Assembly: GCA_965237525.1 (NCBI GenBank)
Contig: CBDEFO010000007.1
Location: 288,001-352,000, forward strand
DNA from: Candidatus Latescibacterota bacterium
Lineage (GTDB): Bacteria; Latescibacterota; CBDEFO01
Direction: 5' to 3'
DNA: 64,000 nt
How positions within the stretch are numbered: position 1 is the stretch's first letter; each line of letters opens with the position of its first letter. The notes below the pieces were generated by a model, which ran no database searches, was not told where the DNA came from, and saw nothing but the letters and a program-made list of their open reading frames with translations. Positions 1 to 64,000 of the stretch are shown here, one piece after another. A program made the position numbers and the translations under genes.

Positions 1-418
1 CTCTGTCGCCTCTATCTACCGTGCCAAGACTGTATTCTGTTTGGCAGAATATCGTACGAGTCGGGTTGTATGTTAGAAACACATCCAGGAGAAACTCCGT
101 TCGGCCTGCACTCACCTTGAAATCGGGGGTCAATCCTCCTACCTGCGGGTGATACTTCGGATTCAACTGCATTCGGAAGAGCAACTCATGGGCTACGAGT
201 TCATGAATGAGTGCATCGATGTCTGTCTCGTCTGCCTTCTGGACTCTTGTCAGAATCTGAGATTGCGTCTTCTGCTCAAGTCTCTCAAAACACTTGGCAA
301 TGAAATTCCGTGTCTCCGTAGCTGCCCGGCCAGGGTCATTTGCCAACCATGCTGCCCAAGGGGATTTGTTCAGGTTTCGTCGCAGATATTCGATGAACAC
401 TTTTCGATCTATTGTCAA
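1..418 (-). CDS. Edge-truncated hypothetical protein, possible PD-(D/E)xK nuclease-like fold
   Basis: Manual translation (absent from the ORF track): TTG at 418, open to the window edge; MTIDRKVFIEYLRRN...HELVAHELLFRMQLNPKYHPQVGGLTPDFKVSAGRTEFLLDV. Confidence 0.55.
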   Translation of the reverse strand, partial: MTIDRKVFIEYLRRNLNKSPWAAWLANDPGRAATETRNFIAKCFERLEQKTQSQILTRVQKADETDIDALIHELVAHELLFRMQLNPKYHPQVGGLTPDFKVSAGRTEFLLDVFLTYNPTRTIFCQTEYSLGTVDRGDR

Positions 419-606
419 ATTTCAGTTAACTTGCTTATATCCGAACTATGTCACATATCTTTCCATTTTCCTGTGCTATCCGAAGTTTGGACCTACATTA
501 CTCTGGGTGAACTCCAGGACATCCACCTTTTCGGTTTTCAGTCCCCGGTTGATGCTATCGGGGATTCATCTTTTGTCGATAGATTATCGTAAATCGCACT
601 GTTCCC

Positions 607-1731
607 TTAGGTCTCAATCGGGACGGATTTTGCGGATGATTTCCTCTTCGTCGCTCTGATGTGCTTTGGTTTTCCTCTTTGGCGGCGGGACTTTATGAGT
701 TCTGCAACTATGCTGACCGCTATCTCTTCTGGGTTATCGGCATTTATGTCTATGCCGATGGGGCCGTGGACGGCGTCAAGTAGCTCTTTTGGAATGCCTC
801 TTTTTTCGAGCTTTTTCCACATAAGGGCTATTTTCCTTGTGCTGCCTATCATCCCTATGTATCTGGCTTCGGTCCAGACTGCCTGCTCGATGACCTTTTC
901 ATCCCATTGGTGTCCCCTTGTGACGGCGACAAGATAGGATGAGTCGTCTATTAGGAGCTTTTCCACGACGCCGTCGAACTCATCTACTATGACCTCGTCG
1001 GCATCGGGGAATCTCTCGAAGTTGGCAAAGAAGGGCCTGTCGTCTATTATGACGATCCTGAACCCTGCTGTCTTGGCAATTCTTCCTATGGCTTTTGAAA
1101 CGTGACCTCCTCCGAATATATAGAGAGTGGGATCAGGGAGGATGGCTTCGAGGAATACTCTGAAGGTTACATCACTGTCGGGCTGGTGTATGTCTATATC
1201 GAGGACTTTGAGTGTATCTTCGTCCACCACACTCTGGGCTTCCTCTTCGATTCGGCGGTCGAGCTCTTCTGAACCGAGTGTCCCTATTGTATCTCCATCC
1301 CTTTTTACGAGCATCTTTCTGAGTTCTTTGGGATCTTCGGAGACCAGCGTGGCAAGCGCGGCGTACCCTCTTTCTGATTTAAGCTTTACTATCTCTCTGA
1401 AAATCTCGTTAGAACCTTCGGAGGATATGGGCTCTGTAAAGATCTCTACGCTGCCGCCGCAGTTCAGGCCTTCTTCTCCGGCGTGCTTTTCTGTCAGGAT
1501 AAAGCTTTGGAGTCTCGGGGTTCCCTCTGCCATGACAGTCTGGGCCTCCCTCCAGACCTCAGCTTCCATGCAGCCTCCTCCGACTGTTCCTACGATCTTG
1601 CCGTCGCTTTTGGCAAGCATTTTGGCCTTTTTGCTCATAGGCAAAGAGCCGAAGCTGGAGACTATGGTGGAAAGGGCACCCTTTTCGCCTCTTTCTATTA
1701 GATTTATGAGTTCTACAAATACTTCTTCCAT
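607..1731 (-). CDS. xdhC: XdhC/CoxI-family molybdenum cofactor maturation factor
   Basis: GTVGGGCME, GLNCGG, FGGGHVS, VTRGHQWD, YIGMIGS and NPEEIAVSIVAE motifs; lies at the end of a Mo-hydroxylase operon. Confidence 0.92.
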   Translation of the reverse strand: MEEVFVELINLIERGEKGALSTIVSSFGSLPMSKKAKMLAKSDGKIVGTVGGGCMEAEVWREAQTVMAEGTPRLQSFILTEKHAGEEGLNCGGSVEIFTEPISSEGSNEIFREIVKLKSERGYAALATLVSEDPKELRKMLVKRDGDTIGTLGSEELDRRIEEEAQSVVDEDTLKVLDIDIHQPDSDVTFRVFLEAILPDPTLYIFGGGHVSKAIGRIAKTAGFRIVIIDDRPFFANFERFPDADEVIVDEFDGVVEKLLIDDSSYLVAVTRGHQWDEKVIEQAVWTEARYIGMIGSTRKIALMWKKLEKRGIPKELLDAVHGPIGIDINADNPEEIAVSIVAELIKSRRQRGKPKHIRATKRKSSAKSVPIET

Positions 1732-1782
1732 CTTAATTATTCACCTCCGGTAAACTGGGCGAATACATGTCTGCACCCTGAT

Positions 1783-4140
1783 TTATCTTCGTCTTTGCCG
1801 AGTGGGTCCCCTGCTTTTTAGGGATTTGACTATCTTTTCGGGAGTAATTGGAAGTTCTTTGATTCTGACTCCGACGGCGTTGTATATGGCGTTTGCTACC
1901 GCTGGTGTGGCGGGGATTATGGATTGTTCTCCAACGTCTTTGGAGCCGTACGGTCCATCGCCGGTTTTGTCCTCTACGAGTATGGCTTCGATCTGAGGCA
2001 CATCCAGGGCGCAGGGTATCTTGCCACTTAGTGCGTTGCTGCCTGCCTCCGTAGCGAAGTGGTTGGGGTATTCATCTAATATGGCCTGTCCTATGCCCTG
2101 GACAGCTCCGCCCTGGATCTGCCCTTCGACACAGAGGGGATTCAAGGCGAAACCCACGTCCTGGGCTGCAACGAAGCGCAGGATCTTGACAAATCCAGTT
2201 TCGGGATCTACTTCAACGTCGGCTATCTCTGCTACGAAGGCGGGCTCATCGGGGAGGTCGCCGACCGATCCGATGCCCATTACAGGACCTATCTTGGGGT
2301 TTGAAAGGCTTATCTTTATAAGTTCACCTATGCTTATCTTTTTCTTCGATGAGCTCTTCAGATAGACGTGACCTCCTTTGAGTTCGAGATCGCTCCTGCT
2401 GGCTTCAAGTCTCTCGACAGCAAGGTCGAAGAGCCTTCTCTTAAGGTCCCGTGAAGCTTTTCTCACGGCCCTGCCCACAGCTCTTGTGCCCGTGCTGCAT
2501 GCGCTGGATGTCGAATGGGGTGCAGAATCGGTGTCCAGCGTGGTGATCGTGATATCTTCCACGGAGACACCCATCTCCTCAGCAGCGATCTGGGCCAGGG
2601 CTGTATCTGAGCCTGAGAGGTCTATGGCGCCTGTGTTGACGCAGACTGTGCCGTCTTGGTTGAGTTTGATGTACACGCTGGAGGCGAGTCCCTTCGAAAG
2701 CCAGTATCCGCATCCGATACCTCTTCCCCGACAAGGGTCAGTCGCCGACCCCCTTCCGAGTTTGCGGCTCTTTAAGCCCCCTGCGCGCTTCAAAGCTGCT
2801 CTGAATGTCCGGTACATTCCATCGCCTTGAAGGGTTTCGCCTGAAAGGGGCATATCGAAAGAACTTTTTGCAGAGAAGGGGAGTCGGTCGCCTTTTCTTA
2901 AGAAATTCTTGAGTCTGATTTCAACAGGACTAAGGTTCAGTTTTGCGGCTATCTCCTCTATTTGAGTTTCGATGGCAAAGCAAATCTGGGGATGTGCAGA
3001 GGCGCGGTATCCTCCGCAGCTTTGCTTGTTGGTATAGACGCAGTAGGCTTCTATTTTAAGATTGGGGATCCTGTAAGGCCCTGCACCGCTCTGGGAGCCT
3101 GTCTGGGTGGTGATGGGACCGTAGCCGCTGTAGGCTCCGGTGTCGAAGATCATCTTCATCTTTCTGGAAAGAAAAGTCCCGTCTTTTGTTACGCCGGTTT
3201 CGATTTCGACATGGACGGGATGTCTCGGTCTGGAGCAGAGGAAACTTTCTCTTCGAGTCAGGACAATTTTGACAGCGCGTCTGGCTTTGAGGGCTAAAAG
3301 GGCGCAGGACGGCTCTATCAGGGGGGTAAGATCTCCTCCGAAGCCGCCTCCGACGGCAGCAGGGATGACTCTGATCTTTGTCATGGGTATCTGGAGTGCC
3401 TTTGAGAGCACTTCTCTTACTAGGAAGTGCCCCTGTGTGGAGGTCCAGATGGTGAGTTTGCCGTTTTCATCCACATCGACAAGGACTGCATGAGGCTCGA
3501 TTCCGGCGTGATAAAACACGGGGATTCTGTACGTATCTTTGAAAACGTAATCTGATCCTTTCAATCCTGCTTGGACATCTCCCTGCTCCAGGACGTAGAA
3601 TCCGAGTACGTTTCTCCGTTTTCCTTTTCCCGGTTGATTGGAGTTCCCCAAAGGTATCGAAGAACTTTCTGGGGAAAAGCAAAATTCGGTCTGGTATTCA
3701 CTTAAGTGTTTGTGGATTACGGGAGCGTCGGGCTCGATGGCTTCCGAGGGGTCTTGTACAGAGGGGAGAACCTCGTATTGCACTTCTATATGTTCTATTG
3801 CATCCTCGGCTGTGGATAGGTCTTTAGCGGCGACAGCGGCGATGCTTTCCCCCTGGTAGCGGACTTTGTCTTTTGCGAAGATGCGGGCGTCTTTGTATAT
3901 CCCTCCAAAGAGGACATTGGGCGCGTCTTTATATGTGGTAAGGGTTACAACACCGGGCAGAGCTTGGGCGCGGGATGTATCGATGTCCAGTATCCTTGCG
4001 TGCGGATGGGGACTTGTTAATATCTTCCCGTAAAGCATTCCGGGGAGTTTGAAGTCCGATGCGTATTTCAATTGTCCTGTGAGCTTGGAGGCGCCTTCGA
4101 GTCTGGGTATAGATTTTCCGACTACGGATAGGTCTGGCAT
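1783..4140 (-). CDS. Xanthine oxidase-family molybdopterin-binding large subunit (CoxL/CutL-like), substrate unknown
   Basis: SPHPHARI, STQG, VGGGFGG, EGQIQGGAVQGIG, GPYGSKDVGE, VANAIYNAVGVR. Confidence 0.92.
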   Translation of the reverse strand: MPDLSVVGKSIPRLEGASKLTGQLKYASDFKLPGMLYGKILTSPHPHARILDIDTSRAQALPGVVTLTTYKDAPNVLFGGIYKDARIFAKDKVRYQGESIAAVAAKDLSTAEDAIEHIEVQYEVLPSVQDPSEAIEPDAPVIHKHLSEYQTEFCFSPESSSIPLGNSNQPGKGKRRNVLGFYVLEQGDVQAGLKGSDYVFKDTYRIPVFYHAGIEPHAVLVDVDENGKLTIWTSTQGHFLVREVLSKALQIPMTKIRVIPAAVGGGFGGDLTPLIEPSCALLALKARRAVKIVLTRRESFLCSRPRHPVHVEIETGVTKDGTFLSRKMKMIFDTGAYSGYGPITTQTGSQSGAGPYRIPNLKIEAYCVYTNKQSCGGYRASAHPQICFAIETQIEEIAAKLNLSPVEIRLKNFLRKGDRLPFSAKSSFDMPLSGETLQGDGMYRTFRAALKRAGGLKSRKLGRGSATDPCRGRGIGCGYWLSKGLASSVYIKLNQDGTVCVNTGAIDLSGSDTALAQIAAEEMGVSVEDITITTLDTDSAPHSTSSACSTGTRAVGRAVRKASRDLKRRLFDLAVERLEASRSDLELKGGHVYLKSSSKKKISIGELIKISLSNPKIGPVMGIGSVGDLPDEPAFVAEIADVEVDPETGFVKILRFVAAQDVGFALNPLCVEGQIQGGAVQGIGQAILDEYPNHFATEAGSNALSGKIPCALDVPQIEAILVEDKTGDGPYGSKDVGEQSIIPATPAVANAIYNAVGVRIKELPITPEKIVKSLKSRGPTRQRRR

Positions 4141-4149
4141 CTATAATCC

Positions 4150-4620
4150 TTATAATTTTCTGGCTCGGCTTACGGAAGCTATAGCTTCTACAATCTTGGT
4201 GTAGCCGCTGCAACTACACAGATTTCCAGCTATCCCCATTCTGATCTCCTCTTCTGTCGCTTTGGGGTACATTTCGAGGAGGTTTTTGGCTGCAAGCACC
4301 ATTCCGGGTATGCAGAATCCGCACTGGATGCCGCCGTATTCGGCAAAGGCCTGCTGAATCGGACTCAATTTATCCGGACTGGCGATTCCTTCTATGGTCG
4401 TGATATTCTTTCCTTGGGCTTCCACAGCGAGGATAAGACAGCTATTGACGAGCAATCCGTCCATTATTATACTGCAGGCCCCGCATTCGCCGGAACCGCA
4501 TCCCTCCTTTGCACCGGTTAGATCAAGTTCGTCACGAAGAAAGTCCAAAAGCGTTATCTGATGTTCAGCCAAGCCCTCTCTTTTCTCTTTATTTACAGTA
4601 AGCTCGATCAAGTATTTCAT
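4150..4620 (-). CDS. [2Fe-2S] small subunit (CoxS/CutS-like)
   Basis: GCGSGECGAC, NSC, QCGFCIPG, GNLCSCSGY. Confidence 0.95.
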   Translation of the reverse strand: MKYLIELTVNKEKREGLAEHQITLLDFLRDELDLTGAKEGCGSGECGACSIIMDGLLVNSCLILAVEAQGKNITTIEGIASPDKLSPIQQAFAEYGGIQCGFCIPGMVLAAKNLLEMYPKATEEEIRMGIAGNLCSCSGYTKIVEAIASVSRARKL

Positions 4621-4667
4621 TTCGATTCGTCTAAATTATTAAGTTGGGGAGGTGCACTTTCTATTGG

Positions 4668-5540
4668 CTACTTTGTTTTCGCCTCCTCCAGTGCTCTGCA
4701 GAGGACTCTTTTTGTGAGGACCTTGACTAACTCCCTTCGGTATTCGGCTGTGCATCTTCTGTCGTCTGTGGGCTTTGCCTCTCTTGAGGCTATCAGGGCT
4801 GTATTTGCTATTGCTTCGGGGGTAAGTGTCCTGTCTTTCAGGGATCTTTCGGCCCTTTTAGCTCTTATAGGTTTGGAAGCGACAGCCCCGAGCGCGATTC
4901 TTACGTCGGCGCAAATCGCCTCGATCCTTCCCAATACTACCGTTGCTGCTGCGTTGACGAGGCTCGTATCTATTGCGCCTCTGGCCTGTCTTGCAAAGGC
5001 TGCTCCTGTGCGCTTTCTGGGATTGGGGATATGTATCTCTGTCAAAAGTTCGGATTTTCTAAGGGCGGTCTTGCCCGGTCCCTTGAAGAATTCGTCGGCT
5101 GCAACCCATCTTTCGCCTTTTGGTCCAGCTATTTTGAAGCCGGCCCCAAAGGCTATAAGGGCAATTGCAGGTTCCGATGTGGGGGAGGCGTTGCAGAGAT
5201 TCCCTCCTATGGTGCCTCTATTTCTGGTCTGTATTGAACCGATCTTATTGACGGCTTCTGCAAGGGCACTGTAGTGATCCCGAACGGGTAGAGATTCTGT
5301 GATTTCTCTGTATGTGATTAAAGCTCCGATTCTCATGCCGTTTCTGGTGTTGTATTTTATGTATTTTAGGTTGGGGATCTTTTTAATGTCCACTACATAA
5401 ACAGGTGTGATCTTTCTCTGGCGCATCAAAAGTACCAGGTCTGTACCTCCGGCAAGGATTTTAACTTTGCCGCCGTATTTTAGAAGCAGCGATACGGCTT
5501 CATCGAGGCTTTCAGGCTCAAGGTACTGGAATCGCTTCAT
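4668..5540 (-). CDS. FAD-binding medium subunit (CoxM/CutM-like)
   Basis: AGGTDL, QTRNRGTIGGNLCNASP; start moved to ATG 5540 (MKRFQYLEP), which follows a GGAGGG RBS. Confidence 0.92.
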   Translation of the reverse strand: MKRFQYLEPESLDEAVSLLLKYGGKVKILAGGTDLVLLMRQRKITPVYVVDIKKIPNLKYIKYNTRNGMRIGALITYREITESLPVRDHYSALAEAVNKIGSIQTRNRGTIGGNLCNASPTSEPAIALIAFGAGFKIAGPKGERWVAADEFFKGPGKTALRKSELLTEIHIPNPRKRTGAAFARQARGAIDTSLVNAAATVVLGRIEAICADVRIALGAVASKPIRAKRAERSLKDRTLTPEAIANTALIASREAKPTDDRRCTAEYRRELVKVLTKRVLCRALEEAKTK

Positions 5541-5650
5541 GCGTCCCTCCATTATGAGAAGGATTGGAGTTGAGGTAGAATTTCGGTTTTTCCTGTTCAG
5601 CCACCAAGGCACAAAGACAATAAATTTGTGTCATTGTGGCCTACCTTTAA

Positions 5651-6881
5651 TCAACTCCATGTCCTTTTGAGGGTCCTTCCCAGATTTAAGAGGCTCTCCA
5701 AGTTGTGCGCCGGGAGGAAATAATCTACATAGCTCAGCGATGTCTTCATTCCGGCGCAGAGGGGCTGATAATCGGGATTCCCCAAGAGTGGATTGAGCCA
5801 GATTATCCTGTAGGCTCTCCTCTTTAAAAGCTCCATTTCTCTTTTCAGAAGGTCCGTTCCTCCCCTGTCCCAGCCGTCACTAACTATTATGACGACGGTT
5901 TTGGAGTTGATCAAGTCTCTACCGAATTTGGAATTGAATTCTAAAGAGGCATTTGCCGATGTTCGTGCCGCCCGACCAGTCGGGTGTCCTTTCAAATATC
6001 TTTCTTAGAGATGTCTCGACTTCCACCGTGCTTAGCAGGTCAGTGATGACTGTTAGTCTGGTGCTGAAGACTGCTACTTGAGCGTCGGGGATCTCCTTCT
6101 GGATGCCGTACATAAACTGAAGGACGAATCTGGAGTAGAAGTCCATTGAGCCGCTGACATCGCATATCAAGGCCAGTTTGTTCTTTTTTATCTTTCTTCT
6201 CTTCTTGATGATTTCGATGGTGTCCTTACCATATCTTATGTTTTTGCGCCAGGTACGGCGAAAGTCAACCTGGCCTCCTTTGATACTGGGCCTTCTTCTG
6301 CGACTAAGTTTGGTGGCTATATTCGGGGCTAATTTGGCTATGGTTCTCCTTGTATCCTCTACCTCTTTTTCGGAAAGCTTGTCAAATGCCTTTTTGGCGA
6401 GGGTCTCGTCGGGGCTGTAGCTTACAGTTTGGTTTTCTTTGTCGCTCCCTTCCTGTGGATCGTTTGACCGTTCGGTCAACTGTATGAACTCGGATTTGCG
6501 ACCTGTATGGTCGATAATCTGATCTTCCTCCTGCACTAGTTTATCGTCTACTGGCTCTGTGGATGGAAGGTGTTCCCAGGAGGTCTGGAAGACTCTGTCG
6601 AAGGTCTCTATATCCTCTACTCTGGAGATGAGATTGGCTTTAGCTGTATGGTAGAAGTCCCTCCTATCTCTAATATCTACGCAGTCGAAGCTCCTGAAAA
6701 GGTCTATCATGCGGCCCGAGGTGACCTCAATTCCGGCTTCTCTAAGGGTTCTGACAAAAGAGAGAATCCATCCCAACAGGCTGTGCCGCTCCTGTTTTAC
6801 CCCAAGAAGTTCTTCGACCACCTCACGTTTTCTTATCACTTTCTCCTCACTACCGGCGGGAAGCGGGTGGTAGCAATGCAC
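5651..6881 (-). pseudogene. CoxE-like VWA-domain protein split by a +1 frameshift near 5945
   Basis: DVSGSM, VFSTRL and WSGGTNIG lie in ORF 5919-6881; SDGWDRG and WLNPLL lie in ORF 5651-5995; deleting one T in CTCTTTAGAA joins them. Confidence 0.85.
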
Positions 6882-6920
6882 GCAGTGCCCAGGCCGCCTT
6901 TTTGGAGATCCCTTTCTGGA

Positions 6921-7883
6921 TCAATCGGATCTGGTTGTGCGGTTTGCGGGTCCTTGGGAGAATATGGGAGCGTGGCCAAGGATGTTCTCCTTTCCGACGG
7001 TGATTTTGACTCTGTCTATGATCGTGGGAAGTCCTTCCTGTCGTATCTTCTGGACGTCGTCCTGGTATTTGAATATGCAACCTAAAGTGGCGTCTGTCGT
7101 CTCAGAGTCCAGATCGCTGATCCCGAGCGAGATGAGGGCAAGACCCCAATCTATAGTCTCAGCTATGCCCGGACGCTTGTAGAAGTCTCTTGTCCTCATC
7201 AACTGCATGAAGGAACATATCTGCTTATTAAGTTTCTCTTCTATGCCTGGAACTTTGGTCTTGACGATTTGGAGTTCCTTTTCGACGGTCGGATAGTCTA
7301 TCCAAAGATAAAGGCATCTGCGCTTAAGGGCATCGTGAATTTCTCGTGTGCGGTTTGACGTGAGGACAACATATGGTACCGTTGGGGCTTTTATGGTCCC
7401 TATTTCGGGGATTGTAATCTGGAAGTCTGAAAGGATTTCTAATAAGAAGGCTTCAAATTCGTCGTCAGTTCGGTCTATTTCGTCTATTAGTAGGACAGGG
7501 GGCTTCCCGTCGTTTTGTATGGCCTCCAAAAGGGGGCGTTTGAGGAGGAAATCCTGGCTGAATATCACCTTTTCCGTTTGTTCTCTAAGTGTGTCTTCGG
7601 GTTCAGCAAGCCTTATGGCGAGCATCTGCTTGGGGTAGTTCCACTCGTAGAGAGAGGTGTTGACGTCGAGTCCCTCGTAACACTGGAGGCGTATAAGCTT
7701 GGTGTTGAGGACCTTGGACATTACCTTGGCAACTTCAGTCTTGCCGACGCCCGCTTCTCCCTCAAGGAAAATAGGCTTTTTTAGAGAGTCCGCGAGATAC
7801 ACTGTGGTGGCAAGTGATCTATCGCTGATATAGCCCGCCTCCGAAAAAGATTGTTGAACCTCTTCTATAGATTCGAACACCAT
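6921..7883 (-). CDS. CoxD-like MoxR AAA+ ATPase
   Basis: GEAGVGKT Walker A, RLQCYEGLD, LLIDEID Walker B, DALKRRC. Confidence 0.93.
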   Translation of the reverse strand: MVFESIEEVQQSFSEAGYISDRSLATTVYLADSLKKPIFLEGEAGVGKTEVAKVMSKVLNTKLIRLQCYEGLDVNTSLYEWNYPKQMLAIRLAEPEDTLREQTEKVIFSQDFLLKRPLLEAIQNDGKPPVLLIDEIDRTDDEFEAFLLEILSDFQITIPEIGTIKAPTVPYVVLTSNRTREIHDALKRRCLYLWIDYPTVEKELQIVKTKVPGIEEKLNKQICSFMQLMRTRDFYKRPGIAETIDWGLALISLGISDLDSETTDATLGCIFKYQDDVQKIRQEGLPTIIDRVKITVGKENILGHAPIFSQGPANRTTRSD

Positions 7884-8296
7884 ATACTTTTGATTTCTCC
7901 GTTGAATTGCTGTTGCAAGGATATGTCTATTTTCTTAAGGAATTTATGAAAGTTAGAAAATAGAGGGACAGAGTCGGTACAACCTAAACATACGGCCAAA
8001 ACGAGGCTTAGTCAAGGACAATTCGTCCAAGTGGAAGGCCGCTCGCTGTAGTAATATAACAGGATAACTGGATCTTACCAAGCATCTTTTCAGAGTATGT
8101 CAGATCCCTAAAAGGGGAACTGCTGACAGAATTAGTCTTGACATGGACCGATTTCACTTGACTTTAAAGCAGAACTTTCATAAGTTGACGTGGTGGACAA
8201 CCCATACATCGGGAGGCTATTTCAGAAAATCCAAAACTGTTCTTGTCAGATGGTAGAAATCTTCGACATCAGTAATTCATAAGTTGCAAAAACTAC

Positions 8297-8325
8297 TTGA
8301 CCTTTGCTGTTTAATTTTCTATATT
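8297..8325 (+). promoter_or_regulatory. Sigma70-like promoter for the plus-strand gene run
   Basis: TTGACC-17 bp-TATATT in the divergent intergenic region. Confidence 0.5.
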
Positions 8326-8420
8326 TGAACTCGCAATAGAGAATTTCCAAGAATCAGGAAACTTTTAGAAGTCTATTGCTTCTAAAGTCCTATAGCTGAT
8401 AGACAAACGGGGGGACATCT

Positions 8421-8921
8421 TTGGAAGGAGTTTTGAAAGTGAGAAGACTTTTGATATGTCTGATAGCGATTCTATCTGTTTGGGGGTTGTCGTACGGGGA
8501 ATTAGGGGTAAAGCCTGAGGCTTTGAACGTGCCAAAGGAAAGTGCTCCTGGGATCAATCTTGACAGGGTGGGGAAGACCCTGGGTGGACTAAAGGGGTTG
8601 CTGGACCCGCAGAGGCTGTCTAGGTCGCAAAGCTACAGCATGGGTTTTTATTCGGGTAGCGGATCGAGCGGAATGGAGGGGATATATCTGAATAAGATGG
8701 AGTACAGAGCCTCTAACGCTCTTTCATTCAAAATGGACGTCGGCTTTCTCTACGGTTCAGGATCGCTCTTCAATCGGCTATCGGGACCAAATGAGGGTAA
8801 GATAGTGATTCCGAGGATGGGCTTTGAATACAGACCGACGAGCTATTTTAGTATCAGGATGGAGTACAGCAATCTTCCGGGGAGATATTACCGGTATAGA
8901 GACGATCTTTTGGATCGCTGA
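8421..8921 (+). CDS. Hypothetical secreted protein
   Basis: N-terminal signal-like segment (likely start GTG 8439); beta-strand-like C-terminal half. Confidence 0.65.
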   Translation: MEGVLKVRRLLICLIAILSVWGLSYGELGVKPEALNVPKESAPGINLDRVGKTLGGLKGLLDPQRLSRSQSYSMGFYSGSGSSGMEGIYLNKMEYRASNALSFKMDVGFLYGSGSLFNRLSGPNEGKIVIPRMGFEYRPTSYFSIRMEYSNLPGRYYRYRDDLLDR

Positions 8922-8986
8922 AAGGAGCGGAGCGAAGATTGACTGGGACTTTAAGTTGGATATGGTAAGTTAGGATTTTTTCTATA

Positions 8987-9025
8987 AGGGACTTACGCAT
9001 TTTTTGCGGTTGTCCCTTTTCTTGT
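8987..9025 (+). terminator. Possible intrinsic terminator
   Basis: AAGGGAC..CGCA / TGCG..GTCCCTT imperfect hairpin followed by a T-rich run. Confidence 0.4.
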
Positions 9026-9049
9026 TAGTGGGATGAAGGTTCTTTCAGG

Positions 9050-9508
9050 ATGTCTCAAGGGCATAGAAAGGAAAGGAAAGGGGAAAAAGTCTCAAGACTC
9101 CTTGTGCGGTCGGTTCTAGTCCTTCTTGCGGCGATATGTGTCTTATCTGTCGGAATATCGCAAAGGGGAAAAGATCAGACGGTTGCGTGGGAGCATAGTG
9201 GCTCTCAGGTCATCCGCTTGGAGGTTCTGAACGGATGTGGCACGAATGGAATAGGGAGGACAATTGGTGATTTCTTAAGACTTGAGGGGTTCGATGTCCT
9301 AAGTGTGGCTAACGCTCGAAGCTTCGATTTCCCCGAGACTATTGTGGTAGATAGAAAGGGATCGATAAAAAGCGCTGAAAGGGCCGCAAGGGCGTTAGGG
9401 ACAAAAAATTGGATTCAGCAGATAGACCCGGATCGCTACAAAGTGGTGGATGTGTCTGTTGTGGTGGGCAAGGATTACAGAAAACTTTTGATAGATCTGT
9501 CTGATTAA
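9050..9508 (+). CDS. LytR C-terminal domain membrane protein
   Basis: N-terminal TM segment, then EVLNGCGTNG and VSVVVGKDY. Confidence 0.85.
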   Translation: MSQGHRKERKGEKVSRLLVRSVLVLLAAICVLSVGISQRGKDQTVAWEHSGSQVIRLEVLNGCGTNGIGRTIGDFLRLEGFDVLSVANARSFDFPETIVVDRKGSIKSAERAARALGTKNWIQQIDPDRYKVVDVSVVVGKDYRKLLIDLSD

Positions 9509-9540
9509 CGGGACATCCATTATATTATGGAGGTGATTTT

Positions 9541-9930
9541 TTGGGACTCAATACGCTGGATGTTTTGGACGTTCTGGTGGAATTAGCAAGGTCTAAGGGC
9601 GCAGAAGATATAGTGATTATGGATCTAAGGGATGTGACAGATACTACAGATTATTTTGTGATATGTACTGGGAATTCGGACGTTCACATAAGGACCCTGA
9701 CGGACAGCCTCATAGAGGGGATAAAGAAGGCGGGCGAAAGGCCGTGGTACGTCGAGGGCTACTCCAATCTAAGGTGGGTTTTGATAGATTTTGTGAACGT
9801 GGTGGTTCACATATTCGGTCGACAAGCGCGCCAGTTTTACGCTCTGGAAAGGTTGTGGGGCGACGCACAGATAGAGCGGGTAGATGATGGCGAGAAGGTG
9901 ATGGATAGGGAAAAGACGGCATTTTGTTGA
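9541..9930 (+). CDS. rsfS: Ribosome silencing factor
   Basis: KGAEDIVIMDL, DYFVICTG, WVLIDF, RQFYALERLWGDA. Confidence 0.95.
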   Translation: MGLNTLDVLDVLVELARSKGAEDIVIMDLRDVTDTTDYFVICTGNSDVHIRTLTDSLIEGIKKAGERPWYVEGYSNLRWVLIDFVNVVVHIFGRQARQFYALERLWGDAQIERVDDGEKVMDREKTAFC

Positions 9931-9976
9931 ATCGGTAACGGCCTCTTCTTTTTTCGGCACAATAGTAGGGTTCTTT

Positions 9977-10888
9977 ATGAGTCTTTTAGTAGTCGGATCG
10001 GTAGCTTTGGATACGGTCGAAACTCCGTTCGGCAGGGTGAAAGATGCTCCTGGGGGATCAGCCCTCTATTTTTCGGCCGCTGCCAGCTATTTTTGCAGTG
10101 TTAAGGTGGTCGGTGTCGTAGGGAACGATTTTCCCGTGGAGAGCGTGGATTTTCTAAGGAAGAGGAATGTGAATTTAGACGGGCTTCACGTTTCAGATGG
10201 GGATACGTTCAGATGGTCGGGTCGGTATGGATATGATCTGAATGAAAGGGAGACTATAGAGACGCGACTTAATGTATTTGCGTCTTTTCAGCCGAAGATC
10301 CTCGAAAGCTACAGAGACTCTGAGTATGTTTTTCTGGCGAATATAGACCCTCAGCTTCAACTGGACGTTTTAAAGCAGGTAAGCCGGCCCAAGCTCGTGG
10401 CGTGCGATACTATGAACTTCTGGATAGAGGGGGAAAAAGACCAACTTTTGAAGGTGCTGGGGAAGGCGGATGTTGTGATAATGAACGACTTGGAGGTAAG
10501 GGAACTTGCAGCAGAGCCGGATCTTCTTAAGGCTTCTCGGAGGTTTCTGGATATTGGGCCAGATGTAGTGATCGTGAAGAAGGGGGAGCATGGGGCCATC
10601 ATGGTCTCAAAGGATTCCTTTTTTGCGATTCCCGCGTTTCCGACGGAGTTGGTATTTGATCCGACAGGAGCGGGGGATTCGTTTGCGGGGGGACTAATGG
10701 GATACCTTGCAAGTTCTGAAGACGTGAGCGAGATGAATTTAAGGAGGGCAATGGTCTATGGGAGCGTGATGGCATCTTTCAACGTGGAGAGGTTCAGCTT
10801 TGAGAGGCTGAAGGACTTAAAGGATGAGGAGATAAAAGAGAGATTCAGGGAATTTAAGCGGATTACCTATTTTGAAGAAGTGTCATAG
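9977..10888 (+). CDS. PfkB-family carbohydrate/nucleoside kinase
   Basis: GSVALD, GGSA, DTMNFWI, DPTGAGDSFAGG. Confidence 0.9.
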   Translation: MSLLVVGSVALDTVETPFGRVKDAPGGSALYFSAAASYFCSVKVVGVVGNDFPVESVDFLRKRNVNLDGLHVSDGDTFRWSGRYGYDLNERETIETRLNVFASFQPKILESYRDSEYVFLANIDPQLQLDVLKQVSRPKLVACDTMNFWIEGEKDQLLKVLGKADVVIMNDLEVRELAAEPDLLKASRRFLDIGPDVVIVKKGEHGAIMVSKDSFFAIPAFPTELVFDPTGAGDSFAGGLMGYLASSEDVSEMNLRRAMVYGSVMASFNVERFSFERLKDLKDEEIKERFREFKRITYFEEVS

Positions 10889-10907
10889 GGGGCACGGACG
10901 TGGGTTT

Positions 10908-12017
10908 ATGGTAAAGACCTTAGAGTGGATCGGCGATGCCTTGAGGCTGATAGATCAGACGAGGCTCCCAAACGAAGTGGTATATATAGATTGCAGGGAT
11001 GTGGAGACAGTGGCAAGGGCAATTGAGGTCCTCTCTGTAAGAGGTGCGCCTGCAATAGGCGTGGCTGCGGCCTACGGCACAGTGATAGGGGCGATCGAAG
11101 CACAGAGGGAGAGCGGCGGCGTTGAGAGGATAAAGATGGCAATTGAGCGTCTGGAAAAGACAAGGCCCACGGCCCGGAATCTCTTCTGGGCCTTGGAGAG
11201 GATGAAAAATGTGTTGAAAAGGGTCGAGCAGGAGGACGTGCGGACAGTCAGAGACGCTCTTTTGAATGAGGCCAATTCTATCTATATCGAGGATAGGGAA
11301 ATCTGCAGGAAGATCGGAGAAAACGGCTCCAGACTCTTAAAGGATAATAATTCAGTTTTGACTCACTGCAACGCTGGAGCTCTGGCTACTGCAGGTGCTG
11401 GGACTGCTCTTTCTGTGATATACACGGCCGTAGAGCAGGGCAAGACAATCCGGGTCTTTGCAGATGAGACGAGACCTCTCCTGCAGGGAGCAAGGCTGAC
11501 GGCGTGGGAATTGATGGAAAGTGGCGTGGACGTGACGCTCATATGTGACAGCATGGTAGGATCCGTGATGAAGAGCAAAATGGTGGACTGTGTGGTCGTG
11601 GGGGCAGATAGGATAGCTTCAAACGGGGACGTGGCGAACAAGATAGGTACTTATTCTGTGGCGGTGCTGGCCAAAGAACACGGCATACCGTTTTACGTGG
11701 CGGCCCCCCTTTCCACGCTGGACATGGATATAGAGTGCGGGGATCAGATCCCTATCGAAGAGAGAAAACCGCAGGAGGTGACGGAGGGCTTCGGAAAGAG
11801 GACAGCTCCTTTTGACGTCAAGGTCTACAGCCCGGCTTTCGATGTGACTCCGAATTCTTATGTGTCGGCTATCATCTCTGAGAAGGGGATCGCAAGGGGA
11901 AATTACAATGTGGTGTTAAGGAACTGGGCAAAAACAGAAGACAGTAGGCCTCGACCCCCAATAGATTCAATTGGGAGTTCAATCGGTGGTAGACAGGGCG
12001 CCTCACCCGCTGTATGA
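10908..12017 (+). CDS. mtnA: S-methyl-5-thioribose-1-phosphate isomerase
   Basis: VRGAPAIG, THCNAGALAT, ETRPLLQGARLTAWE, GADRIA, PAFDVTP; start moved to ATG 10908; C-terminal tail reads through a repeat. Confidence 0.93.
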   Translation: MVKTLEWIGDALRLIDQTRLPNEVVYIDCRDVETVARAIEVLSVRGAPAIGVAAAYGTVIGAIEAQRESGGVERIKMAIERLEKTRPTARNLFWALERMKNVLKRVEQEDVRTVRDALLNEANSIYIEDREICRKIGENGSRLLKDNNSVLTHCNAGALATAGAGTALSVIYTAVEQGKTIRVFADETRPLLQGARLTAWELMESGVDVTLICDSMVGSVMKSKMVDCVVVGADRIASNGDVANKIGTYSVAVLAKEHGIPFYVAAPLSTLDMDIECGDQIPIEERKPQEVTEGFGKRTAPFDVKVYSPAFDVTPNSYVSAIISEKGIARGNYNVVLRNWAKTEDSRPRPPIDSIGSSIGGRQGASPAV

Positions 12018-12204
12018 TGTTCTCCTTCGGCGCCTGTTTTGACGGCTCTGCGCGCGTGCTTTCAATAGCCCATTTGGCCATGCTGGTGTCTACCCTACAC
12101 GGAGGTAACCTCCTTGTGTTTTTGATGCGAAGATGCCTCATGTAAATAAAATGAAATGGTTAATTTGAACTTGGTAAGAATGTAACGTAACTTCCTCTTA
12201 ATTT

Positions 12205-12233
12205 TACAATCGGGATTCTTCATCCCGATTGTA
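12205..12233. repeat. Perfect 12-bp inverted repeat upstream of the DUF3108 gene
   Basis: TACAATCGGGAT-TCTTC-ATCCCGATTGTA. Confidence 0.7.
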
Positions 12234-12254
12234 CACATGAGCTTTTGACAGGTT

Positions 12255-13178
12255 ATGAGATCGTATTATAGATTTTTCGTTTTGCTAGGGGTTCTGGCTT
12301 CTTTTGTGCTGCCTTATCAGTCGGCGTACGGTCAAGATGGCGCTATAGCGCATAGCTCCTATGCTATAGATGCTATTGTAGATACGAGCATTACGACCAC
12401 CGCGTCCCCGATTGAACCTATCGGGGATGGAGCAAGAAGGATAAAAAACGGCGCGTTCGAAGTGGGAGAGAAGCTGGTCTATTCGATACAGTTCGGGCTT
12501 ATTCAGGCCGGAAAATCGGTGGTGGAGATTGCAGGGATAGAAGTGGTGAACGGGAGAAGGTGTTATCGTGTGGTCTCTACTACAGAGTCTAACAAGGCTT
12601 TTTCAGTGTTCTACAGAGTCAGAGATAGGGTTGAGTCGTTTATAGACGTGGAGGGGATATATCCCTGGAAGTTTGAGAAGCATTTGAGGGAGGGAACATA
12701 TAGGGCTGACAGGTCGGTTATCTACGACCAGATAAATCACTTGGCAATCACAAATGGAGATACGATCTCGGTGCCTCCGTACGTTCAGGACGGACTTTCA
12801 GCGTTCTATTATATAAGGACCCAAGAGCTTGAAGTAGGACAGACCCTTTTGGTGGACAATCATGATAATGCGAAGGTCTATCCTCTGAAGGTAAAGGTGC
12901 TGAGGAGAGATGTGATAAAGACTAAGTTAGGAAAGTTGGCTTGTCTGGTGATAGAACCTATGCTGAAGTCGGGGGCGCTCTTTAAGCACCAGGGAAGGCT
13001 GACTGTGTGGCTGACGGACGATGACAGAAAGATTCCGGTCCGTATGAAGAGCAAGATAGTGATAGGACACATTGACGTTAGGCTTGTGGAATATAGCATC
13101 AATGGGGAAAACAGAGAGAATGTCGAAATACAGGCAGACAGATCTTGGGAAAGTAAGGATGCACCCGTTCGGGAATAG
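12255..13178 (+). CDS. DUF3108-domain secreted protein
   Basis: Signal peptide, GEKLVY, FYRVRD, QDGLSAFYYIR, WLTDDDRKIPV. Confidence 0.8.
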   Translation: MRSYYRFFVLLGVLASFVLPYQSAYGQDGAIAHSSYAIDAIVDTSITTTASPIEPIGDGARRIKNGAFEVGEKLVYSIQFGLIQAGKSVVEIAGIEVVNGRRCYRVVSTTESNKAFSVFYRVRDRVESFIDVEGIYPWKFEKHLREGTYRADRSVIYDQINHLAITNGDTISVPPYVQDGLSAFYYIRTQELEVGQTLLVDNHDNAKVYPLKVKVLRRDVIKTKLGKLACLVIEPMLKSGALFKHQGRLTVWLTDDDRKIPVRMKSKIVIGHIDVRLVEYSINGENRENVEIQADRSWESKDAPVRE

Positions 13179-14067
13179 GAAGAGCAAGGTCTTGGTAGAA
13201 GATTTTGCATCTGTTTTTGCAGCGGGAGGAGGCTTCAAAGAATTTATAGATTCTCTGCCGAACATCTTGAAGGGGAAAGATCTGCGGGATGTGGTAGAGG
13301 GGGTCGTCTCCTCAAGGAGAGGAAAAAAGCCCGTAGTATGGATGATCGGCGCGCACATTATTAAGTGCGGGTTGAATCCTATTTTAATAGACCTGATGGA
13401 AAGAGGCTTCATAAGCCACTTGGCGATGAACGGGGCAGGGGCGATTCACGACTCCGAAGTTGCGCTGTGGGGAAAGACGTCTGAGGACGTGCTGGAGAAC
13501 CTGGAGAATGGGTCGTTCGGAATGTCCGAAGATACGGGCAGATTTGTAAATGGAGCAGCATGCAAGGCCATGGCCGAGAAATTGGGATACGGCGAATCGC
13601 TTGGCAGGGAACTTCACCAAGTTGAGGCGGAAAATCTGAACCTAAGCCTTCTTGCTTCAGGATATAGGCTGTCAATTCCGGTGACAGTTCACGTGGCTTT
13701 GGGAACCGATATTGTGCATCAGCAGCCTACGGCTGACGGCGCGGCGTTCGGGGACTCCAGCTACAGGGATTTTAAGATATTTACTGCTTCCCTTGAGAAT
13801 ATAGAGGGAGGAGCTGTGTTGAATGTGGGTTCGGCCGTAATCATGCCTGAGGTATTCCTGAAGGCTTTATGTGTGGTAAGGAATTTGGGTCATAAGGCGC
13901 AAGACTTTATGCCTGTCAATTTTGATATGATAGATCACTATCGTACGAAGGTAAATGTGGTTGATAGGCCGACGGCAAGGGGTTTTTCTATCATAGGGCA
14001 TCACGAGATAATGATCCCGCTCTTGGCGGCGACCGTAAAGTGCCTCTGGGAGGAGGAACAAAGGTGA
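13120..14067 (+). CDS. Deoxyhypusine-synthase-like hypothetical protein
   Basis: GAHIIKCG, AMNGAGAIHD, PVTVHVALGTDIVH, GSAVIMPEVFLKA, GHHEIMIP; likely start ATG 13120. Confidence 0.6.
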   Translation: MSKYRQTDLGKVRMHPFGNRKSKVLVEDFASVFAAGGGFKEFIDSLPNILKGKDLRDVVEGVVSSRRGKKPVVWMIGAHIIKCGLNPILIDLMERGFISHLAMNGAGAIHDSEVALWGKTSEDVLENLENGSFGMSEDTGRFVNGAACKAMAEKLGYGESLGRELHQVEAENLNLSLLASGYRLSIPVTVHVALGTDIVHQQPTADGAAFGDSSYRDFKIFTASLENIEGGAVLNVGSAVIMPEVFLKALCVVRNLGHKAQDFMPVNFDMIDHYRTKVNVVDRPTARGFSIIGHHEIMIPLLAATVKCLWEEEQR

Positions 14068-14858
14068 TTGTTCGGTTGAGATTTGTGGGGATCGTAATAG
14101 CGTCTTTGATCCTTGCGGTCGGTTGTTCGGGTACCAGGAAAGATGTAGTAAAGATGCCTCCTGCATGGGAGGATTTTGATCTGGGATCTTTAGACGATGA
14201 CGATATAGTGATAAGACCTGATGTGGCCCCTGAGGAGAACACCATGGAGGAAACAGCCTCTTTTGCTCCTGGAGTTGAGAAGGAGATCTTGCAGGATGAT
14301 CCCGTGCCTTCAGGTGATACGCTTAGCTATGAGATAGTTGACGGTTACAGGGTCCAGATTTTTGCTGGCATCGATCGGGGTATGGCAGAAAGGGTAAAGG
14401 GGGAGGCGTTGGAAAAACTTAACGTAGGAATATATGTTGAGTATGATCCGCCCCTTTACCGGGTGAGAATAGGAGATTGCAGGACAGTGGAGGAGGTGCA
14501 GAGCTTGGCAGCTGAGGCTAAGCTGAAGGGCTACAGCGACGCCTTCTGGGCTCCTACACAGATAAATGTCACGAAAGAGATGAAGACAATTAAGGAGGAG
14601 GCAGAGGGCTTTCGGATCCAGATAATGATGCTTGAAAATGCAGATACTGCGCAGAAGGTAAGGCAGGAGGCGGAAGAACTGTTCAATATAGGCGTCTACG
14701 TGGACTTTGAGCCTGCGTTTTATAAGGTCAGGATCGGTGATTTCACTGACAGGTCTGAGGCTGAGGTGACACTGGAGATTGTCAGGTCAAAGGGATATAG
14801 AGATGCTTTTGTTGTTACATCTAAGGTCTGGGTGGAAAGGATAGTGGAGGGGGAATAG
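14064..14858 (+). CDS. Lipoprotein with two SPOR domains
   Basis: Lipobox LAVGC; two GYRVQI/GFRIQI...YRVRIGD/YKVRIGD repeats; GTG start after GGAGGA. Confidence 0.85.
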   Translation: MIVRLRFVGIVIASLILAVGCSGTRKDVVKMPPAWEDFDLGSLDDDDIVIRPDVAPEENTMEETASFAPGVEKEILQDDPVPSGDTLSYEIVDGYRVQIFAGIDRGMAERVKGEALEKLNVGIYVEYDPPLYRVRIGDCRTVEEVQSLAAEAKLKGYSDAFWAPTQINVTKEMKTIKEEAEGFRIQIMMLENADTAQKVRQEAEELFNIGVYVDFEPAFYKVRIGDFTDRSEAEVTLEIVRSKGYRDAFVVTSKVWVERIVEGE

Positions 14859-14953
14859 ATAAGGATATGCCAAGAGAGTAGACAGCAAACAGAGATGAGG
14901 GGAGATTACCCTATCTACTCGTTTTCTGAGTTCTTAGCTGCCAGAGGGAGGCG

Positions 14954-16981
14954 ATGTTGAAAGTTAAACTGCAGGTGTTATCACTGTTGGTTGTTCTAAC
15001 AGGAGGATGTGGGCTATCGGGCTTAGTTGGGATTCAACGCAATAATCAATCGGAGGCCCCGAGAAGTTCTTCGATACCTGTTGATGAAAAGGAGCTAGTT
15101 ATATCAGAGCCAGACTCAGTATATGCACCTGTGGTTGAGATTTCAGATGAAGAGAGAATTAGGATGGCGCAAGATATGATCGGAAGGGCGGTAAAAGTGC
15201 ATAAGGCGGGGGACGCAGATGGGGCGCAGAACGAGTTGGATGCAGCTTCTTTATTGCTTTCTGGTTGTGAAGTGGGAATGGAATCAGAGCCTGAGCTTTT
15301 TAAGAGTTTCGTGGAAGCCATAAAATCTTTGGAGGAAGAGTATAAGAGACTGATTCCGGACGTGTCAGCCCTGTCTGCAGAGAGTCCATTGTCCGTGTTT
15401 TTGGAGGGGATGGACGAGGAAGTTAAGGGAGACGGAGATTTACATCAATTTATTTTGGTGAGCCAAATAGCCAAGGCGTGCGACATCCAGATAGATTATA
15501 ATATGAAGGTCAAAAGAACTATCGAATATTTTCAGACCAAGGCCAAAGAGATTTTCCGCCAGAGACTGAGGCGATCTGGAAGATATTTGGGCATGATGCG
15601 GGGAATATTTGAAGAAGAGGGTTTGCCATTAGATCTGATCTATCTTTCTATGATTGAAAGCGGTTTTAAGCCTCAGGCTTACTCGAAAGCAGGAGCCGCG
15701 GGATTGTGGCAGTTTATACCTTCTACGGGGCTCCTCTACGGGCTCAGGAGAGACTGGGGAATAGATGAAAGGAGAGATCCTATAAAGTCCACAGTAGCAG
15801 CTGCCAGGCATCTGAAGGATCTTTACACTCATCTGGAGGATTGGCGACTGGCAGTAGCTGCGTACAACTGCGGCCGCGGGAGGTTGAATAGAGCGGTAAG
15901 TAAGGCTAAATCCAGAAACTTTTGGGATCTGGATCTCCCAAGGGAGACAAAAAACTTCGTGCCGGCTTTTATGGCCGCGGTGGTTATGTCAAAAAATCCC
16001 GAAGCATTCGGATTCGACGATTTAGTATATGATCCTCCGATAGAGTACGACGAAGTAGAGGTTCCCTGGGGGATGAGTCTTTTGGTTGCAGCCGAGTGTG
16101 CCGGGACATCATACCAGGAGATAAAGTCATTAAATCCTGAGCTGAGGCGTAATTATGTGCCTATGAACGTAAAGAGTTACAGGCTTATGATACCCAAGGG
16201 TGCGATGGAAAAATTTGTGCTCAATTATGATGAGCTCCCTAGTAGCAAAAAGGTCATCTGGCAAAGGTACAGGATCAAAAGGGGAGACAGCATCTGGCGC
16301 ATAGCAAGAAAGTTCAATACATCCCAGAAGGCTATCGTCTATGCTAATTCATTGAAAAACCCGAACAGGATCAGACATGGAAAGTATCTTATGATACCTG
16401 TGCCTGACGGTAAGATAGATTTAGCAAGGCTCTCGAACTTAGAGCCTGCACAGTATGGCGGGTATGATAAAGATGTTCATTTGGTAGTAAAGGGGGACAA
16501 TCTGACTAAGATCGCCCTTATGTACGGCACCAGTACGAACAAGCTTTTGAAGTTGAACGGTATGTCGGCCAGACAGTATATCCATCCTGGGGATAGGATC
16601 ATCCTTCGCGAGCAAACAGATGGTGACAAGGATGGAAAGGCGTCTAAAACGCTTGTGATATATACGGTGGAAAAGGGGGACAATCTGACTAAGATCGCCC
16701 TTATGTACGGCACCAGTACGAACAAGCTTTTGAAGTTGAACGGTATGTCGGCCAGACAGTATATCCATCCTGGGGATAGGATTATCCTTCGCGAGCAAAC
16801 AGATGGTGACAAGGATGGAAAGGCGTCTAAAACGCTTGTGATATATACAGTGGAAAAGGGGGACACGCTCTGGGAGATATCTTTGAGATTGGGCATAGGC
16901 GTCAAGGATATTGCAACGTGGAATGGAATCCACAAATTGGAAAGGATATATCCGGGCGATAAGCTGAAGATATGGAGGTAA
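14954..16981 (+). CDS. MltD-like lytic transglycosylase with four LysM domains
   Basis: IESGF, AAGLWQF, AAYNCG and ETKNFVP SLT motifs; four (R/K)GDxL/I LysM repeats. Confidence 0.92.
   Translation: MLKVKLQVLSLLVVLTGGCGLSGLVGIQRNNQSEAPRSSSIPVDEKELVISEPDSVYAPVVEISDEERIRMAQDMIGRAVKVHKAGDADGAQNELDAASLLLSGCEVGMESEPELFKSFVEAIKSLEEEYKRLIPDVSALSAESPLSVFLEGMDEEVKGDGDLHQFILVSQIAKACDIQIDYNMKVKRTIEYFQTKAKEIFRQRLRRSGRYLGMMRGIFEEEGLPLDLIYLSMIESGFKPQAYSKAGAAGLWQFIPSTGLLYGLRRDWGIDERRDPIKSTVAAARHLKDLYTHLEDWRLAVAAYNCGRGRLNRAVSKAKSRNFWDLDLPRETKNFVPAFMAAVVMSKNPEAFGFDDLVYDPPIEYDEVEVPWGMSLLVAAECAGTSYQEIKSLNPELRRNYVPMNVKSYRLMIPKGAMEKFVLNYDELPSSKKVIWQRYRIKRGDSIWRIARKFNTSQKAIVYANSLKNPNRIRHGKYLMIPVPDGKIDLARLSNLEPAQYGGYDKDVHLVVKGDNLTKIALMYGTSTNKLLKLNGMSARQYIHPGDRIILREQTDGDKDGKASKTLVIYTVEKGDNLTKIALMYGTSTNKLLKLNGMSARQYIHPGDRIILREQTDGDKDGKASKTLVIYTVEKGDTLWEISLRLGIGVKDIATWNGIHKLERIYPGDKLKIWR
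16489..16864 (+). repeat. Tandem 183-bp in-frame duplication (LysM plus linker)
   Basis: AAAGGGGGAC recurs at 16489, 16672 and 16855; the units differ only at ATC/ATT and ACG/ACA. Confidence 0.93.
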
Positions 16982-17156
16982 TCCCCATTGAATCAGTAGA
17001 AAGTAGGCAGGACGCCTCCTTTCCCCTCAACTGTCATTGCGAGGCGGCGTGCCCGCTGTGCTGGGGTGGCAGCAAGCCACGGAGTGGGCCAGGCGATCTC
17101 GTAGTCAGTAGACAGGGCCTCGTTCCCTCTGCCGGCACGCCCTGTACTGTTTACTT
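16982..17156. repeat. Composite REP-like intergenic repeat
   Basis: Contains CTGTCATTGCGAG...GCGATCTC, AAGCCACGGAGTGG and AGTAGACAGGGC...GCCCTGTACT modules; the latter two recur in other spacers. Confidence 0.6.
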
Positions 17157-17173
17157 AGAAAAAGGTCGCTTTA

Positions 17174-17668
17174 GTGAGGACAATAAGAGACATCCTTTTG
17201 ATGACGCTGGTTTTAGTAGTTCAACTGTCGTACGCTTCAAATGTCTCAGTGTTTGGCTTCAGTCCTGATCTTATACTCCTTGTTTTGGTCTATATAGGGC
17301 TATCGAGAGGGCAGATGGAGGCGGTGCTCTTTGGGTTTTTTGCTGGGTTTATTCAGGACGTGTACTCTGCTGAGCCTTTGGGGATTAACGCTCTATCTAA
17401 ATCTCTTGTGGGATTTGCCGTGGGATACGGGCGAGGTAATGTGGTAATAGAAAGTTCCCTGGTGCGGGCCTTTATAATATTTGGCACGGTTGTCCTGCAC
17501 GATATTATCTATTTGCTATGTTACTCGGTATGTTGTTTGAGTCGAGATGTAGTTAGGACATTTTTTGCGTTCTTTCAGCAGGGCTTGGGAACTGCTCTTT
17601 ACAGCACAGTTTTGGGGATAGCGATCTGGTCTTTCGCCGCTTTAGGATTGAAACGGGATGATTTATGA
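17174..17668 (+). CDS. mreD: Rod shape-determining protein MreD
   Basis: PDLILLVLV, FGFFAGFIQD and GINALSK in a hydrophobic protein directly upstream of mrdA. Confidence 0.9.
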   Translation: MRTIRDILLMTLVLVVQLSYASNVSVFGFSPDLILLVLVYIGLSRGQMEAVLFGFFAGFIQDVYSAEPLGINALSKSLVGFAVGYGRGNVVIESSLVRAFIIFGTVVLHDIIYLLCYSVCCLSRDVVRTFFAFFQQGLGTALYSTVLGIAIWSFAALGLKRDDL

Positions 17669-19509
17669 CGGTTCCTGGATACAGATTTAGGGACGCTTCC
17701 TTTATAGAAAGGAAAGCAAAATTAAGTATATGGTTCATGCTGTCTTTATTTATTCTGTTGGTGGGGAAGCTCTTTTATCTTCAGGTGATGGCTTCAAAGC
17801 GCTACGGAGATGAATCTCAGGGGAATATAGAACGTTCAGTCCCGATAGAGGCGGCACGAGGGCTGATCAAGGACAGAAATGGGAAGATATTGGTGGATAA
17901 TCAACCCTCTTACACTATCTCTTACGTGGGGGAAAATATACAACAAAGAGCAATAGAGAACATAAGGAACCTTACTGGTCTGGATGGTGCTATAGAGGAT
18001 AGGAAGATAGGGCCATTTATGATCTTTCAACCCGTTAAGTTGATGAGAGATGTTGGATTTGAGGTGGCTTCTGTTGTGCAGGAAAACAGGGATGATCTGC
18101 CGGGTGTAGAGATACAGTTGGATGCGAAAAGAAGATATCTGATGGAGAAGTTTGTGTCTCACGTGTTGGGGTACGTGGGGGTAATAAGCCAGAGGGAACT
18201 GGAGAAACTCAAGTCGGAGGGATATCTCAGGGATCAGTGGTTGGGCAAAAAGGGGGTTGAATTGGTTTATGAGAATGTCTTAAAGGGGCAAAACGGCGTC
18301 CAGTGGAGAGAGGTGAACGCTGTGGAGAGGGTTATAAGGGTGATTCCAGGCAGGGGGAAGGAGCCTAAGCCAGGGAACGATGTGTGGATGACCATAGATA
18401 AGAACCTTCAGGAGGCGGCTGAAAGGGCGTTTCCGGACAGCGGACAAGGGAGTTTAGTAGCTATTGACCCGCGCACCGGGGAGGTATTGGCGATGGTCAG
18501 CAGGCCGAACTTTGATCCGAACGAGTTTGCGTCAGGGATGAGCAAGAAAGAGTGGGACCTTCTCCGAAACGATCCTGGTCGCCCCCTTTTAAACAGGACA
18601 ATTCAAGGGCTCTATCCTCCAGGTTCGACGTTCAAATTGATAATGGCAGCAGCCGCGCTTGAAATGGAGATCGTAGATGAAGGAAAGAGGATGCCGACTC
18701 CGTGTAGGGGCGTGATGACTTATGGAGATAGACACTTTAAGTGTTGGAGCGAGAAGGGACACGGAAGTTTAGACCTCCATGAGGCGATAAAACAGTCGTG
18801 CGATATCTATTTTTACCAGTTGGGCGTGCAGGTGGGGCTGGAAAGTTGGGTCAATTACGCTAAGAAATTCGGATTCGAAAAGGAGACCGGGATAGACTTA
18901 GATGGAGAGGAGAACGGGCTTATCCCCACAAGGGAATATTTTGACGCGGTTTATGGAAAGAGGGGATGGTCTGGTGGGGCTCTGTTGAATCTAGCTATCG
19001 GTCAGGGAGAGACTCTGGTAAGTCCGATTCAGATGGCGTGTTTTATCGGAGGTATAGCTACCAAGGGGAAGGTGGCACGTCCTCATCTTTATAAGGGATC
19101 TGCTGCGCCGGAGGGTTCGTGGTCTCCGGAGCCGCAAAATGAATTTAGAAAGATCAGTGGTGTCTCGCAAGAGACGTTTGAAGTAATGGGAAGGGCGCTT
19201 TTGGGAGTTGTTGAGGAAAAGAGAGGCACGGGTCGGCTCGCAAGGGTGAAGGGATACAAGGTTGCGGGAAAGACCGGGACATCCCAAAACCCTCACGGAG
19301 AAGATCACGCGTGGTTTATAGGGTTCGCTCCGTTTGAGGATCCGATCATCGCTGTGGCCGCTATAGTTGAAAATTCAGGTCATGGGGGAAGTGTGGCGGC
19401 TCCTTTAGTGGGCCAGATCATAGAGACCTATCTGAAGCAAATAAGTGGACGGCAAACAGTAGACAGCATGCAGGCAGGAGGAGAGCATGCCCTGTCTACG
19501 GTCCACTGA
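17665..19509 (+). CDS. mrdA: Penicillin-binding protein 2
   Basis: RGLIKDRNG, YPPGSTFK (SxxK), SCD (SxN variant), GKTGT. Confidence 0.95.
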   Translation: MTVPGYRFRDASFIERKAKLSIWFMLSLFILLVGKLFYLQVMASKRYGDESQGNIERSVPIEAARGLIKDRNGKILVDNQPSYTISYVGENIQQRAIENIRNLTGLDGAIEDRKIGPFMIFQPVKLMRDVGFEVASVVQENRDDLPGVEIQLDAKRRYLMEKFVSHVLGYVGVISQRELEKLKSEGYLRDQWLGKKGVELVYENVLKGQNGVQWREVNAVERVIRVIPGRGKEPKPGNDVWMTIDKNLQEAAERAFPDSGQGSLVAIDPRTGEVLAMVSRPNFDPNEFASGMSKKEWDLLRNDPGRPLLNRTIQGLYPPGSTFKLIMAAAALEMEIVDEGKRMPTPCRGVMTYGDRHFKCWSEKGHGSLDLHEAIKQSCDIYFYQLGVQVGLESWVNYAKKFGFEKETGIDLDGEENGLIPTREYFDAVYGKRGWSGGALLNLAIGQGETLVSPIQMACFIGGIATKGKVARPHLYKGSAAPEGSWSPEPQNEFRKISGVSQETFEVMGRALLGVVEEKRGTGRLARVKGYKVAGKTGTSQNPHGEDHAWFIGFAPFEDPIIAVAAIVENSGHGGSVAAPLVGQIIETYLKQISGRQTVDSMQAGGEHALSTVH

Positions 19510-19539
19510 CTGCTGTCTACTTGTTTGGTGGAGATTAAG

Positions 19540-20784
19540 ATGTTAAATGGTGAAGTCTTCAAAAAGAATATTGATTTTGTCCTTTTGGGAGCAGCTCTGC
19601 TTATAGTTGTAGTAGGGATAGTGGCTATCTACAGCGCCACGCATAATGAGGATAATGATCTTAAGGGCATATATAAAAAGCAGATTCTATGGGCGGTTCT
19701 GGGGTTGGGAGCGATGGCTTTCTCTGTAGCCATTCCGAACAAATTTTTCTACGCTTTTGCCTACGTGATATTCGGAATATCGGTGATCTTGCTGATCCTT
19801 TTATTTCTTTGGGGGGCAAGTGTGGCAAATGCCACCAGATGGTTCAGCCTTGGACCTCTGAAGTTCCAGCCTTCGGAGCTTGCCAAGATAGGCTTGGTTA
19901 TAGCGCTGGCCAGATTTTTGTCTTTGAAGGATTGGAGTCTGGAAAAACCGAGTCGTCTTATAGTTCCGCTCGTTATGACTTTGATTCCCATGGCCTTGAT
20001 AGCTAAGCAGCCTGATTTAGGAACGGCTTTGGTCTTTGGCGCGATTTTCTTTTCTATGCTCTACTGGGCCGGTGCAAGGTTCATCTATCTCTTTGCGATA
20101 CTTTCTCCTCTTTTGAGCTGTACGTTCGCACTATACGGCGAAGAGATCGGATCGGCGCTGTGGTGGGGGCTTTTCTTCGTTGTCTTGATAGGGGCTATAT
20201 GGTTTTGGAGGCCGCGACCGTGGATTACAGCGTTATTGCTTATGCTGAATGTGGGTGTAGGGGCAGCGACTCCTTATATATGGGAGCGCCTGCATGATTA
20301 TCAGCGTCAAAGGATACTGGCGTTTATAAACCCTGCGATGGATCCTCTGGGCGCGCGCTATCAGGTGTCTCAGTCAAAAGTGGCGATAGGTTCTGGAGGA
20401 ATGTGGGGGAAAGGCTTTTTGAATGGGACTCAGACAAACTTTGGCTTTTTACCGCTCGGTCACACGGACTCTATCTTCTCTGTCATAGGGGAAGAGCACG
20501 GATTCTTAGGCTCTATTGTCCTGCTGGCTCTGCTGTATCTTATTGTATGGCGGGCGATAAAGATCGCTTCTTCTGTCAAGAACAAGTTCTCCGGTCTTCT
20601 GGCAATAGGGCTGGCCTCGATATTGGTCTTTCACGTGTTTGTGAACGTGGGGATGACTTTGGATTTAATGCCCGTGACGGGTCTTCCATTGCCCTTTTTG
20701 AGTTATGGGGGGTCTTCGCTCTTAACAAACATGATTTTAGTGGGATTATTGCTTAACGTAAGCGTGCGAAGGCACGAATATTAA
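19540..20784 (+). CDS. rodA: SEDS peptidoglycan polymerase RodA
   Basis: QPSELAK, QPDLGT, AIGSGG, EEHGF, LSYGGSS; follows mrdA. Confidence 0.95.
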   Translation: MLNGEVFKKNIDFVLLGAALLIVVVGIVAIYSATHNEDNDLKGIYKKQILWAVLGLGAMAFSVAIPNKFFYAFAYVIFGISVILLILLFLWGASVANATRWFSLGPLKFQPSELAKIGLVIALARFLSLKDWSLEKPSRLIVPLVMTLIPMALIAKQPDLGTALVFGAIFFSMLYWAGARFIYLFAILSPLLSCTFALYGEEIGSALWWGLFFVVLIGAIWFWRPRPWITALLLMLNVGVGAATPYIWERLHDYQRQRILAFINPAMDPLGARYQVSQSKVAIGSGGMWGKGFLNGTQTNFGFLPLGHTDSIFSVIGEEHGFLGSIVLLALLYLIVWRAIKIASSVKNKFSGLLAIGLASILVFHVFVNVGMTLDLMPVTGLPLPFLSYGGSSLLTNMILVGLLLNVSVRRHEY

Positions 20785-20919
20785 GCAAATAGACCGTAGC
20801 CCCCGATTGTCCCCGTTAGATTCAATCGGGGTTCGGGGAGGACAGGGTACTTCACCCCCCAATTACTCAAGCACTATTGTTACCGGACACTCAAAATCGG
20901 GGGAAGGAGCAAGAAACTG

Positions 20920-21723
20920 ATGCGTTCCGTTTTATTCGAGATTTCTACGCCTTTGGGGCATCTTCAGATAAGAGGATATGGGTTGATGCTGGCTTTTGCT
21001 TTTCTGTGTGGAATCTATCTGGCGGTCAGAAGAGGGAAGCAGGTTGGGATCAAACGGGCGGATATTGTGGATCTGTCGCTGTATATTATAATAGCGGCCG
21101 TAATAGGCGCAAGATTTGCCTATGTCCTCTTTCACTGGAACGAGTTTTCAGAGAGTCCTTTGGATATTGTAAATCCTTTTGGGGGTGATAGCATAGGAAT
21201 ATCGGGATTGGTCTTCTACGGGGGATTAATACTGTCTATCTTTGCGAGCGTGGTCTATACGCGAAAAAGAAATATATCCTTTTGGAAAATGGCCGATGTG
21301 ATGGCCCCTTCGATTGCTCTGGGCATATTCTTTACGAGAATCGGTTGTTTTCTGAACGGGTGTTGCTTCGGAAGGGAGTGCGATCTTGCATGGGGTGTTG
21401 TATTCCCCGATGAGAGTCTTGCGGGTTATATTTTTCCTGATGTCCAGATACACCCGACTCAGATATATTCCTCTTTATACGGTCTGGGGATATTCGGGAT
21501 TTTGATATTCATAGAGAGGTTCAAAAGTTTCGATGGCTTTACGTTTTGGTCTTTTGTAGGGCTCTATTCGATAGCCCGGTTCTCAGTGGATTTCTTGCGC
21601 TACTACGATAGTATGATCTTATTTAATATCGGTAATGTTCCCATTAATGCGAATCAGGGCTTAAGCGCGGTTTTGTTCTTCACCGCTTGCGGGATGTTCC
21701 TTGTGTTAAGAAAAGCAAAGTAA
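20920..21723 (+). CDS. lgt: Prolipoprotein diacylglyceryl transferase
   Basis: YGLM, IGAR, GLVFYGG, RIGCFLNGCCFG, HPTQIY. Confidence 0.93.
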   Translation: MRSVLFEISTPLGHLQIRGYGLMLAFAFLCGIYLAVRRGKQVGIKRADIVDLSLYIIIAAVIGARFAYVLFHWNEFSESPLDIVNPFGGDSIGISGLVFYGGLILSIFASVVYTRKRNISFWKMADVMAPSIALGIFFTRIGCFLNGCCFGRECDLAWGVVFPDESLAGYIFPDVQIHPTQIYSSLYGLGIFGILIFIERFKSFDGFTFWSFVGLYSIARFSVDFLRYYDSMILFNIGNVPINANQGLSAVLFFTACGMFLVLRKAK

Positions 21724-21789
21724 AGCGGTAGTACGGCGGAATCGTCAGAGATTTTAACTATACTACGACTCTTAAAAAGGGAGGGGATT

Positions 21790-22767
21790 ATGTCGGATAC
21801 GCCGCTTGTTAGGGTAGGTGTACTTACCAGCCAAAGATTTGTCCACATCAGTGGAATATGGGGACCTATTATTTATCCCTATGGCGAGGCAGAATTCAAG
21901 GGGGTCAAAACTCGAATGACGGGGATGGTAATGACTCATGTGTGGGATATGGACAGAGAAGGATCACAGGAGTTTGCCAGAATCTACGGAGGTATGGAGG
22001 TAGTAGATAATTACTACGATATGGTGGGTAAGGTAGATGGCATCATCCTTTCTGATTTCGACTCGTGCATCCACTTCAAGGAGTTGACGAAGCCTTATCT
22101 TGAGGCTGGTGTTCCCATTTTCATCAATCGGCCTTTTGCCATGAACCTTGAAGATGCTCGGTATATGATAGATCTTGCCAAAGAGCACAACACTCCGATT
22201 ATGACCGGATCGTCGTTTGAGTACGCCCCTGAGGTTGAGTATATCAGAAGAACAGTGAAGGAGATAGAGCCGATCAGGGGGTATACAGCCGCCAACTCTA
22301 TGTCGGATTATCCATCCCACGGGAGTCACGGCCCGCTCTTTGTCTACTCCTGTATTGGAGGTGGTATAAAGAGCGTGTCCTATCAGACTCCCGATTGGAG
22401 GACTTACAACGGGATAATCGTTATCGAGTATGAGGGTAGAGATGGAGGCAAGCCGTTCTACGGATGTATACAGGAGATATCTGGCACGTGGGGATGGATA
22501 AGAGTCTTTGGAGAGAGGACATTTGAACAGTTTATAGGGAGCGATCTATCCTTCTGGGTGCCCATAGTTCTGGAGATGCAGAGCATGTTTGAGACGAGAG
22601 AGATGCCCGAATCTTATGACGCTATCTATGAGAAGACGCAGCTCTTTCTTGCGGGCTTCAAGTCTCATGTTGAGTGTGGTGGTGCGCCTGTTGCTCTGTC
22701 AGAGATAGGGGATTGGACGGCCCCTCTTGTGAATCCAGATCCGTATCCGGATGGGTACTTCACATAG
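21790..22767 (+). CDS. Gfo/Idh/MocA-like oxidoreductase, copy 1 of 3
   Basis: THVWD, MVGKVDG, YLEAGVPIFINRPFA (EKP-box variant), PIMTGSS. Confidence 0.7.
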   Translation: MSDTPLVRVGVLTSQRFVHISGIWGPIIYPYGEAEFKGVKTRMTGMVMTHVWDMDREGSQEFARIYGGMEVVDNYYDMVGKVDGIILSDFDSCIHFKELTKPYLEAGVPIFINRPFAMNLEDARYMIDLAKEHNTPIMTGSSFEYAPEVEYIRRTVKEIEPIRGYTAANSMSDYPSHGSHGPLFVYSCIGGGIKSVSYQTPDWRTYNGIIVIEYEGRDGGKPFYGCIQEISGTWGWIRVFGERTFEQFIGSDLSFWVPIVLEMQSMFETREMPESYDAIYEKTQLFLAGFKSHVECGGAPVALSEIGDWTAPLVNPDPYPDGYFT

Positions 22768-22939
22768 GTGGCCGCAGGAGGAATTGACCTGGACGGTACT
22801 CCCAACAAGTTCTGGAACAAGCTCCGAAGTGGGTCGAAGAACTTTTGGGGGGAGGGGAAATTGGGGGTCTGGTAGAAGAAATTACGTGTAGAGGTTTCCT
22901 CAAAGCCACCCGGTTTATAATCGAAAAGGAGAGGGAATT

Positions 22940-23917
22940 ATGTCTGATACGCCTCTTGTGAGGGTAGGTATACTTACCAGTCAAAGGTTTGTCCACATCA
23001 GTGGAATATGGGGACCTATAATTCAGCCGTATTGCGAGCTGGAGGGTGAAGGGTCCAAGACTCGAATGACGGGCATGGTAATGACTCATGTGTGGGATAT
23101 GGACAGAGAAGGTGCACAGGAGTTTGCCGGAATCTACGGAGGTATAGAGGTAGTAGATGAGTACTACGATATGGTGGGTAAGGTAGATGGCGTTATCCTC
23201 TCTGATTTCGATTCGTGCATCCGCTATAAGGAGTTGACGAAGCCCTATCTTGAGGCTGGTGTTCCCATTTTCATCAATCGGCCTTTTGCCATGAACCTGG
23301 AAGATGCTCGGTATATGATAGATCTTGCCAAGAAGCACAACACTCCGATTATGACCGGATCGTCGTTTGAGTATGCCCCTGAGGTCGAGTATATCAGAAG
23401 AACAGTGAAGGAGATAGAGCCGATCAGGGGGTATACAGCCGCCAACTCTATGTCGGATTATCCATCTCACGGGAGTCACGGCCCGCTCTTTGTCTACTCC
23501 TGTATTGGAGGAGATATCAAGAGTGTATCCTATCAGACTCCCGATTGGAGGACACCCAACGGGATAATCGTTATCGAGTATGAGGGTAGAGATGGAGGCA
23601 AGCCGTTCTACGGATGTATACAGGAGATATCTGGCACATGGGGATGGATAAGGGTCTTTGGAGAGAGGACATTTGAACAGTTTATAGGGAGCGATCTATC
23701 CTTCTGGGTGCCCATAGTTCTGGAGATGCAGAGCATGTTTGAGACGAGAGAGATGCCCGAATCTTATGACGCTATCTATGAGAAGACGCAGCTCTTTCTT
23801 GCGGGCTTCAAGTCTCATGTTGAGTGTGGTGGTGCGCCTGTTGCTCTGTCAGAGATAGGGGATTGGACAGCTCCTCTTTTGAATCCTGACCCATATCCAG
23901 ATGGATACTTCGGATAG
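22940..23917 (+). CDS. Gfo/Idh/MocA-like oxidoreductase, copy 2 of 3
   Basis: Near-identical to copy 1; starts exactly 1150 bp later. Confidence 0.7.
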   Translation: MSDTPLVRVGILTSQRFVHISGIWGPIIQPYCELEGEGSKTRMTGMVMTHVWDMDREGAQEFAGIYGGIEVVDEYYDMVGKVDGVILSDFDSCIRYKELTKPYLEAGVPIFINRPFAMNLEDARYMIDLAKKHNTPIMTGSSFEYAPEVEYIRRTVKEIEPIRGYTAANSMSDYPSHGSHGPLFVYSCIGGDIKSVSYQTPDWRTPNGIIVIEYEGRDGGKPFYGCIQEISGTWGWIRVFGERTFEQFIGSDLSFWVPIVLEMQSMFETREMPESYDAIYEKTQLFLAGFKSHVECGGAPVALSEIGDWTAPLLNPDPYPDGYFG

Positions 23918-24089
23918 GTGGACGCAGAATGAAATGAGATGGATGGGACTCCCAAGAAGTTCAAGAATAAGCCACGAAGTGGGTCGAAGAACTTTTGGGG
24001 GGAGGGGGAATTGGGGATCTGGTAGAAGATACTACGCGTAGAGGTTTCCTCAAAGCCACCCGGTTTATAATCGAAAAGGAGAGGGAATT

Positions 24090-25067
24090 ATGTCTGATAT
24101 GCCTCTTGTCAGAGTCGGTGTACTTACCAGTCAAAGGTTTGTCCACATCAATGGAATATGGGGACCTATAATTAATCCCTACGGCGAGGCAGAATTCAAG
24201 GGGGCCAAAACTCGAATGACGGGGATGGCAATGACTCATGTGTGGGATATGGACAGAGAAGGTGCACAGGAGTTTGCCAGAATCTATGGAGGCATAGAAG
24301 TAGTAGATAATTACTACGATATGGTGGGGAAGGTAGATGGCGTCATCCTTTCTGATTTCGATTCGTGCATCCGCTTCAAGGAGTTGACGAAGCCTTATCT
24401 TGAGGCTGGTGTTCCCATTTTCATCAATCGGCCTTTTGCCATGAACCTGGAAGATGCTCGGTATATGATAGATCTTGCCAAGAAGCACAACACTCCGATT
24501 ATGACCGGATCGTCATTTGAGTATGCCCCTGAGGTCGAGTATATCAGAAGAACAGTGAAGGAGATAGAGCCGATCAGGGGGTATACAGCCGCCAACTCTA
24601 TGTCGGATTATCCATCCCACGGGAGTCACGGCCCGCTCTTTGTCTACTCCTGTATTGGAGGTGGTATAAAGAGCGTGTCCTATCAGACTCCCGATTGGCG
24701 GACTCCCAACGGGATAATCGTTATCGAGTATGAGGGTAGAGATGGAGGCAAGCCGTTCTACGGATGTATACAGGAGATATCTGGCACGTGGGGATGGATA
24801 AGAGTCTTTGGAGAGAGGACATTCGAACAGTTTTTAGGGAACGATCTACCCTTCTGGGTGCCCATAGTTCTGGAGATGCAGAGCATGTTTGAGACGAGAG
24901 AGATGCCCGAATCTTATGACGCTATCTATGAGAAGACGCAGCTCTTTCTTGCAGGCTTCAAGTCTCATGTTGAGTGTGGTGGTGCGCCTGTTGCTCTGTC
25001 AGAGATAGGGGATTGGACAGCTCCTCTTTTGAATCCCGACCCATATCCAGATGGATACTTCGGATAG
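24090..25067 (+). CDS. Gfo/Idh/MocA-like oxidoreductase, copy 3 of 3
   Basis: Near-identical to copies 1 and 2; starts exactly 1150 bp after copy 2. Confidence 0.7.
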   Translation: MSDMPLVRVGVLTSQRFVHINGIWGPIINPYGEAEFKGAKTRMTGMAMTHVWDMDREGAQEFARIYGGIEVVDNYYDMVGKVDGVILSDFDSCIRFKELTKPYLEAGVPIFINRPFAMNLEDARYMIDLAKKHNTPIMTGSSFEYAPEVEYIRRTVKEIEPIRGYTAANSMSDYPSHGSHGPLFVYSCIGGGIKSVSYQTPDWRTPNGIIVIEYEGRDGGKPFYGCIQEISGTWGWIRVFGERTFEQFLGNDLPFWVPIVLEMQSMFETREMPESYDAIYEKTQLFLAGFKSHVECGGAPVALSEIGDWTAPLLNPDPYPDGYFG

Positions 25068-25751
25068 TTGCTGGAGGATGGGATGTGCGATCTTTCCCTT
25101 AAGACGAAGATGATAGCTGATGCTTTGGAAAGGATGTTCGGCCGACCCCAATGGGAGGGCGAAGGCAATGCGCTGGAGAGCTTGATAAGGACTGTTCTTT
25201 CTCAGAACACCAACGACATAAATAGAGATAGAGCATATTGTGCCTTGAGAGACAGGTTTCCAACGTGGGAGGATGTACTGGAGGCCGATGCCCAAGAGAT
25301 AGCTGATGTTATCAAAGTGGGAGGCCTGGCGAATCAGAAGAGCGTCAGGATAGTGGAAATACTGACCTGGATCAAGGAGACTTACGGAAAGCTGAACATA
25401 GATTTCGTATGTGGTATGGAGACAGACAAGGCTATTGATCTCTTCTGCTCGCGGAAAGGGATTGGTCCCAAGACTGTAGGTGTAATGCTAATGTCTGGGT
25501 GCGGCACGGATATTTTCCCTATAGATACACATATTCACAGGATCACAAGGAGATTGGGGCTTGTGCCTCAACACTGTACAGCAGAAAGGGCGTATGATCT
25601 TATGTCGGAGCTTGTTCCCGATGGGAGGTCGTATTCGCTGCACACAAATATGATACGTTTCGGGCGAAATGTATGCCACGCCCGGAATCCCGAATGTGAG
25701 GGATGCCCGCTCTACGATGACTGCGTCTGGGTTAAGGAGAACAGGTCTTAG
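25068..25751 (+). CDS. nth: Endonuclease III-family HhH-GPD DNA glycosylase
   Basis: LSQNT, GIGPKT, FPIDTH, CHARNPECEGCPLYDDC Fe-S loop. Confidence 0.85.
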   Translation: MLEDGMCDLSLKTKMIADALERMFGRPQWEGEGNALESLIRTVLSQNTNDINRDRAYCALRDRFPTWEDVLEADAQEIADVIKVGGLANQKSVRIVEILTWIKETYGKLNIDFVCGMETDKAIDLFCSRKGIGPKTVGVMLMSGCGTDIFPIDTHIHRITRRLGLVPQHCTAERAYDLMSELVPDGRSYSLHTNMIRFGRNVCHARNPECEGCPLYDDCVWVKENRS

Positions 25752-25814
25752 CTACAGATCTTAAGAGGCCGAAGCCCCGGGCTCTGCGCGCCTGCCCAGA
25801 GTCTACCAAGTGCC

Positions 25815-26531
25815 GTGCCAGCAGAAGAAAGCTCTGGTTCCATGGAATACGACGCTGTCATTTTCGATCTCTTCGGGACATTGGTTGACACCTTTCCCTT
25901 TCGGGAACACGAGCTTATGCTGTCTGAAATGGCTGCTGCCCTTTCCGCGTCTCCCCACGATTTCTCCCGCTTGTGGGTCGAAACTTTCAACGAGCGGGGG
26001 ACAGGGGCTTTTCCGACCCTGGAGGCCAATATTGAGTATATCTGTCGGGTTCTGGCTCTGCCTTCGGAATCTGCTCGGGTCACAGCAGTCGCCCGCATAC
26101 GGGTCGATTTTACACGGCGCATCCTCACACCGCGGCCTGACGCGGTGGAGACGCTGGCTCAACTGAGGGTATCAGGCTACAAAATAGGGCTCATCAGCGA
26201 CTGTTCGCCAGAAGTTCCGCTCCTCTGGAAAGACACACCCTTTTCTCGGCTGGTGGATGCTCCTATCTTCTCGTGTGCGGTGGGCCTCAGGAAGCCTGAT
26301 CCTCGCATGTATCAACTCGCGTGTGAGCGGCTGGCAGTTATGTCGCAGAACTGTCTCTACGTAGGCGATGGAAGCAGCCGTGAGCTAACCGGAGCTTCTC
26401 AATTCGGCATGCACTCGGTTCTTATTCGTGTTCCCTACCAAGACACCTATGATGTTCACCGTCCGGATGCGGAGGAATGGCAGGGGCCTACGGTCTCGGC
26501 GTTGAAAGATGTCATGACACTGTTAGAATAA
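25815..26531 (+). CDS. HAD-superfamily hydrolase
   Basis: FDLFGTLV, ISD, KPDPRMY, YVGDG. Confidence 0.88.
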   Translation: MPAEESSGSMEYDAVIFDLFGTLVDTFPFREHELMLSEMAAALSASPHDFSRLWVETFNERGTGAFPTLEANIEYICRVLALPSESARVTAVARIRVDFTRRILTPRPDAVETLAQLRVSGYKIGLISDCSPEVPLLWKDTPFSRLVDAPIFSCAVGLRKPDPRMYQLACERLAVMSQNCLYVGDGSSRELTGASQFGMHSVLIRVPYQDTYDVHRPDAEEWQGPTVSALKDVMTLLE

Positions 26532-26606
26532 TTGCAATCTTGTCGACATTGGTTGCCGCGGATACGAGGTTTTCAGCCAGATACTTATATGGACAGAGAT
26601 AGCTAA

Positions 26607-27551
26607 ATGAGATATATGGTTACGGGGGCTGCGGGATTTATAGGGTCGCATATAGCTCAAAGGTTGTTAGAGGAAGGGCACGAAGTGATGGGGATAGATT
26701 GTTTTGCGGATTATTACGCAAAGGAGGTCAAGGAGGACAGGGTCAAGACACTTGTGGATTATGATAGGATGGAGTTTATGAGGGGAGATCTGCTGGAGTT
26801 GGATTTGAGGCCTTTACTGGACGGTGTGGATGTCGTGTTTCACGAAGCTGCACAGCCGGGAGTGAGGTCTGGATGGGGCAAGGATTTTAACCTCTATGTG
26901 GATAATAACATAAATGCCACGCAGAGGTTGTTAGACGCGTTGAAGGTATGTGATGTAAAGAGGGTTGTGTACGCTTCTTCCTCCTCTGTCTATGGCGATG
27001 CTCTTCAACTTCCGACGAGCGAAGAGGCTCCTTTGATGCCTCTTTCTCCTTACGGTGTGACCAAGGTAGCAGGCGAAAAATTGTGTAATCTTTACTGGAA
27101 GAATTTCGGCGTACCTGTGGTGATTTTGAGGTATTTCACAGTGTTTGGGCCAAAGCCGCGGCCTGATATGGCTTTCTGCATCTTTGTCAGAGCGATTTTA
27201 GAGGGAAAGACTTTGAGGGTAAACGGAGATGGGGAGCAGTCGAGAGGGTTTACATATGTGTCAGATGTGGTGGACGCCAATATACGCGCCTCCGAGGCTG
27301 ATTGTACAGGGGAGGTCTTCAATATCGGGGGTGGTGACAGTATCATTTTAAAGAAGATGATAGAGGTTTTAATGGAGGTAATAGGAAAGAGGACAGACGT
27401 GGAGTATGAGGAGAGCCAAAGGGGTGAGGCGAGGCACACACTTGCGGACATCAGCAAGGCCAGAAGGATGCTTGGGTTTGTACCGAAAGTGGATTTTAAG
27501 GGGGGAGCGATGTTGTCTATTCCGTCGGTGAAGGAATTCTACAAGTTGTAA
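26607..27551 (+). CDS. NAD-dependent epimerase/dehydratase
   Basis: TGAAGFIG, ASSSSVYG, YGVTK, RYFTVFGP, RPDMA. Confidence 0.93.
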   Translation: MRYMVTGAAGFIGSHIAQRLLEEGHEVMGIDCFADYYAKEVKEDRVKTLVDYDRMEFMRGDLLELDLRPLLDGVDVVFHEAAQPGVRSGWGKDFNLYVDNNINATQRLLDALKVCDVKRVVYASSSSVYGDALQLPTSEEAPLMPLSPYGVTKVAGEKLCNLYWKNFGVPVVILRYFTVFGPKPRPDMAFCIFVRAILEGKTLRVNGDGEQSRGFTYVSDVVDANIRASEADCTGEVFNIGGGDSIILKKMIEVLMEVIGKRTDVEYEESQRGEARHTLADISKARRMLGFVPKVDFKGGAMLSIPSVKEFYKL

Positions 27552-27626
27552 ATATAACTGTCATTTATTGTTCATCAACCTCCGACAGATTAAATCGGGG
27601 GCTAAAAGCACAAAAGGGGAGGGAGA

Positions 27627-28826
27627 ATGTCTAACAGAATATGTGGTTTAGGTCATTGGTCGGTTCTGCTGATTTCATCCTTTATACTACTGGTATCTGT
27701 GGATGGAGCCCACGGTTCAACATCCCGTCTGAGGTCTTTGGGAAATGAGACGAGGATATTAAAGGACGATACGAATATCTTCGTATATCCATCATTAGTT
27801 ATGGAATATCCGCAGGTGATCGCTGAGCCTTTCGACCTGGGGGATTCGCTGAGTTGGGCCGGGGCGACGTATAAGATAGGCAAGACGAGCACTGTGGGGA
27901 TAATGTTCAGGCGTCCACTTCGAAATGCGGAGGAACTGAGCGATTTTCTGGCGAACGCTACTACTTCTGAGGCTTTCTCCAGCGTTCCGGCAGACTCCAG
28001 GGAGCGTCTTTCGAGGATGGATCTGAGCTCGTGGTTCGATTTTATGTACGGGATGAGCCTCTCAGAAGGCCTGGATATAGGGGGGCAGGTGAGCCTGTCG
28101 TACGATGCTGAAGGGAATGGGACGGAAACGACGGCTTCTGCTTTTGAGGTGACATTAGGTCTGTCCGCAGACATGGGGGAGAATTCGTCTTTGGACGTGG
28201 CTGTGGGGTTTAATCGTCAGAGTTTCGAGGATGATGAAGTGGACAGCATCATAGCCGAAAGCGAAGGTGGGACAGGAGCAAATATAGAGGTAAGACTCTT
28301 TTTACCTGCGGGAGAAAGAGCCGAATTAGTCCCCCTTTTGAGCTTTTCTGTGGGGGGGATAGATGTGGCTCCTAACAAGACGGATTTTGTAGATGTGGAA
28401 GTAGGGATAGGAGCAAGGTCCGAAGTGGCAGAGGGGACGATTGCTATATTCGGAGTTATTTTGGGCTTCAATTCTGAGGAGAGGGAGGTTCCAGGACAGC
28501 CGAAGGTGAATAACACCACTGTGCTGCTCCCCAAGTTGGTGGCCGCAGGTGAGACGATGCTCTCGGACTCTTTTGCTATGAGGGTTGGCATCGAGCGGGA
28601 GGCGACTTTCGGAAAGACTGAAAAGGTAGTGGACGGTAAGGTGATTGAGACTACGACGTTTGACACAGATTTTGATCTTCAGTTCGGATTCGGGTTCAAG
28701 TTCGGGAGAATCGATCTGGATGGCGTCGTTGAAAAGGATCTGTTTCGAGATGGACCAGATTTCATAGGTGGAAGTCGAAATAAGGGAGGGTTCTTCAGTA
28801 ACGCTACTATAACTTATGATTTTTAA
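27627..28826 (+). CDS. Putative outer-membrane beta-barrel protein
   Basis: Signal peptide, alternating amphipathic strands, C-terminal ...ATITYDF. Confidence 0.65.
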   Translation: MSNRICGLGHWSVLLISSFILLVSVDGAHGSTSRLRSLGNETRILKDDTNIFVYPSLVMEYPQVIAEPFDLGDSLSWAGATYKIGKTSTVGIMFRRPLRNAEELSDFLANATTSEAFSSVPADSRERLSRMDLSSWFDFMYGMSLSEGLDIGGQVSLSYDAEGNGTETTASAFEVTLGLSADMGENSSLDVAVGFNRQSFEDDEVDSIIAESEGGTGANIEVRLFLPAGERAELVPLLSFSVGGIDVAPNKTDFVDVEVGIGARSEVAEGTIAIFGVILGFNSEEREVPGQPKVNNTTVLLPKLVAAGETMLSDSFAMRVGIEREATFGKTEKVVDGKVIETTTFDTDFDLQFGFGFKFGRIDLDGVVEKDLFRDGPDFIGGSRNKGGFFSNATITYDF

Positions 28827-28834
28827 CGGTTCTA

Positions 28835-29953
28835 ATGCTTGTAAATAGACAGAAGATCGTATCACTTGCGGTGTGCAGTTGGATATTTTTGGGGCTATTT
28901 GATCTATCACACGCAAGAGGGCTGAATACTAAAGGACAGGTATCGGTCTACAGGATATCCCGTTTTAACAGAGTGGAGGGACCATTTGCAGGTACTACTC
29001 TCTTAATAGGTGATCCGGAAAAGACTATGTTCTCCACAACCTGGGGCCGTGCCTTATCTCTTACAAAGTGGACTTACGATGCGGGCGGCAAGAAATCATT
29101 TTTTGAAGGCAGCAGCTTCTGTCTGGAAGGGAATGTCTACAATGTTGTGGATACGGCGGACAGGGACATAGTCGGGGATCAGGAGTCTACTTCGTTGGCT
29201 TTTTTCTTCGGAGTGGCCTCGAGGGATTACTACGTTCGCAAGGGCTACAGCACAGGTGCAACTCTCAAGGTAGGTAAAAGGAATGTGTTCCACGTAGGAT
29301 ACAGTGATGATGAGTACAGGGGTATAGCCAAAGAGACGGATTTCAGCGTGTACAGGAAGGGGAGGACTAAAAAGGCAAATTGGGAGTCTGATGGCGCGGA
29401 AGGGATCAGGGAGTTTGTGGGTGGGGATATGAGGAGTATATCTTTTTCGTACAATTTGAATATCAGCGTGGATTGGAGCTTTAAGGCTTCTTTTAAGGCA
29501 TCTGGACATGGCCTGGGCGGTGATTTCGATTTTAACAGGTATGTTTTGGAAATAAGAAGATACAGTAGGTTGAGGGATAGTCAGTGGCTCGACTTCAGAT
29601 TTGTTGGAGGAAGTGCAGACTCAGAGCTTCCACTTTTTGAGAGCTTTCAGTTAGGTGGAATAGGGACTATGGCTGGATATGGGTACAAGGAGTTTGAAGG
29701 GGATAGAATCCTCCTTCTAAACGTGGAATATCGAGCCGGGAATAAGCTGTTGAGAGTAGCTCCGTTTGGGGATGCAGGCTATGTGTGGGATAAGTCTGAG
29801 GATATAGATCTGACAGATGTAAGATGGGATTTGGGCCTGGGAGCAGAGATAGGCACTTTTGATGGTGGTTTAATAAGGGTAAGTTGGGCTCATCCTGTGG
29901 GTAGGGACGAAGGTGAGGGAAGATGGCAGTTGAGATTGGACAGGACGTTTTGA
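28835..29953 (+). CDS. Omp85/BamA-like barrel-only outer-membrane protein
   Basis: FNRVEG, LGGIGTMAGYGYKEFEGD (YRGY-like loop), FGDAGYVW, C-terminal Phe. Confidence 0.7.
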   Translation: MLVNRQKIVSLAVCSWIFLGLFDLSHARGLNTKGQVSVYRISRFNRVEGPFAGTTLLIGDPEKTMFSTTWGRALSLTKWTYDAGGKKSFFEGSSFCLEGNVYNVVDTADRDIVGDQESTSLAFFFGVASRDYYVRKGYSTGATLKVGKRNVFHVGYSDDEYRGIAKETDFSVYRKGRTKKANWESDGAEGIREFVGGDMRSISFSYNLNISVDWSFKASFKASGHGLGGDFDFNRYVLEIRRYSRLRDSQWLDFRFVGGSADSELPLFESFQLGGIGTMAGYGYKEFEGDRILLLNVEYRAGNKLLRVAPFGDAGYVWDKSEDIDLTDVRWDLGLGAEIGTFDGGLIRVSWAHPVGRDEGEGRWQLRLDRTF

Positions 29954-30420
29954 AGATAATAAGAGAGGTCAAAAGGCATATAAATAAGGACGATGAAGTC
30001 TATGAATGTCAGCTTCTACACAGAGATGAGGGATATCTAGTTCTGCTCTTTGTAAACGACACAGCAGGGAATATAGGCGAGGTGTTCTTCGATGCAGGAT
30101 CAAGGACTGTAGCACACTATTGGGCGGATAGGGGGTATGTATTGTGGAGGATGTACGGCCCTTCCGGAGATTTGAAGGGGCACAGCTTCCACATATGCGT
30201 GGATGTAAAGATAAATGAGGATTACGTAAGTTATCTGGATCTACTCTTGGATCTATGGTTTTACCCCAACGGCAGCTATTTGATCCTAGATGAGGATGAA
30301 GTGGATGACTGCAAAAGGAGAGGTTTGATAGACGACAGGGCATTAGGATGGATCGAAAAACAAAAGGCTTTGATAACTGATAAGTTTGACAAGATAGTCA
30401 ATGATATATGGATGAATTGA
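29923..30420 (+). CDS. DUF402-domain protein
   Basis: YLDLLLDLWFYPNG...ILDEDE. Confidence 0.75.
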   Translation: MAVEIGQDVLKIIREVKRHINKDDEVYECQLLHRDEGYLVLLFVNDTAGNIGEVFFDAGSRTVAHYWADRGYVLWRMYGPSGDLKGHSFHICVDVKINEDYVSYLDLLLDLWFYPNGSYLILDEDEVDDCKRRGLIDDRALGWIEKQKALITDKFDKIVNDIWMN

Positions 30421-30629
30421 GGATTTGTAAATAGTATGACGTTGCGCAAAAACATTATATATAGATGAGGCACTGCTGTCTCATCTATTTTTGTTCAGCA
30501 GTGCAGTCAGTTGCGATCTGTCGGGAACTTTGAAGGAGTTTGGGAGTCTTTCTGGTAGTCTGAGTAGATCTTTTTCTTGCGTTTGGGAGGTAATTCTGTT
30601 AATACGAAGTTTCATCCTCAGATTTCCTG

Positions 30630-30658
30630 TTGACAGTATATACACAATCGATTAGATT
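30630..30658 (+). promoter_or_regulatory. Sigma70-like promoter of topA
   Basis: TTGACA-17 bp-TAGATT. Confidence 0.6.
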
Positions 30659-30751
30659 TAATCTCACATAGAGATAGTCAAATTTGACGTTACAATGGCA
30701 TCGTGCATTTCTATGAGTTCTTAGTAGAACTTATCAGTTGGTGAAATAGAT

Positions 30752-32992
30752 ATGACAACTAGAAAAAAAGTAGATGGTAGGAGATCGTTAGTGGTTGTGG
30801 AATCTCCTGCTAAGGCCAAGACTATAAATAAATTCTTGGGGAAGGATTTTGCTGTAAGGGCGTGTATGGGTCACGTGCGGGATCTTCCTCAAAGAGAGTT
30901 GGGGATAGATATAGCTGACGGCTTTAAGCCCAAGTATCAGATCATAAAGGGCAGGGAGAAGGTTTTAGCTGAGTTGAAGAAGGAGGCAAAGGTATCCGAT
31001 AGGGTACTTCTGGCAACTGACCCTGACAGGGAAGGGGAGGCGATTGCCTGGCACGTGGCTCAGGTTATATCTAAAAAGGGGGATGGTGTCTACAGGATTA
31101 CGTTTAATCAGATTACTCAAAGTGCAGTGTCGGAGGCGCTGGAGAACCCATTAGGGTTGGATTTGAGGAAGGTGAACGCTCAGCAGGCTCGCAGGGTGCT
31201 GGATAGGCTCGTGGGTTATAAGGTCAGCCCTGTCCTGTGGAAGGCTATGTATAGGGGTTTGAGCGCGGGGAGGGTTCAGTCTGTGGCGCTCAGAATGGTG
31301 TGCGAAAGAGAGGAAGAAATAAGCTGCTTCGTGATCGAGGAGTACTGGTCCATAACTGCAAAGCTAAAGGGGAAAGATACATTTCCTTTTAACGCCAAGT
31401 TGATTCGGAAGGGCGAAAGTGATGCGGACATCTCGAACGGGGAAGAGGCTGAGGAAATTGTGAAGGAGTTGAAGGATAGCGTATTCAAGGTGTTGGACGT
31501 GAGAAAGGGGCAGCAGAAAAGAAATCCCCCTCCGCCCTTTATTACGAGTACTCTTCAGCAGGATGCTGCAACGACGTTAAGATTTTCGAGCGATAGAACG
31601 ATGAGAGTGGCTCAGGAGCTCTATGAGGGGATTGAGCTTGAGGGCGAGTCCGTAGGATTGATCACGTATATGAGGACCGATTCAGTGAGGGTGGCGCCTG
31701 AGGCCGTAAGCGAAGCGAGGGAGTACATAGCATCGGCCTGGGGTGGGGATTACGTGCCGATGAATGCCAGGAGCTACAAAGTTAAGAAGGGGGCGCAGGA
31801 CGCTCATGAGGCGATAAGACCGACTTCTGTAAAAACGGATATTAAGTCGGCCAAGAGATTCCTAACTCCCGATCAGACAAAATTGTACGAATTGATATGG
31901 AAGCGGTTCGTGGCGTCTCAGATGAAATCTGCGATTTTGGATGTTATATCTGTAGATATAGGGGCAGTGGATTACATATTCAGGGCCTCGGGGTCCTCGG
32001 TTAAATACAGCGGCTTCACTGTGATCTATACTGAGGGTAAGGACGAAGATGGGGAGGAGAGGGAGGATGAGAGGGTTCCTGAAAACCTTAAGGTTGGAGA
32101 AGAGTTGAACTTGCTGGGGTTGTTTCCCCAGCAGCATTTTACCAAACCTCCTCCCAGATACACTGAGGCAAGCTTGGTTAAGGAACTGGAGGCCAAGGGG
32201 ATAGGCCGTCCGAGCACTTATGCTGATATAACCAGTAAGATCAAAAGCAGAAGTTACGTGAAAGAGGATAGGAGAAAATTCGTTGCGACGGATCTGGGGA
32301 TGGATGTAAACACTCTGCTTGTGGGGGCTTTCCCTGATATTTTCGACGTAAAGTTCACGGCGATGATGGAGGATGAACTGGACAGGATAGAGGAGGGTGA
32401 GGTCAACTGGGTGGAAGTGGTGGATAAGTTCTACACTTCGTTTGAAGAAACTCTTTCCGATGTGAAGGAGCGCCGAAAGGAGATTAAGGAATCCCTTCAG
32501 GAAAAATCGGGGGTAAAGTGTGATCTTTGCGGTAGGGAAATGGTAATAAAATGGGGGAGAAATGGGAAGTTCATGGCGTGTCCAGGGTATCCTGAGTGCA
32601 AGAATACCAAGCCTCTGGAGGAGGAAGAGATCGAAGCGGTAGGACGTAAGTGTGAAAAGTGCGGCGGCAATATGGTCACAAGGAGCGGACGCTACGGGAA
32701 GTTCTTAGCTTGCTCGAATTACCCTGAGTGTAAGAACACCAAGCCCTTTACCCTGGGAATAGCTTGTCAACAAGATAGCTGCGGCGGAGAGTTATTAGAA
32801 AGGAAAACGGGTAAGGGGAGAATGTTTTATGGATGCAGTAATTATCCTGAGTGTAAATTCGCCTCCTGGGATCGTCCTGTAAGTCAAAGGTGTCCCGCAT
32901 GCGGAGCTGATTTTATGGTGGAGAAGACTTCTCAAAAGAAAGGGGATTTCCTCAAGTGCCTTAACTGCCAAGGGGAGTTTCCTGTAGGATAG
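30752..32992 (+). CDS. topA: DNA topoisomerase I
   Basis: VESPAKAK, ATDPDREGEAI, SAGRVQS, ITYMRTDS, C4 zinc-ribbon repeats. Confidence 0.98.
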   Translation: MTTRKKVDGRRSLVVVESPAKAKTINKFLGKDFAVRACMGHVRDLPQRELGIDIADGFKPKYQIIKGREKVLAELKKEAKVSDRVLLATDPDREGEAIAWHVAQVISKKGDGVYRITFNQITQSAVSEALENPLGLDLRKVNAQQARRVLDRLVGYKVSPVLWKAMYRGLSAGRVQSVALRMVCEREEEISCFVIEEYWSITAKLKGKDTFPFNAKLIRKGESDADISNGEEAEEIVKELKDSVFKVLDVRKGQQKRNPPPPFITSTLQQDAATTLRFSSDRTMRVAQELYEGIELEGESVGLITYMRTDSVRVAPEAVSEAREYIASAWGGDYVPMNARSYKVKKGAQDAHEAIRPTSVKTDIKSAKRFLTPDQTKLYELIWKRFVASQMKSAILDVISVDIGAVDYIFRASGSSVKYSGFTVIYTEGKDEDGEEREDERVPENLKVGEELNLLGLFPQQHFTKPPPRYTEASLVKELEAKGIGRPSTYADITSKIKSRSYVKEDRRKFVATDLGMDVNTLLVGAFPDIFDVKFTAMMEDELDRIEEGEVNWVEVVDKFYTSFEETLSDVKERRKEIKESLQEKSGVKCDLCGREMVIKWGRNGKFMACPGYPECKNTKPLEEEEIEAVGRKCEKCGGNMVTRSGRYGKFLACSNYPECKNTKPFTLGIACQQDSCGGELLERKTGKGRMFYGCSNYPECKFASWDRPVSQRCPACGADFMVEKTSQKKGDFLKCLNCQGEFPVG

Positions 32993-33062
32993 ATGATGCT
33001 GAATACTCAAGAATTTGAACTTATGCCTTGTGCGAGACTAATTTATCTTAAGAAGGGATCTT

Positions 33063-34043
33063 TTGTATTCTAACTGGGGCAACTTACAGGTGTTATCTTA
33101 CCTATCGTTCAAAACATGGATCGAAGAGTTCCTATCTTATTTAGAAAAGGAACGTCATCTGTCTGTGTATACGGTCGAGTCTTACAGATGCGATCTTCAG
33201 CAGTTTTCTGCTTCCATGACAGATTACGGGGGGATAGAGGATGTGAGTGTGACAGAGATCGATAAGGAAGCGATTCGGTGCTTCTTGAGCTTTTTGACGG
33301 ATTCTGGATTGAAGAAGAAATCAATAGTTCGGAAGCTTTCGGCGATCAGGTCTTTTTGCAGGTATCTGTGCAGAAGGGGGATTTTAGAATCCGATCCTAG
33401 CGCCGGGATGGCCTCAGTGAAGTTAGATGAAAGGCTTCCAGCTTTCTTGAGCGTGAAGCAGACAAGGCAGGCCGTGGAGATGCCGCAGGACGATCTTTTA
33501 GGATCAAGGGACAGGGCTATTCTGGAAGTGCTCTACGGAGGGGGCCTGAGGTTAGGTGAGCTTGTAGGATTGGATGTGTGGGACATGGACACTGTAAAGG
33601 AAACTGTGAAAGTAATGGGAAAAGGGGGAAAGGAGAGGATTGTCCCGATAGGGAGCATGGCGTCCCAGGCTCTGTGGAGTTATCTGGACGCAAGGGGGCT
33701 ATTGGCTGGGAAGGCAAAAGATGACAAGTCCGGGGGCAGGTCTGTAAGGGCACGACTCGGTGACAAAGATGCGCTCTTTTTGAACAGTAGAGGGAGAAGG
33801 TTGACGGACAGGGGAGTTCGGAAGATAGTTGTGGGCTATATTTCGAAAGTGACAAAGGGAAAACAGGCAAGTCCCCACGTGTTGAGGCATAGTTTCGCGA
33901 CTCATCTATTAGACAGAGGGGCAGACCTGAGGGCAGTGCAGGAGCTCTTGGGACATTCGAAGCTTTCGACGACTCAGATGTACACGCATGTGACCCTGGA
34001 TCGTCTGAAGAAGGCATACGAAAAGGCTCATCCGAGAGCTTAA
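33063..34043 (+). CDS. xerC: Tyrosine recombinase XerC
   Basis: GLRLGE, GKGGKER, HVLRHSFATHLL, LGH...TTQMYTH; located between topA and hslV. Confidence 0.88.
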   Translation: MYSNWGNLQVLSYLSFKTWIEEFLSYLEKERHLSVYTVESYRCDLQQFSASMTDYGGIEDVSVTEIDKEAIRCFLSFLTDSGLKKKSIVRKLSAIRSFCRYLCRRGILESDPSAGMASVKLDERLPAFLSVKQTRQAVEMPQDDLLGSRDRAILEVLYGGGLRLGELVGLDVWDMDTVKETVKVMGKGGKERIVPIGSMASQALWSYLDARGLLAGKAKDDKSGGRSVRARLGDKDALFLNSRGRRLTDRGVRKIVVGYISKVTKGKQASPHVLRHSFATHLLDRGADLRAVQELLGHSKLSTTQMYTHVTLDRLKKAYEKAHPRA

Positions 34044-34153
34044 AAAGTAACAGAAGTCAGTACACAGGATACAGGGCAGCCCTGCTTCTTCGAAGAAAAG
34101 TAGCAGCATACAGGGAAGGGAGAAGGTGCCCTGTCTACTTCTTTAGGAGGTAA

Positions 34154-34699
34154 TTGTACTTGGAAGCGCTGAAGTTGAGGGCTACTACAGTCCTGGGCGT
34201 AAGGCACAAGGGCAAGTGTGCAATGGGGGCTGACGGTCAGGTGGGTATGGGAGATACTGTGATGAAGCATAGGGCTCGGAAGGTGAGGAGGATCTACAAT
34301 AACAGTGTTCTTGCCGGATTTGCAGGAGGAGCGGCTGACGGATCAACGCTTTTGGAGAGGTTCGAGTCGAAATTAGAAGAATTCAGCGGAAATATTCAGA
34401 GAGCCGTTGTTGAGCTTTCCAGGGATTGGAGGTCTGACAGGACGCTGAGGCGTTTAGACGCACTTTTGGTAGTGATGGATCCAGATCATTCTTACATTGT
34501 GTCTGGAGAGGGGGATCTGATAGAGCCGGACGATGGAGTGGTGGCGATAGGTTCGGGAGGTGCGTACGCCTTGGCGGCTTCAAGGGCTTACATGGATGTG
34601 TCGGATCTGAGTGCCAGCTCTATAGTAGAACGATCTTTGAAGGTGGCAGCTTCTATCTGTATCTATACAAACGATGAGATAATTATAGAAGAACTATAA
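34154..34699 (+). CDS. hslV: ATP-dependent protease subunit HslV
   Basis: ATTVLGV, DGQV, GFAG, AIGSGG, ICIYTN. Confidence 0.95.
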   Translation: MYLEALKLRATTVLGVRHKGKCAMGADGQVGMGDTVMKHRARKVRRIYNNSVLAGFAGGAADGSTLLERFESKLEEFSGNIQRAVVELSRDWRSDRTLRRLDALLVVMDPDHSYIVSGEGDLIEPDDGVVAIGSGGAYALAASRAYMDVSDLSASSIVERSLKVAASICIYTNDEIIIEEL

Positions 34700-34796
34700 A
34701 CCCAGTAGACAGTAGTCAGCAGACAGTAGGCATGCCGTCTCCCCTTTCTCCTTGTTTACTGTATGCTGTTTGCTGTCTACTATCTTGGAGGGGATT

Positions 34797-36158
34797 GTGG
34801 AGGAACTGACGCCGAAGCAGATCGTGAGAGAATTGGATAAGTACATCATAGGTCAGGAAAAGGCAAAAAGAGCAGTGGCGATAGCCTTAAGAAACAGATG
34901 GCGCAGACAGCAGGTTCCTGATGAACTTAGAGAAGAGATAATGCCCAATAATATCATTATGATCGGGCCGACAGGCGTGGGAAAGACGGAGATAGCAAGA
35001 AGGCTTGCAAATTTAGCGAATGCGCCGTTCGTAAAGATTGAGGCGTCAAAGTTTACTGAGGTCGGATATGTAGGGCGGGACGTGGAGTCAATGATAAGGG
35101 ATCTGATGGATATTGCGGTAAATATGGTAAAGGGGCAGAAAAGTTTTGAAGTTGCCGAGGAAGCAGAACAATTAGCGGAGGAAAGACTTTTAGATATCCT
35201 GCTGCCGCTACCTACTACAGCCGACAAGAAACTCGACAATGACCTGCAGGCGGACAATGAGTCTCAGGCAAGCTGGGAAAGGACAAGGGAAAAGCTAAGG
35301 AGACAACTTTACGAGGGAAAGTTAGATAAAAGGATGGTGGAGCTTGATCTGCCAAAGGATAAGCTCCCGATGGTGGAGATATTCTCGCCTTGGGGAGGGG
35401 TAGAGGAGATGGGGATCAACGTCCAGGAGATGTTGGGGGGAATAATACCACAAAGGACGAAAAAAAGACTAGTACCTGTGCCTGAAGGAAAAAAGATTCT
35501 GGCCCAAGAGGAGGCACAGAAGTTGATAGATATGGATGAGGTGGTAGGTGAGGCAGTAAAGCGGGTGGAGAATTCCGGGATAGTGTTCGTAGATGAGATA
35601 GACAAAATCACAGGGGGCGACGTAAAGGGCTCAGCGGACGTATCCAGAGAGGGCGTCCAGAGAGATATTCTGCCGATTGTTGAGGGATCGAGTGTGACGA
35701 CGAAGTACGGGATGGTCAGAACAGATCACATCCTGTTTATCTCTGCGGGGGCCTTTCATGCGTCGAAACCCTCTGATCTGATCCCCGAGCTCCAAGGGCG
35801 CTTCCCGATCAGAGTGGAGTTGGATAGTCTAAAAGCTGAGGATTTCGTAAGAATATTGACTGAACCCAAGAACGCTCTTTTGAAGCAGTACACGGCCTTA
35901 TTGGAGACTGAGGGTGTAAAGATCTCATTTGGAAAAGAGGCTATCATGGAGATAGCCAAGGTGGCCGATACGGTAAATCAGAGGATGGAGAACATCGGAG
36001 CACGAAGGCTGCACACCGTAATGACTACATTATTGGAAGATATTCTATTTTCCTTGCCCGGTTCATGCCAAAAAATAATAAGGATAACTCCAAAGGTAGT
36101 AAAAGAAAAGCTCCAAGAGATCGTAGAAGATGAGGATCTGAGCAGGTATATACTGTAA
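34797..36158 (+). CDS. hslU: HslU ATPase subunit
   Basis: [41 protein letters not shown] 34797 follows GGAGGG. Confidence 0.97.
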
Positions 36159-36159
36159 A

Positions 36160-36370
36160 AACAGTAGACAGGAGCCCCCGATAGATTCGATCAGGGCTAC
36201 AAGGGGCACCTCCTCCTCTGCCTTGAGTTGGCTTCGTCTGATGCCGGTGGAGTGGCACCTTTGCTGGGGAGACAACGAGCCACGAAGTGGGTGCCACCAA
36301 GTGGGGTGGGCGAAGCAATTTCGTGGACTGTAGAGAGGGGAGGAGAGGGATAGCCTGTGTGCTATCTACT
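36160..36370. repeat. Composite REP-like element bounded by AGTAGACAG/CTATCTACT
   Basis: Includes a 21-bp palindrome (36176-36196), AGCCACGAAGTGG and GAAGCAATTTC modules. Confidence 0.6.
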
Positions 36371-36390
36371 GAAATTAAGGGAGCTCCAAA

Positions 36391-37338
36391 TTGAACGAAG
36401 ATTTCATATCTATATCTGATCTTTCTGGAGATGAGATTCTTAAGCTTCTTGAAATTTCGTTAGATATAAAAAACTCAAGCGTTGACTCCTTGCGGAAGAA
36501 CAACAAGAGGCCGTTTGAGGGTAAGACGATAGCTTTGATATTTGAGAAGCCCTCGTTGAGGACAAGGGTGACATTTGAAGCGGCTATAGCTCACCTGGGA
36601 GGATATGCTATTCATCTCCAGCAGGCGGATCTAGAACTTGGTAAGAGAGAGAGTCCGGCGGATATAGCCCGGAATCTGGAAAGATGGGTGGACTGCATCG
36701 TGGCACGTACATTCGATCACAAGACCATAGTTGAGCTTGCAGATTCTTCAAAGATCCCGGTGGTGAACGCCTTAAGCGATAGGGAACATCCGTGCCAGGC
36801 TCTGGCTTTCGCGATGACTATGGTAGAACGTCGACTCCGTGTGGAAAAGGTGGGAAATCTGAAGGGACTGAACATGGCGTTTGTTGGGGACGGGAATAAT
36901 GTGGCTCATTCTATGATGTTGCTCTGTCCCGTAGTGGGGATGAATTTTGTGATCTCCTGTCCAGAGGGCTACGGGCCGGACGAGGAGATAATGAGCAAAG
37001 CTTTAGGTTTGGCAAGTGATGCGGGCACGCGGATGGAGATTGTGGAGAACAAGGATGATGCTGTCAGGAATGCGGATGTGATCTACACGGACACGTGGAC
37101 GAGTATGGGACAGGAGGATGAAGCTGAGGAACGGTCTAAAGCGTTTTGTGGTTATCAGGTGAATATGGAACTTTTAGATAAGGCTAAGAACGGTTGTCTG
37201 GTGAGTCACTGTCTTCCGGCTTACAGGGGGAAGGAGATCACAGATGAGGTTTTGGACAGCCCGCGTTCTATAGCGTTCGATGAGGCGGAGAACAAGCTGT
37301 ACGTTCAAAAGGCTGTGTTGCTGAGACTTTTGAAGTGA
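36391..37338 (+). CDS. argF: Ornithine carbamoyltransferase
   Basis: FEKPSLRTR, HPCQ, GDGNNV, DTWTSMG, HCLP. Confidence 0.93.
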   Translation: MNEDFISISDLSGDEILKLLEISLDIKNSSVDSLRKNNKRPFEGKTIALIFEKPSLRTRVTFEAAIAHLGGYAIHLQQADLELGKRESPADIARNLERWVDCIVARTFDHKTIVELADSSKIPVVNALSDREHPCQALAFAMTMVERRLRVEKVGNLKGLNMAFVGDGNNVAHSMMLLCPVVGMNFVISCPEGYGPDEEIMSKALGLASDAGTRMEIVENKDDAVRNADVIYTDTWTSMGQEDEAEERSKAFCGYQVNMELLDKAKNGCLVSHCLPAYRGKEITDEVLDSPRSIAFDEAENKLYVQKAVLLRLLK

Positions 37339-37368
37339 TCGCAGTCCGAAAAGATCTGCATTGTAAAG

Positions 37369-39189
<1,821 letters not shown>

Positions 39190-39219
39190 TGGCATAGGTC
39201 AAAAGAGACATGAAGGAAG

Positions 39220-39741
39220 ATGACAATGGTGGAGCAGACAATCTTGGGACAGAACGTGTGTAACGTTTCGGTGTTATCTGTGGCTATTGCGCCGGACGTC
39301 TCTTTCGCAGACAGCCGTAATCTCCAAGAGGTCAGCAGTCAGATAGAGGTCTATCTGGATGTCATTGCCAACGCAGTATCTGAGAGTGGTGGTACCATCT
39401 TGACTGCCAACGTATGCGCCAAGGGATATGAGATTCTGGCACTCTTCGGAGCGCCCATCTCCGTGGACGACCATCCTCGACAGACAGTTCAGGGCGCTCT
39501 CAACAGTATCTGGCGTTTTCAAGGCGACAAGGACTGTGCTTTCTGCCCTATGTGGCTGTCTCCAATACACTGCCTTTGGCCCGCCTGTGCATCGTGCGAT
39601 TCGTCTGCGGGATCGTTCTACTCCCGGATGCTTGCTCATTACGCGCCCGGTTTTGGAGGTCTCCAAAGATCTTGTCGGAACGATCCATCCGCGTCGAGTG
39701 AGGACGACATGGCCCCAGAAAAGTTAAATCTCTGCCTTTGA
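39220..39741 (+). pseudogene. Probable remnant of a class III adenylate/guanylate cyclase domain
   Basis: SGGTI...GYEILALFGAPISVDDHPRQTVQGAL resembles the cyclase GDxxMALFGAP..EDHA.RA motif; similarity is lost afterwards. Confidence 0.5.
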
Positions 39742-39881
39742 GGTCCAGGAAAGGTAGATCATCGCTCTGCGGTGCTGATGCTTTATATTTCATCCATATC
39801 CGGCGTGGATGTCCTAATGCAGGAGTCGAGAGAGAAGCACTTTTCAATGTTTTCAGGTCATAAACGTAGAGAGCTATTTCC

Positions 39882-40754
39882 ATGATCGCAAGTATGACAG
39901 GGTTCGGCAGGGGAGAGGCTGAGGGTGGTGAGAGCCGGACGACGGTTGAGATAAGGTCTGTGAACGGACGTTTCTCTGAAATCTCTGTGCGCCTTCCAAG
40001 ACAGTTTGTAGATCTGGAGCAGAAGATTAAGGAAGGTGTCGGCAAATCTATCTCAAGGGGGAAAATAAGTGTGTCAGTATCCTGGGAGAGCAAAGTGGAA
40101 AGCCCTGTCCGCTTAAATGTGGATGTTCTCAGAGCTTATCGAGAGGTTTTGTCAAAGGTAAAGGATGAGTTAGGGGTGGAAGGCAGGGTAGACCTTTCTG
40201 TGCTTCTGGGTATGCCCGATGTATTTAAGCAGGAGGAAGAGAAACTGGACAGGGAGTCTGCATGGAGTTTGATGCAGAAGGCGTGCGATATGGCGTTGTC
40301 AGAGCACAGCCAGATGAGAAAAAGGGAGGGAGAAGAACTGAGCGTGGATTTCAGAAAGAGAATAGACATCCTGGAGAATCTGAGAGAAAGGATTGAGGAA
40401 CTTGCTGCTTTGAAAGTGGAGGCAACAAGGGAAAGGTTGAAGGAGAAGATCCAGAGGCTCCTGGAAGATACCCAAATAGATGAGATGAGGCTCTATATGG
40501 AAGTAGCAGTGCTGGCTGAAAAGAGCGACGTGACTGAAGAGTGTGTGAGATTCCACAGTCACAATAGTCAATTTCTAGCCACCTTGGACAATGGCGGGCC
40601 GGTGGGAAGGAGGCTAAATTTCCTGCTCCAGGAGATAGGTCGAGAGATAAATACTATAGGTGCCAAGGCTAACGATGCTGACATATCTCACCTCGTAGTG
40701 GATATCAAAGAGGAAGTAGAAAGACTGCGCGAGCAGGTTCAAAATGTGGAGTGA
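39882..40754 (+). CDS. yicC: YicC/YloC-family endoribonuclease
   Basis: MIASMTGFG, SVNGRF, EECVR, GRRLNFLLQE, REQVQNVE. Confidence 0.93.
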   Translation: MIASMTGFGRGEAEGGESRTTVEIRSVNGRFSEISVRLPRQFVDLEQKIKEGVGKSISRGKISVSVSWESKVESPVRLNVDVLRAYREVLSKVKDELGVEGRVDLSVLLGMPDVFKQEEEKLDRESAWSLMQKACDMALSEHSQMRKREGEELSVDFRKRIDILENLRERIEELAALKVEATRERLKEKIQRLLEDTQIDEMRLYMEVAVLAEKSDVTEECVRFHSHNSQFLATLDNGGPVGRRLNFLLQEIGREINTIGAKANDADISHLVVDIKEEVERLREQVQNVE

Positions 40755-40856
40755 TATGGAATTGAAGGTGGTGCGACCACAGCGGGTGGGACGATCACTG
40801 CGGCACGATAATGACGTAGTAGCTAGTAAGCGGAGCGTACAGGGGAAAAGAGCAGG

Positions 40857-41453
40857 GTGAAATGGAAGGGATTCATACTGGTGCTGTCAGCTCCTTCGGG
40901 TACGGGAAAGACTACTATAAGGAAAGGGGTGGTAGAAAAGAGCCAAGATGTGGTTTACTCCGTATCGGCGACGACGCGGCCAAAAAGGGAAGGTGAGGAG
41001 GACGGTGTAGATTACGTCTTTCTGTCGGAGGATGAATTTAAGCATAGATTGGATCAGGGAGATTTTGCAGAGTGGACACAGTATCAGGGATTCTTGTACG
41101 GGACTCTAAGAAAAACGCTTGTGGATGCTTTGAGCAACGAGAAAGTGATAATTTCAGTTGTGGAGGTTGGTGGGGCGAGGAATCTCAAGAAGATTTTTTC
41201 TAAGGACTGTGCGACGGTGTTCATAGCTCCGCCGTCGATAGACGTGTTAGAAAAGAGGTTGAAGGCAAGGCGGACAGATTCAAGGGACGTCATAAAAAGG
41301 AGGTTGAACGCCGGTCGCAAGGAGATGGAGAATATAGCTGAATATGATTATGTTATAGTTAATGAGAATCTGCACGATTCTATCCTTCGGATTCAGGCGA
41401 TCATAGAGGCGGAACGGCATCGCACGAAAAGGTTAATAACGATTTTTGATTAA
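40857..41453 (+). CDS. gmk: Guanylate kinase
   Basis: APSGTGKTT, SATTRPKREGE, YGT, FIAPPS. Confidence 0.96.
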   Translation: MKWKGFILVLSAPSGTGKTTIRKGVVEKSQDVVYSVSATTRPKREGEEDGVDYVFLSEDEFKHRLDQGDFAEWTQYQGFLYGTLRKTLVDALSNEKVIISVVEVGGARNLKKIFSKDCATVFIAPPSIDVLEKRLKARRTDSRDVIKRRLNAGRKEMENIAEYDYVIVNENLHDSILRIQAIIEAERHRTKRLITIFD

Positions 41454-41483
41454 CAACTGAAGATGCTTTAAGGGGGTAGTTAT

Positions 41484-41687
41484 ATGGCTGAGGTCTCTTT
41501 AGGGGATCTGGATGAAAGGGGAATTAGTAGGTATGAGTTCATAGTTGCGGTATCCAAGGAGGTGAGAAGAATAAATCAAAAAAGAAGGATTGAAGGAGTG
41601 GTAGACGGCACGAATCCTACTACTATAGCTATAAAAAGGGTTCTTGAAGGAAAAGGCGAAATTGTGCACAAAGACCGCAAAGAATAG
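41484..41687 (+). CDS. rpoZ: RNA polymerase omega subunit
   Basis: SRYEFIVAVSKEVRRIN...PTTIAI; located between gmk and coaBC. Confidence 0.8.
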   Translation: MAEVSLGDLDERGISRYEFIVAVSKEVRRINQKRRIEGVVDGTNPTTIAIKRVLEGKGEIVHKDRKE

Positions 41688-41699
41688 ATTGTTCGCAGG

Positions 41700-42920
41700 A
41701 TGAGCAGCATGAACAGGGAAAGTCTAAAGGGAAGACGCATAATCTTAGGCCTGACGGGTGGAATCGCCGCATATAAGGCTGTGGAGGTATTAAGAGTCCT
41801 GAAAGAAGCTGGCGCAAGTGTGACAGTGGTTATGACCAGAACAGCTCAGGAGTTCGTGGGGCGCGCCACGTTTGAGACCCTTTCGGAAAATAGGGTGGAG
41901 TCTGATCTTTTCCCAAGGGAAGGCAGGATAATGGATACGGTGCACATATCTTTGGCAGATTGGGCTGATCTGCTGCTGATAGCTCCTGCGACTGCGAATA
42001 TCATAGGAAAGGTGGCAGGCGGGATAGCTGATGATCTTCTTTCCTGTGTGGTTATGGCTACAGCGGCCCCGGTTGTGTTCGCCCCAGCTATGGAGACGAA
42101 CATGCTGATAAATCCTATCGTACAGGGAAATATACAGAAATTGGAGGATTTAGGCTACAGGTTCATACAGACAGGCGAGGGCTTCCTAGCCTCCGGAAAG
42201 ATGGGCAAAGGGAGACTGGCAGAGGTAGATATTATAGTGGATACTGCAGCACAGGCCTTGCAAAAATCTGAGGAACTAGTGGGGAAAAAGGTTTTGGTGA
42301 CTGCGGGGAGAACGGAGGAGGACATAGATCCTGTAAGGTTCATAACGAACAAGTCTACGGGAAAGATGGGCTACGCTTTAGCCAAAAGGGCGTTAGAAAG
42401 GGGAGCTGATGTCTGTTTGATAAGCGGGCCATCGAGTTTGACTCCGCCTTTGGGCGCAAGAGTCGAAAGTATCAGATCTGTAAGACAGATGAAGAATAAG
42501 GTGGAGGCGGAGTTTGAGTCCTCAGATGTGGTGCTTATGGCTTCTGCTGTGTCCGATTTTCGTCCTAAGGTGAGATCAAAGGAAAAGTTGAAAAAAGACA
42601 AAGGGAATATGACACTTGAATTGGAACAGACTGAGGACATCGCCAAAAGCTTGGGAAAGAAAAAAGGGAAGAGGATTCTGGTGGGTTTTTCTATGGAGAC
42701 CGAAGATGAGGTTGAGAGGACGAAAAGGAAGCTCGAGGACAAGAATTGGGATATAGCAGTGGCTAACAACGTATTGGTAGAGGGCGCAGGTTTCGGCACT
42801 GATACTAATGTGGTCACTATAATCTCCACAGATGGTAGCGTAGAATCGCTTCCCAAGATGAGCAAACTGAATGTGGCAGAAGTGGTTTTAGACAGGGTTG
42901 TAAAGCTCCTAAACAAATAG
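41700..42920 (+). CDS. coaBC: Bifunctional phosphopantothenoylcysteine decarboxylase/ligase
   Basis: TGGIAAYK, APATAN, PAM, DPVRFITNKSTGKMG. Confidence 0.96.
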   Translation: MSSMNRESLKGRRIILGLTGGIAAYKAVEVLRVLKEAGASVTVVMTRTAQEFVGRATFETLSENRVESDLFPREGRIMDTVHISLADWADLLLIAPATANIIGKVAGGIADDLLSCVVMATAAPVVFAPAMETNMLINPIVQGNIQKLEDLGYRFIQTGEGFLASGKMGKGRLAEVDIIVDTAAQALQKSEELVGKKVLVTAGRTEEDIDPVRFITNKSTGKMGYALAKRALERGADVCLISGPSSLTPPLGARVESIRSVRQMKNKVEAEFESSDVVLMASAVSDFRPKVRSKEKLKKDKGNMTLELEQTEDIAKSLGKKKGKRILVGFSMETEDEVERTKRKLEDKNWDIAVANNVLVEGAGFGTDTNVVTIISTDGSVESLPKMSKLNVAEVVLDRVVKLLNK

Positions 42921-43087
42921 ACAGCAAGGCAGGCCCCTGATGGATTCAATCGGGGGCAGGGAAAGGCATGTCGCGGCGAACCCACACGGCAGTGGAGGGG
43001 GAGAAGTTGCAACAAGCCACGAGGGGGTTCGCTCAAATTTTGGAGGGCAGATGCGCGGGTCTGCCCCTGCTGAATAGAGTGAACTGT

Positions 43088-43771
43088 ATGGATGCAAGGA
43101 AAGAAACTTACGGTGTTTTGAACTTGGCCAAGAGATTCATAGGTCAGAAGATCGAAATGGGCGAGGATGAGTTTGTTTTCAAAGAAAAGATTTGGAGCGA
43201 CCCGGTGTCCAACAAGAAGCTGTTGCACGATTTTTACTTAGAGATCAAGGACTGCCAAAAGTGCAGGTTGGGGGCGACAAGGACTAATTTTGTCTTCGGT
43301 GTCGGGGATCCAGAGGCGGATATTCTGTTTATCGGGGAAGCACCGGGGAGGGATGAGGATTTGCAGGGCGAGCCGTTCGTGGGGAGGGCAGGACAGCTTT
43401 TGACAAAGATAATCGAATCGCTTAAGTTGAAAAGGGAAGATGTGTATATAGCTAATATGTTGAAGTGCCGACCTCCGAACAATAGAGATCCCCAGACGGA
43501 CGAGATAGAGATGTGCAGGTCCTACTTGGACAGACAGATAGAGATCATCCAGCCTAACGTAATCTGTGCTTTGGGGAGGATAGCTGCTCAGGCCCTTTTG
43601 AGTACTTCCATGAGTCTTACGGCTTTAAGGGGTAAGATGCACCATTACAAAGGAGCGAAGGTGATTGTAACCTATCATCCTGCTGCGCTTCTGAGGAACC
43701 CTCAGTGGAAAAAACCCACGTGGGAGGATATGAAGATGTTGAGGAGGGAATACGACGGAGTGGAGCTATAA
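43088..43771 (+). CDS. Family 4 uracil-DNA glycosylase
   Basis: [26 protein letters not shown]; the longer ORF from 42968 is repeat-derived upstream of 43088. Confidence 0.9.
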
Positions 43772-43977
43772 AATAGTAGACAGCAAACAGTAGATAGGGG
43801 CACCGCCTCCCCTACCTTGAGTCCCCGATTGAAACCTATCGTGGATCAGGATTTAGCACATTTTCCCCAACTCAGAGAGAAATTGTCGTCCCAGTTCTAC
43901 AGAAGTCTCTAGCTCACAGAGGTTCCGAAAACCTGTATGATCTTAAACTGAAAATTCCGAAGAGCGGGAAGGACAGT

Positions 43978-45378
43978 ATGGCTGAAGTTTCATATGAAAG
44001 GGTAATGCCTCAGGCTGTGGATGTAGAGACTGCGGTGTTAGGGGCGATGCTGATCGATAAAGGGGCGATTGCGAAGGTTATTGAGATTCTGGCTGAAGAC
44101 TCCTTCTACAGGGACGCTCACAGGAAGATATATTCTACGCTGGTATCTCTCTTTGAAAGGGATGAAGAGGCAGATCAGATCACGGTCTCCGAGGAGTTGA
44201 GAAGAAGGGGTCAGCTTGAGGAGGTAGGAGGAGCGTATTATCTCGCGACACTGGCGGGAGATGTGGCGACTTCAGCCAACGTTGAATATCACGCTAAGAT
44301 CGTTTTAAACAAAGCCTTATTAAGAAAGCTTATAACCTTTTCGACCCAGATAACCAGTGAGTCTTATGAGGATGGGGGGGATGTGCGCGAATTGATCGAC
44401 AGGGCTGAGGAGAGGATATTCAGTCTGTCGGAAAAATTGATGAATCTCCGAACAGGATTCACAGCAATAGAGAACATTCTGCACGAGGAGTTTGATGAGC
44501 TTGAGAAGGCGCATAAAAGGACAGATTATCTGCCGGGATTGCGGTCAGGCTACCGTGAGCTTGACGATATGACGGCTGGGTTTCAAAGGGGAGATCTTAT
44601 TATTGTAGCGGGCCGCCCCTCTATGGGTAAGACCGCCCTCGGGCTCTGTGTGGCTCGAAATGTAGCTGTGGACAGGCAAGTAGGTGTCGGGATATTCAGC
44701 CTTGAGATGTCCGGGAGCCAGTTGGTTCAAAGGCTTATGTGTGCCGAGGCGAGTGTAGATTCACAAAAGCTGAGGACGGGGGGATTGAGGGATGATGAAT
44801 GGAATCGCTTGGCTAGAAATGTGGGTAAGCTTGCCGAGGCTCCTCTTTATATAGATGATACTCCTTCGATCAATGTCTTAGCGATGAAGGCAAAGACACG
44901 GAGGCTACTATCTGAGCACAGTGTCGGTTTAGTCATAGTGGATTATCTCCAGTTAATGTCATTTCACATGAGATCCGAGAACAGGCAGCAGGAGATTTCT
45001 TATATATCCAGGTCTTTAAAGTCTATGGCAAAAGAGCTGCGCATTCCTGTAATAGCTATATCACAGCTTTCACGGGCGGTGGAGCTGAGGGGGGGGGACA
45101 GGAGACCGCAGCTGTCGGATTTAAGAGAAAGCGGCGCTATCGAGCAGGACGCAGATGTGGTGATGTTCGTCTATCACCCGTCGATGTATGACGAGAAGGA
45201 TGAAGAGGGGAATCCGATAGAAGAAGGCGTGGCGGAGATTATTATCCGCAAGCAGAGGAACGGTCCCACAGGGACAGTGAAGCTCTCATGGGTGGATAAA
45301 TATGCGGCGTTCCGGGAATTGGAAACTGACAGGCAGGAGAGTGATATGCCCGACTGGGAGGTTGAAAGTGTTGACTAA
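43978..45378 (+). CDS. dnaB: Replicative DNA helicase
   Basis: GRPSMGKT, FSLEM, DYLQL, SQLSR, LRESGAIEQDAD, KQRNGP; no intein. Confidence 0.98.
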   Translation: MAEVSYERVMPQAVDVETAVLGAMLIDKGAIAKVIEILAEDSFYRDAHRKIYSTLVSLFERDEEADQITVSEELRRRGQLEEVGGAYYLATLAGDVATSANVEYHAKIVLNKALLRKLITFSTQITSESYEDGGDVRELIDRAEERIFSLSEKLMNLRTGFTAIENILHEEFDELEKAHKRTDYLPGLRSGYRELDDMTAGFQRGDLIIVAGRPSMGKTALGLCVARNVAVDRQVGVGIFSLEMSGSQLVQRLMCAEASVDSQKLRTGGLRDDEWNRLARNVGKLAEAPLYIDDTPSINVLAMKAKTRRLLSEHSVGLVIVDYLQLMSFHMRSENRQQEISYISRSLKSMAKELRIPVIAISQLSRAVELRGGDRRPQLSDLRESGAIEQDADVVMFVYHPSMYDEKDEEGNPIEEGVAEIIIRKQRNGPTGTVKLSWVDKYAAFRELETDRQESDMPDWEVESVD

Positions 45379-46756
45379 AGCAGGGTTCATCTTCAAGATC
45401 ACTTTAGTGATAATGAGCGTCTTTCTTTGGAACTTAAAGGGGATTTGTCAGCCTCTGGATAGAGGGAAAACGGAGGCGGGTATATCGCTTGGGAGTGTGG
45501 CAGTGGACGACGAGCAGTGGTTCAGGTTTAACCTAAGACCGGAGTTTTCTTACAAGAAGTTTGGGATAGGACTCGATTTGGAACTCTTTATGGATAGCGA
45601 CGGGGATTTTTCAGATAAGTCGTGGGACTTTGAATCTGGGTCGAAATCGCTCAATAGCGTTCTGAGAAAGATATATTACATCAGATACGGCGATCCGGGC
45701 GAGAGAGTTCACATAAGACTGGGCGCACTGGAAGACGTGTCTTTAGGATATGGGTTCATAATGGAGGGTTACAGGAACACCTTGAGGTATCCAGGCGTCA
45801 AGAAGACGGGGATCCAGTTGGAGTTGAGGGGGCTATCAAGTTCCCAATTCGGACTAGAGTTTGTGTTGAACGATTTTCAGGATTTGGATCGAAAGGGGGG
45901 GCTTCTGGGAGGTCGCGTGGCGGTCAAGCCGTCAATTGGGGATTTAGAGGCGGGCTTTACGTTTGTTATGGATATAAATCAATACGGTGGATTGGGTCTT
46001 TCAGACGGATCTTTCCCGGCGGATACTCTCTCTGCAGATGCTTTCGGGATGTGGGGGATAGACTTAGGTTATCCTTTAGTTGAGCGCAAAAATCTGAATT
46101 TGGCAGTCTACGGTCAGTATGCGCGAAACGTGGACGATGTAGATGAAAACGGAGATACTATAGATACTAAAATGGATACTATAGATACTATAGGATGGGG
46201 TTGGGGGGCACCGGGGATCAGGTTGAAGGCCGGTCCCCTGCTTGCAAAGGTGGAATACAGGCACATTGAGAACAGATTTGAACCTGAGTATTTCAACAGT
46301 CTCTATGAGATCGAAAGGGCAGTTGCAGGCGCGCAGGGTGTGTTTACGAAGGAGGATTCACTCCGAAGTGCGGATCTGGACGGCGTATTTGGAAAGATAA
46401 GCTCAAACTTTTCCGATGTTTTTGGACTGTCTGTAAGTTATCAGAACTTGACAGGAGAAGAGGACGCAGGCGATCAGAGGTTTTTGGCTAGCGCATATGT
46501 CCTGCCTGAGATGTTAGCCCAGATTCCGAGGCTCAACAGAGCACAGGTCTATTATGAAAAGTATAACATAGATACGGATGAAGCTGGGTTTTTGGAAAGG
46601 ACTCCCGATACGCTCTTCGGGTACTTGGTAGGCTTCGACATCGTTGACGGTCTGGGCGTTTTAGTGGACGCAAAATTCTTGCATTCCCTGGATGAGGAGG
46701 GAAAGATCGAAACTGAGGAAGTGTTGAACTTTCAAGCTCACTGGAACTTATTTTAA
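45368..46756 (+). CDS. Putative outer-membrane beta-barrel protein
   Basis: Signal peptide after GTG 45368, amphipathic strands, C-terminal Phe; short GATACTATA repeat near 46151-46195. Confidence 0.6.
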   Translation: MLTKAGFIFKITLVIMSVFLWNLKGICQPLDRGKTEAGISLGSVAVDDEQWFRFNLRPEFSYKKFGIGLDLELFMDSDGDFSDKSWDFESGSKSLNSVLRKIYYIRYGDPGERVHIRLGALEDVSLGYGFIMEGYRNTLRYPGVKKTGIQLELRGLSSSQFGLEFVLNDFQDLDRKGGLLGGRVAVKPSIGDLEAGFTFVMDINQYGGLGLSDGSFPADTLSADAFGMWGIDLGYPLVERKNLNLAVYGQYARNVDDVDENGDTIDTKMDTIDTIGWGWGAPGIRLKAGPLLAKVEYRHIENRFEPEYFNSLYEIERAVAGAQGVFTKEDSLRSADLDGVFGKISSNFSDVFGLSVSYQNLTGEEDAGDQRFLASAYVLPEMLAQIPRLNRAQVYYEKYNIDTDEAGFLERTPDTLFGYLVGFDIVDGLGVLVDAKFLHSLDEEGKIETEEVLNFQAHWNLF

Positions 46757-46964
46757 AGACATTTGTGGGCGCGAACCGGTGTTGAAGTAGTGAGGAGATG
46801 GTGGGACAAGCCATCCCCGATAGATTCAATCGGGGAAGTGGTTAGCCCATTTATCCCTATCTTCAGGGCAGACCCGTGGGTCTGCCCCTGCTAATTTTAG
46901 GCCGATCTGAGCATAAGAGCCGGAAGTAGGATAGTGGACGTTGCAGCTCTTGCTTACAAAGAAT

Positions 46965-47301
46965 TTAAAACGATCTTCCAAGGTAGGACGAATGAAGGGT
47001 ATGGGCGATTATAAGCATGACTACGATTGTGGTTTTGAGGGCCAAAAGATACCGACATGTTGGGTTGTAGTGAGAGGTAGTTACTATTCCTCGAATGAAG
47101 GCGCTGAATAGTCCTGTACATATGAGTATCTATATGGCTATCCATCCGAATCTTCTGAAGCGTTGTGTAATGTCATGAAGTGCGCGGTCATTCTGAGGAT
47201 TGGATGAGATCTTCTTTGAGGTCGGTGTGATCCGGCAAAGAGGAAGATGGTTCGTCCTGTCCAGAAGAGGACGGATAAGAGATGACTGAAAGTTTGAACA
47301 T
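46965..47301 (-). pseudogene. Degraded CopD/DUF4149-like membrane protein gene
   Basis: Stitched across two frameshifts and a TAG: MFKLS/HLLSVLFWTGRTIFLFA/ITPT...ALHDITQRFRRFGWIAI*ILICTGLF...LLALKTTIVVMLIIAHTLHSSYLG. Confidence 0.5.
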
Positions 47302-47447
47302 CCCGAATCTGAGCAAATCTCTCTCCGAATAAGTAGACAGCTTACGAATAAGTAGACAGCTTACGGGAATAGATTGCTTCGCAGATCCTTTGCTTTGCTC
47401 TGTGCTAAAGGCTCTGCGCTTTCCCGCTAGATCAAGAGCAGGTCTGT

Positions 47448-47807
47448 CTACTGCCTTAAGTATCTTCTTAGCATATCCATCAGTTTTGAGTTTCCAAGAC
47501 TTTCGGCTATCTCGGCGTGCTTCCAGGCCAGGTCGTATTGTTCCTGGATGGCGTAGATTTCACCGAGGTTCTTGTGAGCTTTGGCATTTTTGGGATCGAT
47601 TTGAATAGCTTTCTTGTAGGACTCTATGGCCTCCTGAACTTTGCCCTGGCTGTAGTGGAGAATACCCAGGTTGTAGTGTCCCTCGGAAAATTCTGGGTAT
47701 GATTCGCCCACTTTTTTCTGCGCTTCTACAGCGTCGCTTACATCTTTGTCAAGCGCGAACTCAGAAAGCCACCGGAAGACACCCTTTTTTCTATGTGATC
47801 TATCCAC
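47448..47807 (-). CDS. Small TPR protein
   Basis: GHYNLG...EAIESYKKAIQIDP, AHKNLGEIY. Confidence 0.85.
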   Translation of the reverse strand: MDRSHRKKGVFRWLSEFALDKDVSDAVEAQKKVGESYPEFSEGHYNLGILHYSQGKVQEAIESYKKAIQIDPKNAKAHKNLGEIYAIQEQYDLAWKHAEIAESLGNSKLMDMLRRYLRQ

Positions 47808-48447
47808 TATATTCCTGGCCTCTTACTCCAAGGTTCAGGTCTCTGTGAAATATATCACGGGATTCAACAAAGAACCTGAAGTATTTTGCAGTCTCTTTCT
47901 GAATTGGATCTGAATTGATCTGAATTAATTCATCCTGAAATGGGTCCTGAAGTTTTAGATCGTCCGGAGTTCTCCTCTCTAAAGTGGAGGCGACAGAGGA
48001 AGACGCTCTCTGTTCTCGGTTGATTGCAGCCATCATTTCCTCTATATAACCTTCGAGTCTGATAACTTCTTCAGCCTTGAATTCTACAATTTCGTCAGCG
48101 TATCTGTTTAACTTTTCCAAAATCGCGTATAGTCGGTCGCAGGTGTGCTTGTATTCTTCGAAAAGCGGCACGTAGGCTCCGAAGTGCTCTTCTTCATATT
48201 GGTCTACTGTTATTTTGTCCCGGAATCTGTCGTTGAAGTGCTTCCAGCGGTCGAGGACTATGGGGGCTCTGTTTCGCGCTCTGTCAAGAGTTGATTCCCA
48301 GCCGAAGGCGCTCGCTCTGTCCACCTTTTCAAGTCGCTTGGCGAAGTCTCTTACCGTGTAGAGTTCCATAATAAATACATTTACGAAGGCATGCATACAG
48401 CCTAAATATTCTGTAAGGGATATTTTATGCTCTTGCCCTATGTCCAA
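47800..48447 (-). CDS. Hypothetical helical protein
   Basis: 215-aa ORF with GGAGG RBS, overlapping the TPR gene start. Confidence 0.7.
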   Translation of the reverse strand: MDIGQEHKISLTEYLGCMHAFVNVFIMELYTVRDFAKRLEKVDRASAFGWESTLDRARNRAPIVLDRWKHFNDRFRDKITVDQYEEEHFGAYVPLFEEYKHTCDRLYAILEKLNRYADEIVEFKAEEVIRLEGYIEEMMAAINREQRASSSVASTLERRTPDDLKLQDPFQDELIQINSDPIQKETAKYFRFFVESRDIFHRDLNLGVRGQEYSG

Positions 48448-48460
48448 AGTATTCCTCCGT

Positions 48461-49117
48461 TTAGAGTTCCCTGGGTTTGGAAAGACTCAATTTTAGCATC
48501 TCATCGTAGTCGAATAGGATAGCCTCAGCGATGGTCGTCACTTTGTTCGCGGGATTTAAAGCCTCGTTGACGCTTGTCTTGAGCTCCATCCAGTGTTCCC
48601 ATATTTCGGTCTGTCTTTCTATAAGTTCTTGGTCTTTGATCTCCCGTCCTGGTTCAAAGTTGAGTTCGCAGGCGTAGAGTCGTTCTGGGGTAGTCGGATC
48701 GTACAAGGGGATACCGTACTTGCGGCATATTAGCGGTCGTGATTCGTAGATGGAGCAGGCGTCGTTCACAAGGGCTGGGCAGGGGAGTCTGAGTCCGAGC
48801 GATGAGATCTCTTCACCGTTGTCTACAAGAAGCGCGCCGGATTCTTCGGCTCTTTGACGGATTAGGTCTTTTTTTTCACGCAGATAGATAGTTGCTCTTT
48901 CTTGCATCTTGTTGCGGGCAGAAGTATCTAATCTTTTGACAGCGCGCGAGACCAGGGCTGCGTCGATGAGCGTGATCCTGAACATCTGACTGCAGCAGGA
49001 TGAGCATCCTTTGCCACACAGTATCTGGTCCTGATAGATGCGAAGATTACGGTCAAACTCCTGTTCTACAAGACCTACGATGAATCTATATTTTTCAAAT
49101 ACTTCTTTTGTATTCAT
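48461..49117 (-). CDS. YkgJ-family (CxxxCxxCC) cysteine-cluster protein
   Basis: CGKGCSSCC, CPAL, CSIYESRPLICR. Confidence 0.88.
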   Translation of the reverse strand: MNTKEVFEKYRFIVGLVEQEFDRNLRIYQDQILCGKGCSSCCSQMFRITLIDAALVSRAVKRLDTSARNKMQERATIYLREKKDLIRQRAEESGALLVDNGEEISSLGLRLPCPALVNDACSIYESRPLICRKYGIPLYDPTTPERLYACELNFEPGREIKDQELIERQTEIWEHWMELKTSVNEALNPANKVTTIAEAILFDYDEMLKLSLSKPREL

Positions 49118-49278
49118 AAACTGAGTACCAAGGAAGGAATCTTCTATTTGTCAGAATTTACAATGAAAAATGCCGAAAGAACAAGCTTTCTTCCGGCACA
49201 AATTTGTAGGAGGCAGAGCCGTCTGTCTGCCTTGAGTTGCGCGGACACATGGGTACGCGCCTACTGTTTACTGCCTAT

Positions 49279-49755
49279 TTATTTTAAGGAAATATCGTGC
49301 AGTTCGCTATCCTTTTGCGGGTGATTCTGAGCTTCGGGGGTCTCGCTTCCGTCCAAAAGACCGTTCAGTGCCTCCAAAAGGGCATCTATATCGACTCCGT
49401 AGCCTTCAGCCGCGGGGCCCAGAACATGCTGTTCAGTGATGCTGCAGCTGGAACATCCGCCCAGATGAAAGTTGGACATAACTACTTCTGCGTTGGTATG
49501 GAGCCGTAAGGCTTCAGCGACGGTCATGTCTTTGTGAAATATGGCATCTCCGTTGAGCTTTCTGAACTCCTTCTTTATCATACTGCCCATCTGTTGCTTC
49601 ATATCTTCGCTGGAGACATTTACGTGCCTTCGAACACCATCTATAGAATCTTTTATAAATTCCAGCTCTTCTTTCAGCTTAGACGCGCCTCTCAGATTGA
49701 TCACGTAAAGTGTAAGAAGGACTGTCAAGCCTCCGTAAAGGACTACGCTTTCCAT
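49279..49755 (-). CDS. Membrane-anchored DUF1858-like CxxC protein
   Basis: N-terminal TM segment; KDMTVAEAL...GGCSSCS...AAEGYGVDIDALLEALN. Confidence 0.65.
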   Translation of the reverse strand: MESVVLYGGLTVLLTLYVINLRGASKLKEELEFIKDSIDGVRRHVNVSSEDMKQQMGSMIKKEFRKLNGDAIFHKDMTVAEALRLHTNAEVVMSNFHLGGCSSCSITEQHVLGPAAEGYGVDIDALLEALNGLLDGSETPEAQNHPQKDSELHDISLK

Positions 49756-49811
49756 AGTTGCACCACCTTTTTAGTCTGCTAGACAGGGGGCAAGGCGCCT
49801 GTCTACTTGGT

Positions 49812-50090
49812 CTAAGGTATATATTCTGCTAATTCGCTATCAACATCCTTAGGGTCTACTTCCTCACCGTTGTTGAGCCTTTCTATTATGCGTTCTATTA
49901 TCCTTTTGGCTTCTTCCTTTTTAAACTCTTTGATAAAGCCGTTGTAGAAGTGTTCGCCGGCCATGGCTCTGTTTATCTCTGTTTCTTTATCGTGATCGTC
50001 TAACTCCGTGTAATAGACGACGTCGTATCCTCTTTCGTGATACCCTCCCTCTTTGTAGATTTCGAACATGATCCTCTCAGATTCTAGCAT
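49812..50090 (-). CDS. Small hypothetical protein
   Basis: 92-aa ORF with AAGGAG RBS, directly downstream of the PlsA-like gene. Confidence 0.75.
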   Translation of the reverse strand: MLESERIMFEIYKEGGYHERGYDVVYYTELDDHDKETEINRAMAGEHFYNGFIKEFKKEEAKRIIERIIERLNNGEEVDPKDVDSELAEYIP

Positions 50091-50153
50091 ACTTCTACTC
50101 CTTATCAGATGCCGCTCAAGTTGAAAGCCTGAGCGACATCTTTTCTACAGATA

Positions 50154-53100
50154 CTATGCGGTTACGAGTTCTCCCTCTTTTTGGGTTACCTCGACTCCAT
50201 CGAGGGTTCCCTTTTCTGTCAATTCCCGTCTGAGTCGGTCTTCGAACTCTTTCAGCCTATCCTCGATCTTTGCCGTCTTCTCTTTTTCACGGACCATGTC
50301 CTCCATGTATCTCTTGAGGAAGTAATCGATTGTCTCAACCCTGATCTTGATAGATCCTGCGGGTTTATTTTCATCGATGTCCTTAAACGAAAAAGAGGGC
50401 GTTCCGGAGTCTTCGACGATCTCTTCTACTACTGTGTAGATAGGAGCGTCGTGTCCACATTTGAAGCTGGAGAGTTCTAAAGCGACCAGGTTGGGATGTC
50501 TGGCTGTAAATTTTGCTGCCCAGACCTTGCGGCTCGTGTTCTCGCTGTAGGAGTTCTTCCAGGCGTCGGAGATGTCCAACGGATGGGATATTATGCCCTG
50601 TTCAACCTCTTCTCCGAAGAGTTCCCAAAGGATGTCATCGTCTATGGGAAGTGAGTCCTCGGCGAAGACAGGATATCCGAGCTTTTGGAACTCCTCCATT
50701 ATTTCGTGATTTATTCCTGGATCGTTGTGGTATGGACGTCCCAGCAGGACTATACCGAGCTTGTCTTCGGCTTTGAGCATATCGAGGACTTCTCTTCCTT
50801 TGCCTCTCTGAACTACATTATTGAAGTGATCTAAAGCCTTGTAGCCCTCCTCGACAGCTCTTCTGTTCTCCTCTTTGGAGAGTCCGAACTTGGGTCCGAA
50901 CTCCTCGAACATCTGCTTCTGGAAGAGCTTGGGTTCGTCTATGGTGACGAACGTATCCAGGTATTCGATTCCCATTTTTTCGAAGAGGTTGCCCTCTTTG
51001 ATGAATGCGGCTTTGACCGCCTCAGGCGTGGTTGTGACTGTGGGACACGCTCTGCTGCTCTGTACGTTGACCAGATCGGTCGGGATGGAGTCTATCATGG
51101 GGAAGAAGATGTAATCCAGCGGCTTCTTCTTGTGATGCACGTACAGGAGGTTATGGACGTGCGGTATAGCTACCTTGCTGGGGAAGCAGGGGTCTATCGA
51201 GCCACGCTTTGCTCCCTCTTTGTACAGTTCCTGTGTGGTGAAATCCGAATAGACGAGGTTCCTGGGAGGGATTCCTATCGCCTCAAAGTATGCGCTAAAG
51301 AGAGGATTCTGGGAGTACATATTCAAAAGGCGGGGTATGCCTATTCTGATCTCCTGGCGCCTTTTCATCTTCCGGAGGTTCTCTTTGGCTTTCGACGTTA
51401 TGGCGTATTTGGGGATCGGGTCTGCCACTATTTCGGGTTTGTAGCTTTTCCAGACCTCTTTTGCGGCTACCTCGACGAGGTTGGGGTTTTGGGCTTTGGC
51501 TTCATCGAGTCCCTGCTTGATTCCCCGCATGTCCTCTATATCTTCGACGAGTCCCTTTTCACAGCTATTTCCCACGATGAGTCTCTTAAAGCCGGTCTCT
51601 ATGGGTACCTTGGATTTTTTGGATCCTGCGTCTTGGACCTCTTCGTCGCTGACCTTTACGTCTATGAATGTCCTGAGGCACTTGTTCTTGCAGAAGAAAC
51701 AGCGGGTGTTCTCGTCTCTGTGGGTCTGGTAAGTGATAGCTTCGACTGCATCCAGACCGATAAATGAAGTCTCTTTTCCGTTCTCCCACAGCCTTACAGC
51801 TTCAATGGCTGAGCCTATTGCTCCGCTCTCTCCGCAGTGCTCGTGGACGATAATTCTGGCTTTTTCCTGCTGGTCTTTGAACCTGGCCTCTATGAAGTCC
51901 ACCTGTGCCTTTACGGCAGCCAGGTTGTACTGTGTGCCGCCCTGAAGGACGAAGTTGGTTCCGAGCTTTGCCAGATTCGGTATCTGTGAGACGTAGAGCC
52001 AGATGTTTTTGGGGAGGACGTTGGCAAGCCCCGCCATTATCTCCTCGGGCTTCCAACCCTGTCTCTGGAAGTCAACTATGTCGGACTGCATGAAGACTGC
52101 GCAACCGTAGCCGAACATGGGCATAGACTCCGCGCCGAAGGCTATATCGGCAAAATCCTCGACGGTAAATCCGAAGCCTTCCGCAGTACCCTGGAGGAAA
52201 TAGCCGTTTCCTGCTGAGCACTGTGTGTTGAGCTTGAAGTCTTTGACCTGGCGGTTCTTGAGGATCATGATCTTGATGTCCTGTCCGCCTACATCGCAGA
52301 TGACGTCAACTTCATCGTAGAACCTGAGGGCGGCTTCAGTGTGTGCGACGGTTTCGACTAACGCTACGTCTGCGGCGACCGCATCTTTCAGGACGTCTTT
52401 TGCGTAACCTGTCGTGCCGACTCCCAGGACCTTTAGCGTTGCTCCCTGCTCCTCAACCTGCTCTCGTACCTTTCCTACGACCTCTATGGTGTCCTCGATG
52501 GGATTTCCCTTTGAAAGCTGGTAGGATTTGACAAGGACGTTTCTGTCCTTGTCCAAAAGGACAGCCTTTGTGGAGGTTGAGCCGCCGTCGATTCCGATGC
52601 AGCCTTCGACGACCTGTCCGGGGGAGAAGGTGGCAGGGATGAACTTTTTCGTCTTATATTTTTCCATGAAAGCCTCAAGTTCATCGGCAGTTTCGCTGAG
52701 TCCCTTTCCTCCCGCCTTCTGCTTCTCCTCAAGACGACCGACGTTCATGTAGTGCTCTAAGTCAGCTGTGCCTTTATAGACGCCTATTTCTGGTTCCTCC
52801 CCTTTTCCGAATTCGACTGCGCCTATGGCGGCGAAGTACTGGGCGTTTTCGGGGACTTTGATGAGGTCTTGAGGGTCTACACCCTCAGGCAGGGGGTAGT
52901 TTCTCTCCTCCCAGACTTTGGGTATGTTGTACTTCCAGGCTTCGGTCATACCTCTTATGAAGGTGTTGGGTCCACCAAGGAGCAGAACTTCTGGCCTTAG
53001 TGTGTTTCCTCTCGTTAAGACGCTTAAGTTTTGTCCTATGATGGCTTCAAAGAGGGACGCCATAATTTCATCTCGGGGAACGCCCGATTTTTGATGGCTG

Positions 53101-53663
53101 TTGACGTCTGTCTCGGCAAAGACGCCGCACTTTCCTGCGACAGGGTGGAGCTTGATGTCGAAGTATCCCTGGTCGCAGAGCTCCTCCGGCGGGATGCGCA
53201 GCTTCGCATTGATCTTGTCTATTACTGCCCCGGTTCCCCCTGCGCATTTGTCGTTCATGCTGGGGATCTTCCTCTTTCTGCCGGTCTCGGGGTCCTCCTG
53301 GAAGATGATGATCTTGGCATCCTGACCTCCGAGCTCTATGACCGATCCTACCTCAGGATGGAGCTTTTCGACGGCCAGGGATACAGCGTTGACTTCCTGG
53401 ACGAACTTTCCACCTATGTAGCCCGCAACCGAGTTACCGCCGCTCCCTGTTATAAAGATTCGATAATTCTCCGTAGGGAGTCCAAACTCGCCCTCTATTC
53501 GATCTAAGAACTCCATCACCTTTTCCGGCTGTCTGGTATCGTGCCGCTGGTAGTCCTTCAAGAGGATTTCGTCTGTGTCCGGGTTGACTACGATGAATTT
53601 TACGGTGGTGGATCCTACGTCCAGTCCGATCATCAAGCTATCTATAGTATTTTCCGCGCTCAT
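50154..53663 (-). CDS. PlsA/Ger-like protein: two BadF/BcrAD acyl-CoA activase ATPase domains plus a DUF2229-type reductase domain
   Basis: GLDVGSTT...ELGGQDAK...KCAGGTG...KCGVF; GIDGGSTS...DVGGQDIK...QCSAGNG...GCAVF; CFFCKNKC; CFPSK; GRPYH; FKCGHD. Confidence 0.85.
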   Translation of the reverse strand: MSAENTIDSLMIGLDVGSTTVKFIVVNPDTDEILLKDYQRHDTRQPEKVMEFLDRIEGEFGLPTENYRIFITGSGGNSVAGYIGGKFVQEVNAVSLAVEKLHPEVGSVIELGGQDAKIIIFQEDPETGRKRKIPSMNDKCAGGTGAVIDKINAKLRIPPEELCDQGYFDIKLHPVAGKCGVFAETDVNSHQKSGVPRDEIMASLFEAIIGQNLSVLTRGNTLRPEVLLLGGPNTFIRGMTEAWKYNIPKVWEERNYPLPEGVDPQDLIKVPENAQYFAAIGAVEFGKGEEPEIGVYKGTADLEHYMNVGRLEEKQKAGGKGLSETADELEAFMEKYKTKKFIPATFSPGQVVEGCIGIDGGSTSTKAVLLDKDRNVLVKSYQLSKGNPIEDTIEVVGKVREQVEEQGATLKVLGVGTTGYAKDVLKDAVAADVALVETVAHTEAALRFYDEVDVICDVGGQDIKIMILKNRQVKDFKLNTQCSAGNGYFLQGTAEGFGFTVEDFADIAFGAESMPMFGYGCAVFMQSDIVDFQRQGWKPEEIMAGLANVLPKNIWLYVSQIPNLAKLGTNFVLQGGTQYNLAAVKAQVDFIEARFKDQQEKARIIVHEHCGESGAIGSAIEAVRLWENGKETSFIGLDAVEAITYQTHRDENTRCFFCKNKCLRTFIDVKVSDEEVQDAGSKKSKVPIETGFKRLIVGNSCEKGLVEDIEDMRGIKQGLDEAKAQNPNLVEVAAKEVWKSYKPEIVADPIPKYAITSKAKENLRKMKRRQEIRIGIPRLLNMYSQNPLFSAYFEAIGIPPRNLVYSDFTTQELYKEGAKRGSIDPCFPSKVAIPHVHNLLYVHHKKKPLDYIFFPMIDSIPTDLVNVQSSRACPTVTTTPEAVKAAFIKEGNLFEKMGIEYLDTFVTIDEPKLFQKQMFEEFGPKFGLSKEENRRAVEEGYKALDHFNNVVQRGKGREVLDMLKAEDKLGIVLLGRPYHNDPGINHEIMEEFQKLGYPVFAEDSLPIDDDILWELFGEEVEQGIISHPLDISDAWKNSYSENTSRKVWAAKFTARHPNLVALELSSFKCGHDAPIYTVVEEIVEDSGTPSFSFKDIDENKPAGSIKIRVETIDYFLKRYMEDMVREKEKTAKIEDRLKEFEDRLRRELTEKGTLDGVEVTQKEGELVTA

Positions 53664-53760
53664 ATATATCCGCTCCTATGGGTATTTATAGCTAAACATA
53701 GCCAATCGTTTCAAGGAGGAGGAACCGGGGTTTTCCCCTGGCTCCTCCTGTAAGTTCTCC

Positions 53761-55536
53761 CTATGCGGCTTTGTTTGCGTCCTTTTTGCCTTCTTCTGCA
53801 TCCATGCGTTCTTTTATGTGCAGGACGAAGTTAGATGCAACGCTTACGAATCCTTTCTGATGAGGAACCTTGTACATAGGCCGCTTGAGTTCGGGGTGTC
53901 TTTCAACGTAGTCTTTGACGTCCGCTACTGCGAGCCCGGTCTTTTCGAGGGCTTCTTTGAACTCGTTCTTGGCCTTGATCTTCGCCTCTCCGAGTGCCAT
54001 TTGTACTCTGGAGTGGGCGTTAATCTCGCCTTCACCGGACGTCTCAACAGGGAGGTAGATCATGTCCTTGTACTGGGATGTGACTGCGGCTTGCGCGCCA
54101 TCGCTCTGAGTGCTGGGCATGCAGCCGAACGGCTTCATGGAGAGCACCATGTGACAGAGGTCTTTGTTGCTGTAGTAGATGTTCTTGGCGACCTCGAGGT
54201 GCCCTTCACCGCCTCCTGCTCTGGAGTTGTAGAAGGTGTGCCCGAGCCTCTGGAGCTCGTACTGGTCGGTGAGCCCGTGAGCTGTACCTCCCAGGGCTTC
54301 GCGGATCTTATCGTATTCTCTCTTAAAAATCTTCTCTGCAATTGAAAGGGTTCCCAATGTTTTCCTGTAGGCAAAAGCGTTGGAGAGGCGCCCCCGGAGA
54401 TTCCACCACTCGGGCGGCTCTTCGCCTTCCTTTATACCATTTCTGTCCACTGTCTCCTGCTTTGCCTGGTGAATCATGTACGTAATCCACGTCCCGATGG
54501 GCTCTACTAACACCTGAGCGTTTTCTCTTTCCAGGAAGCGGAACATGTTGAAGTTGCCGTCGCCCTCTGTGGTCTGCGCCCAAAACTCGCCCGTAATCTT
54601 GACTAGAGGCTTGACTCTGGTGCGGTCCACATCTATCTCATTGAGGCGATCTCTGACCTGTTCAAGGGCACTGATGTATTTGTCGCCGAATAGCTGCTCT
54701 AGAAATTTACCTAGATATAGAGATTTGTCGAAGACGCTGGGGAACTTTTTCAGAAAACTCCCAATTTTTCCTTCTAACTGTAAGGGTTTTTTGTTCTTTA
54801 TTACGTCATGCATATCGTCCATGCACTCCTTCATGACCCTTTCTGTTTCCCCTTCGTTCACCTCGTAGGGCCTAATCTCATAGCACACTTCATTTATTAG
54901 ATCGCCCATGTTAAGGGCGTTGAGTATTCCGAGGAAGAAGTCGAGGTTCATCTCAAGTCCGGCTTCGACCTCCGCCTGGTCGAGTCCGCCGGACTGCGAG
55001 AAGAGGAGGACTCTGAAGCCGTCGAAGCCTGAATTTCTAAGGGCGAGTCTATATTCGGCTTCGTACATTCCGAACCTGCATGGACCGCACGCCCCTGCGG
55101 TGAAGAAGACGTAGTCATCAATTATGTCTTTCCTGTCCATCCCCCCTTCCTCCAGCTTCTGGAGGTACTGGACGAGGTTGCCTACTGTGAAGTATGTGGG
55201 ATTGCACTGTCCGTTGTTGCCGTATTCCTTGCCGAGTTGGAAGGCCGCAACATCGGGGGTGGGAACGCTTTTGCACTTGTAGCCAAGGGATTCTAAGGCT
55301 CCGTGAATCAGGTGTTCGTGCTTCCAGGTGAGCCCGCCGAAGAGGATAGTCGTGTGATCTCTTTGATCGGCGGTGAAGGCGTTTTCTACGGGCTTTTCGA
55401 AGTGGTGTATATGCTTCTCTTCGATTCCTTCCTTCTCCATCAACCGCTTTCTTTCCTCTTCGAGCTTCTGCCGTATATCATCCTCGATTGAGGAGATCTC
55501 CAGAAGTCCGCCATTTACGATTGGCTGGGTCGCCAT
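53761..55536 (-). CDS. PlsR-like 2-hydroxyacyl-CoA dehydratase/reductase partner subunit
   Basis: QCNPTYF, GACGPCRFGMY, GGEG, PFGCMPS; directly upstream of the PlsA-like gene. Confidence 0.78.
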   Translation of the reverse strand: MATQPIVNGGLLEISSIEDDIRQKLEEERKRLMEKEGIEEKHIHHFEKPVENAFTADQRDHTTILFGGLTWKHEHLIHGALESLGYKCKSVPTPDVAAFQLGKEYGNNGQCNPTYFTVGNLVQYLQKLEEGGMDRKDIIDDYVFFTAGACGPCRFGMYEAEYRLALRNSGFDGFRVLLFSQSGGLDQAEVEAGLEMNLDFFLGILNALNMGDLINEVCYEIRPYEVNEGETERVMKECMDDMHDVIKNKKPLQLEGKIGSFLKKFPSVFDKSLYLGKFLEQLFGDKYISALEQVRDRLNEIDVDRTRVKPLVKITGEFWAQTTEGDGNFNMFRFLERENAQVLVEPIGTWITYMIHQAKQETVDRNGIKEGEEPPEWWNLRGRLSNAFAYRKTLGTLSIAEKIFKREYDKIREALGGTAHGLTDQYELQRLGHTFYNSRAGGGEGHLEVAKNIYYSNKDLCHMVLSMKPFGCMPSTQSDGAQAAVTSQYKDMIYLPVETSGEGEINAHSRVQMALGEAKIKAKNEFKEALEKTGLAVADVKDYVERHPELKRPMYKVPHQKGFVSVASNFVLHIKERMDAEEGKKDANKAA

Positions 55537-55549
55537 ATTGCACCTCTCT

Positions 55550-55616
55550 TCTCTATTAAGGTTGTCTACTGGTTGTCTACTGGTTGTCTACTGTTCTATT
55601 AAGGTTGTCTACTGTC
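55550..55616. repeat. Tandem GGTTGTCTACT units in the leader of the plsR-like gene
   Basis: CTATTAAGGTTGTCTACT GGTTGTCTACT GGTTGTCTACT GTT CTATTAAGGTTGTCTACT. Confidence 0.85.
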
Positions 55617-55643
55617 GTTTCTTGCTCTTTTTCTGCTACTATG

Positions 55644-56069
55644 TCAAAAATTTACTATCCCTTGTGAACCGTATTTTAGTGTCTCATCTACAATTGAGTT
55701 CAAATCGAGATTGTTTTTTGCATCGCTTCTGACTACGGCTGTGTATATCACTTCCTTAACAGTACCTATGATACAGGAGGATACGACATGGACATTGCAC
55801 TCCCTAACTATGCCCATCTCTATTCCCAGTTTTAGGGCAGAGGCTACCATCCCGTGGAGTTTATCATCGAATTCCTGCAACTTTCGGTTGAATTCTTCAT
55901 CTACTCCGCTTGCGTGGTCGAAGAGTATCTTGGTGAGTTCTCTGTTTGACGACAGGAACTCCATAATTATGAAAATGTTGTCTCTTAATTGTTGACGGGG
56001 TTCGGGAGCATGAGGTGAAAGATCTATTCTCTTTATTTTGCCTGAAATCTCGTCTAAGACATGGTCTAA
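55644..56069 (-). pseudogene. TetR/AcrR-family regulator lacking its N-terminal HTH, cut by an IS
   Basis: Frame stays open from the TTAG target site: LDHVLDEISGKIKRID...QLRDNIFIIMEFL...ELTKILF...GIEMGIVREC. Confidence 0.7.
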
Positions 56070-57588
56070 AAGCCTTGTGAAAAACCCTTAGATTCAGAAA
56101 ATAGTATAAAACAAGCATTGATAAAGCAGCTCCGATGTATTATATTATGTTATTGATAATATTATACATGGAGGAAACAATGACCCCACAAAAGCAGGAA
56201 CAGACAAATCCGATGTTTCACTATTTTCAGATGGAGGATTTAGTTCCCGAGGATCATATCCTTCGTCAGATTGATGAGGCAGTTGATTTTTCATTTGTAC
56301 GAGACGTTGTATCAGATTGTTATTGCCCTGACAATGGCAGACCCGGTATTGATCCTGAATTAGTTGTTCGAATGATCCTTATTGGCTATCTGTATAATTT
56401 GAGTGAGAATCGGCTCTGTCAGGAAGTGGGGATGCATGCGGCATATCGGTTGTTTTGTCATCAGACATTTGATGATGCGGTTCCGGATAGGAGCACGATC
56501 AACAAGCTTCGCAATCACAAGTGGGCATCCAGTGGGTTGTTTGAACGGATAATGCGTCAGGTAGTCCAGTGTTGCATAGATGTCGGTCTTGTGAGCGGTA
56601 AACACCTTAGTGTCGACGGCACTCAGATACAAGCTGATGCTTCAGTGAAAAGTATTGAGCCGATAGAACCCCCTGTTTCTCTTGATGATTATCTCAAGGG
56701 AATCGGTTTTGAAGGTGATAAGACAAAGGGTAGGTCCGGGCATCCTCAGGATAAAGACTTTCATGGTGAAAAGTGGACGAACCAAACACACCGTTCGACT
56801 ACAGACCCCGACGCGCGCTTATACAGCAAATCGAAGGGCAAAGGGGCTTTTCTCTCGTTTATGGGCCATGATCTGATCGACACAAAAAGCAGAGTAATCC
56901 TTGAGACTCAGGGCACGCAGGCGACAGGGACAGCAGAGCCCGAAAGTGCCCTTAAGATGGTAGATGACCTTGAAACATACACCATGCCCAAAGACATTCA
57001 GACACTTAGTGCCGATACCGGTTACGGTTCTGGTAATTTTATCGCTGATGTACTTGACCGGGGAATCATACCCCATATTCCTCTGCGAGCCGATGAGAAG
57101 ATTGAACCGATTCCTACATGGAAAAACAAGACAAATCCAGCACATATTCAGGCCGAACGGGATAGAAAAGTGCGAGAGGCGAAAGCCAGAAATCATGCAC
57201 GGTCTATCTCATTAACAGCTGACTACAAACTCTCCCGGAGACTCCGTAAACGCAGTGAACATATCTTTGCTGAAGCCAGGCAACAATACGGTATGGGACG
57301 AGCCCGTTACAGAGGACCAGCCTCACTGAATGAACAGTTGAATCTTGTTGCAACAGTACAGAATCTCAAGAGGCTTGTATCTTTCATAAGAAGGGGGAAA
57401 GCGTCTATGTGTGCCCTGTCTGTCAAAGACAGTGCATCCTGTTCTTCAAACAGCTCCTATTCCTTGCTGACCAGAACTCTGATAAGACTATTTTGCTTAT
57501 TCCACAGCAAAACGATACGATATGCTACTCTTTGACCCATAATCGGCGCTTCAGACGCTGCCTGGGACATAACTATTTCACAAGGCTT
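56070..57588 (+). mobile_element. IS1182-family insertion sequence, copy 1 (1519 bp)
   Basis: 13-bp terminal inverted repeat AAGCCTTGTGAAA/TTTCACAAGGCTT, flanked by CTAA direct repeats. Confidence 0.92.
56135..57535 (+). CDS. IS1182-family DDE transposase (likely start 56180)
   Basis: VPEDH, GRPGIDP, PDRSTI, VDGT, TDPDA, ADTGY, EHIFAE. Confidence 0.9.
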   Translation: MYYIMLLIILYMEETMTPQKQEQTNPMFHYFQMEDLVPEDHILRQIDEAVDFSFVRDVVSDCYCPDNGRPGIDPELVVRMILIGYLYNLSENRLCQEVGMHAAYRLFCHQTFDDAVPDRSTINKLRNHKWASSGLFERIMRQVVQCCIDVGLVSGKHLSVDGTQIQADASVKSIEPIEPPVSLDDYLKGIGFEGDKTKGRSGHPQDKDFHGEKWTNQTHRSTTDPDARLYSKSKGKGAFLSFMGHDLIDTKSRVILETQGTQATGTAEPESALKMVDDLETYTMPKDIQTLSADTGYGSGNFIADVLDRGIIPHIPLRADEKIEPIPTWKNKTNPAHIQAERDRKVREAKARNHARSISLTADYKLSRRLRKRSEHIFAEARQQYGMGRARYRGPASLNEQLNLVATVQNLKRLVSFIRRGKASMCALSVKDSASCSSNSSYSLLTRTLIRLFCLFHSKTIRYATL

Positions 57589-57796
57589 CTAATACGAGAC
57601 AAAAAAACTTCCGAAGTTATGTAGCTATTTTTGAATCTATGTCATACTCCACGGCTGTAAGACCTCACATAGTCTGCATCGCCGTTATTCGTATATCTGC
57701 TGGGGACCCGCGCGCCACGCGCCTTAAGTCGAGTCGTGCCGAGCCCCTTGACAGATTCTTAATTCAAGCGATAGCTTCCTCCAGTTCGAGTTCAGG

Positions 57797-59670
57797 TTAA
57801 CGTTTAGGTATCTCAATTTGAAGGAGGCTGTCTTTGTCAGTAGGGACTGCGCTAGTTATAGGAGAATCATATTCGGGCAGGGGTACATCCCTCATGTTGG
57901 CGTAGACCGGATGTCTGCCCTTTTCCTTGAACCAGTCGCGCGTGGTGGCGTTCATGAACATCTTCTCGATTATCTGCCTCCACCCAACGCCGGTGTTGTA
58001 AGCGCAGAAGGAAATTTCTCCCATCTGCGTGGCGTAGGGGATAATGCACATCTCTGTGCGGCGGAAGTCGTAGGTGAAGAGGTCCTGAAACCACATTCCG
58101 GCGATGAAGAGGATTAGCCACTCGTCCTCTTTTCTGTTTTCGTTGTCTTCTCCTCCGAGCTTGCCCCCAAGTGACCCCCCACTCTGTTTGTCAAACTTCT
58201 TCAGCAGGTCTCTGAGTTTGAAATTTCCGGGCGCTTTGTCGGGGTTGTAGTTTCTCAGAAGTGAAAGGGCAATCTGGAATTTGGTTAGCGCCGGGCCTCT
58301 GTTTGTGTCGGTCATGACTTTTATGTCTTCAAAGAAGCGTTCGACGTTTATGACCTGGGGGAGCGGGGCCCACTCTTTTGTATTCTCTTGTTGACCAGAA
58401 GAGCGGTCGAGATACCGCAGTTGGGATGGCATCCGCACTTCATCGTGCCCCAGTCTGATCCCGCTCCTTTTATTAGGTCTGTCAGATCTGCAATTGCTCC
58501 TGCGGCTGAGATGGGGAACCAGTCCCTCAAGGGCTCGGTGATGCCTGTCTGCGTCTTGGCGTCGTGCGCAAGGTGAGACAGCGTGTATCTTTGTCTTTCT
58601 CTCAGTTCGTCTGTGATGTCTTCGTCTCTTCCCGTGAAAGATACTGGCTGAAAGGCGATAAAGCTGATCTTGTTGGCGTTTTCGACTGCAAAGTCTATAA
58701 CAGGTCCGACCTGGTCGTCGTTGATCGTGTTGACTATAGTAACCACCAGCACGACATCTATTCCAGCTTTGTAAAGGTTTTCGATTGCCCTTAATTTAAC
58801 GTCGAAAAGATTGCTGATTTTTCTGTGGGCGTGGTTCTTGTTTCCCACGCCGTCGAACTGGAGGTAGGCGATCCTCAATCCCGCATCTCTGGCCTTCTCG
58901 GCAAATCCTGGCTCCTGTGCAAAGCGTATTCCGTTTGTAGCAGCCTGTATGCTGAAGTAGCCTATCTCTTCGGCGTAGGCTACTGATTCCAGGAAAATGG
59001 GCGAGATGGTGGGTTCCCCGCCTGAGAACTGGATGGACATTTGCCTTTTGGGCTTAATAGTAAGTGAGTCGTCTAATATCTTTTTTATCTCATCAAACGT
59101 CAGTTCGTGGACGTAGCCGACCTGGTTTGCGTCCATAAAGCAGGGATCGCACATCATATTGCAGCGGTTGGTCAGGTCAACGGTAAGGACAGAGCCTCTG
59201 CCGTACTGGATGGAGGATGTGCCATGGTTGTGAAGGGTATCTGTGATCGCTTTGAAGTCCCTGCCTGGATAGAGCCTTTCGATGCGATCGAAGAATTTGG
59301 GGTCTATGGATATTGTGTCCGTGAAGAGCCCGTGCTTAGGACAGGTCTTCTCCATTACTATCTTGCCGTCCTTTTGGAGGATACTAGCTTTGATCTCTCC
59401 GGGGTGCCCTTCAGTCAGGAGGCTCAAGTCCTCCTCGCCGGAGAGTATCTTTTCCCTTACCTCTTTGACGCACTTGGGACAGAGAGAGTCCGTCTCTCTT
59501 GGCCAACCTAATTTGGGTCTGGAACGTTCCTTGCTCTTCATAAGGGGCTGGGGTGCCCACTTTGGCTGAACAGGATTACCAGGCTTAATTCTATTGAAGG
59601 TCTGAAAGATAGTCCACGTCACTGCTGCTGTTCTGGTAAGCGCAAATTCTAAGGCTTTGGTAGTGTTCAT
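57797..59670 (-). pseudogene. Tetraether synthase (Tes/GDGT-MAS, MJ0619)-like radical SAM protein, split by a frameshift near 58385
   Basis: SLCPKC...KTCPKHG, DLTNRCNMMCDPCF, QFSGGEPT, YLQFDG, FQPVSFTGR, GCHPNCG, MWFQD, MCIIPYAT...SFCAYN. Confidence 0.78.
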
Positions 59671-59941
59671 GTGTTCTCCCCCAAATTTGAAGAACTTCTC
59701 TTTACCTTTTTAAGGTTTCCCTACTCTTATGAAACTGATCAGGCTCAAGTCCGTTGCTTTCACTGCTAATAGTTGCTATTTCCATTTGGTGCGTGTACTT
59801 GTCTTATCCGTCACGCTCGCGATAATTATACCTGTTTGTAGAGACAGAACAAAAGTATTTTCACTTAACAGGCGTTTTACACGTCTTTTCGGTCAGAATG
59901 TAGGCTGAATGGTTCGGCATAGTAAAGTTATTGATATTTAG

Positions 59942-61460
59942 AAGCCTTGTGAAATAGTTATGTCCCAGGCAGCGTCTGAAGCGCCGATTATGGGTCAAAG
60001 AGTAGCATATCGTATCGTTTTGCTGTGGAATAAGCAAAATAGTCTTATCAGAGTTCTGGTCAGCAAGGAACAGGAGCTGTTTGAAGAACAGGATGCACTG
60101 TCTTTGACAGACAGGGCACACATAGACGCTTTCCCCCTTCTTATGAAAGATACAAGCCTCTTGAGATTCTGTACTGTTGCAACAAGATTCAACTGTTCAT
60201 TCAGTGAGGCTGGTCCTCTATAACGGGCTCGTCCCATACCGTGTTGTTGCCTGGCTTCAGCAAAGATATGTTCACTGCGTTTACGGAGTCTCCGGGAGAG
60301 TTTGTAGTCAGCTGTTAATGAGATAGACCGTGCATGATTTCTGGCTTTCGCCTCTCGCACTTTTCTATCCCGTTCGGCCTGAATATGTGCTGGATTTGTC
60401 TTGTTTTTCCATGTAGGAATCGGTTCAATCTTCTCATCGGCTCGCAGAGGAATATGGGGTATGATTCCCCGGTCAAGTACATCAGCGATAAAATTACCAG
60501 AACCGTAACCGGTATCGGCACTAAGTGTCTGAATGTCTTTGGGCATGGTGTATGTTTCAAGGTCATCTACCATCTTAAGGGCACTTTCGGGCTCTGCTGT
60601 CCCTGTCGCCTGCGTGCCCTGAGTCTCAAGGATTACTCTGCTTTTTGTGTCGATCAGATCATGGCCCATAAACGAGAGAAAAGCCCCTTTGCCCTTCGAT
60701 TTGCTGTATAAGCGCGCGTCGGGGTCTGTAGTCGAACGGTGTGTTTGGTTCGTCCACTTTTCACCATGAAAGTCTTTATCCTGAGGATGCCCGGACCTAC
60801 CCTTTGTCTTATCACCTTCAAAACCGATTCCCTTGAGATAATCATCAAGAGAAACAGGGGGTTCTATCGGCTCAATACTTTTCACTGAAGCATCAGCTTG
60901 TATCTGAGTGCCGTCGACACTAAGGTGTTTACCGCTCACAAGACCGACATCTATGCAACACTGGACTACCTGACGCATTATCCGTTCAAACAACCCACTG
61001 GATGCCCACTTGTGATTGCGAAGCTTGTTGATCGTGCTCCTATCCGGAACCGCATCATCAAATGTCTGATGACAAAACAACCGATATGCCGCATGCATCC
61101 CCACTTCCTGACAGAGCCGATTCTCACTCAAATTATACAGATAGCCAATAAGGATCATTCGAACAACTAATTCAGGATCAATACCGGGTCTGCCATTGTC
61201 AGGGCAATAACAATCTGATACAACGTCTCGTACAAATGAAAAATCAACTGCCTCATCAATCTGACGAAGGATATGATCCTCGGGAACTAAATCCTCCATC
61301 TGAAAATAGTGAAACATCGGATTTGTCTGTTCCTGCTTTTGTGGGGTCATTGTTTCCTCCATGTATAATATTATCAATAACATAATATAATACATCGGAG
61401 CTGCTTTATCAATGCTTGTTCTATACTACTTTCTGAATCTAAGGGTTTTTCACAAGGCTT
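59942..61460 (-). mobile_element. IS1182-family insertion sequence, copy 2 (1519 bp)
   Basis: Same terminal repeats; TTAG at 59938-59941 and 61461-61464. Confidence 0.92.
59995..61395 (-). CDS. IS1182-family transposase
   Basis: Two amino-acid differences from copy 1 (QQHG, SSCS). Confidence 0.9.
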   Translation of the reverse strand: MYYIMLLIILYMEETMTPQKQEQTNPMFHYFQMEDLVPEDHILRQIDEAVDFSFVRDVVSDCYCPDNGRPGIDPELVVRMILIGYLYNLSENRLCQEVGMHAAYRLFCHQTFDDAVPDRSTINKLRNHKWASSGLFERIMRQVVQCCIDVGLVSGKHLSVDGTQIQADASVKSIEPIEPPVSLDDYLKGIGFEGDKTKGRSGHPQDKDFHGEKWTNQTHRSTTDPDARLYSKSKGKGAFLSFMGHDLIDTKSRVILETQGTQATGTAEPESALKMVDDLETYTMPKDIQTLSADTGYGSGNFIADVLDRGIIPHIPLRADEKIEPIPTWKNKTNPAHIQAERDRKVREAKARNHARSISLTADYKLSRRLRKRSEHIFAEARQQHGMGRARYRGPASLNEQLNLVATVQNLKRLVSFIRRGKASMCALSVKDSASCSSNSSCSLLTRTLIRLFCLFHSKTIRYATL

Positions 61461-61488
61461 TTAGTGTCTTATGCTCTTAAACTTTTGC

Positions 61489-61517
61489 TTGACTTTGCAT
61501 CGCCATAGTGTTATACT
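61489..61517 (+). promoter_or_regulatory. Near-consensus sigma70 promoter with extended -10
   Basis: TTGACT-17 bp-TATACT, with TG at 61509-61510. Confidence 0.7.
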
Positions 61518-61526
61518 ATTAGCCTG

Positions 61527-61634
61527 TGTGTCTGTCCCTGAATAGCTACTCTAGAAATTTACCTATATGTCGAAGGCGATGGGGAACTTTTTCAGAAAAA
61601 CTCCCAATTTTGCCTTCTAACTGGAAGGGTTTTT
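61527..61634 (+). repeat. Degenerate copy of 54675-54791 (internal to the plsR-like gene)
   Basis: GAATAGCT.CTCTAGAAATTTACCTA...TGTCGAAG.CG.TGGGGAACTTTTTCAGAAAA(A)CTCCCAATTTT.CCTTCTAACTG.AAGGGTTTTT is shared. Confidence 0.88.
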
Positions 61635-61704
61635 AGAATCACCGTATCGATACTTCTTGTCCTTAAGTAAGGAGATACTTGATGTGTTTTTTGATAGGTA
61701 TTAG

Positions 61705-63224
61705 AAGCCTTGTGAAATAGTTATGTCCCATGGCAGCGTCTGAAGCGCCGATTATGGGTCAAAGAGTAGCATATCGTATCGTTTTGCTGTGGAATAAGCA
61801 AAATAGTCTTATCAGAGTTCTGGTCAGCAAGGAACAGGAGCTGTTTGAAGAACAGGATGCACTGTCTTTGACAGACAGGGCACACATAGACGCTTTCCCC
61901 CTTCTTATGAAAGATACAAGCCTCTTGAGATTCTGTACTGTTGCAACAAGATTCAACTGTTCATTCAGTGAGGCTAGTTCTCTGTAACGGGCTCGTCCCA
62001 TACCGTGTTGTTGCCTGGCTTCAGCAAAGATATGTTCACTGCGTTTACGGAGTCTCCGGGAGAGTTTGTAGTCAGCTGTTAATGAGATAGACCGTGCATG
62101 ATTTCTGGCTTTCGCCTCTCGCACTTTTCTATCCCGTTCGGCCTGAATATGTGCTGGATTTGTCTTGTTTTTCCATGTAGGAATCGGTTCAATCTTCTCA
62201 TCGGCTCGCAGAGGAATATGGGGTATGATTCCCCGGTCAAGTACATCAGCGATAAAATTACCAGAACCGTAACCGGTATCGGCACTAAGTGTCTGAATGT
62301 CTTTGGGCATGGTGTATGTTTCAAGGTCATCTACCATCTTAAGGGCACTTTCGGGCTCTGCTGTCCCTGTCGCCTGCGTGCCCTGAGTCTCAAGGATTAC
62401 TCTGCTTTTTGTGTCGATCAGATCATGGCCCATAAACGAGAGAAAAGCCCCTTTGCCCTTCGATTTGCTGTATAAGCGCGCGTCGGGGTCTGTAGTCGAA
62501 CGGTGTGTTTGGTTCGTCCACTTTTCACCATGAAAGTCTTTATCCTGAGGATGCCCGGACCTACCCTTTGTCTTATCACCTTCAAAACCGATTCCCTTGA
62601 GATAATCATCAAGAGAAAAAGGGGGTTCTATCGGCTCAATACTTTTCACTGAAGCATCAGCTTGTATCTGAGTGCCGTCGACACTAAGGTGTTTACCGCT
62701 CACAACACCGACATCTATGCAACACTGGACTACCTGACGCATTATCCGTTCAAACAACCCACTGGATGCCCACTTGTGATTGCGAAGCTTGTTGATCGTG
62801 CTCCTATCCGGAACCGCATCATCAAATGTCTGATGACAAAACAACCGATATGCCGCATGCATCCCCACTTCCTGACAGAGCCGATTCTCACTCAAATTAT
62901 ACAGATAGCCAATAAGGATCATTCGAACAACTAATTCAGGATCAATACCGGGTCTGCCATTGTCAGGGCAATAACAATCTGATACAACGTCTCGTACAAA
63001 TGAAAAATCAACTGCCTCATCAATCTGACGAAGGATATGATCCTCGGGAACTAAATCCTCCATCTGAAAATAGTGAAACATCGGATTTGTCTGTTCCTGC
63101 TTTTGTGGGGTCATTGTTTCCTCCATGTATAATATTATCAATAACATAATATAATACGTCGGAGCTGCTTTATCAATGCTTGTTCTATACTACTTTCTGA
63201 ATCTAAGGGTTTTTCACAAGGCTT
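61705..63224 (-). mobile_element. IS1182-family insertion sequence, copy 3 (1520 bp)
   Basis: Same terminal repeats; TTAG at 61701-61704 and 63225-63228. Confidence 0.92.
61759..63147 (-). CDS. IS1182-family transposase
   Basis: A few substitutions relative to copies 1 and 2 (GVVSG, PPFS, RYRELAS). Confidence 0.9.
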   Translation of the reverse strand: MLLIILYMEETMTPQKQEQTNPMFHYFQMEDLVPEDHILRQIDEAVDFSFVRDVVSDCYCPDNGRPGIDPELVVRMILIGYLYNLSENRLCQEVGMHAAYRLFCHQTFDDAVPDRSTINKLRNHKWASSGLFERIMRQVVQCCIDVGVVSGKHLSVDGTQIQADASVKSIEPIEPPFSLDDYLKGIGFEGDKTKGRSGHPQDKDFHGEKWTNQTHRSTTDPDARLYSKSKGKGAFLSFMGHDLIDTKSRVILETQGTQATGTAEPESALKMVDDLETYTMPKDIQTLSADTGYGSGNFIADVLDRGIIPHIPLRADEKIEPIPTWKNKTNPAHIQAERDRKVREAKARNHARSISLTADYKLSRRLRKRSEHIFAEARQQHGMGRARYRELASLNEQLNLVATVQNLKRLVSFIRRGKASMCALSVKDSASCSSNSSCSLLTRTLIRLFCLFHSKTIRYATL

Positions 63225-63258
63225 TTAGTAAGGATTTTAGATAAAGGATTGCAGAAAA

Positions 63259-64000
63259 ATGCCCAATATACTGCTGGTCTATCCAGAAAACCCTATTACG
63301 TTTTGGAGCTTTTCTGAATCTTTGAAGCTGCTGGGGAAAAAAGCGGCTCAGCCCCCGTTAGGATTATTGGGGGTGGCTGCGCTGCTGCCCGAAGGGTATA
63401 ATCCAAGACTGATCGATATGAATGTTGAACCGCTCACGGACGAAGCGATTGAAGGAGCGGACGCGGTTTTATGTTCTTCGATGATAATTCATCAAGAGTC
63501 TGTAAGGGAAATAATTGACAGGTGTAATCGTCTGGAAACTCCTATCATGTTGGGTGGACCGTATCCGACCCAGTACCACGATTTGATAGAGGGCAACGCT
63601 ACTTTTTTCTTAGGCGAGGCGGAAAATGGGTTTGCCGATGCCCTGGAGGAGATGTTGTACTCACCTGGGGAGATCAAAAGGAGCGTAATAGATACGAAAG
63701 GCCAGTTCCGAAGTTTAGAGGAGGTTCCACTCCCGAGGTACGATCTACTTGATTTATCCGATTATGTTGGAATGATTATTCAACTTACCCGCGGCTGTCC
63801 TGAAAAATGTACTTTTTGCGACATCCCGGGACTCTATGGAAGGACGACCCGACTGAAGACAGAGGAGTTGGTTATCCGAGAAATGGACTACCTTTATGAG
63901 TTGGGATGGCGTGGATCTGTTATGTTTGCCGACGATAATTTCGTGGGTAATCAGGAGGAAGTTTTGATGAAGTTAGAAAAAATCATCCCCTGGCAAAAAG
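63259..64000 (+). CDS. Edge-truncated B12-binding-domain radical SAM protein (HpnP/DUF4070-like)
   Basis: Manual translation (absent from the ORF track): MPNILLVYPENPITFWSF...QPPLGLLGVAALLP...IDMNV...GGPYPT...GEAE...PRYDLL...RGCPEKCTFCDI...FADDNFVGN. Confidence 0.88.
   Translation, partial: MPNILLVYPENPITFWSFSESLKLLGKKAAQPPLGLLGVAALLPEGYNPRLIDMNVEPLTDEAIEGADAVLCSSMIIHQESVREIIDRCNRLETPIMLGGPYPTQYHDLIEGNATFFLGEAENGFADALEEMLYSPGEIKRSVIDTKGQFRSLEEVPLPRYDLLDLSDYVGMIIQLTRGCPEKCTFCDIPGLYGRTTRLKTEELVIREMDYLYELGWRGSVMFADDNFVGNQEEVLMKLEKIIPWQK

Follow-up and report, generated by a model that had tools for sequence, protein, structure and literature searches.

The window analysed here (64,000 nucleotides of genome G000, whose host is likely a Latescibacterota sponge associate) holds the enzyme classes of interest within about 17 kb. 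On the minus strand lie a tes-like radical SAM gene, the remnant of a tetR gene, a plsR-like and a plsA-like gene, and five small genes (coding for 92, 158, 218, 215 and 119 aa). These, together with three near-identical IS1182-like copies and a divergent B12 radical SAM gene, are present as the first-pass annotation had described them. The extent of the last gene had to be amended: from its start at 63259 it reads on beyond the window end, where a further B12 radical SAM gene comes next. The features are as follows.

47448..47807, minus: TPR protein, 119 aa (Pfam TPR_1, E 1e-17)
47800..48447, minus: putative protein, 215 aa, accompanying tes in three relatives and, at two further loci, plsRA
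48461..49117, minus: CxxCxxCC protein, putatively Zn/Fe-chelating, 218 aa (PF03692, E 1.6e-6)
49170..49199, minus: terminator-like 12-bp hairpin with T tail, from a pattern scan only
49279..49755, minus: protein with a hybrid-cluster-associated redox disulfide domain, 158 aa (TIGR03980, 48.5 bits against a cut-off of 44.95)
49812..50090, minus: putative protein, 92 aa, recurrent partner of plsR-plsA
50154..53663, minus: PlsA/Ger-like ATP-dependent Fe-S reductase, 1169 aa (PF01869 twice and PF09989, DUF2229)
53761..55536, minus: PlsR-like partner with a putative 2-hydroxyacyl-CoA-dehydratase fold, 591 aa
55644..56069, minus: TetR remnant, C-terminal 141 codons (TetR_C_24), cut at IS copy 1
56070..57588, plus: IS1182-like copy 1, at a rearranged junction (NF033551, 262 bits)
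57797..59670, minus: long bacterial form of a Tes/GDGT-MAS-like radical SAM gene, frameshifted at codon 429 in the window copy
59671..59937, minus: leader 5′ of tes, with a homologue (83-91% identity) directly upstream of plsR in G001
59942..61460, minus: IS1182-like copy 2, a clean insertion with matching 4-bp flanks (target duplication) and an empty site in G001
61465..61700, no strand: old intergenic DNA with a decayed plsR fragment of ~110 bp, also present, with its IS flanks, as copies at two further sites
61705..63224, minus: IS1182-like copy 3, a clean insertion with matching 4-bp flanks and an empty site in G001
63259..64000, plus, continuing past the window end: B12-binding radical SAM with DUF4070 (HpnP-like/SwfC-like), 593 aa (PF02310, PF04055, PF13282)
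G000:C7:353088-354581, minus, outside the window: second B12 radical SAM, 497 aa, convergent with the 593-aa gene

The first-pass annotation had cautioned that, as the junctions run through IS copies, the adjacency of these genes could be the product of rearrangement or mis-assembly. There are 134 full-length IS1182-like copies in the genome, 32 of them with unmatched flanks, and none of the contigs listed spans an IS. Additionally, tes is also found within an IS-flanked duplicate elsewhere in G000, and the N-terminal, DNA-binding half of TetR was lost at the junction with IS copy 1 and was not found elsewhere in G000; past 56069, the contigs of three other runs carry on with non-IS DNA. By contrast, in the closed congener G001 the sites of IS copies 2 and 3 are empty and the tes leader leads straight into plsR and its leader, so the cluster is older than the IS copies, and a native adjacency is supported. 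The caution is thus largely lifted. Two other runs yielded contigs that cover tes and the greater part of its leader. The junction at IS copy 1 is rearranged in G000 and bridged by no contig examined. In two other assemblies, the cluster members for tes, plsR, plsA and dnaB report equal contig sizes (761,982 and 67,567 bases), which suggests that they are co-located. A cluster made by IS elements or by the assembly is largely refuted and very improbable.

The likeness of the pair to Ger/PlsA is supported in its domain layout, as PlsA has the two PF01869 activation domains plus PF09989 that are used as the criterion for Ger/PlsA proteins (PMC13159169). This two-activator and DUF2229 layout is reported to be kept in all alkyl-ether producers (PMC13159169), and older annotations of such fused proteins read 'dehydratase activator-related'. 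PlsA also scores above the cut-off of TIGR00241, and the gene is intact, at 95%, in G001. PlsR gave no Pfam match (PF06050 was absent up to E 1), and its predicted model matched DCCP, HadBC and benzoyl-CoA reductase subunits weakly in the PDB (E 4e-4 to 6e-3), all top matches having the HGD-D fold. Its C111 and C153 are invariant and C150 and C472 nearly so, and plsR adjoins plsA in 67 of 80 metagenome plsR loci. At the family level the PlsR/PlsA-like pair matches acyl-CoA dehydratase activases and subunits of benzoyl-CoA reductase, and its likeness to Ger/PlsA is one of layout; it might instead be a catabolic acyl-CoA dehydratase/reductase plus activator that has nothing to do with membrane lipids. 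We regard this as very unlikely, since the fused layout is that of Ger/PlsA and, by eye, no CoA-transferase was recognised among the commonest neighbour clusters of the 80 loci. Whether the product is an alkyl or a vinyl ether is reported to be indistinguishable from sequence (PMC13274423). An ElbD-type reductase domain was not found in G000, although it occurs in 126 of the 153 phylum genomes.

The small genes recur around both plsRA and tes. The 92-aa protein, without a match in family profile searches, is encoded 3′ of plsRA in 16 of the 80 metagenome loci, in G095/G096 and in 5 of 6 further genome loci. The 158-aa protein, which has an N-terminal hydrophobic stretch by hydropathy, has a homologue directly after tes in G043/G044/G045, and there the 215-aa gene lies directly 3′ of the two. 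The latter (no Pfam or NCBIfam match; present in 5/153 phylum genomes) follows plsRA in L145 and L260. Taken as a pair, the 158- and 215-aa genes come after tes in three relatives and after plsRA in other loci. The position of the 218-aa gene is conserved in L145 and L260, and homologues of the TPR protein lie 3′ of plsRA in several metagenome loci, with the best matches in the same two. The hairpin may split this gene run.

For the Tes-like radical SAM, the assignment holds in fold and in most catalytic-site residues, but the window copy is broken: a 2-nt insertion at codon 429 splits it into 440- and 213-aa frames. This insertion is missing from the contigs of three runs, and an intact 623-aa copy lies between two IS copies on another contig (G000:C4:36938-38809). 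Across strains, frameshifts were seen at four distinct positions in tes, and G001 lacks the gene altogether, so that tes appears dispensable.

Structural comparison of the Tes-like model ranks GDGT-MAS 7TOM first (E 1.6e-37; TM by target, 0.85), the next fold coming in at E 5e-10, and identity to the MJ0619 enzyme is 30%. The rubredoxin site CxxC...CxxH (C64, C67, C110, H113; PF23545) and the radical SAM CxxxCxxC (C170, C174, C177; invariant in 55 sequences) are kept. C418, C541 and C555, aligned to cysteines of 7TOL, are invariant, as is M525 (equivalent to Met439), while Y545 (equivalent to Tyr459) is nearly so; the three cysteines and M525 are predicted to be the ligands of the C-terminal auxiliary cluster. 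The stretch aligned to the N-terminal auxiliary [4Fe-4S] ligands (C73, C77 and C80 of GDGT-MAS) has no cysteines, and the motif is missing in 31/31 long-form proteins, whereas both canonical paralogues have an extra CxxxCxxC. The intact copy scores 326.9 bits on the Tes/GDGT-MAS family NF045702, under the curated cut-off of 450, and bacterial paralogues in L118 and G010 score above it. The protein thus falls outside the canonical Tes family and belongs to a separate bacterial clade, which is common in Acidobacteriota and Myxococcota.

It is also conceivable that the long form couples no lipid tails and performs another radical reaction on a hydrophobic substrate. It misses a cut-off that paralogues bearing the N-terminal motif pass (595 and 578 bits), a long branch separates the two forms in a quick tree, and the two occur together in L118, G297 and G378, as if their functions differed. 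However, coupling in GDGT-MAS is the work of the C-terminal cluster, whose predicted ligands, with the Met and Tyr, are kept here, and the fold matches over the whole length. A long form that does not couple tails seems distinctly unlikely.

Comparison gave no support to a conserved unit of three chemistries. Tes lies beside plsRA in 2/80 metagenome plsR loci and in 0/80 tes loci, and G000 is the only one of 153 genomes of the host phylum in which both occur; PlsA found no match in five relatives that carry tes, and tes is missing from six relatives that carry plsR. In an Acidobacteriota sample, a tes-like gene was present in 10/11 plsR genomes, never on the plsR contig. In no other locus examined are tes, plsRA, the 92-aa gene and the B12 radical SAM found together. 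The tes relatives without PlsA, with 78/80 plsR loci lacking tes, a tetR-plsR-plsA-92aa order without tes in G095/G096 (where the full 199-aa TetR preceding plsR is 34% identical to our remnant) and plsRA intact in tes-less G001, would fit a self-contained ether or plasmalogen operon under TetR, into whose transcription unit a separate, lipid-modifying Tes-like gene moved in this lineage that acts on another lipid pool, with no tetraether. By contrast, plsR-plsA-92aa-tes runs on one strand in two unrelated metagenome contigs, L118 and L132 (one with an additional canonical Tes), in an order different from that of the window (an independent re-pairing), and the small genes are common to the tes and plsRA neighbourhoods. 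We consider the separate operon a somewhat unlikely but serious possibility.

The divergent B12 radical SAM gene had been proposed as the methylase of the pathway. It is a native neighbour, since in G001 it lies divergent from plsR (in the window, IS copy 3 sits 34 bp upstream of it), but it is found in 73/153 phylum genomes irrespective of tes, and its product likely serves this lineage as a lipid-chain methylase of general use and is no dedicated part of the pathway. It has the domains expected of HpnP (B12-binding, radical SAM and DUF4070), a layout also reported in uncharacterised HpnP-like clades (PMC10697835). Squalene cyclase (PF13243), whose presence in the genome is the criterion for a hopanoid substrate, was found neither in G000 (96.6% complete) nor in G001 (98%). 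The 497-aa gene is the better methylase candidate, as it tracks tes (10/11 genomes with a close homologue have the same tes form, and in 3 relatives the two genes are no more than 2.4 kb apart) and carries two frameshifts in G001, which lacks tes and in which 2/25 compared genes are split. The best family matches of its product are BchE and HpnJ, far under their cut-offs, and 16/26 genomes with the long tes form have no close homologue.

The gene content and order, the IS insertions, the frameshifts and the absence of tes from G001 being as described, our preferred reading, to which we assign a probability of about 0.5, is a native cluster that likely makes ether lipids anaerobically through PlsR-PlsA (Ger-type) and, with an intact Tes, likely membrane-spanning ether lipids, the tes branch likely being lost. 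It draws on the PlsA layout, the 7TOM match, the kept Tes residues, the native order in G001, the two unrelated contigs, the 158- and 215-aa genes following both tes and plsRA, the 497-aa gene tracking tes and the lack of an ElbD-type reductase or squalene cyclase in G000. Additionally, alkyl ethers and C30-C31 membrane-spanning monoethers are reported in sponges (10.64898/2026.06.23.733905). Against it stand the missed Tes cut-off, the lacking cluster, the rare adjacency, the tes losses, and the relatives in which tes, plsR or long tes occurs without its partner. Moreover, Tes homologues were reported in only 3/14 iso-diabolic-acid-producing acidobacteria (PMC13159169), and no bacterial homologue of Tes is reported to have confirmed activity (PMC11868695).

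Judging from the chemistry of the families, both activator domains of PlsA, powered by ATP, would deliver low-potential electrons to the DUF2229 and dehydratase-fold domains of PlsA and PlsR, and a glycerol ester would be reduced to an alkyl or vinyl ether. By analogy with GDGT-MAS, the 5′-deoxyadenosyl radical of the Tes-like enzyme would then abstract a hydrogen at the tail end, the resulting radical being parked on the C-terminal auxiliary cluster until a second one makes the C-C bond between tails. Since the rubredoxin site is kept but the N-terminal auxiliary cluster is not, electron supply would differ from that of GDGT-MAS, the 158- and 218-aa redox-type neighbours being candidates. In the third and weakest step, the 497-aa enzyme would likely methylate or cyclise the Tes product. 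We infer brGDGTs as a conceivable product; that the locus is a compact and sufficient route to methylated branched tetraethers, with ethers from PlsRA, the long Tes as a real bacterial brGDGT synthase and methyls or rings from the 497-aa enzyme, is unlikely. If true, this enzyme would be the source of the extra methyls (or rings) underlying brGDGT palaeotemperature proxies, and strains without tes and the 497-aa gene would be natural knockouts.

Among known systems, archaeal Tes/GDGT-MAS (MJ0619, PDB 7TOL/7TOM) shares with the window protein the whole-length fold, the rubredoxin and SAM motifs, the C-terminal cysteines and the Met439 and Tyr459 equivalents; unlike it, the window protein has no N-terminal auxiliary ligands, carries ~55 extra N-terminal residues and scores 327 against 450 bits. 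Ger (glycerol ester reductase, Thermotoga maritima Tmari_0479) and the PlsA/PlsR plasmalogen synthase of Clostridium perfringens resemble the window pair in having two PF01869 and PF09989 with a dehydratase-fold partner, a fold that weak structural matches suggest for the window PlsR. By contrast, the window pair is split, with plsR 5′ of plsA and no PF06050 match in PlsR, and has a conserved 92-aa partner. The 593-aa protein has all three domains of HpnP-like proteins and SwfC (PMC10697835), and its paralogues at 37-39% sit next to genes for a large PKS and for a reductase, as in the swf layout; by contrast, the window gene has no adjoining PKS, no squalene cyclase match in G000 or G001 and no link to tes. 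Gmm (the GMGT methylase) and the ring synthases GrsA/GrsB are B12 radical SAM enzymes that act on tetraethers. Like gmm, which is reported to cluster with gms (PMC11214058), the 497-aa gene has a putatively tail-joining radical SAM in its cluster, and in G013/G018 homologues at 40% are followed by a radical SAM related to AhbD, the group against which Gms is rooted; the likeness to Gmm and GrsA/GrsB is one of neighbourhood. Finally, a diether-condensation route to brGDGTs (PlsAR, Tes and GrsA/B) has already been proposed for Solibacter usitatus (PMC10087280). As reported there, its enzyme classes and order of chemistry equal those of the window cluster, the PlsA homologue of this brGDGT producer has the layout of the window PlsA, and its plsR-plsA genes are drawn split (Acid_0921/0922), as here. 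However, the S. usitatus genes are far apart (Acid_0921/0922, Acid_5929, Acid_2410 and Acid_5783), whereas those of the window lie together.

The genome that carries the locus, G000, comprises 4.58 Mb in 8 contigs, is 96.6% complete and contains the window at G000:C7:288001-352000. The gene content described in the first-pass annotation is present as described, and gene content, order and breaks are observed directly. The features concerned are the following.

59670 down to 47448, minus strand (gene calls): Tes-like radical SAM gene (tes), IS, TetR remnant, then genes of 591 aa (plsR), 1169 aa (plsA), 92, 158, 218, 215 and 119 aa
63259, plus strand: start of the first B12 radical SAM gene (593 aa)
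G000:C7:353088-354581 (L001:3088-4581), just beyond the window, convergent with the first: second B12 radical SAM gene (497 aa)
56070-57588, 59942-61460, 61705-63224: three IS1182-like copies (1 to 3)
G000:C3:405219-405456, G000:C8:1482277-1482514: copies of a spacer with a decayed plsR fragment
L118:6581-10339, L253:5990-15480, L254:6255-13491 (loci from relatives or metagenomes): Tes paralogue with the N-terminal cluster motif near the long form, in which this motif is absent

Among named homologues, those closest to the Tes-like and the 497-aa protein come from entries assigned to Candidatus Latescibacteria (78% and 62%) and Handelsmanbacteria (75%), which would fit the earlier guess of an "FCB-like" host. 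The organism is sponge-associated, as a run recorded as a sponge metatranscriptome contains almost identical stretches of plsA, plsR and tes. RNA contigs overlap parts of these three genes, which by itself is no proof of transcription, and a promoter scan gave results near chance (28 found, 19.8 expected). Elsewhere in the window, a 325-aa gene stands in three tandem 1150-bp copies (21774-25067; 87-91% identical over the compared 300-nt stretch), a 675-aa gene contains two tandem 183-bp repeats that are 98% identical (16483-16848), and a 484-aa probable membrane or exported protein overlaps the end of dnaB (45302-46756), with a weak NCBIfam match to ImpL63 and no Pfam match.

The adjacency of these genes had been questioned because the junctions run through near-identical IS copies. 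There are 134 full-length IS1182-like copies in G000; 102 have matching 4-bp flanks, where random pairing would give 42, so rearrangements are frequent in this genome, yet not the rule. In G001, a closed genome from the same genus with 98% completeness, the gene order on both sides is identical and the locus is IS-free; the empty target sites of copies 2 and 3 are present, and the counterpart of the DNA that precedes tes in the window (83-91% identity) leads directly into the terminal bases of tetR and then the plsR leader. Additionally, tes and most of the leader lie on single contigs from two other runs. Consequently, irrespective of the events at IS copy 1, tes is part of the stretch that precedes plsR, and its recent arrival on a composite transposon is discarded. 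At copy 1 the junction has been rearranged: in three runs, contigs extend beyond 56069 into non-IS DNA, in one of them with 30 letters of TetR-like sequence that stay in the tetR frame, and the clean insertion suggested by the matching 4-bp flanks is thus excluded. The N-terminal half of tetR was not found across G000, and no IS-bridging contig occurs among the contigs listed; full 199-aa TetR genes stand before plsR in two relatives (G095, G096). Members of the tes, plsR, plsA and dnaB clusters in two further assemblies are on equally sized contigs (761,982 and 67,567 bases), from which we infer that the four share one contig in each. Mis-assembly is an unlikely source of the adjacency, and as the origin of the cluster it is rejected on the evidence of G001 and the contigs; an artefact, for which the rearranged junction might speak, is hardly credible. 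In the plsR leader, a tract of short tandem repeats (window 55540-55620) varies in length among strains: it is shorter by 10-21 bases in the contig of one run, and shorter in G001 too. Copies of the 240-bp spacer with the decayed plsR fragment (window 61465-61700), likewise between IS pairs, are present at two further sites.

The tes gene is present, but in the window two extra nucleotides split it at codon 429, a break that the first-pass annotation had overlooked. An intact 623-aa copy lies at C4:36938-38809 in an IS-flanked segment that is 99.9% identical, and is likely a duplicate. This IS-tes-IS unit (G000:C4:35148-40536, L002) has outer flanks that mismatch as a target duplication, and its right flank repeats 825 bp present on C8. 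Contigs of three runs do not have the codon-429 insertion, which may thus reflect either an error of assembly or a rare allele. Other records are interrupted at codon 172 (two proteins), at codon 506 (a contig from an RNA run) or at codon 572 (a protein and a contig of one run), and tes is absent from G001, which retains plsR, plsA and the small genes in intact form. Intact forms are found in contigs of two runs, the C4 copy and the homologous protein P0001. Contig depth across tes is about 1.5 times that of the flanks in three runs, depth not being equivalent to copy number. The simplest reading would be that selection on the tes branch is relaxed in this IS-rich symbiont.

The best PDB sequence match of the Tes-like protein is GDGT-MAS (E 1e-66), which is also the top fold match of a model built on P0001, two residues different from the C4 copy (E 1.6e-37, TM 0.85 by target). 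As in GDGT-MAS, the rubredoxin site, the SAM motif and equivalents of Met439 and Tyr459 are retained, and three C-terminal cysteines are invariant. The protein scores 327 bits against a family cut-off of 450, which is exceeded by paralogues carrying an extra motif (L118, G010). The earlier call of a Tes-like enzyme thus holds for fold and sites and fails at the family cut-off: by its anatomy the protein would work like Tes, and it lies outside the canonical family. A different reaction of this long form would agree with the low score; given the retained sites, we consider it improbable. A quick tree of bacterial sequences separates two Tes forms, and both stand near each other in L118, G297 and G378. 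In L118 the pair directly follows plsR, plsA and the 92-aa gene, and loci of this type are a cleaner test locus than the window. The accessible portions of PMC11868695 and PMC8941075 give no confirmed activity for any bacterial Tes homologue.

The 1169-aa PlsA-like protein contains two PF01869 domains and PF09989, a layout kept in all alkyl-ether producers according to the part of PMC13159169 available. The 591-aa PlsR-like protein has four conserved cysteines, no significant Pfam match and no match in a PDB sequence search. The best fold matches of its model (pLDDT 81), all weak, are DCCP, 2-hydroxyisocaproyl-CoA dehydratase and benzoyl-CoA reductase subunits. A catabolic role could be read from such matches; beside the PlsA layout, we regard it as very unlikely. 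In the text seen of PMC13274423, sequence alone does not separate Ger from PlsA. Among 80 metagenome loci retained out of 576 relatives, plsA adjoins plsR in 67 and the 92-aa gene comes next in 16; atlas searches with the 92-aa and 215-aa proteins gave no usable family. The ElbD-type reductase domain (PF07993) has no match in the whole genomes of G000 and G001, and is present in 126/153 genomes of the phylum, so plsR-plsA may be the sole ether route of the two. Co-occurrence of this domain with tes was discarded as evidence, since 23/25 relatives is barely over the 126/153 background. In the relative G043, it lies within a gene row judged by eye to be elb-like (L270:5204-12716).

The pairing of tes with plsRA is weakly conserved, and the synteny proposed as a check is rare in relatives. 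The 80 nearest tes loci, drawn from 7/64 parts of the species collection and with 5 kb on both sides in 44, contain plsA, plsR or the 92-aa gene in no case. The order plsR-plsA-92aa-tes on one strand occurs in 2/80 plsR loci (at least 4.5 kb downstream in 34, at least 4 kb upstream in 35). Of 153 phylum genomes, this plsR is present in 7 and a tes-like gene in 27, with G000 alone having both, and PlsA has no match in five tes-bearing relatives tested. In 221 Acidobacteriota genomes, a tes-like gene is found in 129 (including the unpublished G302, G185 and G208) and this plsR in 11, of which 10 also have a tes-like gene, none on the same contig among the matches listed from these mostly fragmented assemblies. 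Such counts would suit an ether operon with a tes-like neighbour of separate function, a possible but doubtful explanation. On the other side, homologues of the 158- and 215-aa genes lie directly 3′ of tes in G043, G044 and G045 (one family, not independent cases), and in L145 and L260 small genes of the downstream group come after plsRA; these homologues form a second thread that links the tes and plsRA parts. About even odds (0.5) go to the reading in which the locus is an ether-lipid cluster and its Tes-like enzyme, when intact, would make membrane-spanning ether lipids.

The divergent 593-aa B12 radical SAM gene had been proposed as part of the pathway, a role not upheld, as it occurs in 73/153 genomes irrespective of tes, including 31/31 in one family where tes is found in 2. 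Tes was not seen in the short flanks of 8 examined loci, and the 593-aa gene is a native neighbour without sign of dependence on tes. It carries DUF4070, and B12, radical SAM and DUF4070 together are the layout of HpnP and of HpnP-like clades without characterised members (PMC10697835, in part); squalene cyclase was searched for and not found in G000 or G001. A PDB sequence search gave one weak match. Its paralogues of 37-39% identity lie in clusters resembling the swf layout (portion of PMC3908369 used for comparison): in L268:7406-18708 and L269:9240-17999, a large PKS, the DUF4070-type radical SAM and a reductase stand in a row. A TIGR03960-family radical SAM above its cut-off is present at G000:C8:1893661-1895430 (L227), with no match in G001. 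The idea that this or the 593-aa gene is Mss is discarded, as supplements give the TIGR03960 protein an accession different from that of Mss, and Mss without that domain name.

The 497-aa gene had escaped the first-pass annotation. Close homologues (E below 1e-200) occur in 11/153 genomes, 10 of which also carry tes in its long form; the distance to tes is no more than about 300 bp in G076 and G077, and 2.3 kb in G067. In G010, canonical tes is followed by a homologue of 43% identity. The sole exception is G001, where tes is absent and the 497-aa gene is frameshifted twice; 2/25 compared genes are split there, and the frameshifts could be read errors. The gene is missing in 16/26 genomes with the long form and unlinked to tes in G043-G048. 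It tracks tes in the phylum and is a candidate tetraether methylase or cyclase.

Branched tetraethers are widely used as climate proxies and, to our knowledge, the enzymes that build and methylate them in bacteria are unproven. The locus offers a shortlist for anaerobic expression (plsR, plsA, the 92-aa gene, tes in its intact form and the two B12 radical SAM genes), one specific B12 family that follows tes, and a candidate source for sponge membrane-spanning ether lipids outside Acidobacteriota and Poribacteria. New here are the host, the tes-tracking B12 candidate and a natural loss series; the pathway idea is in print, the pairing is cleaner in other genomes, the copy is decaying and the host is uncultured. 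Neither a tes-plsRA operon nor a brGDGT methylase was found in the literature searched, most subscription papers being outside the search's coverage. The portion consulted of a 2026 preprint (10.64898/2026.06.23.733905) has Ger-like matches in Latescibacterota sponge MAGs and tes only in Acidobacteriota; its supplements may be relevant to the lineage question.

The chemistry would follow by analogy from PlsAR/Ger, GDGT-MAS and Gmm. In the sections available of PMC11214058, bacterial gms genes are clustered with tes or mss, and a gmm-gms pairing is resembled in relatives by 40% homologues of the 497-aa gene directly before an AhbD-related radical SAM/SPASM gene (L251:6368-9229, L252:4408-7241). 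The domain layout of the 1169-aa protein is shared with Ger/PlsA and is drawn likewise for S. usitatus Acid_0922 in PMC10087280, whose accessible part already hypothesises a PlsAR and Tes route for that species, with the genes far apart.
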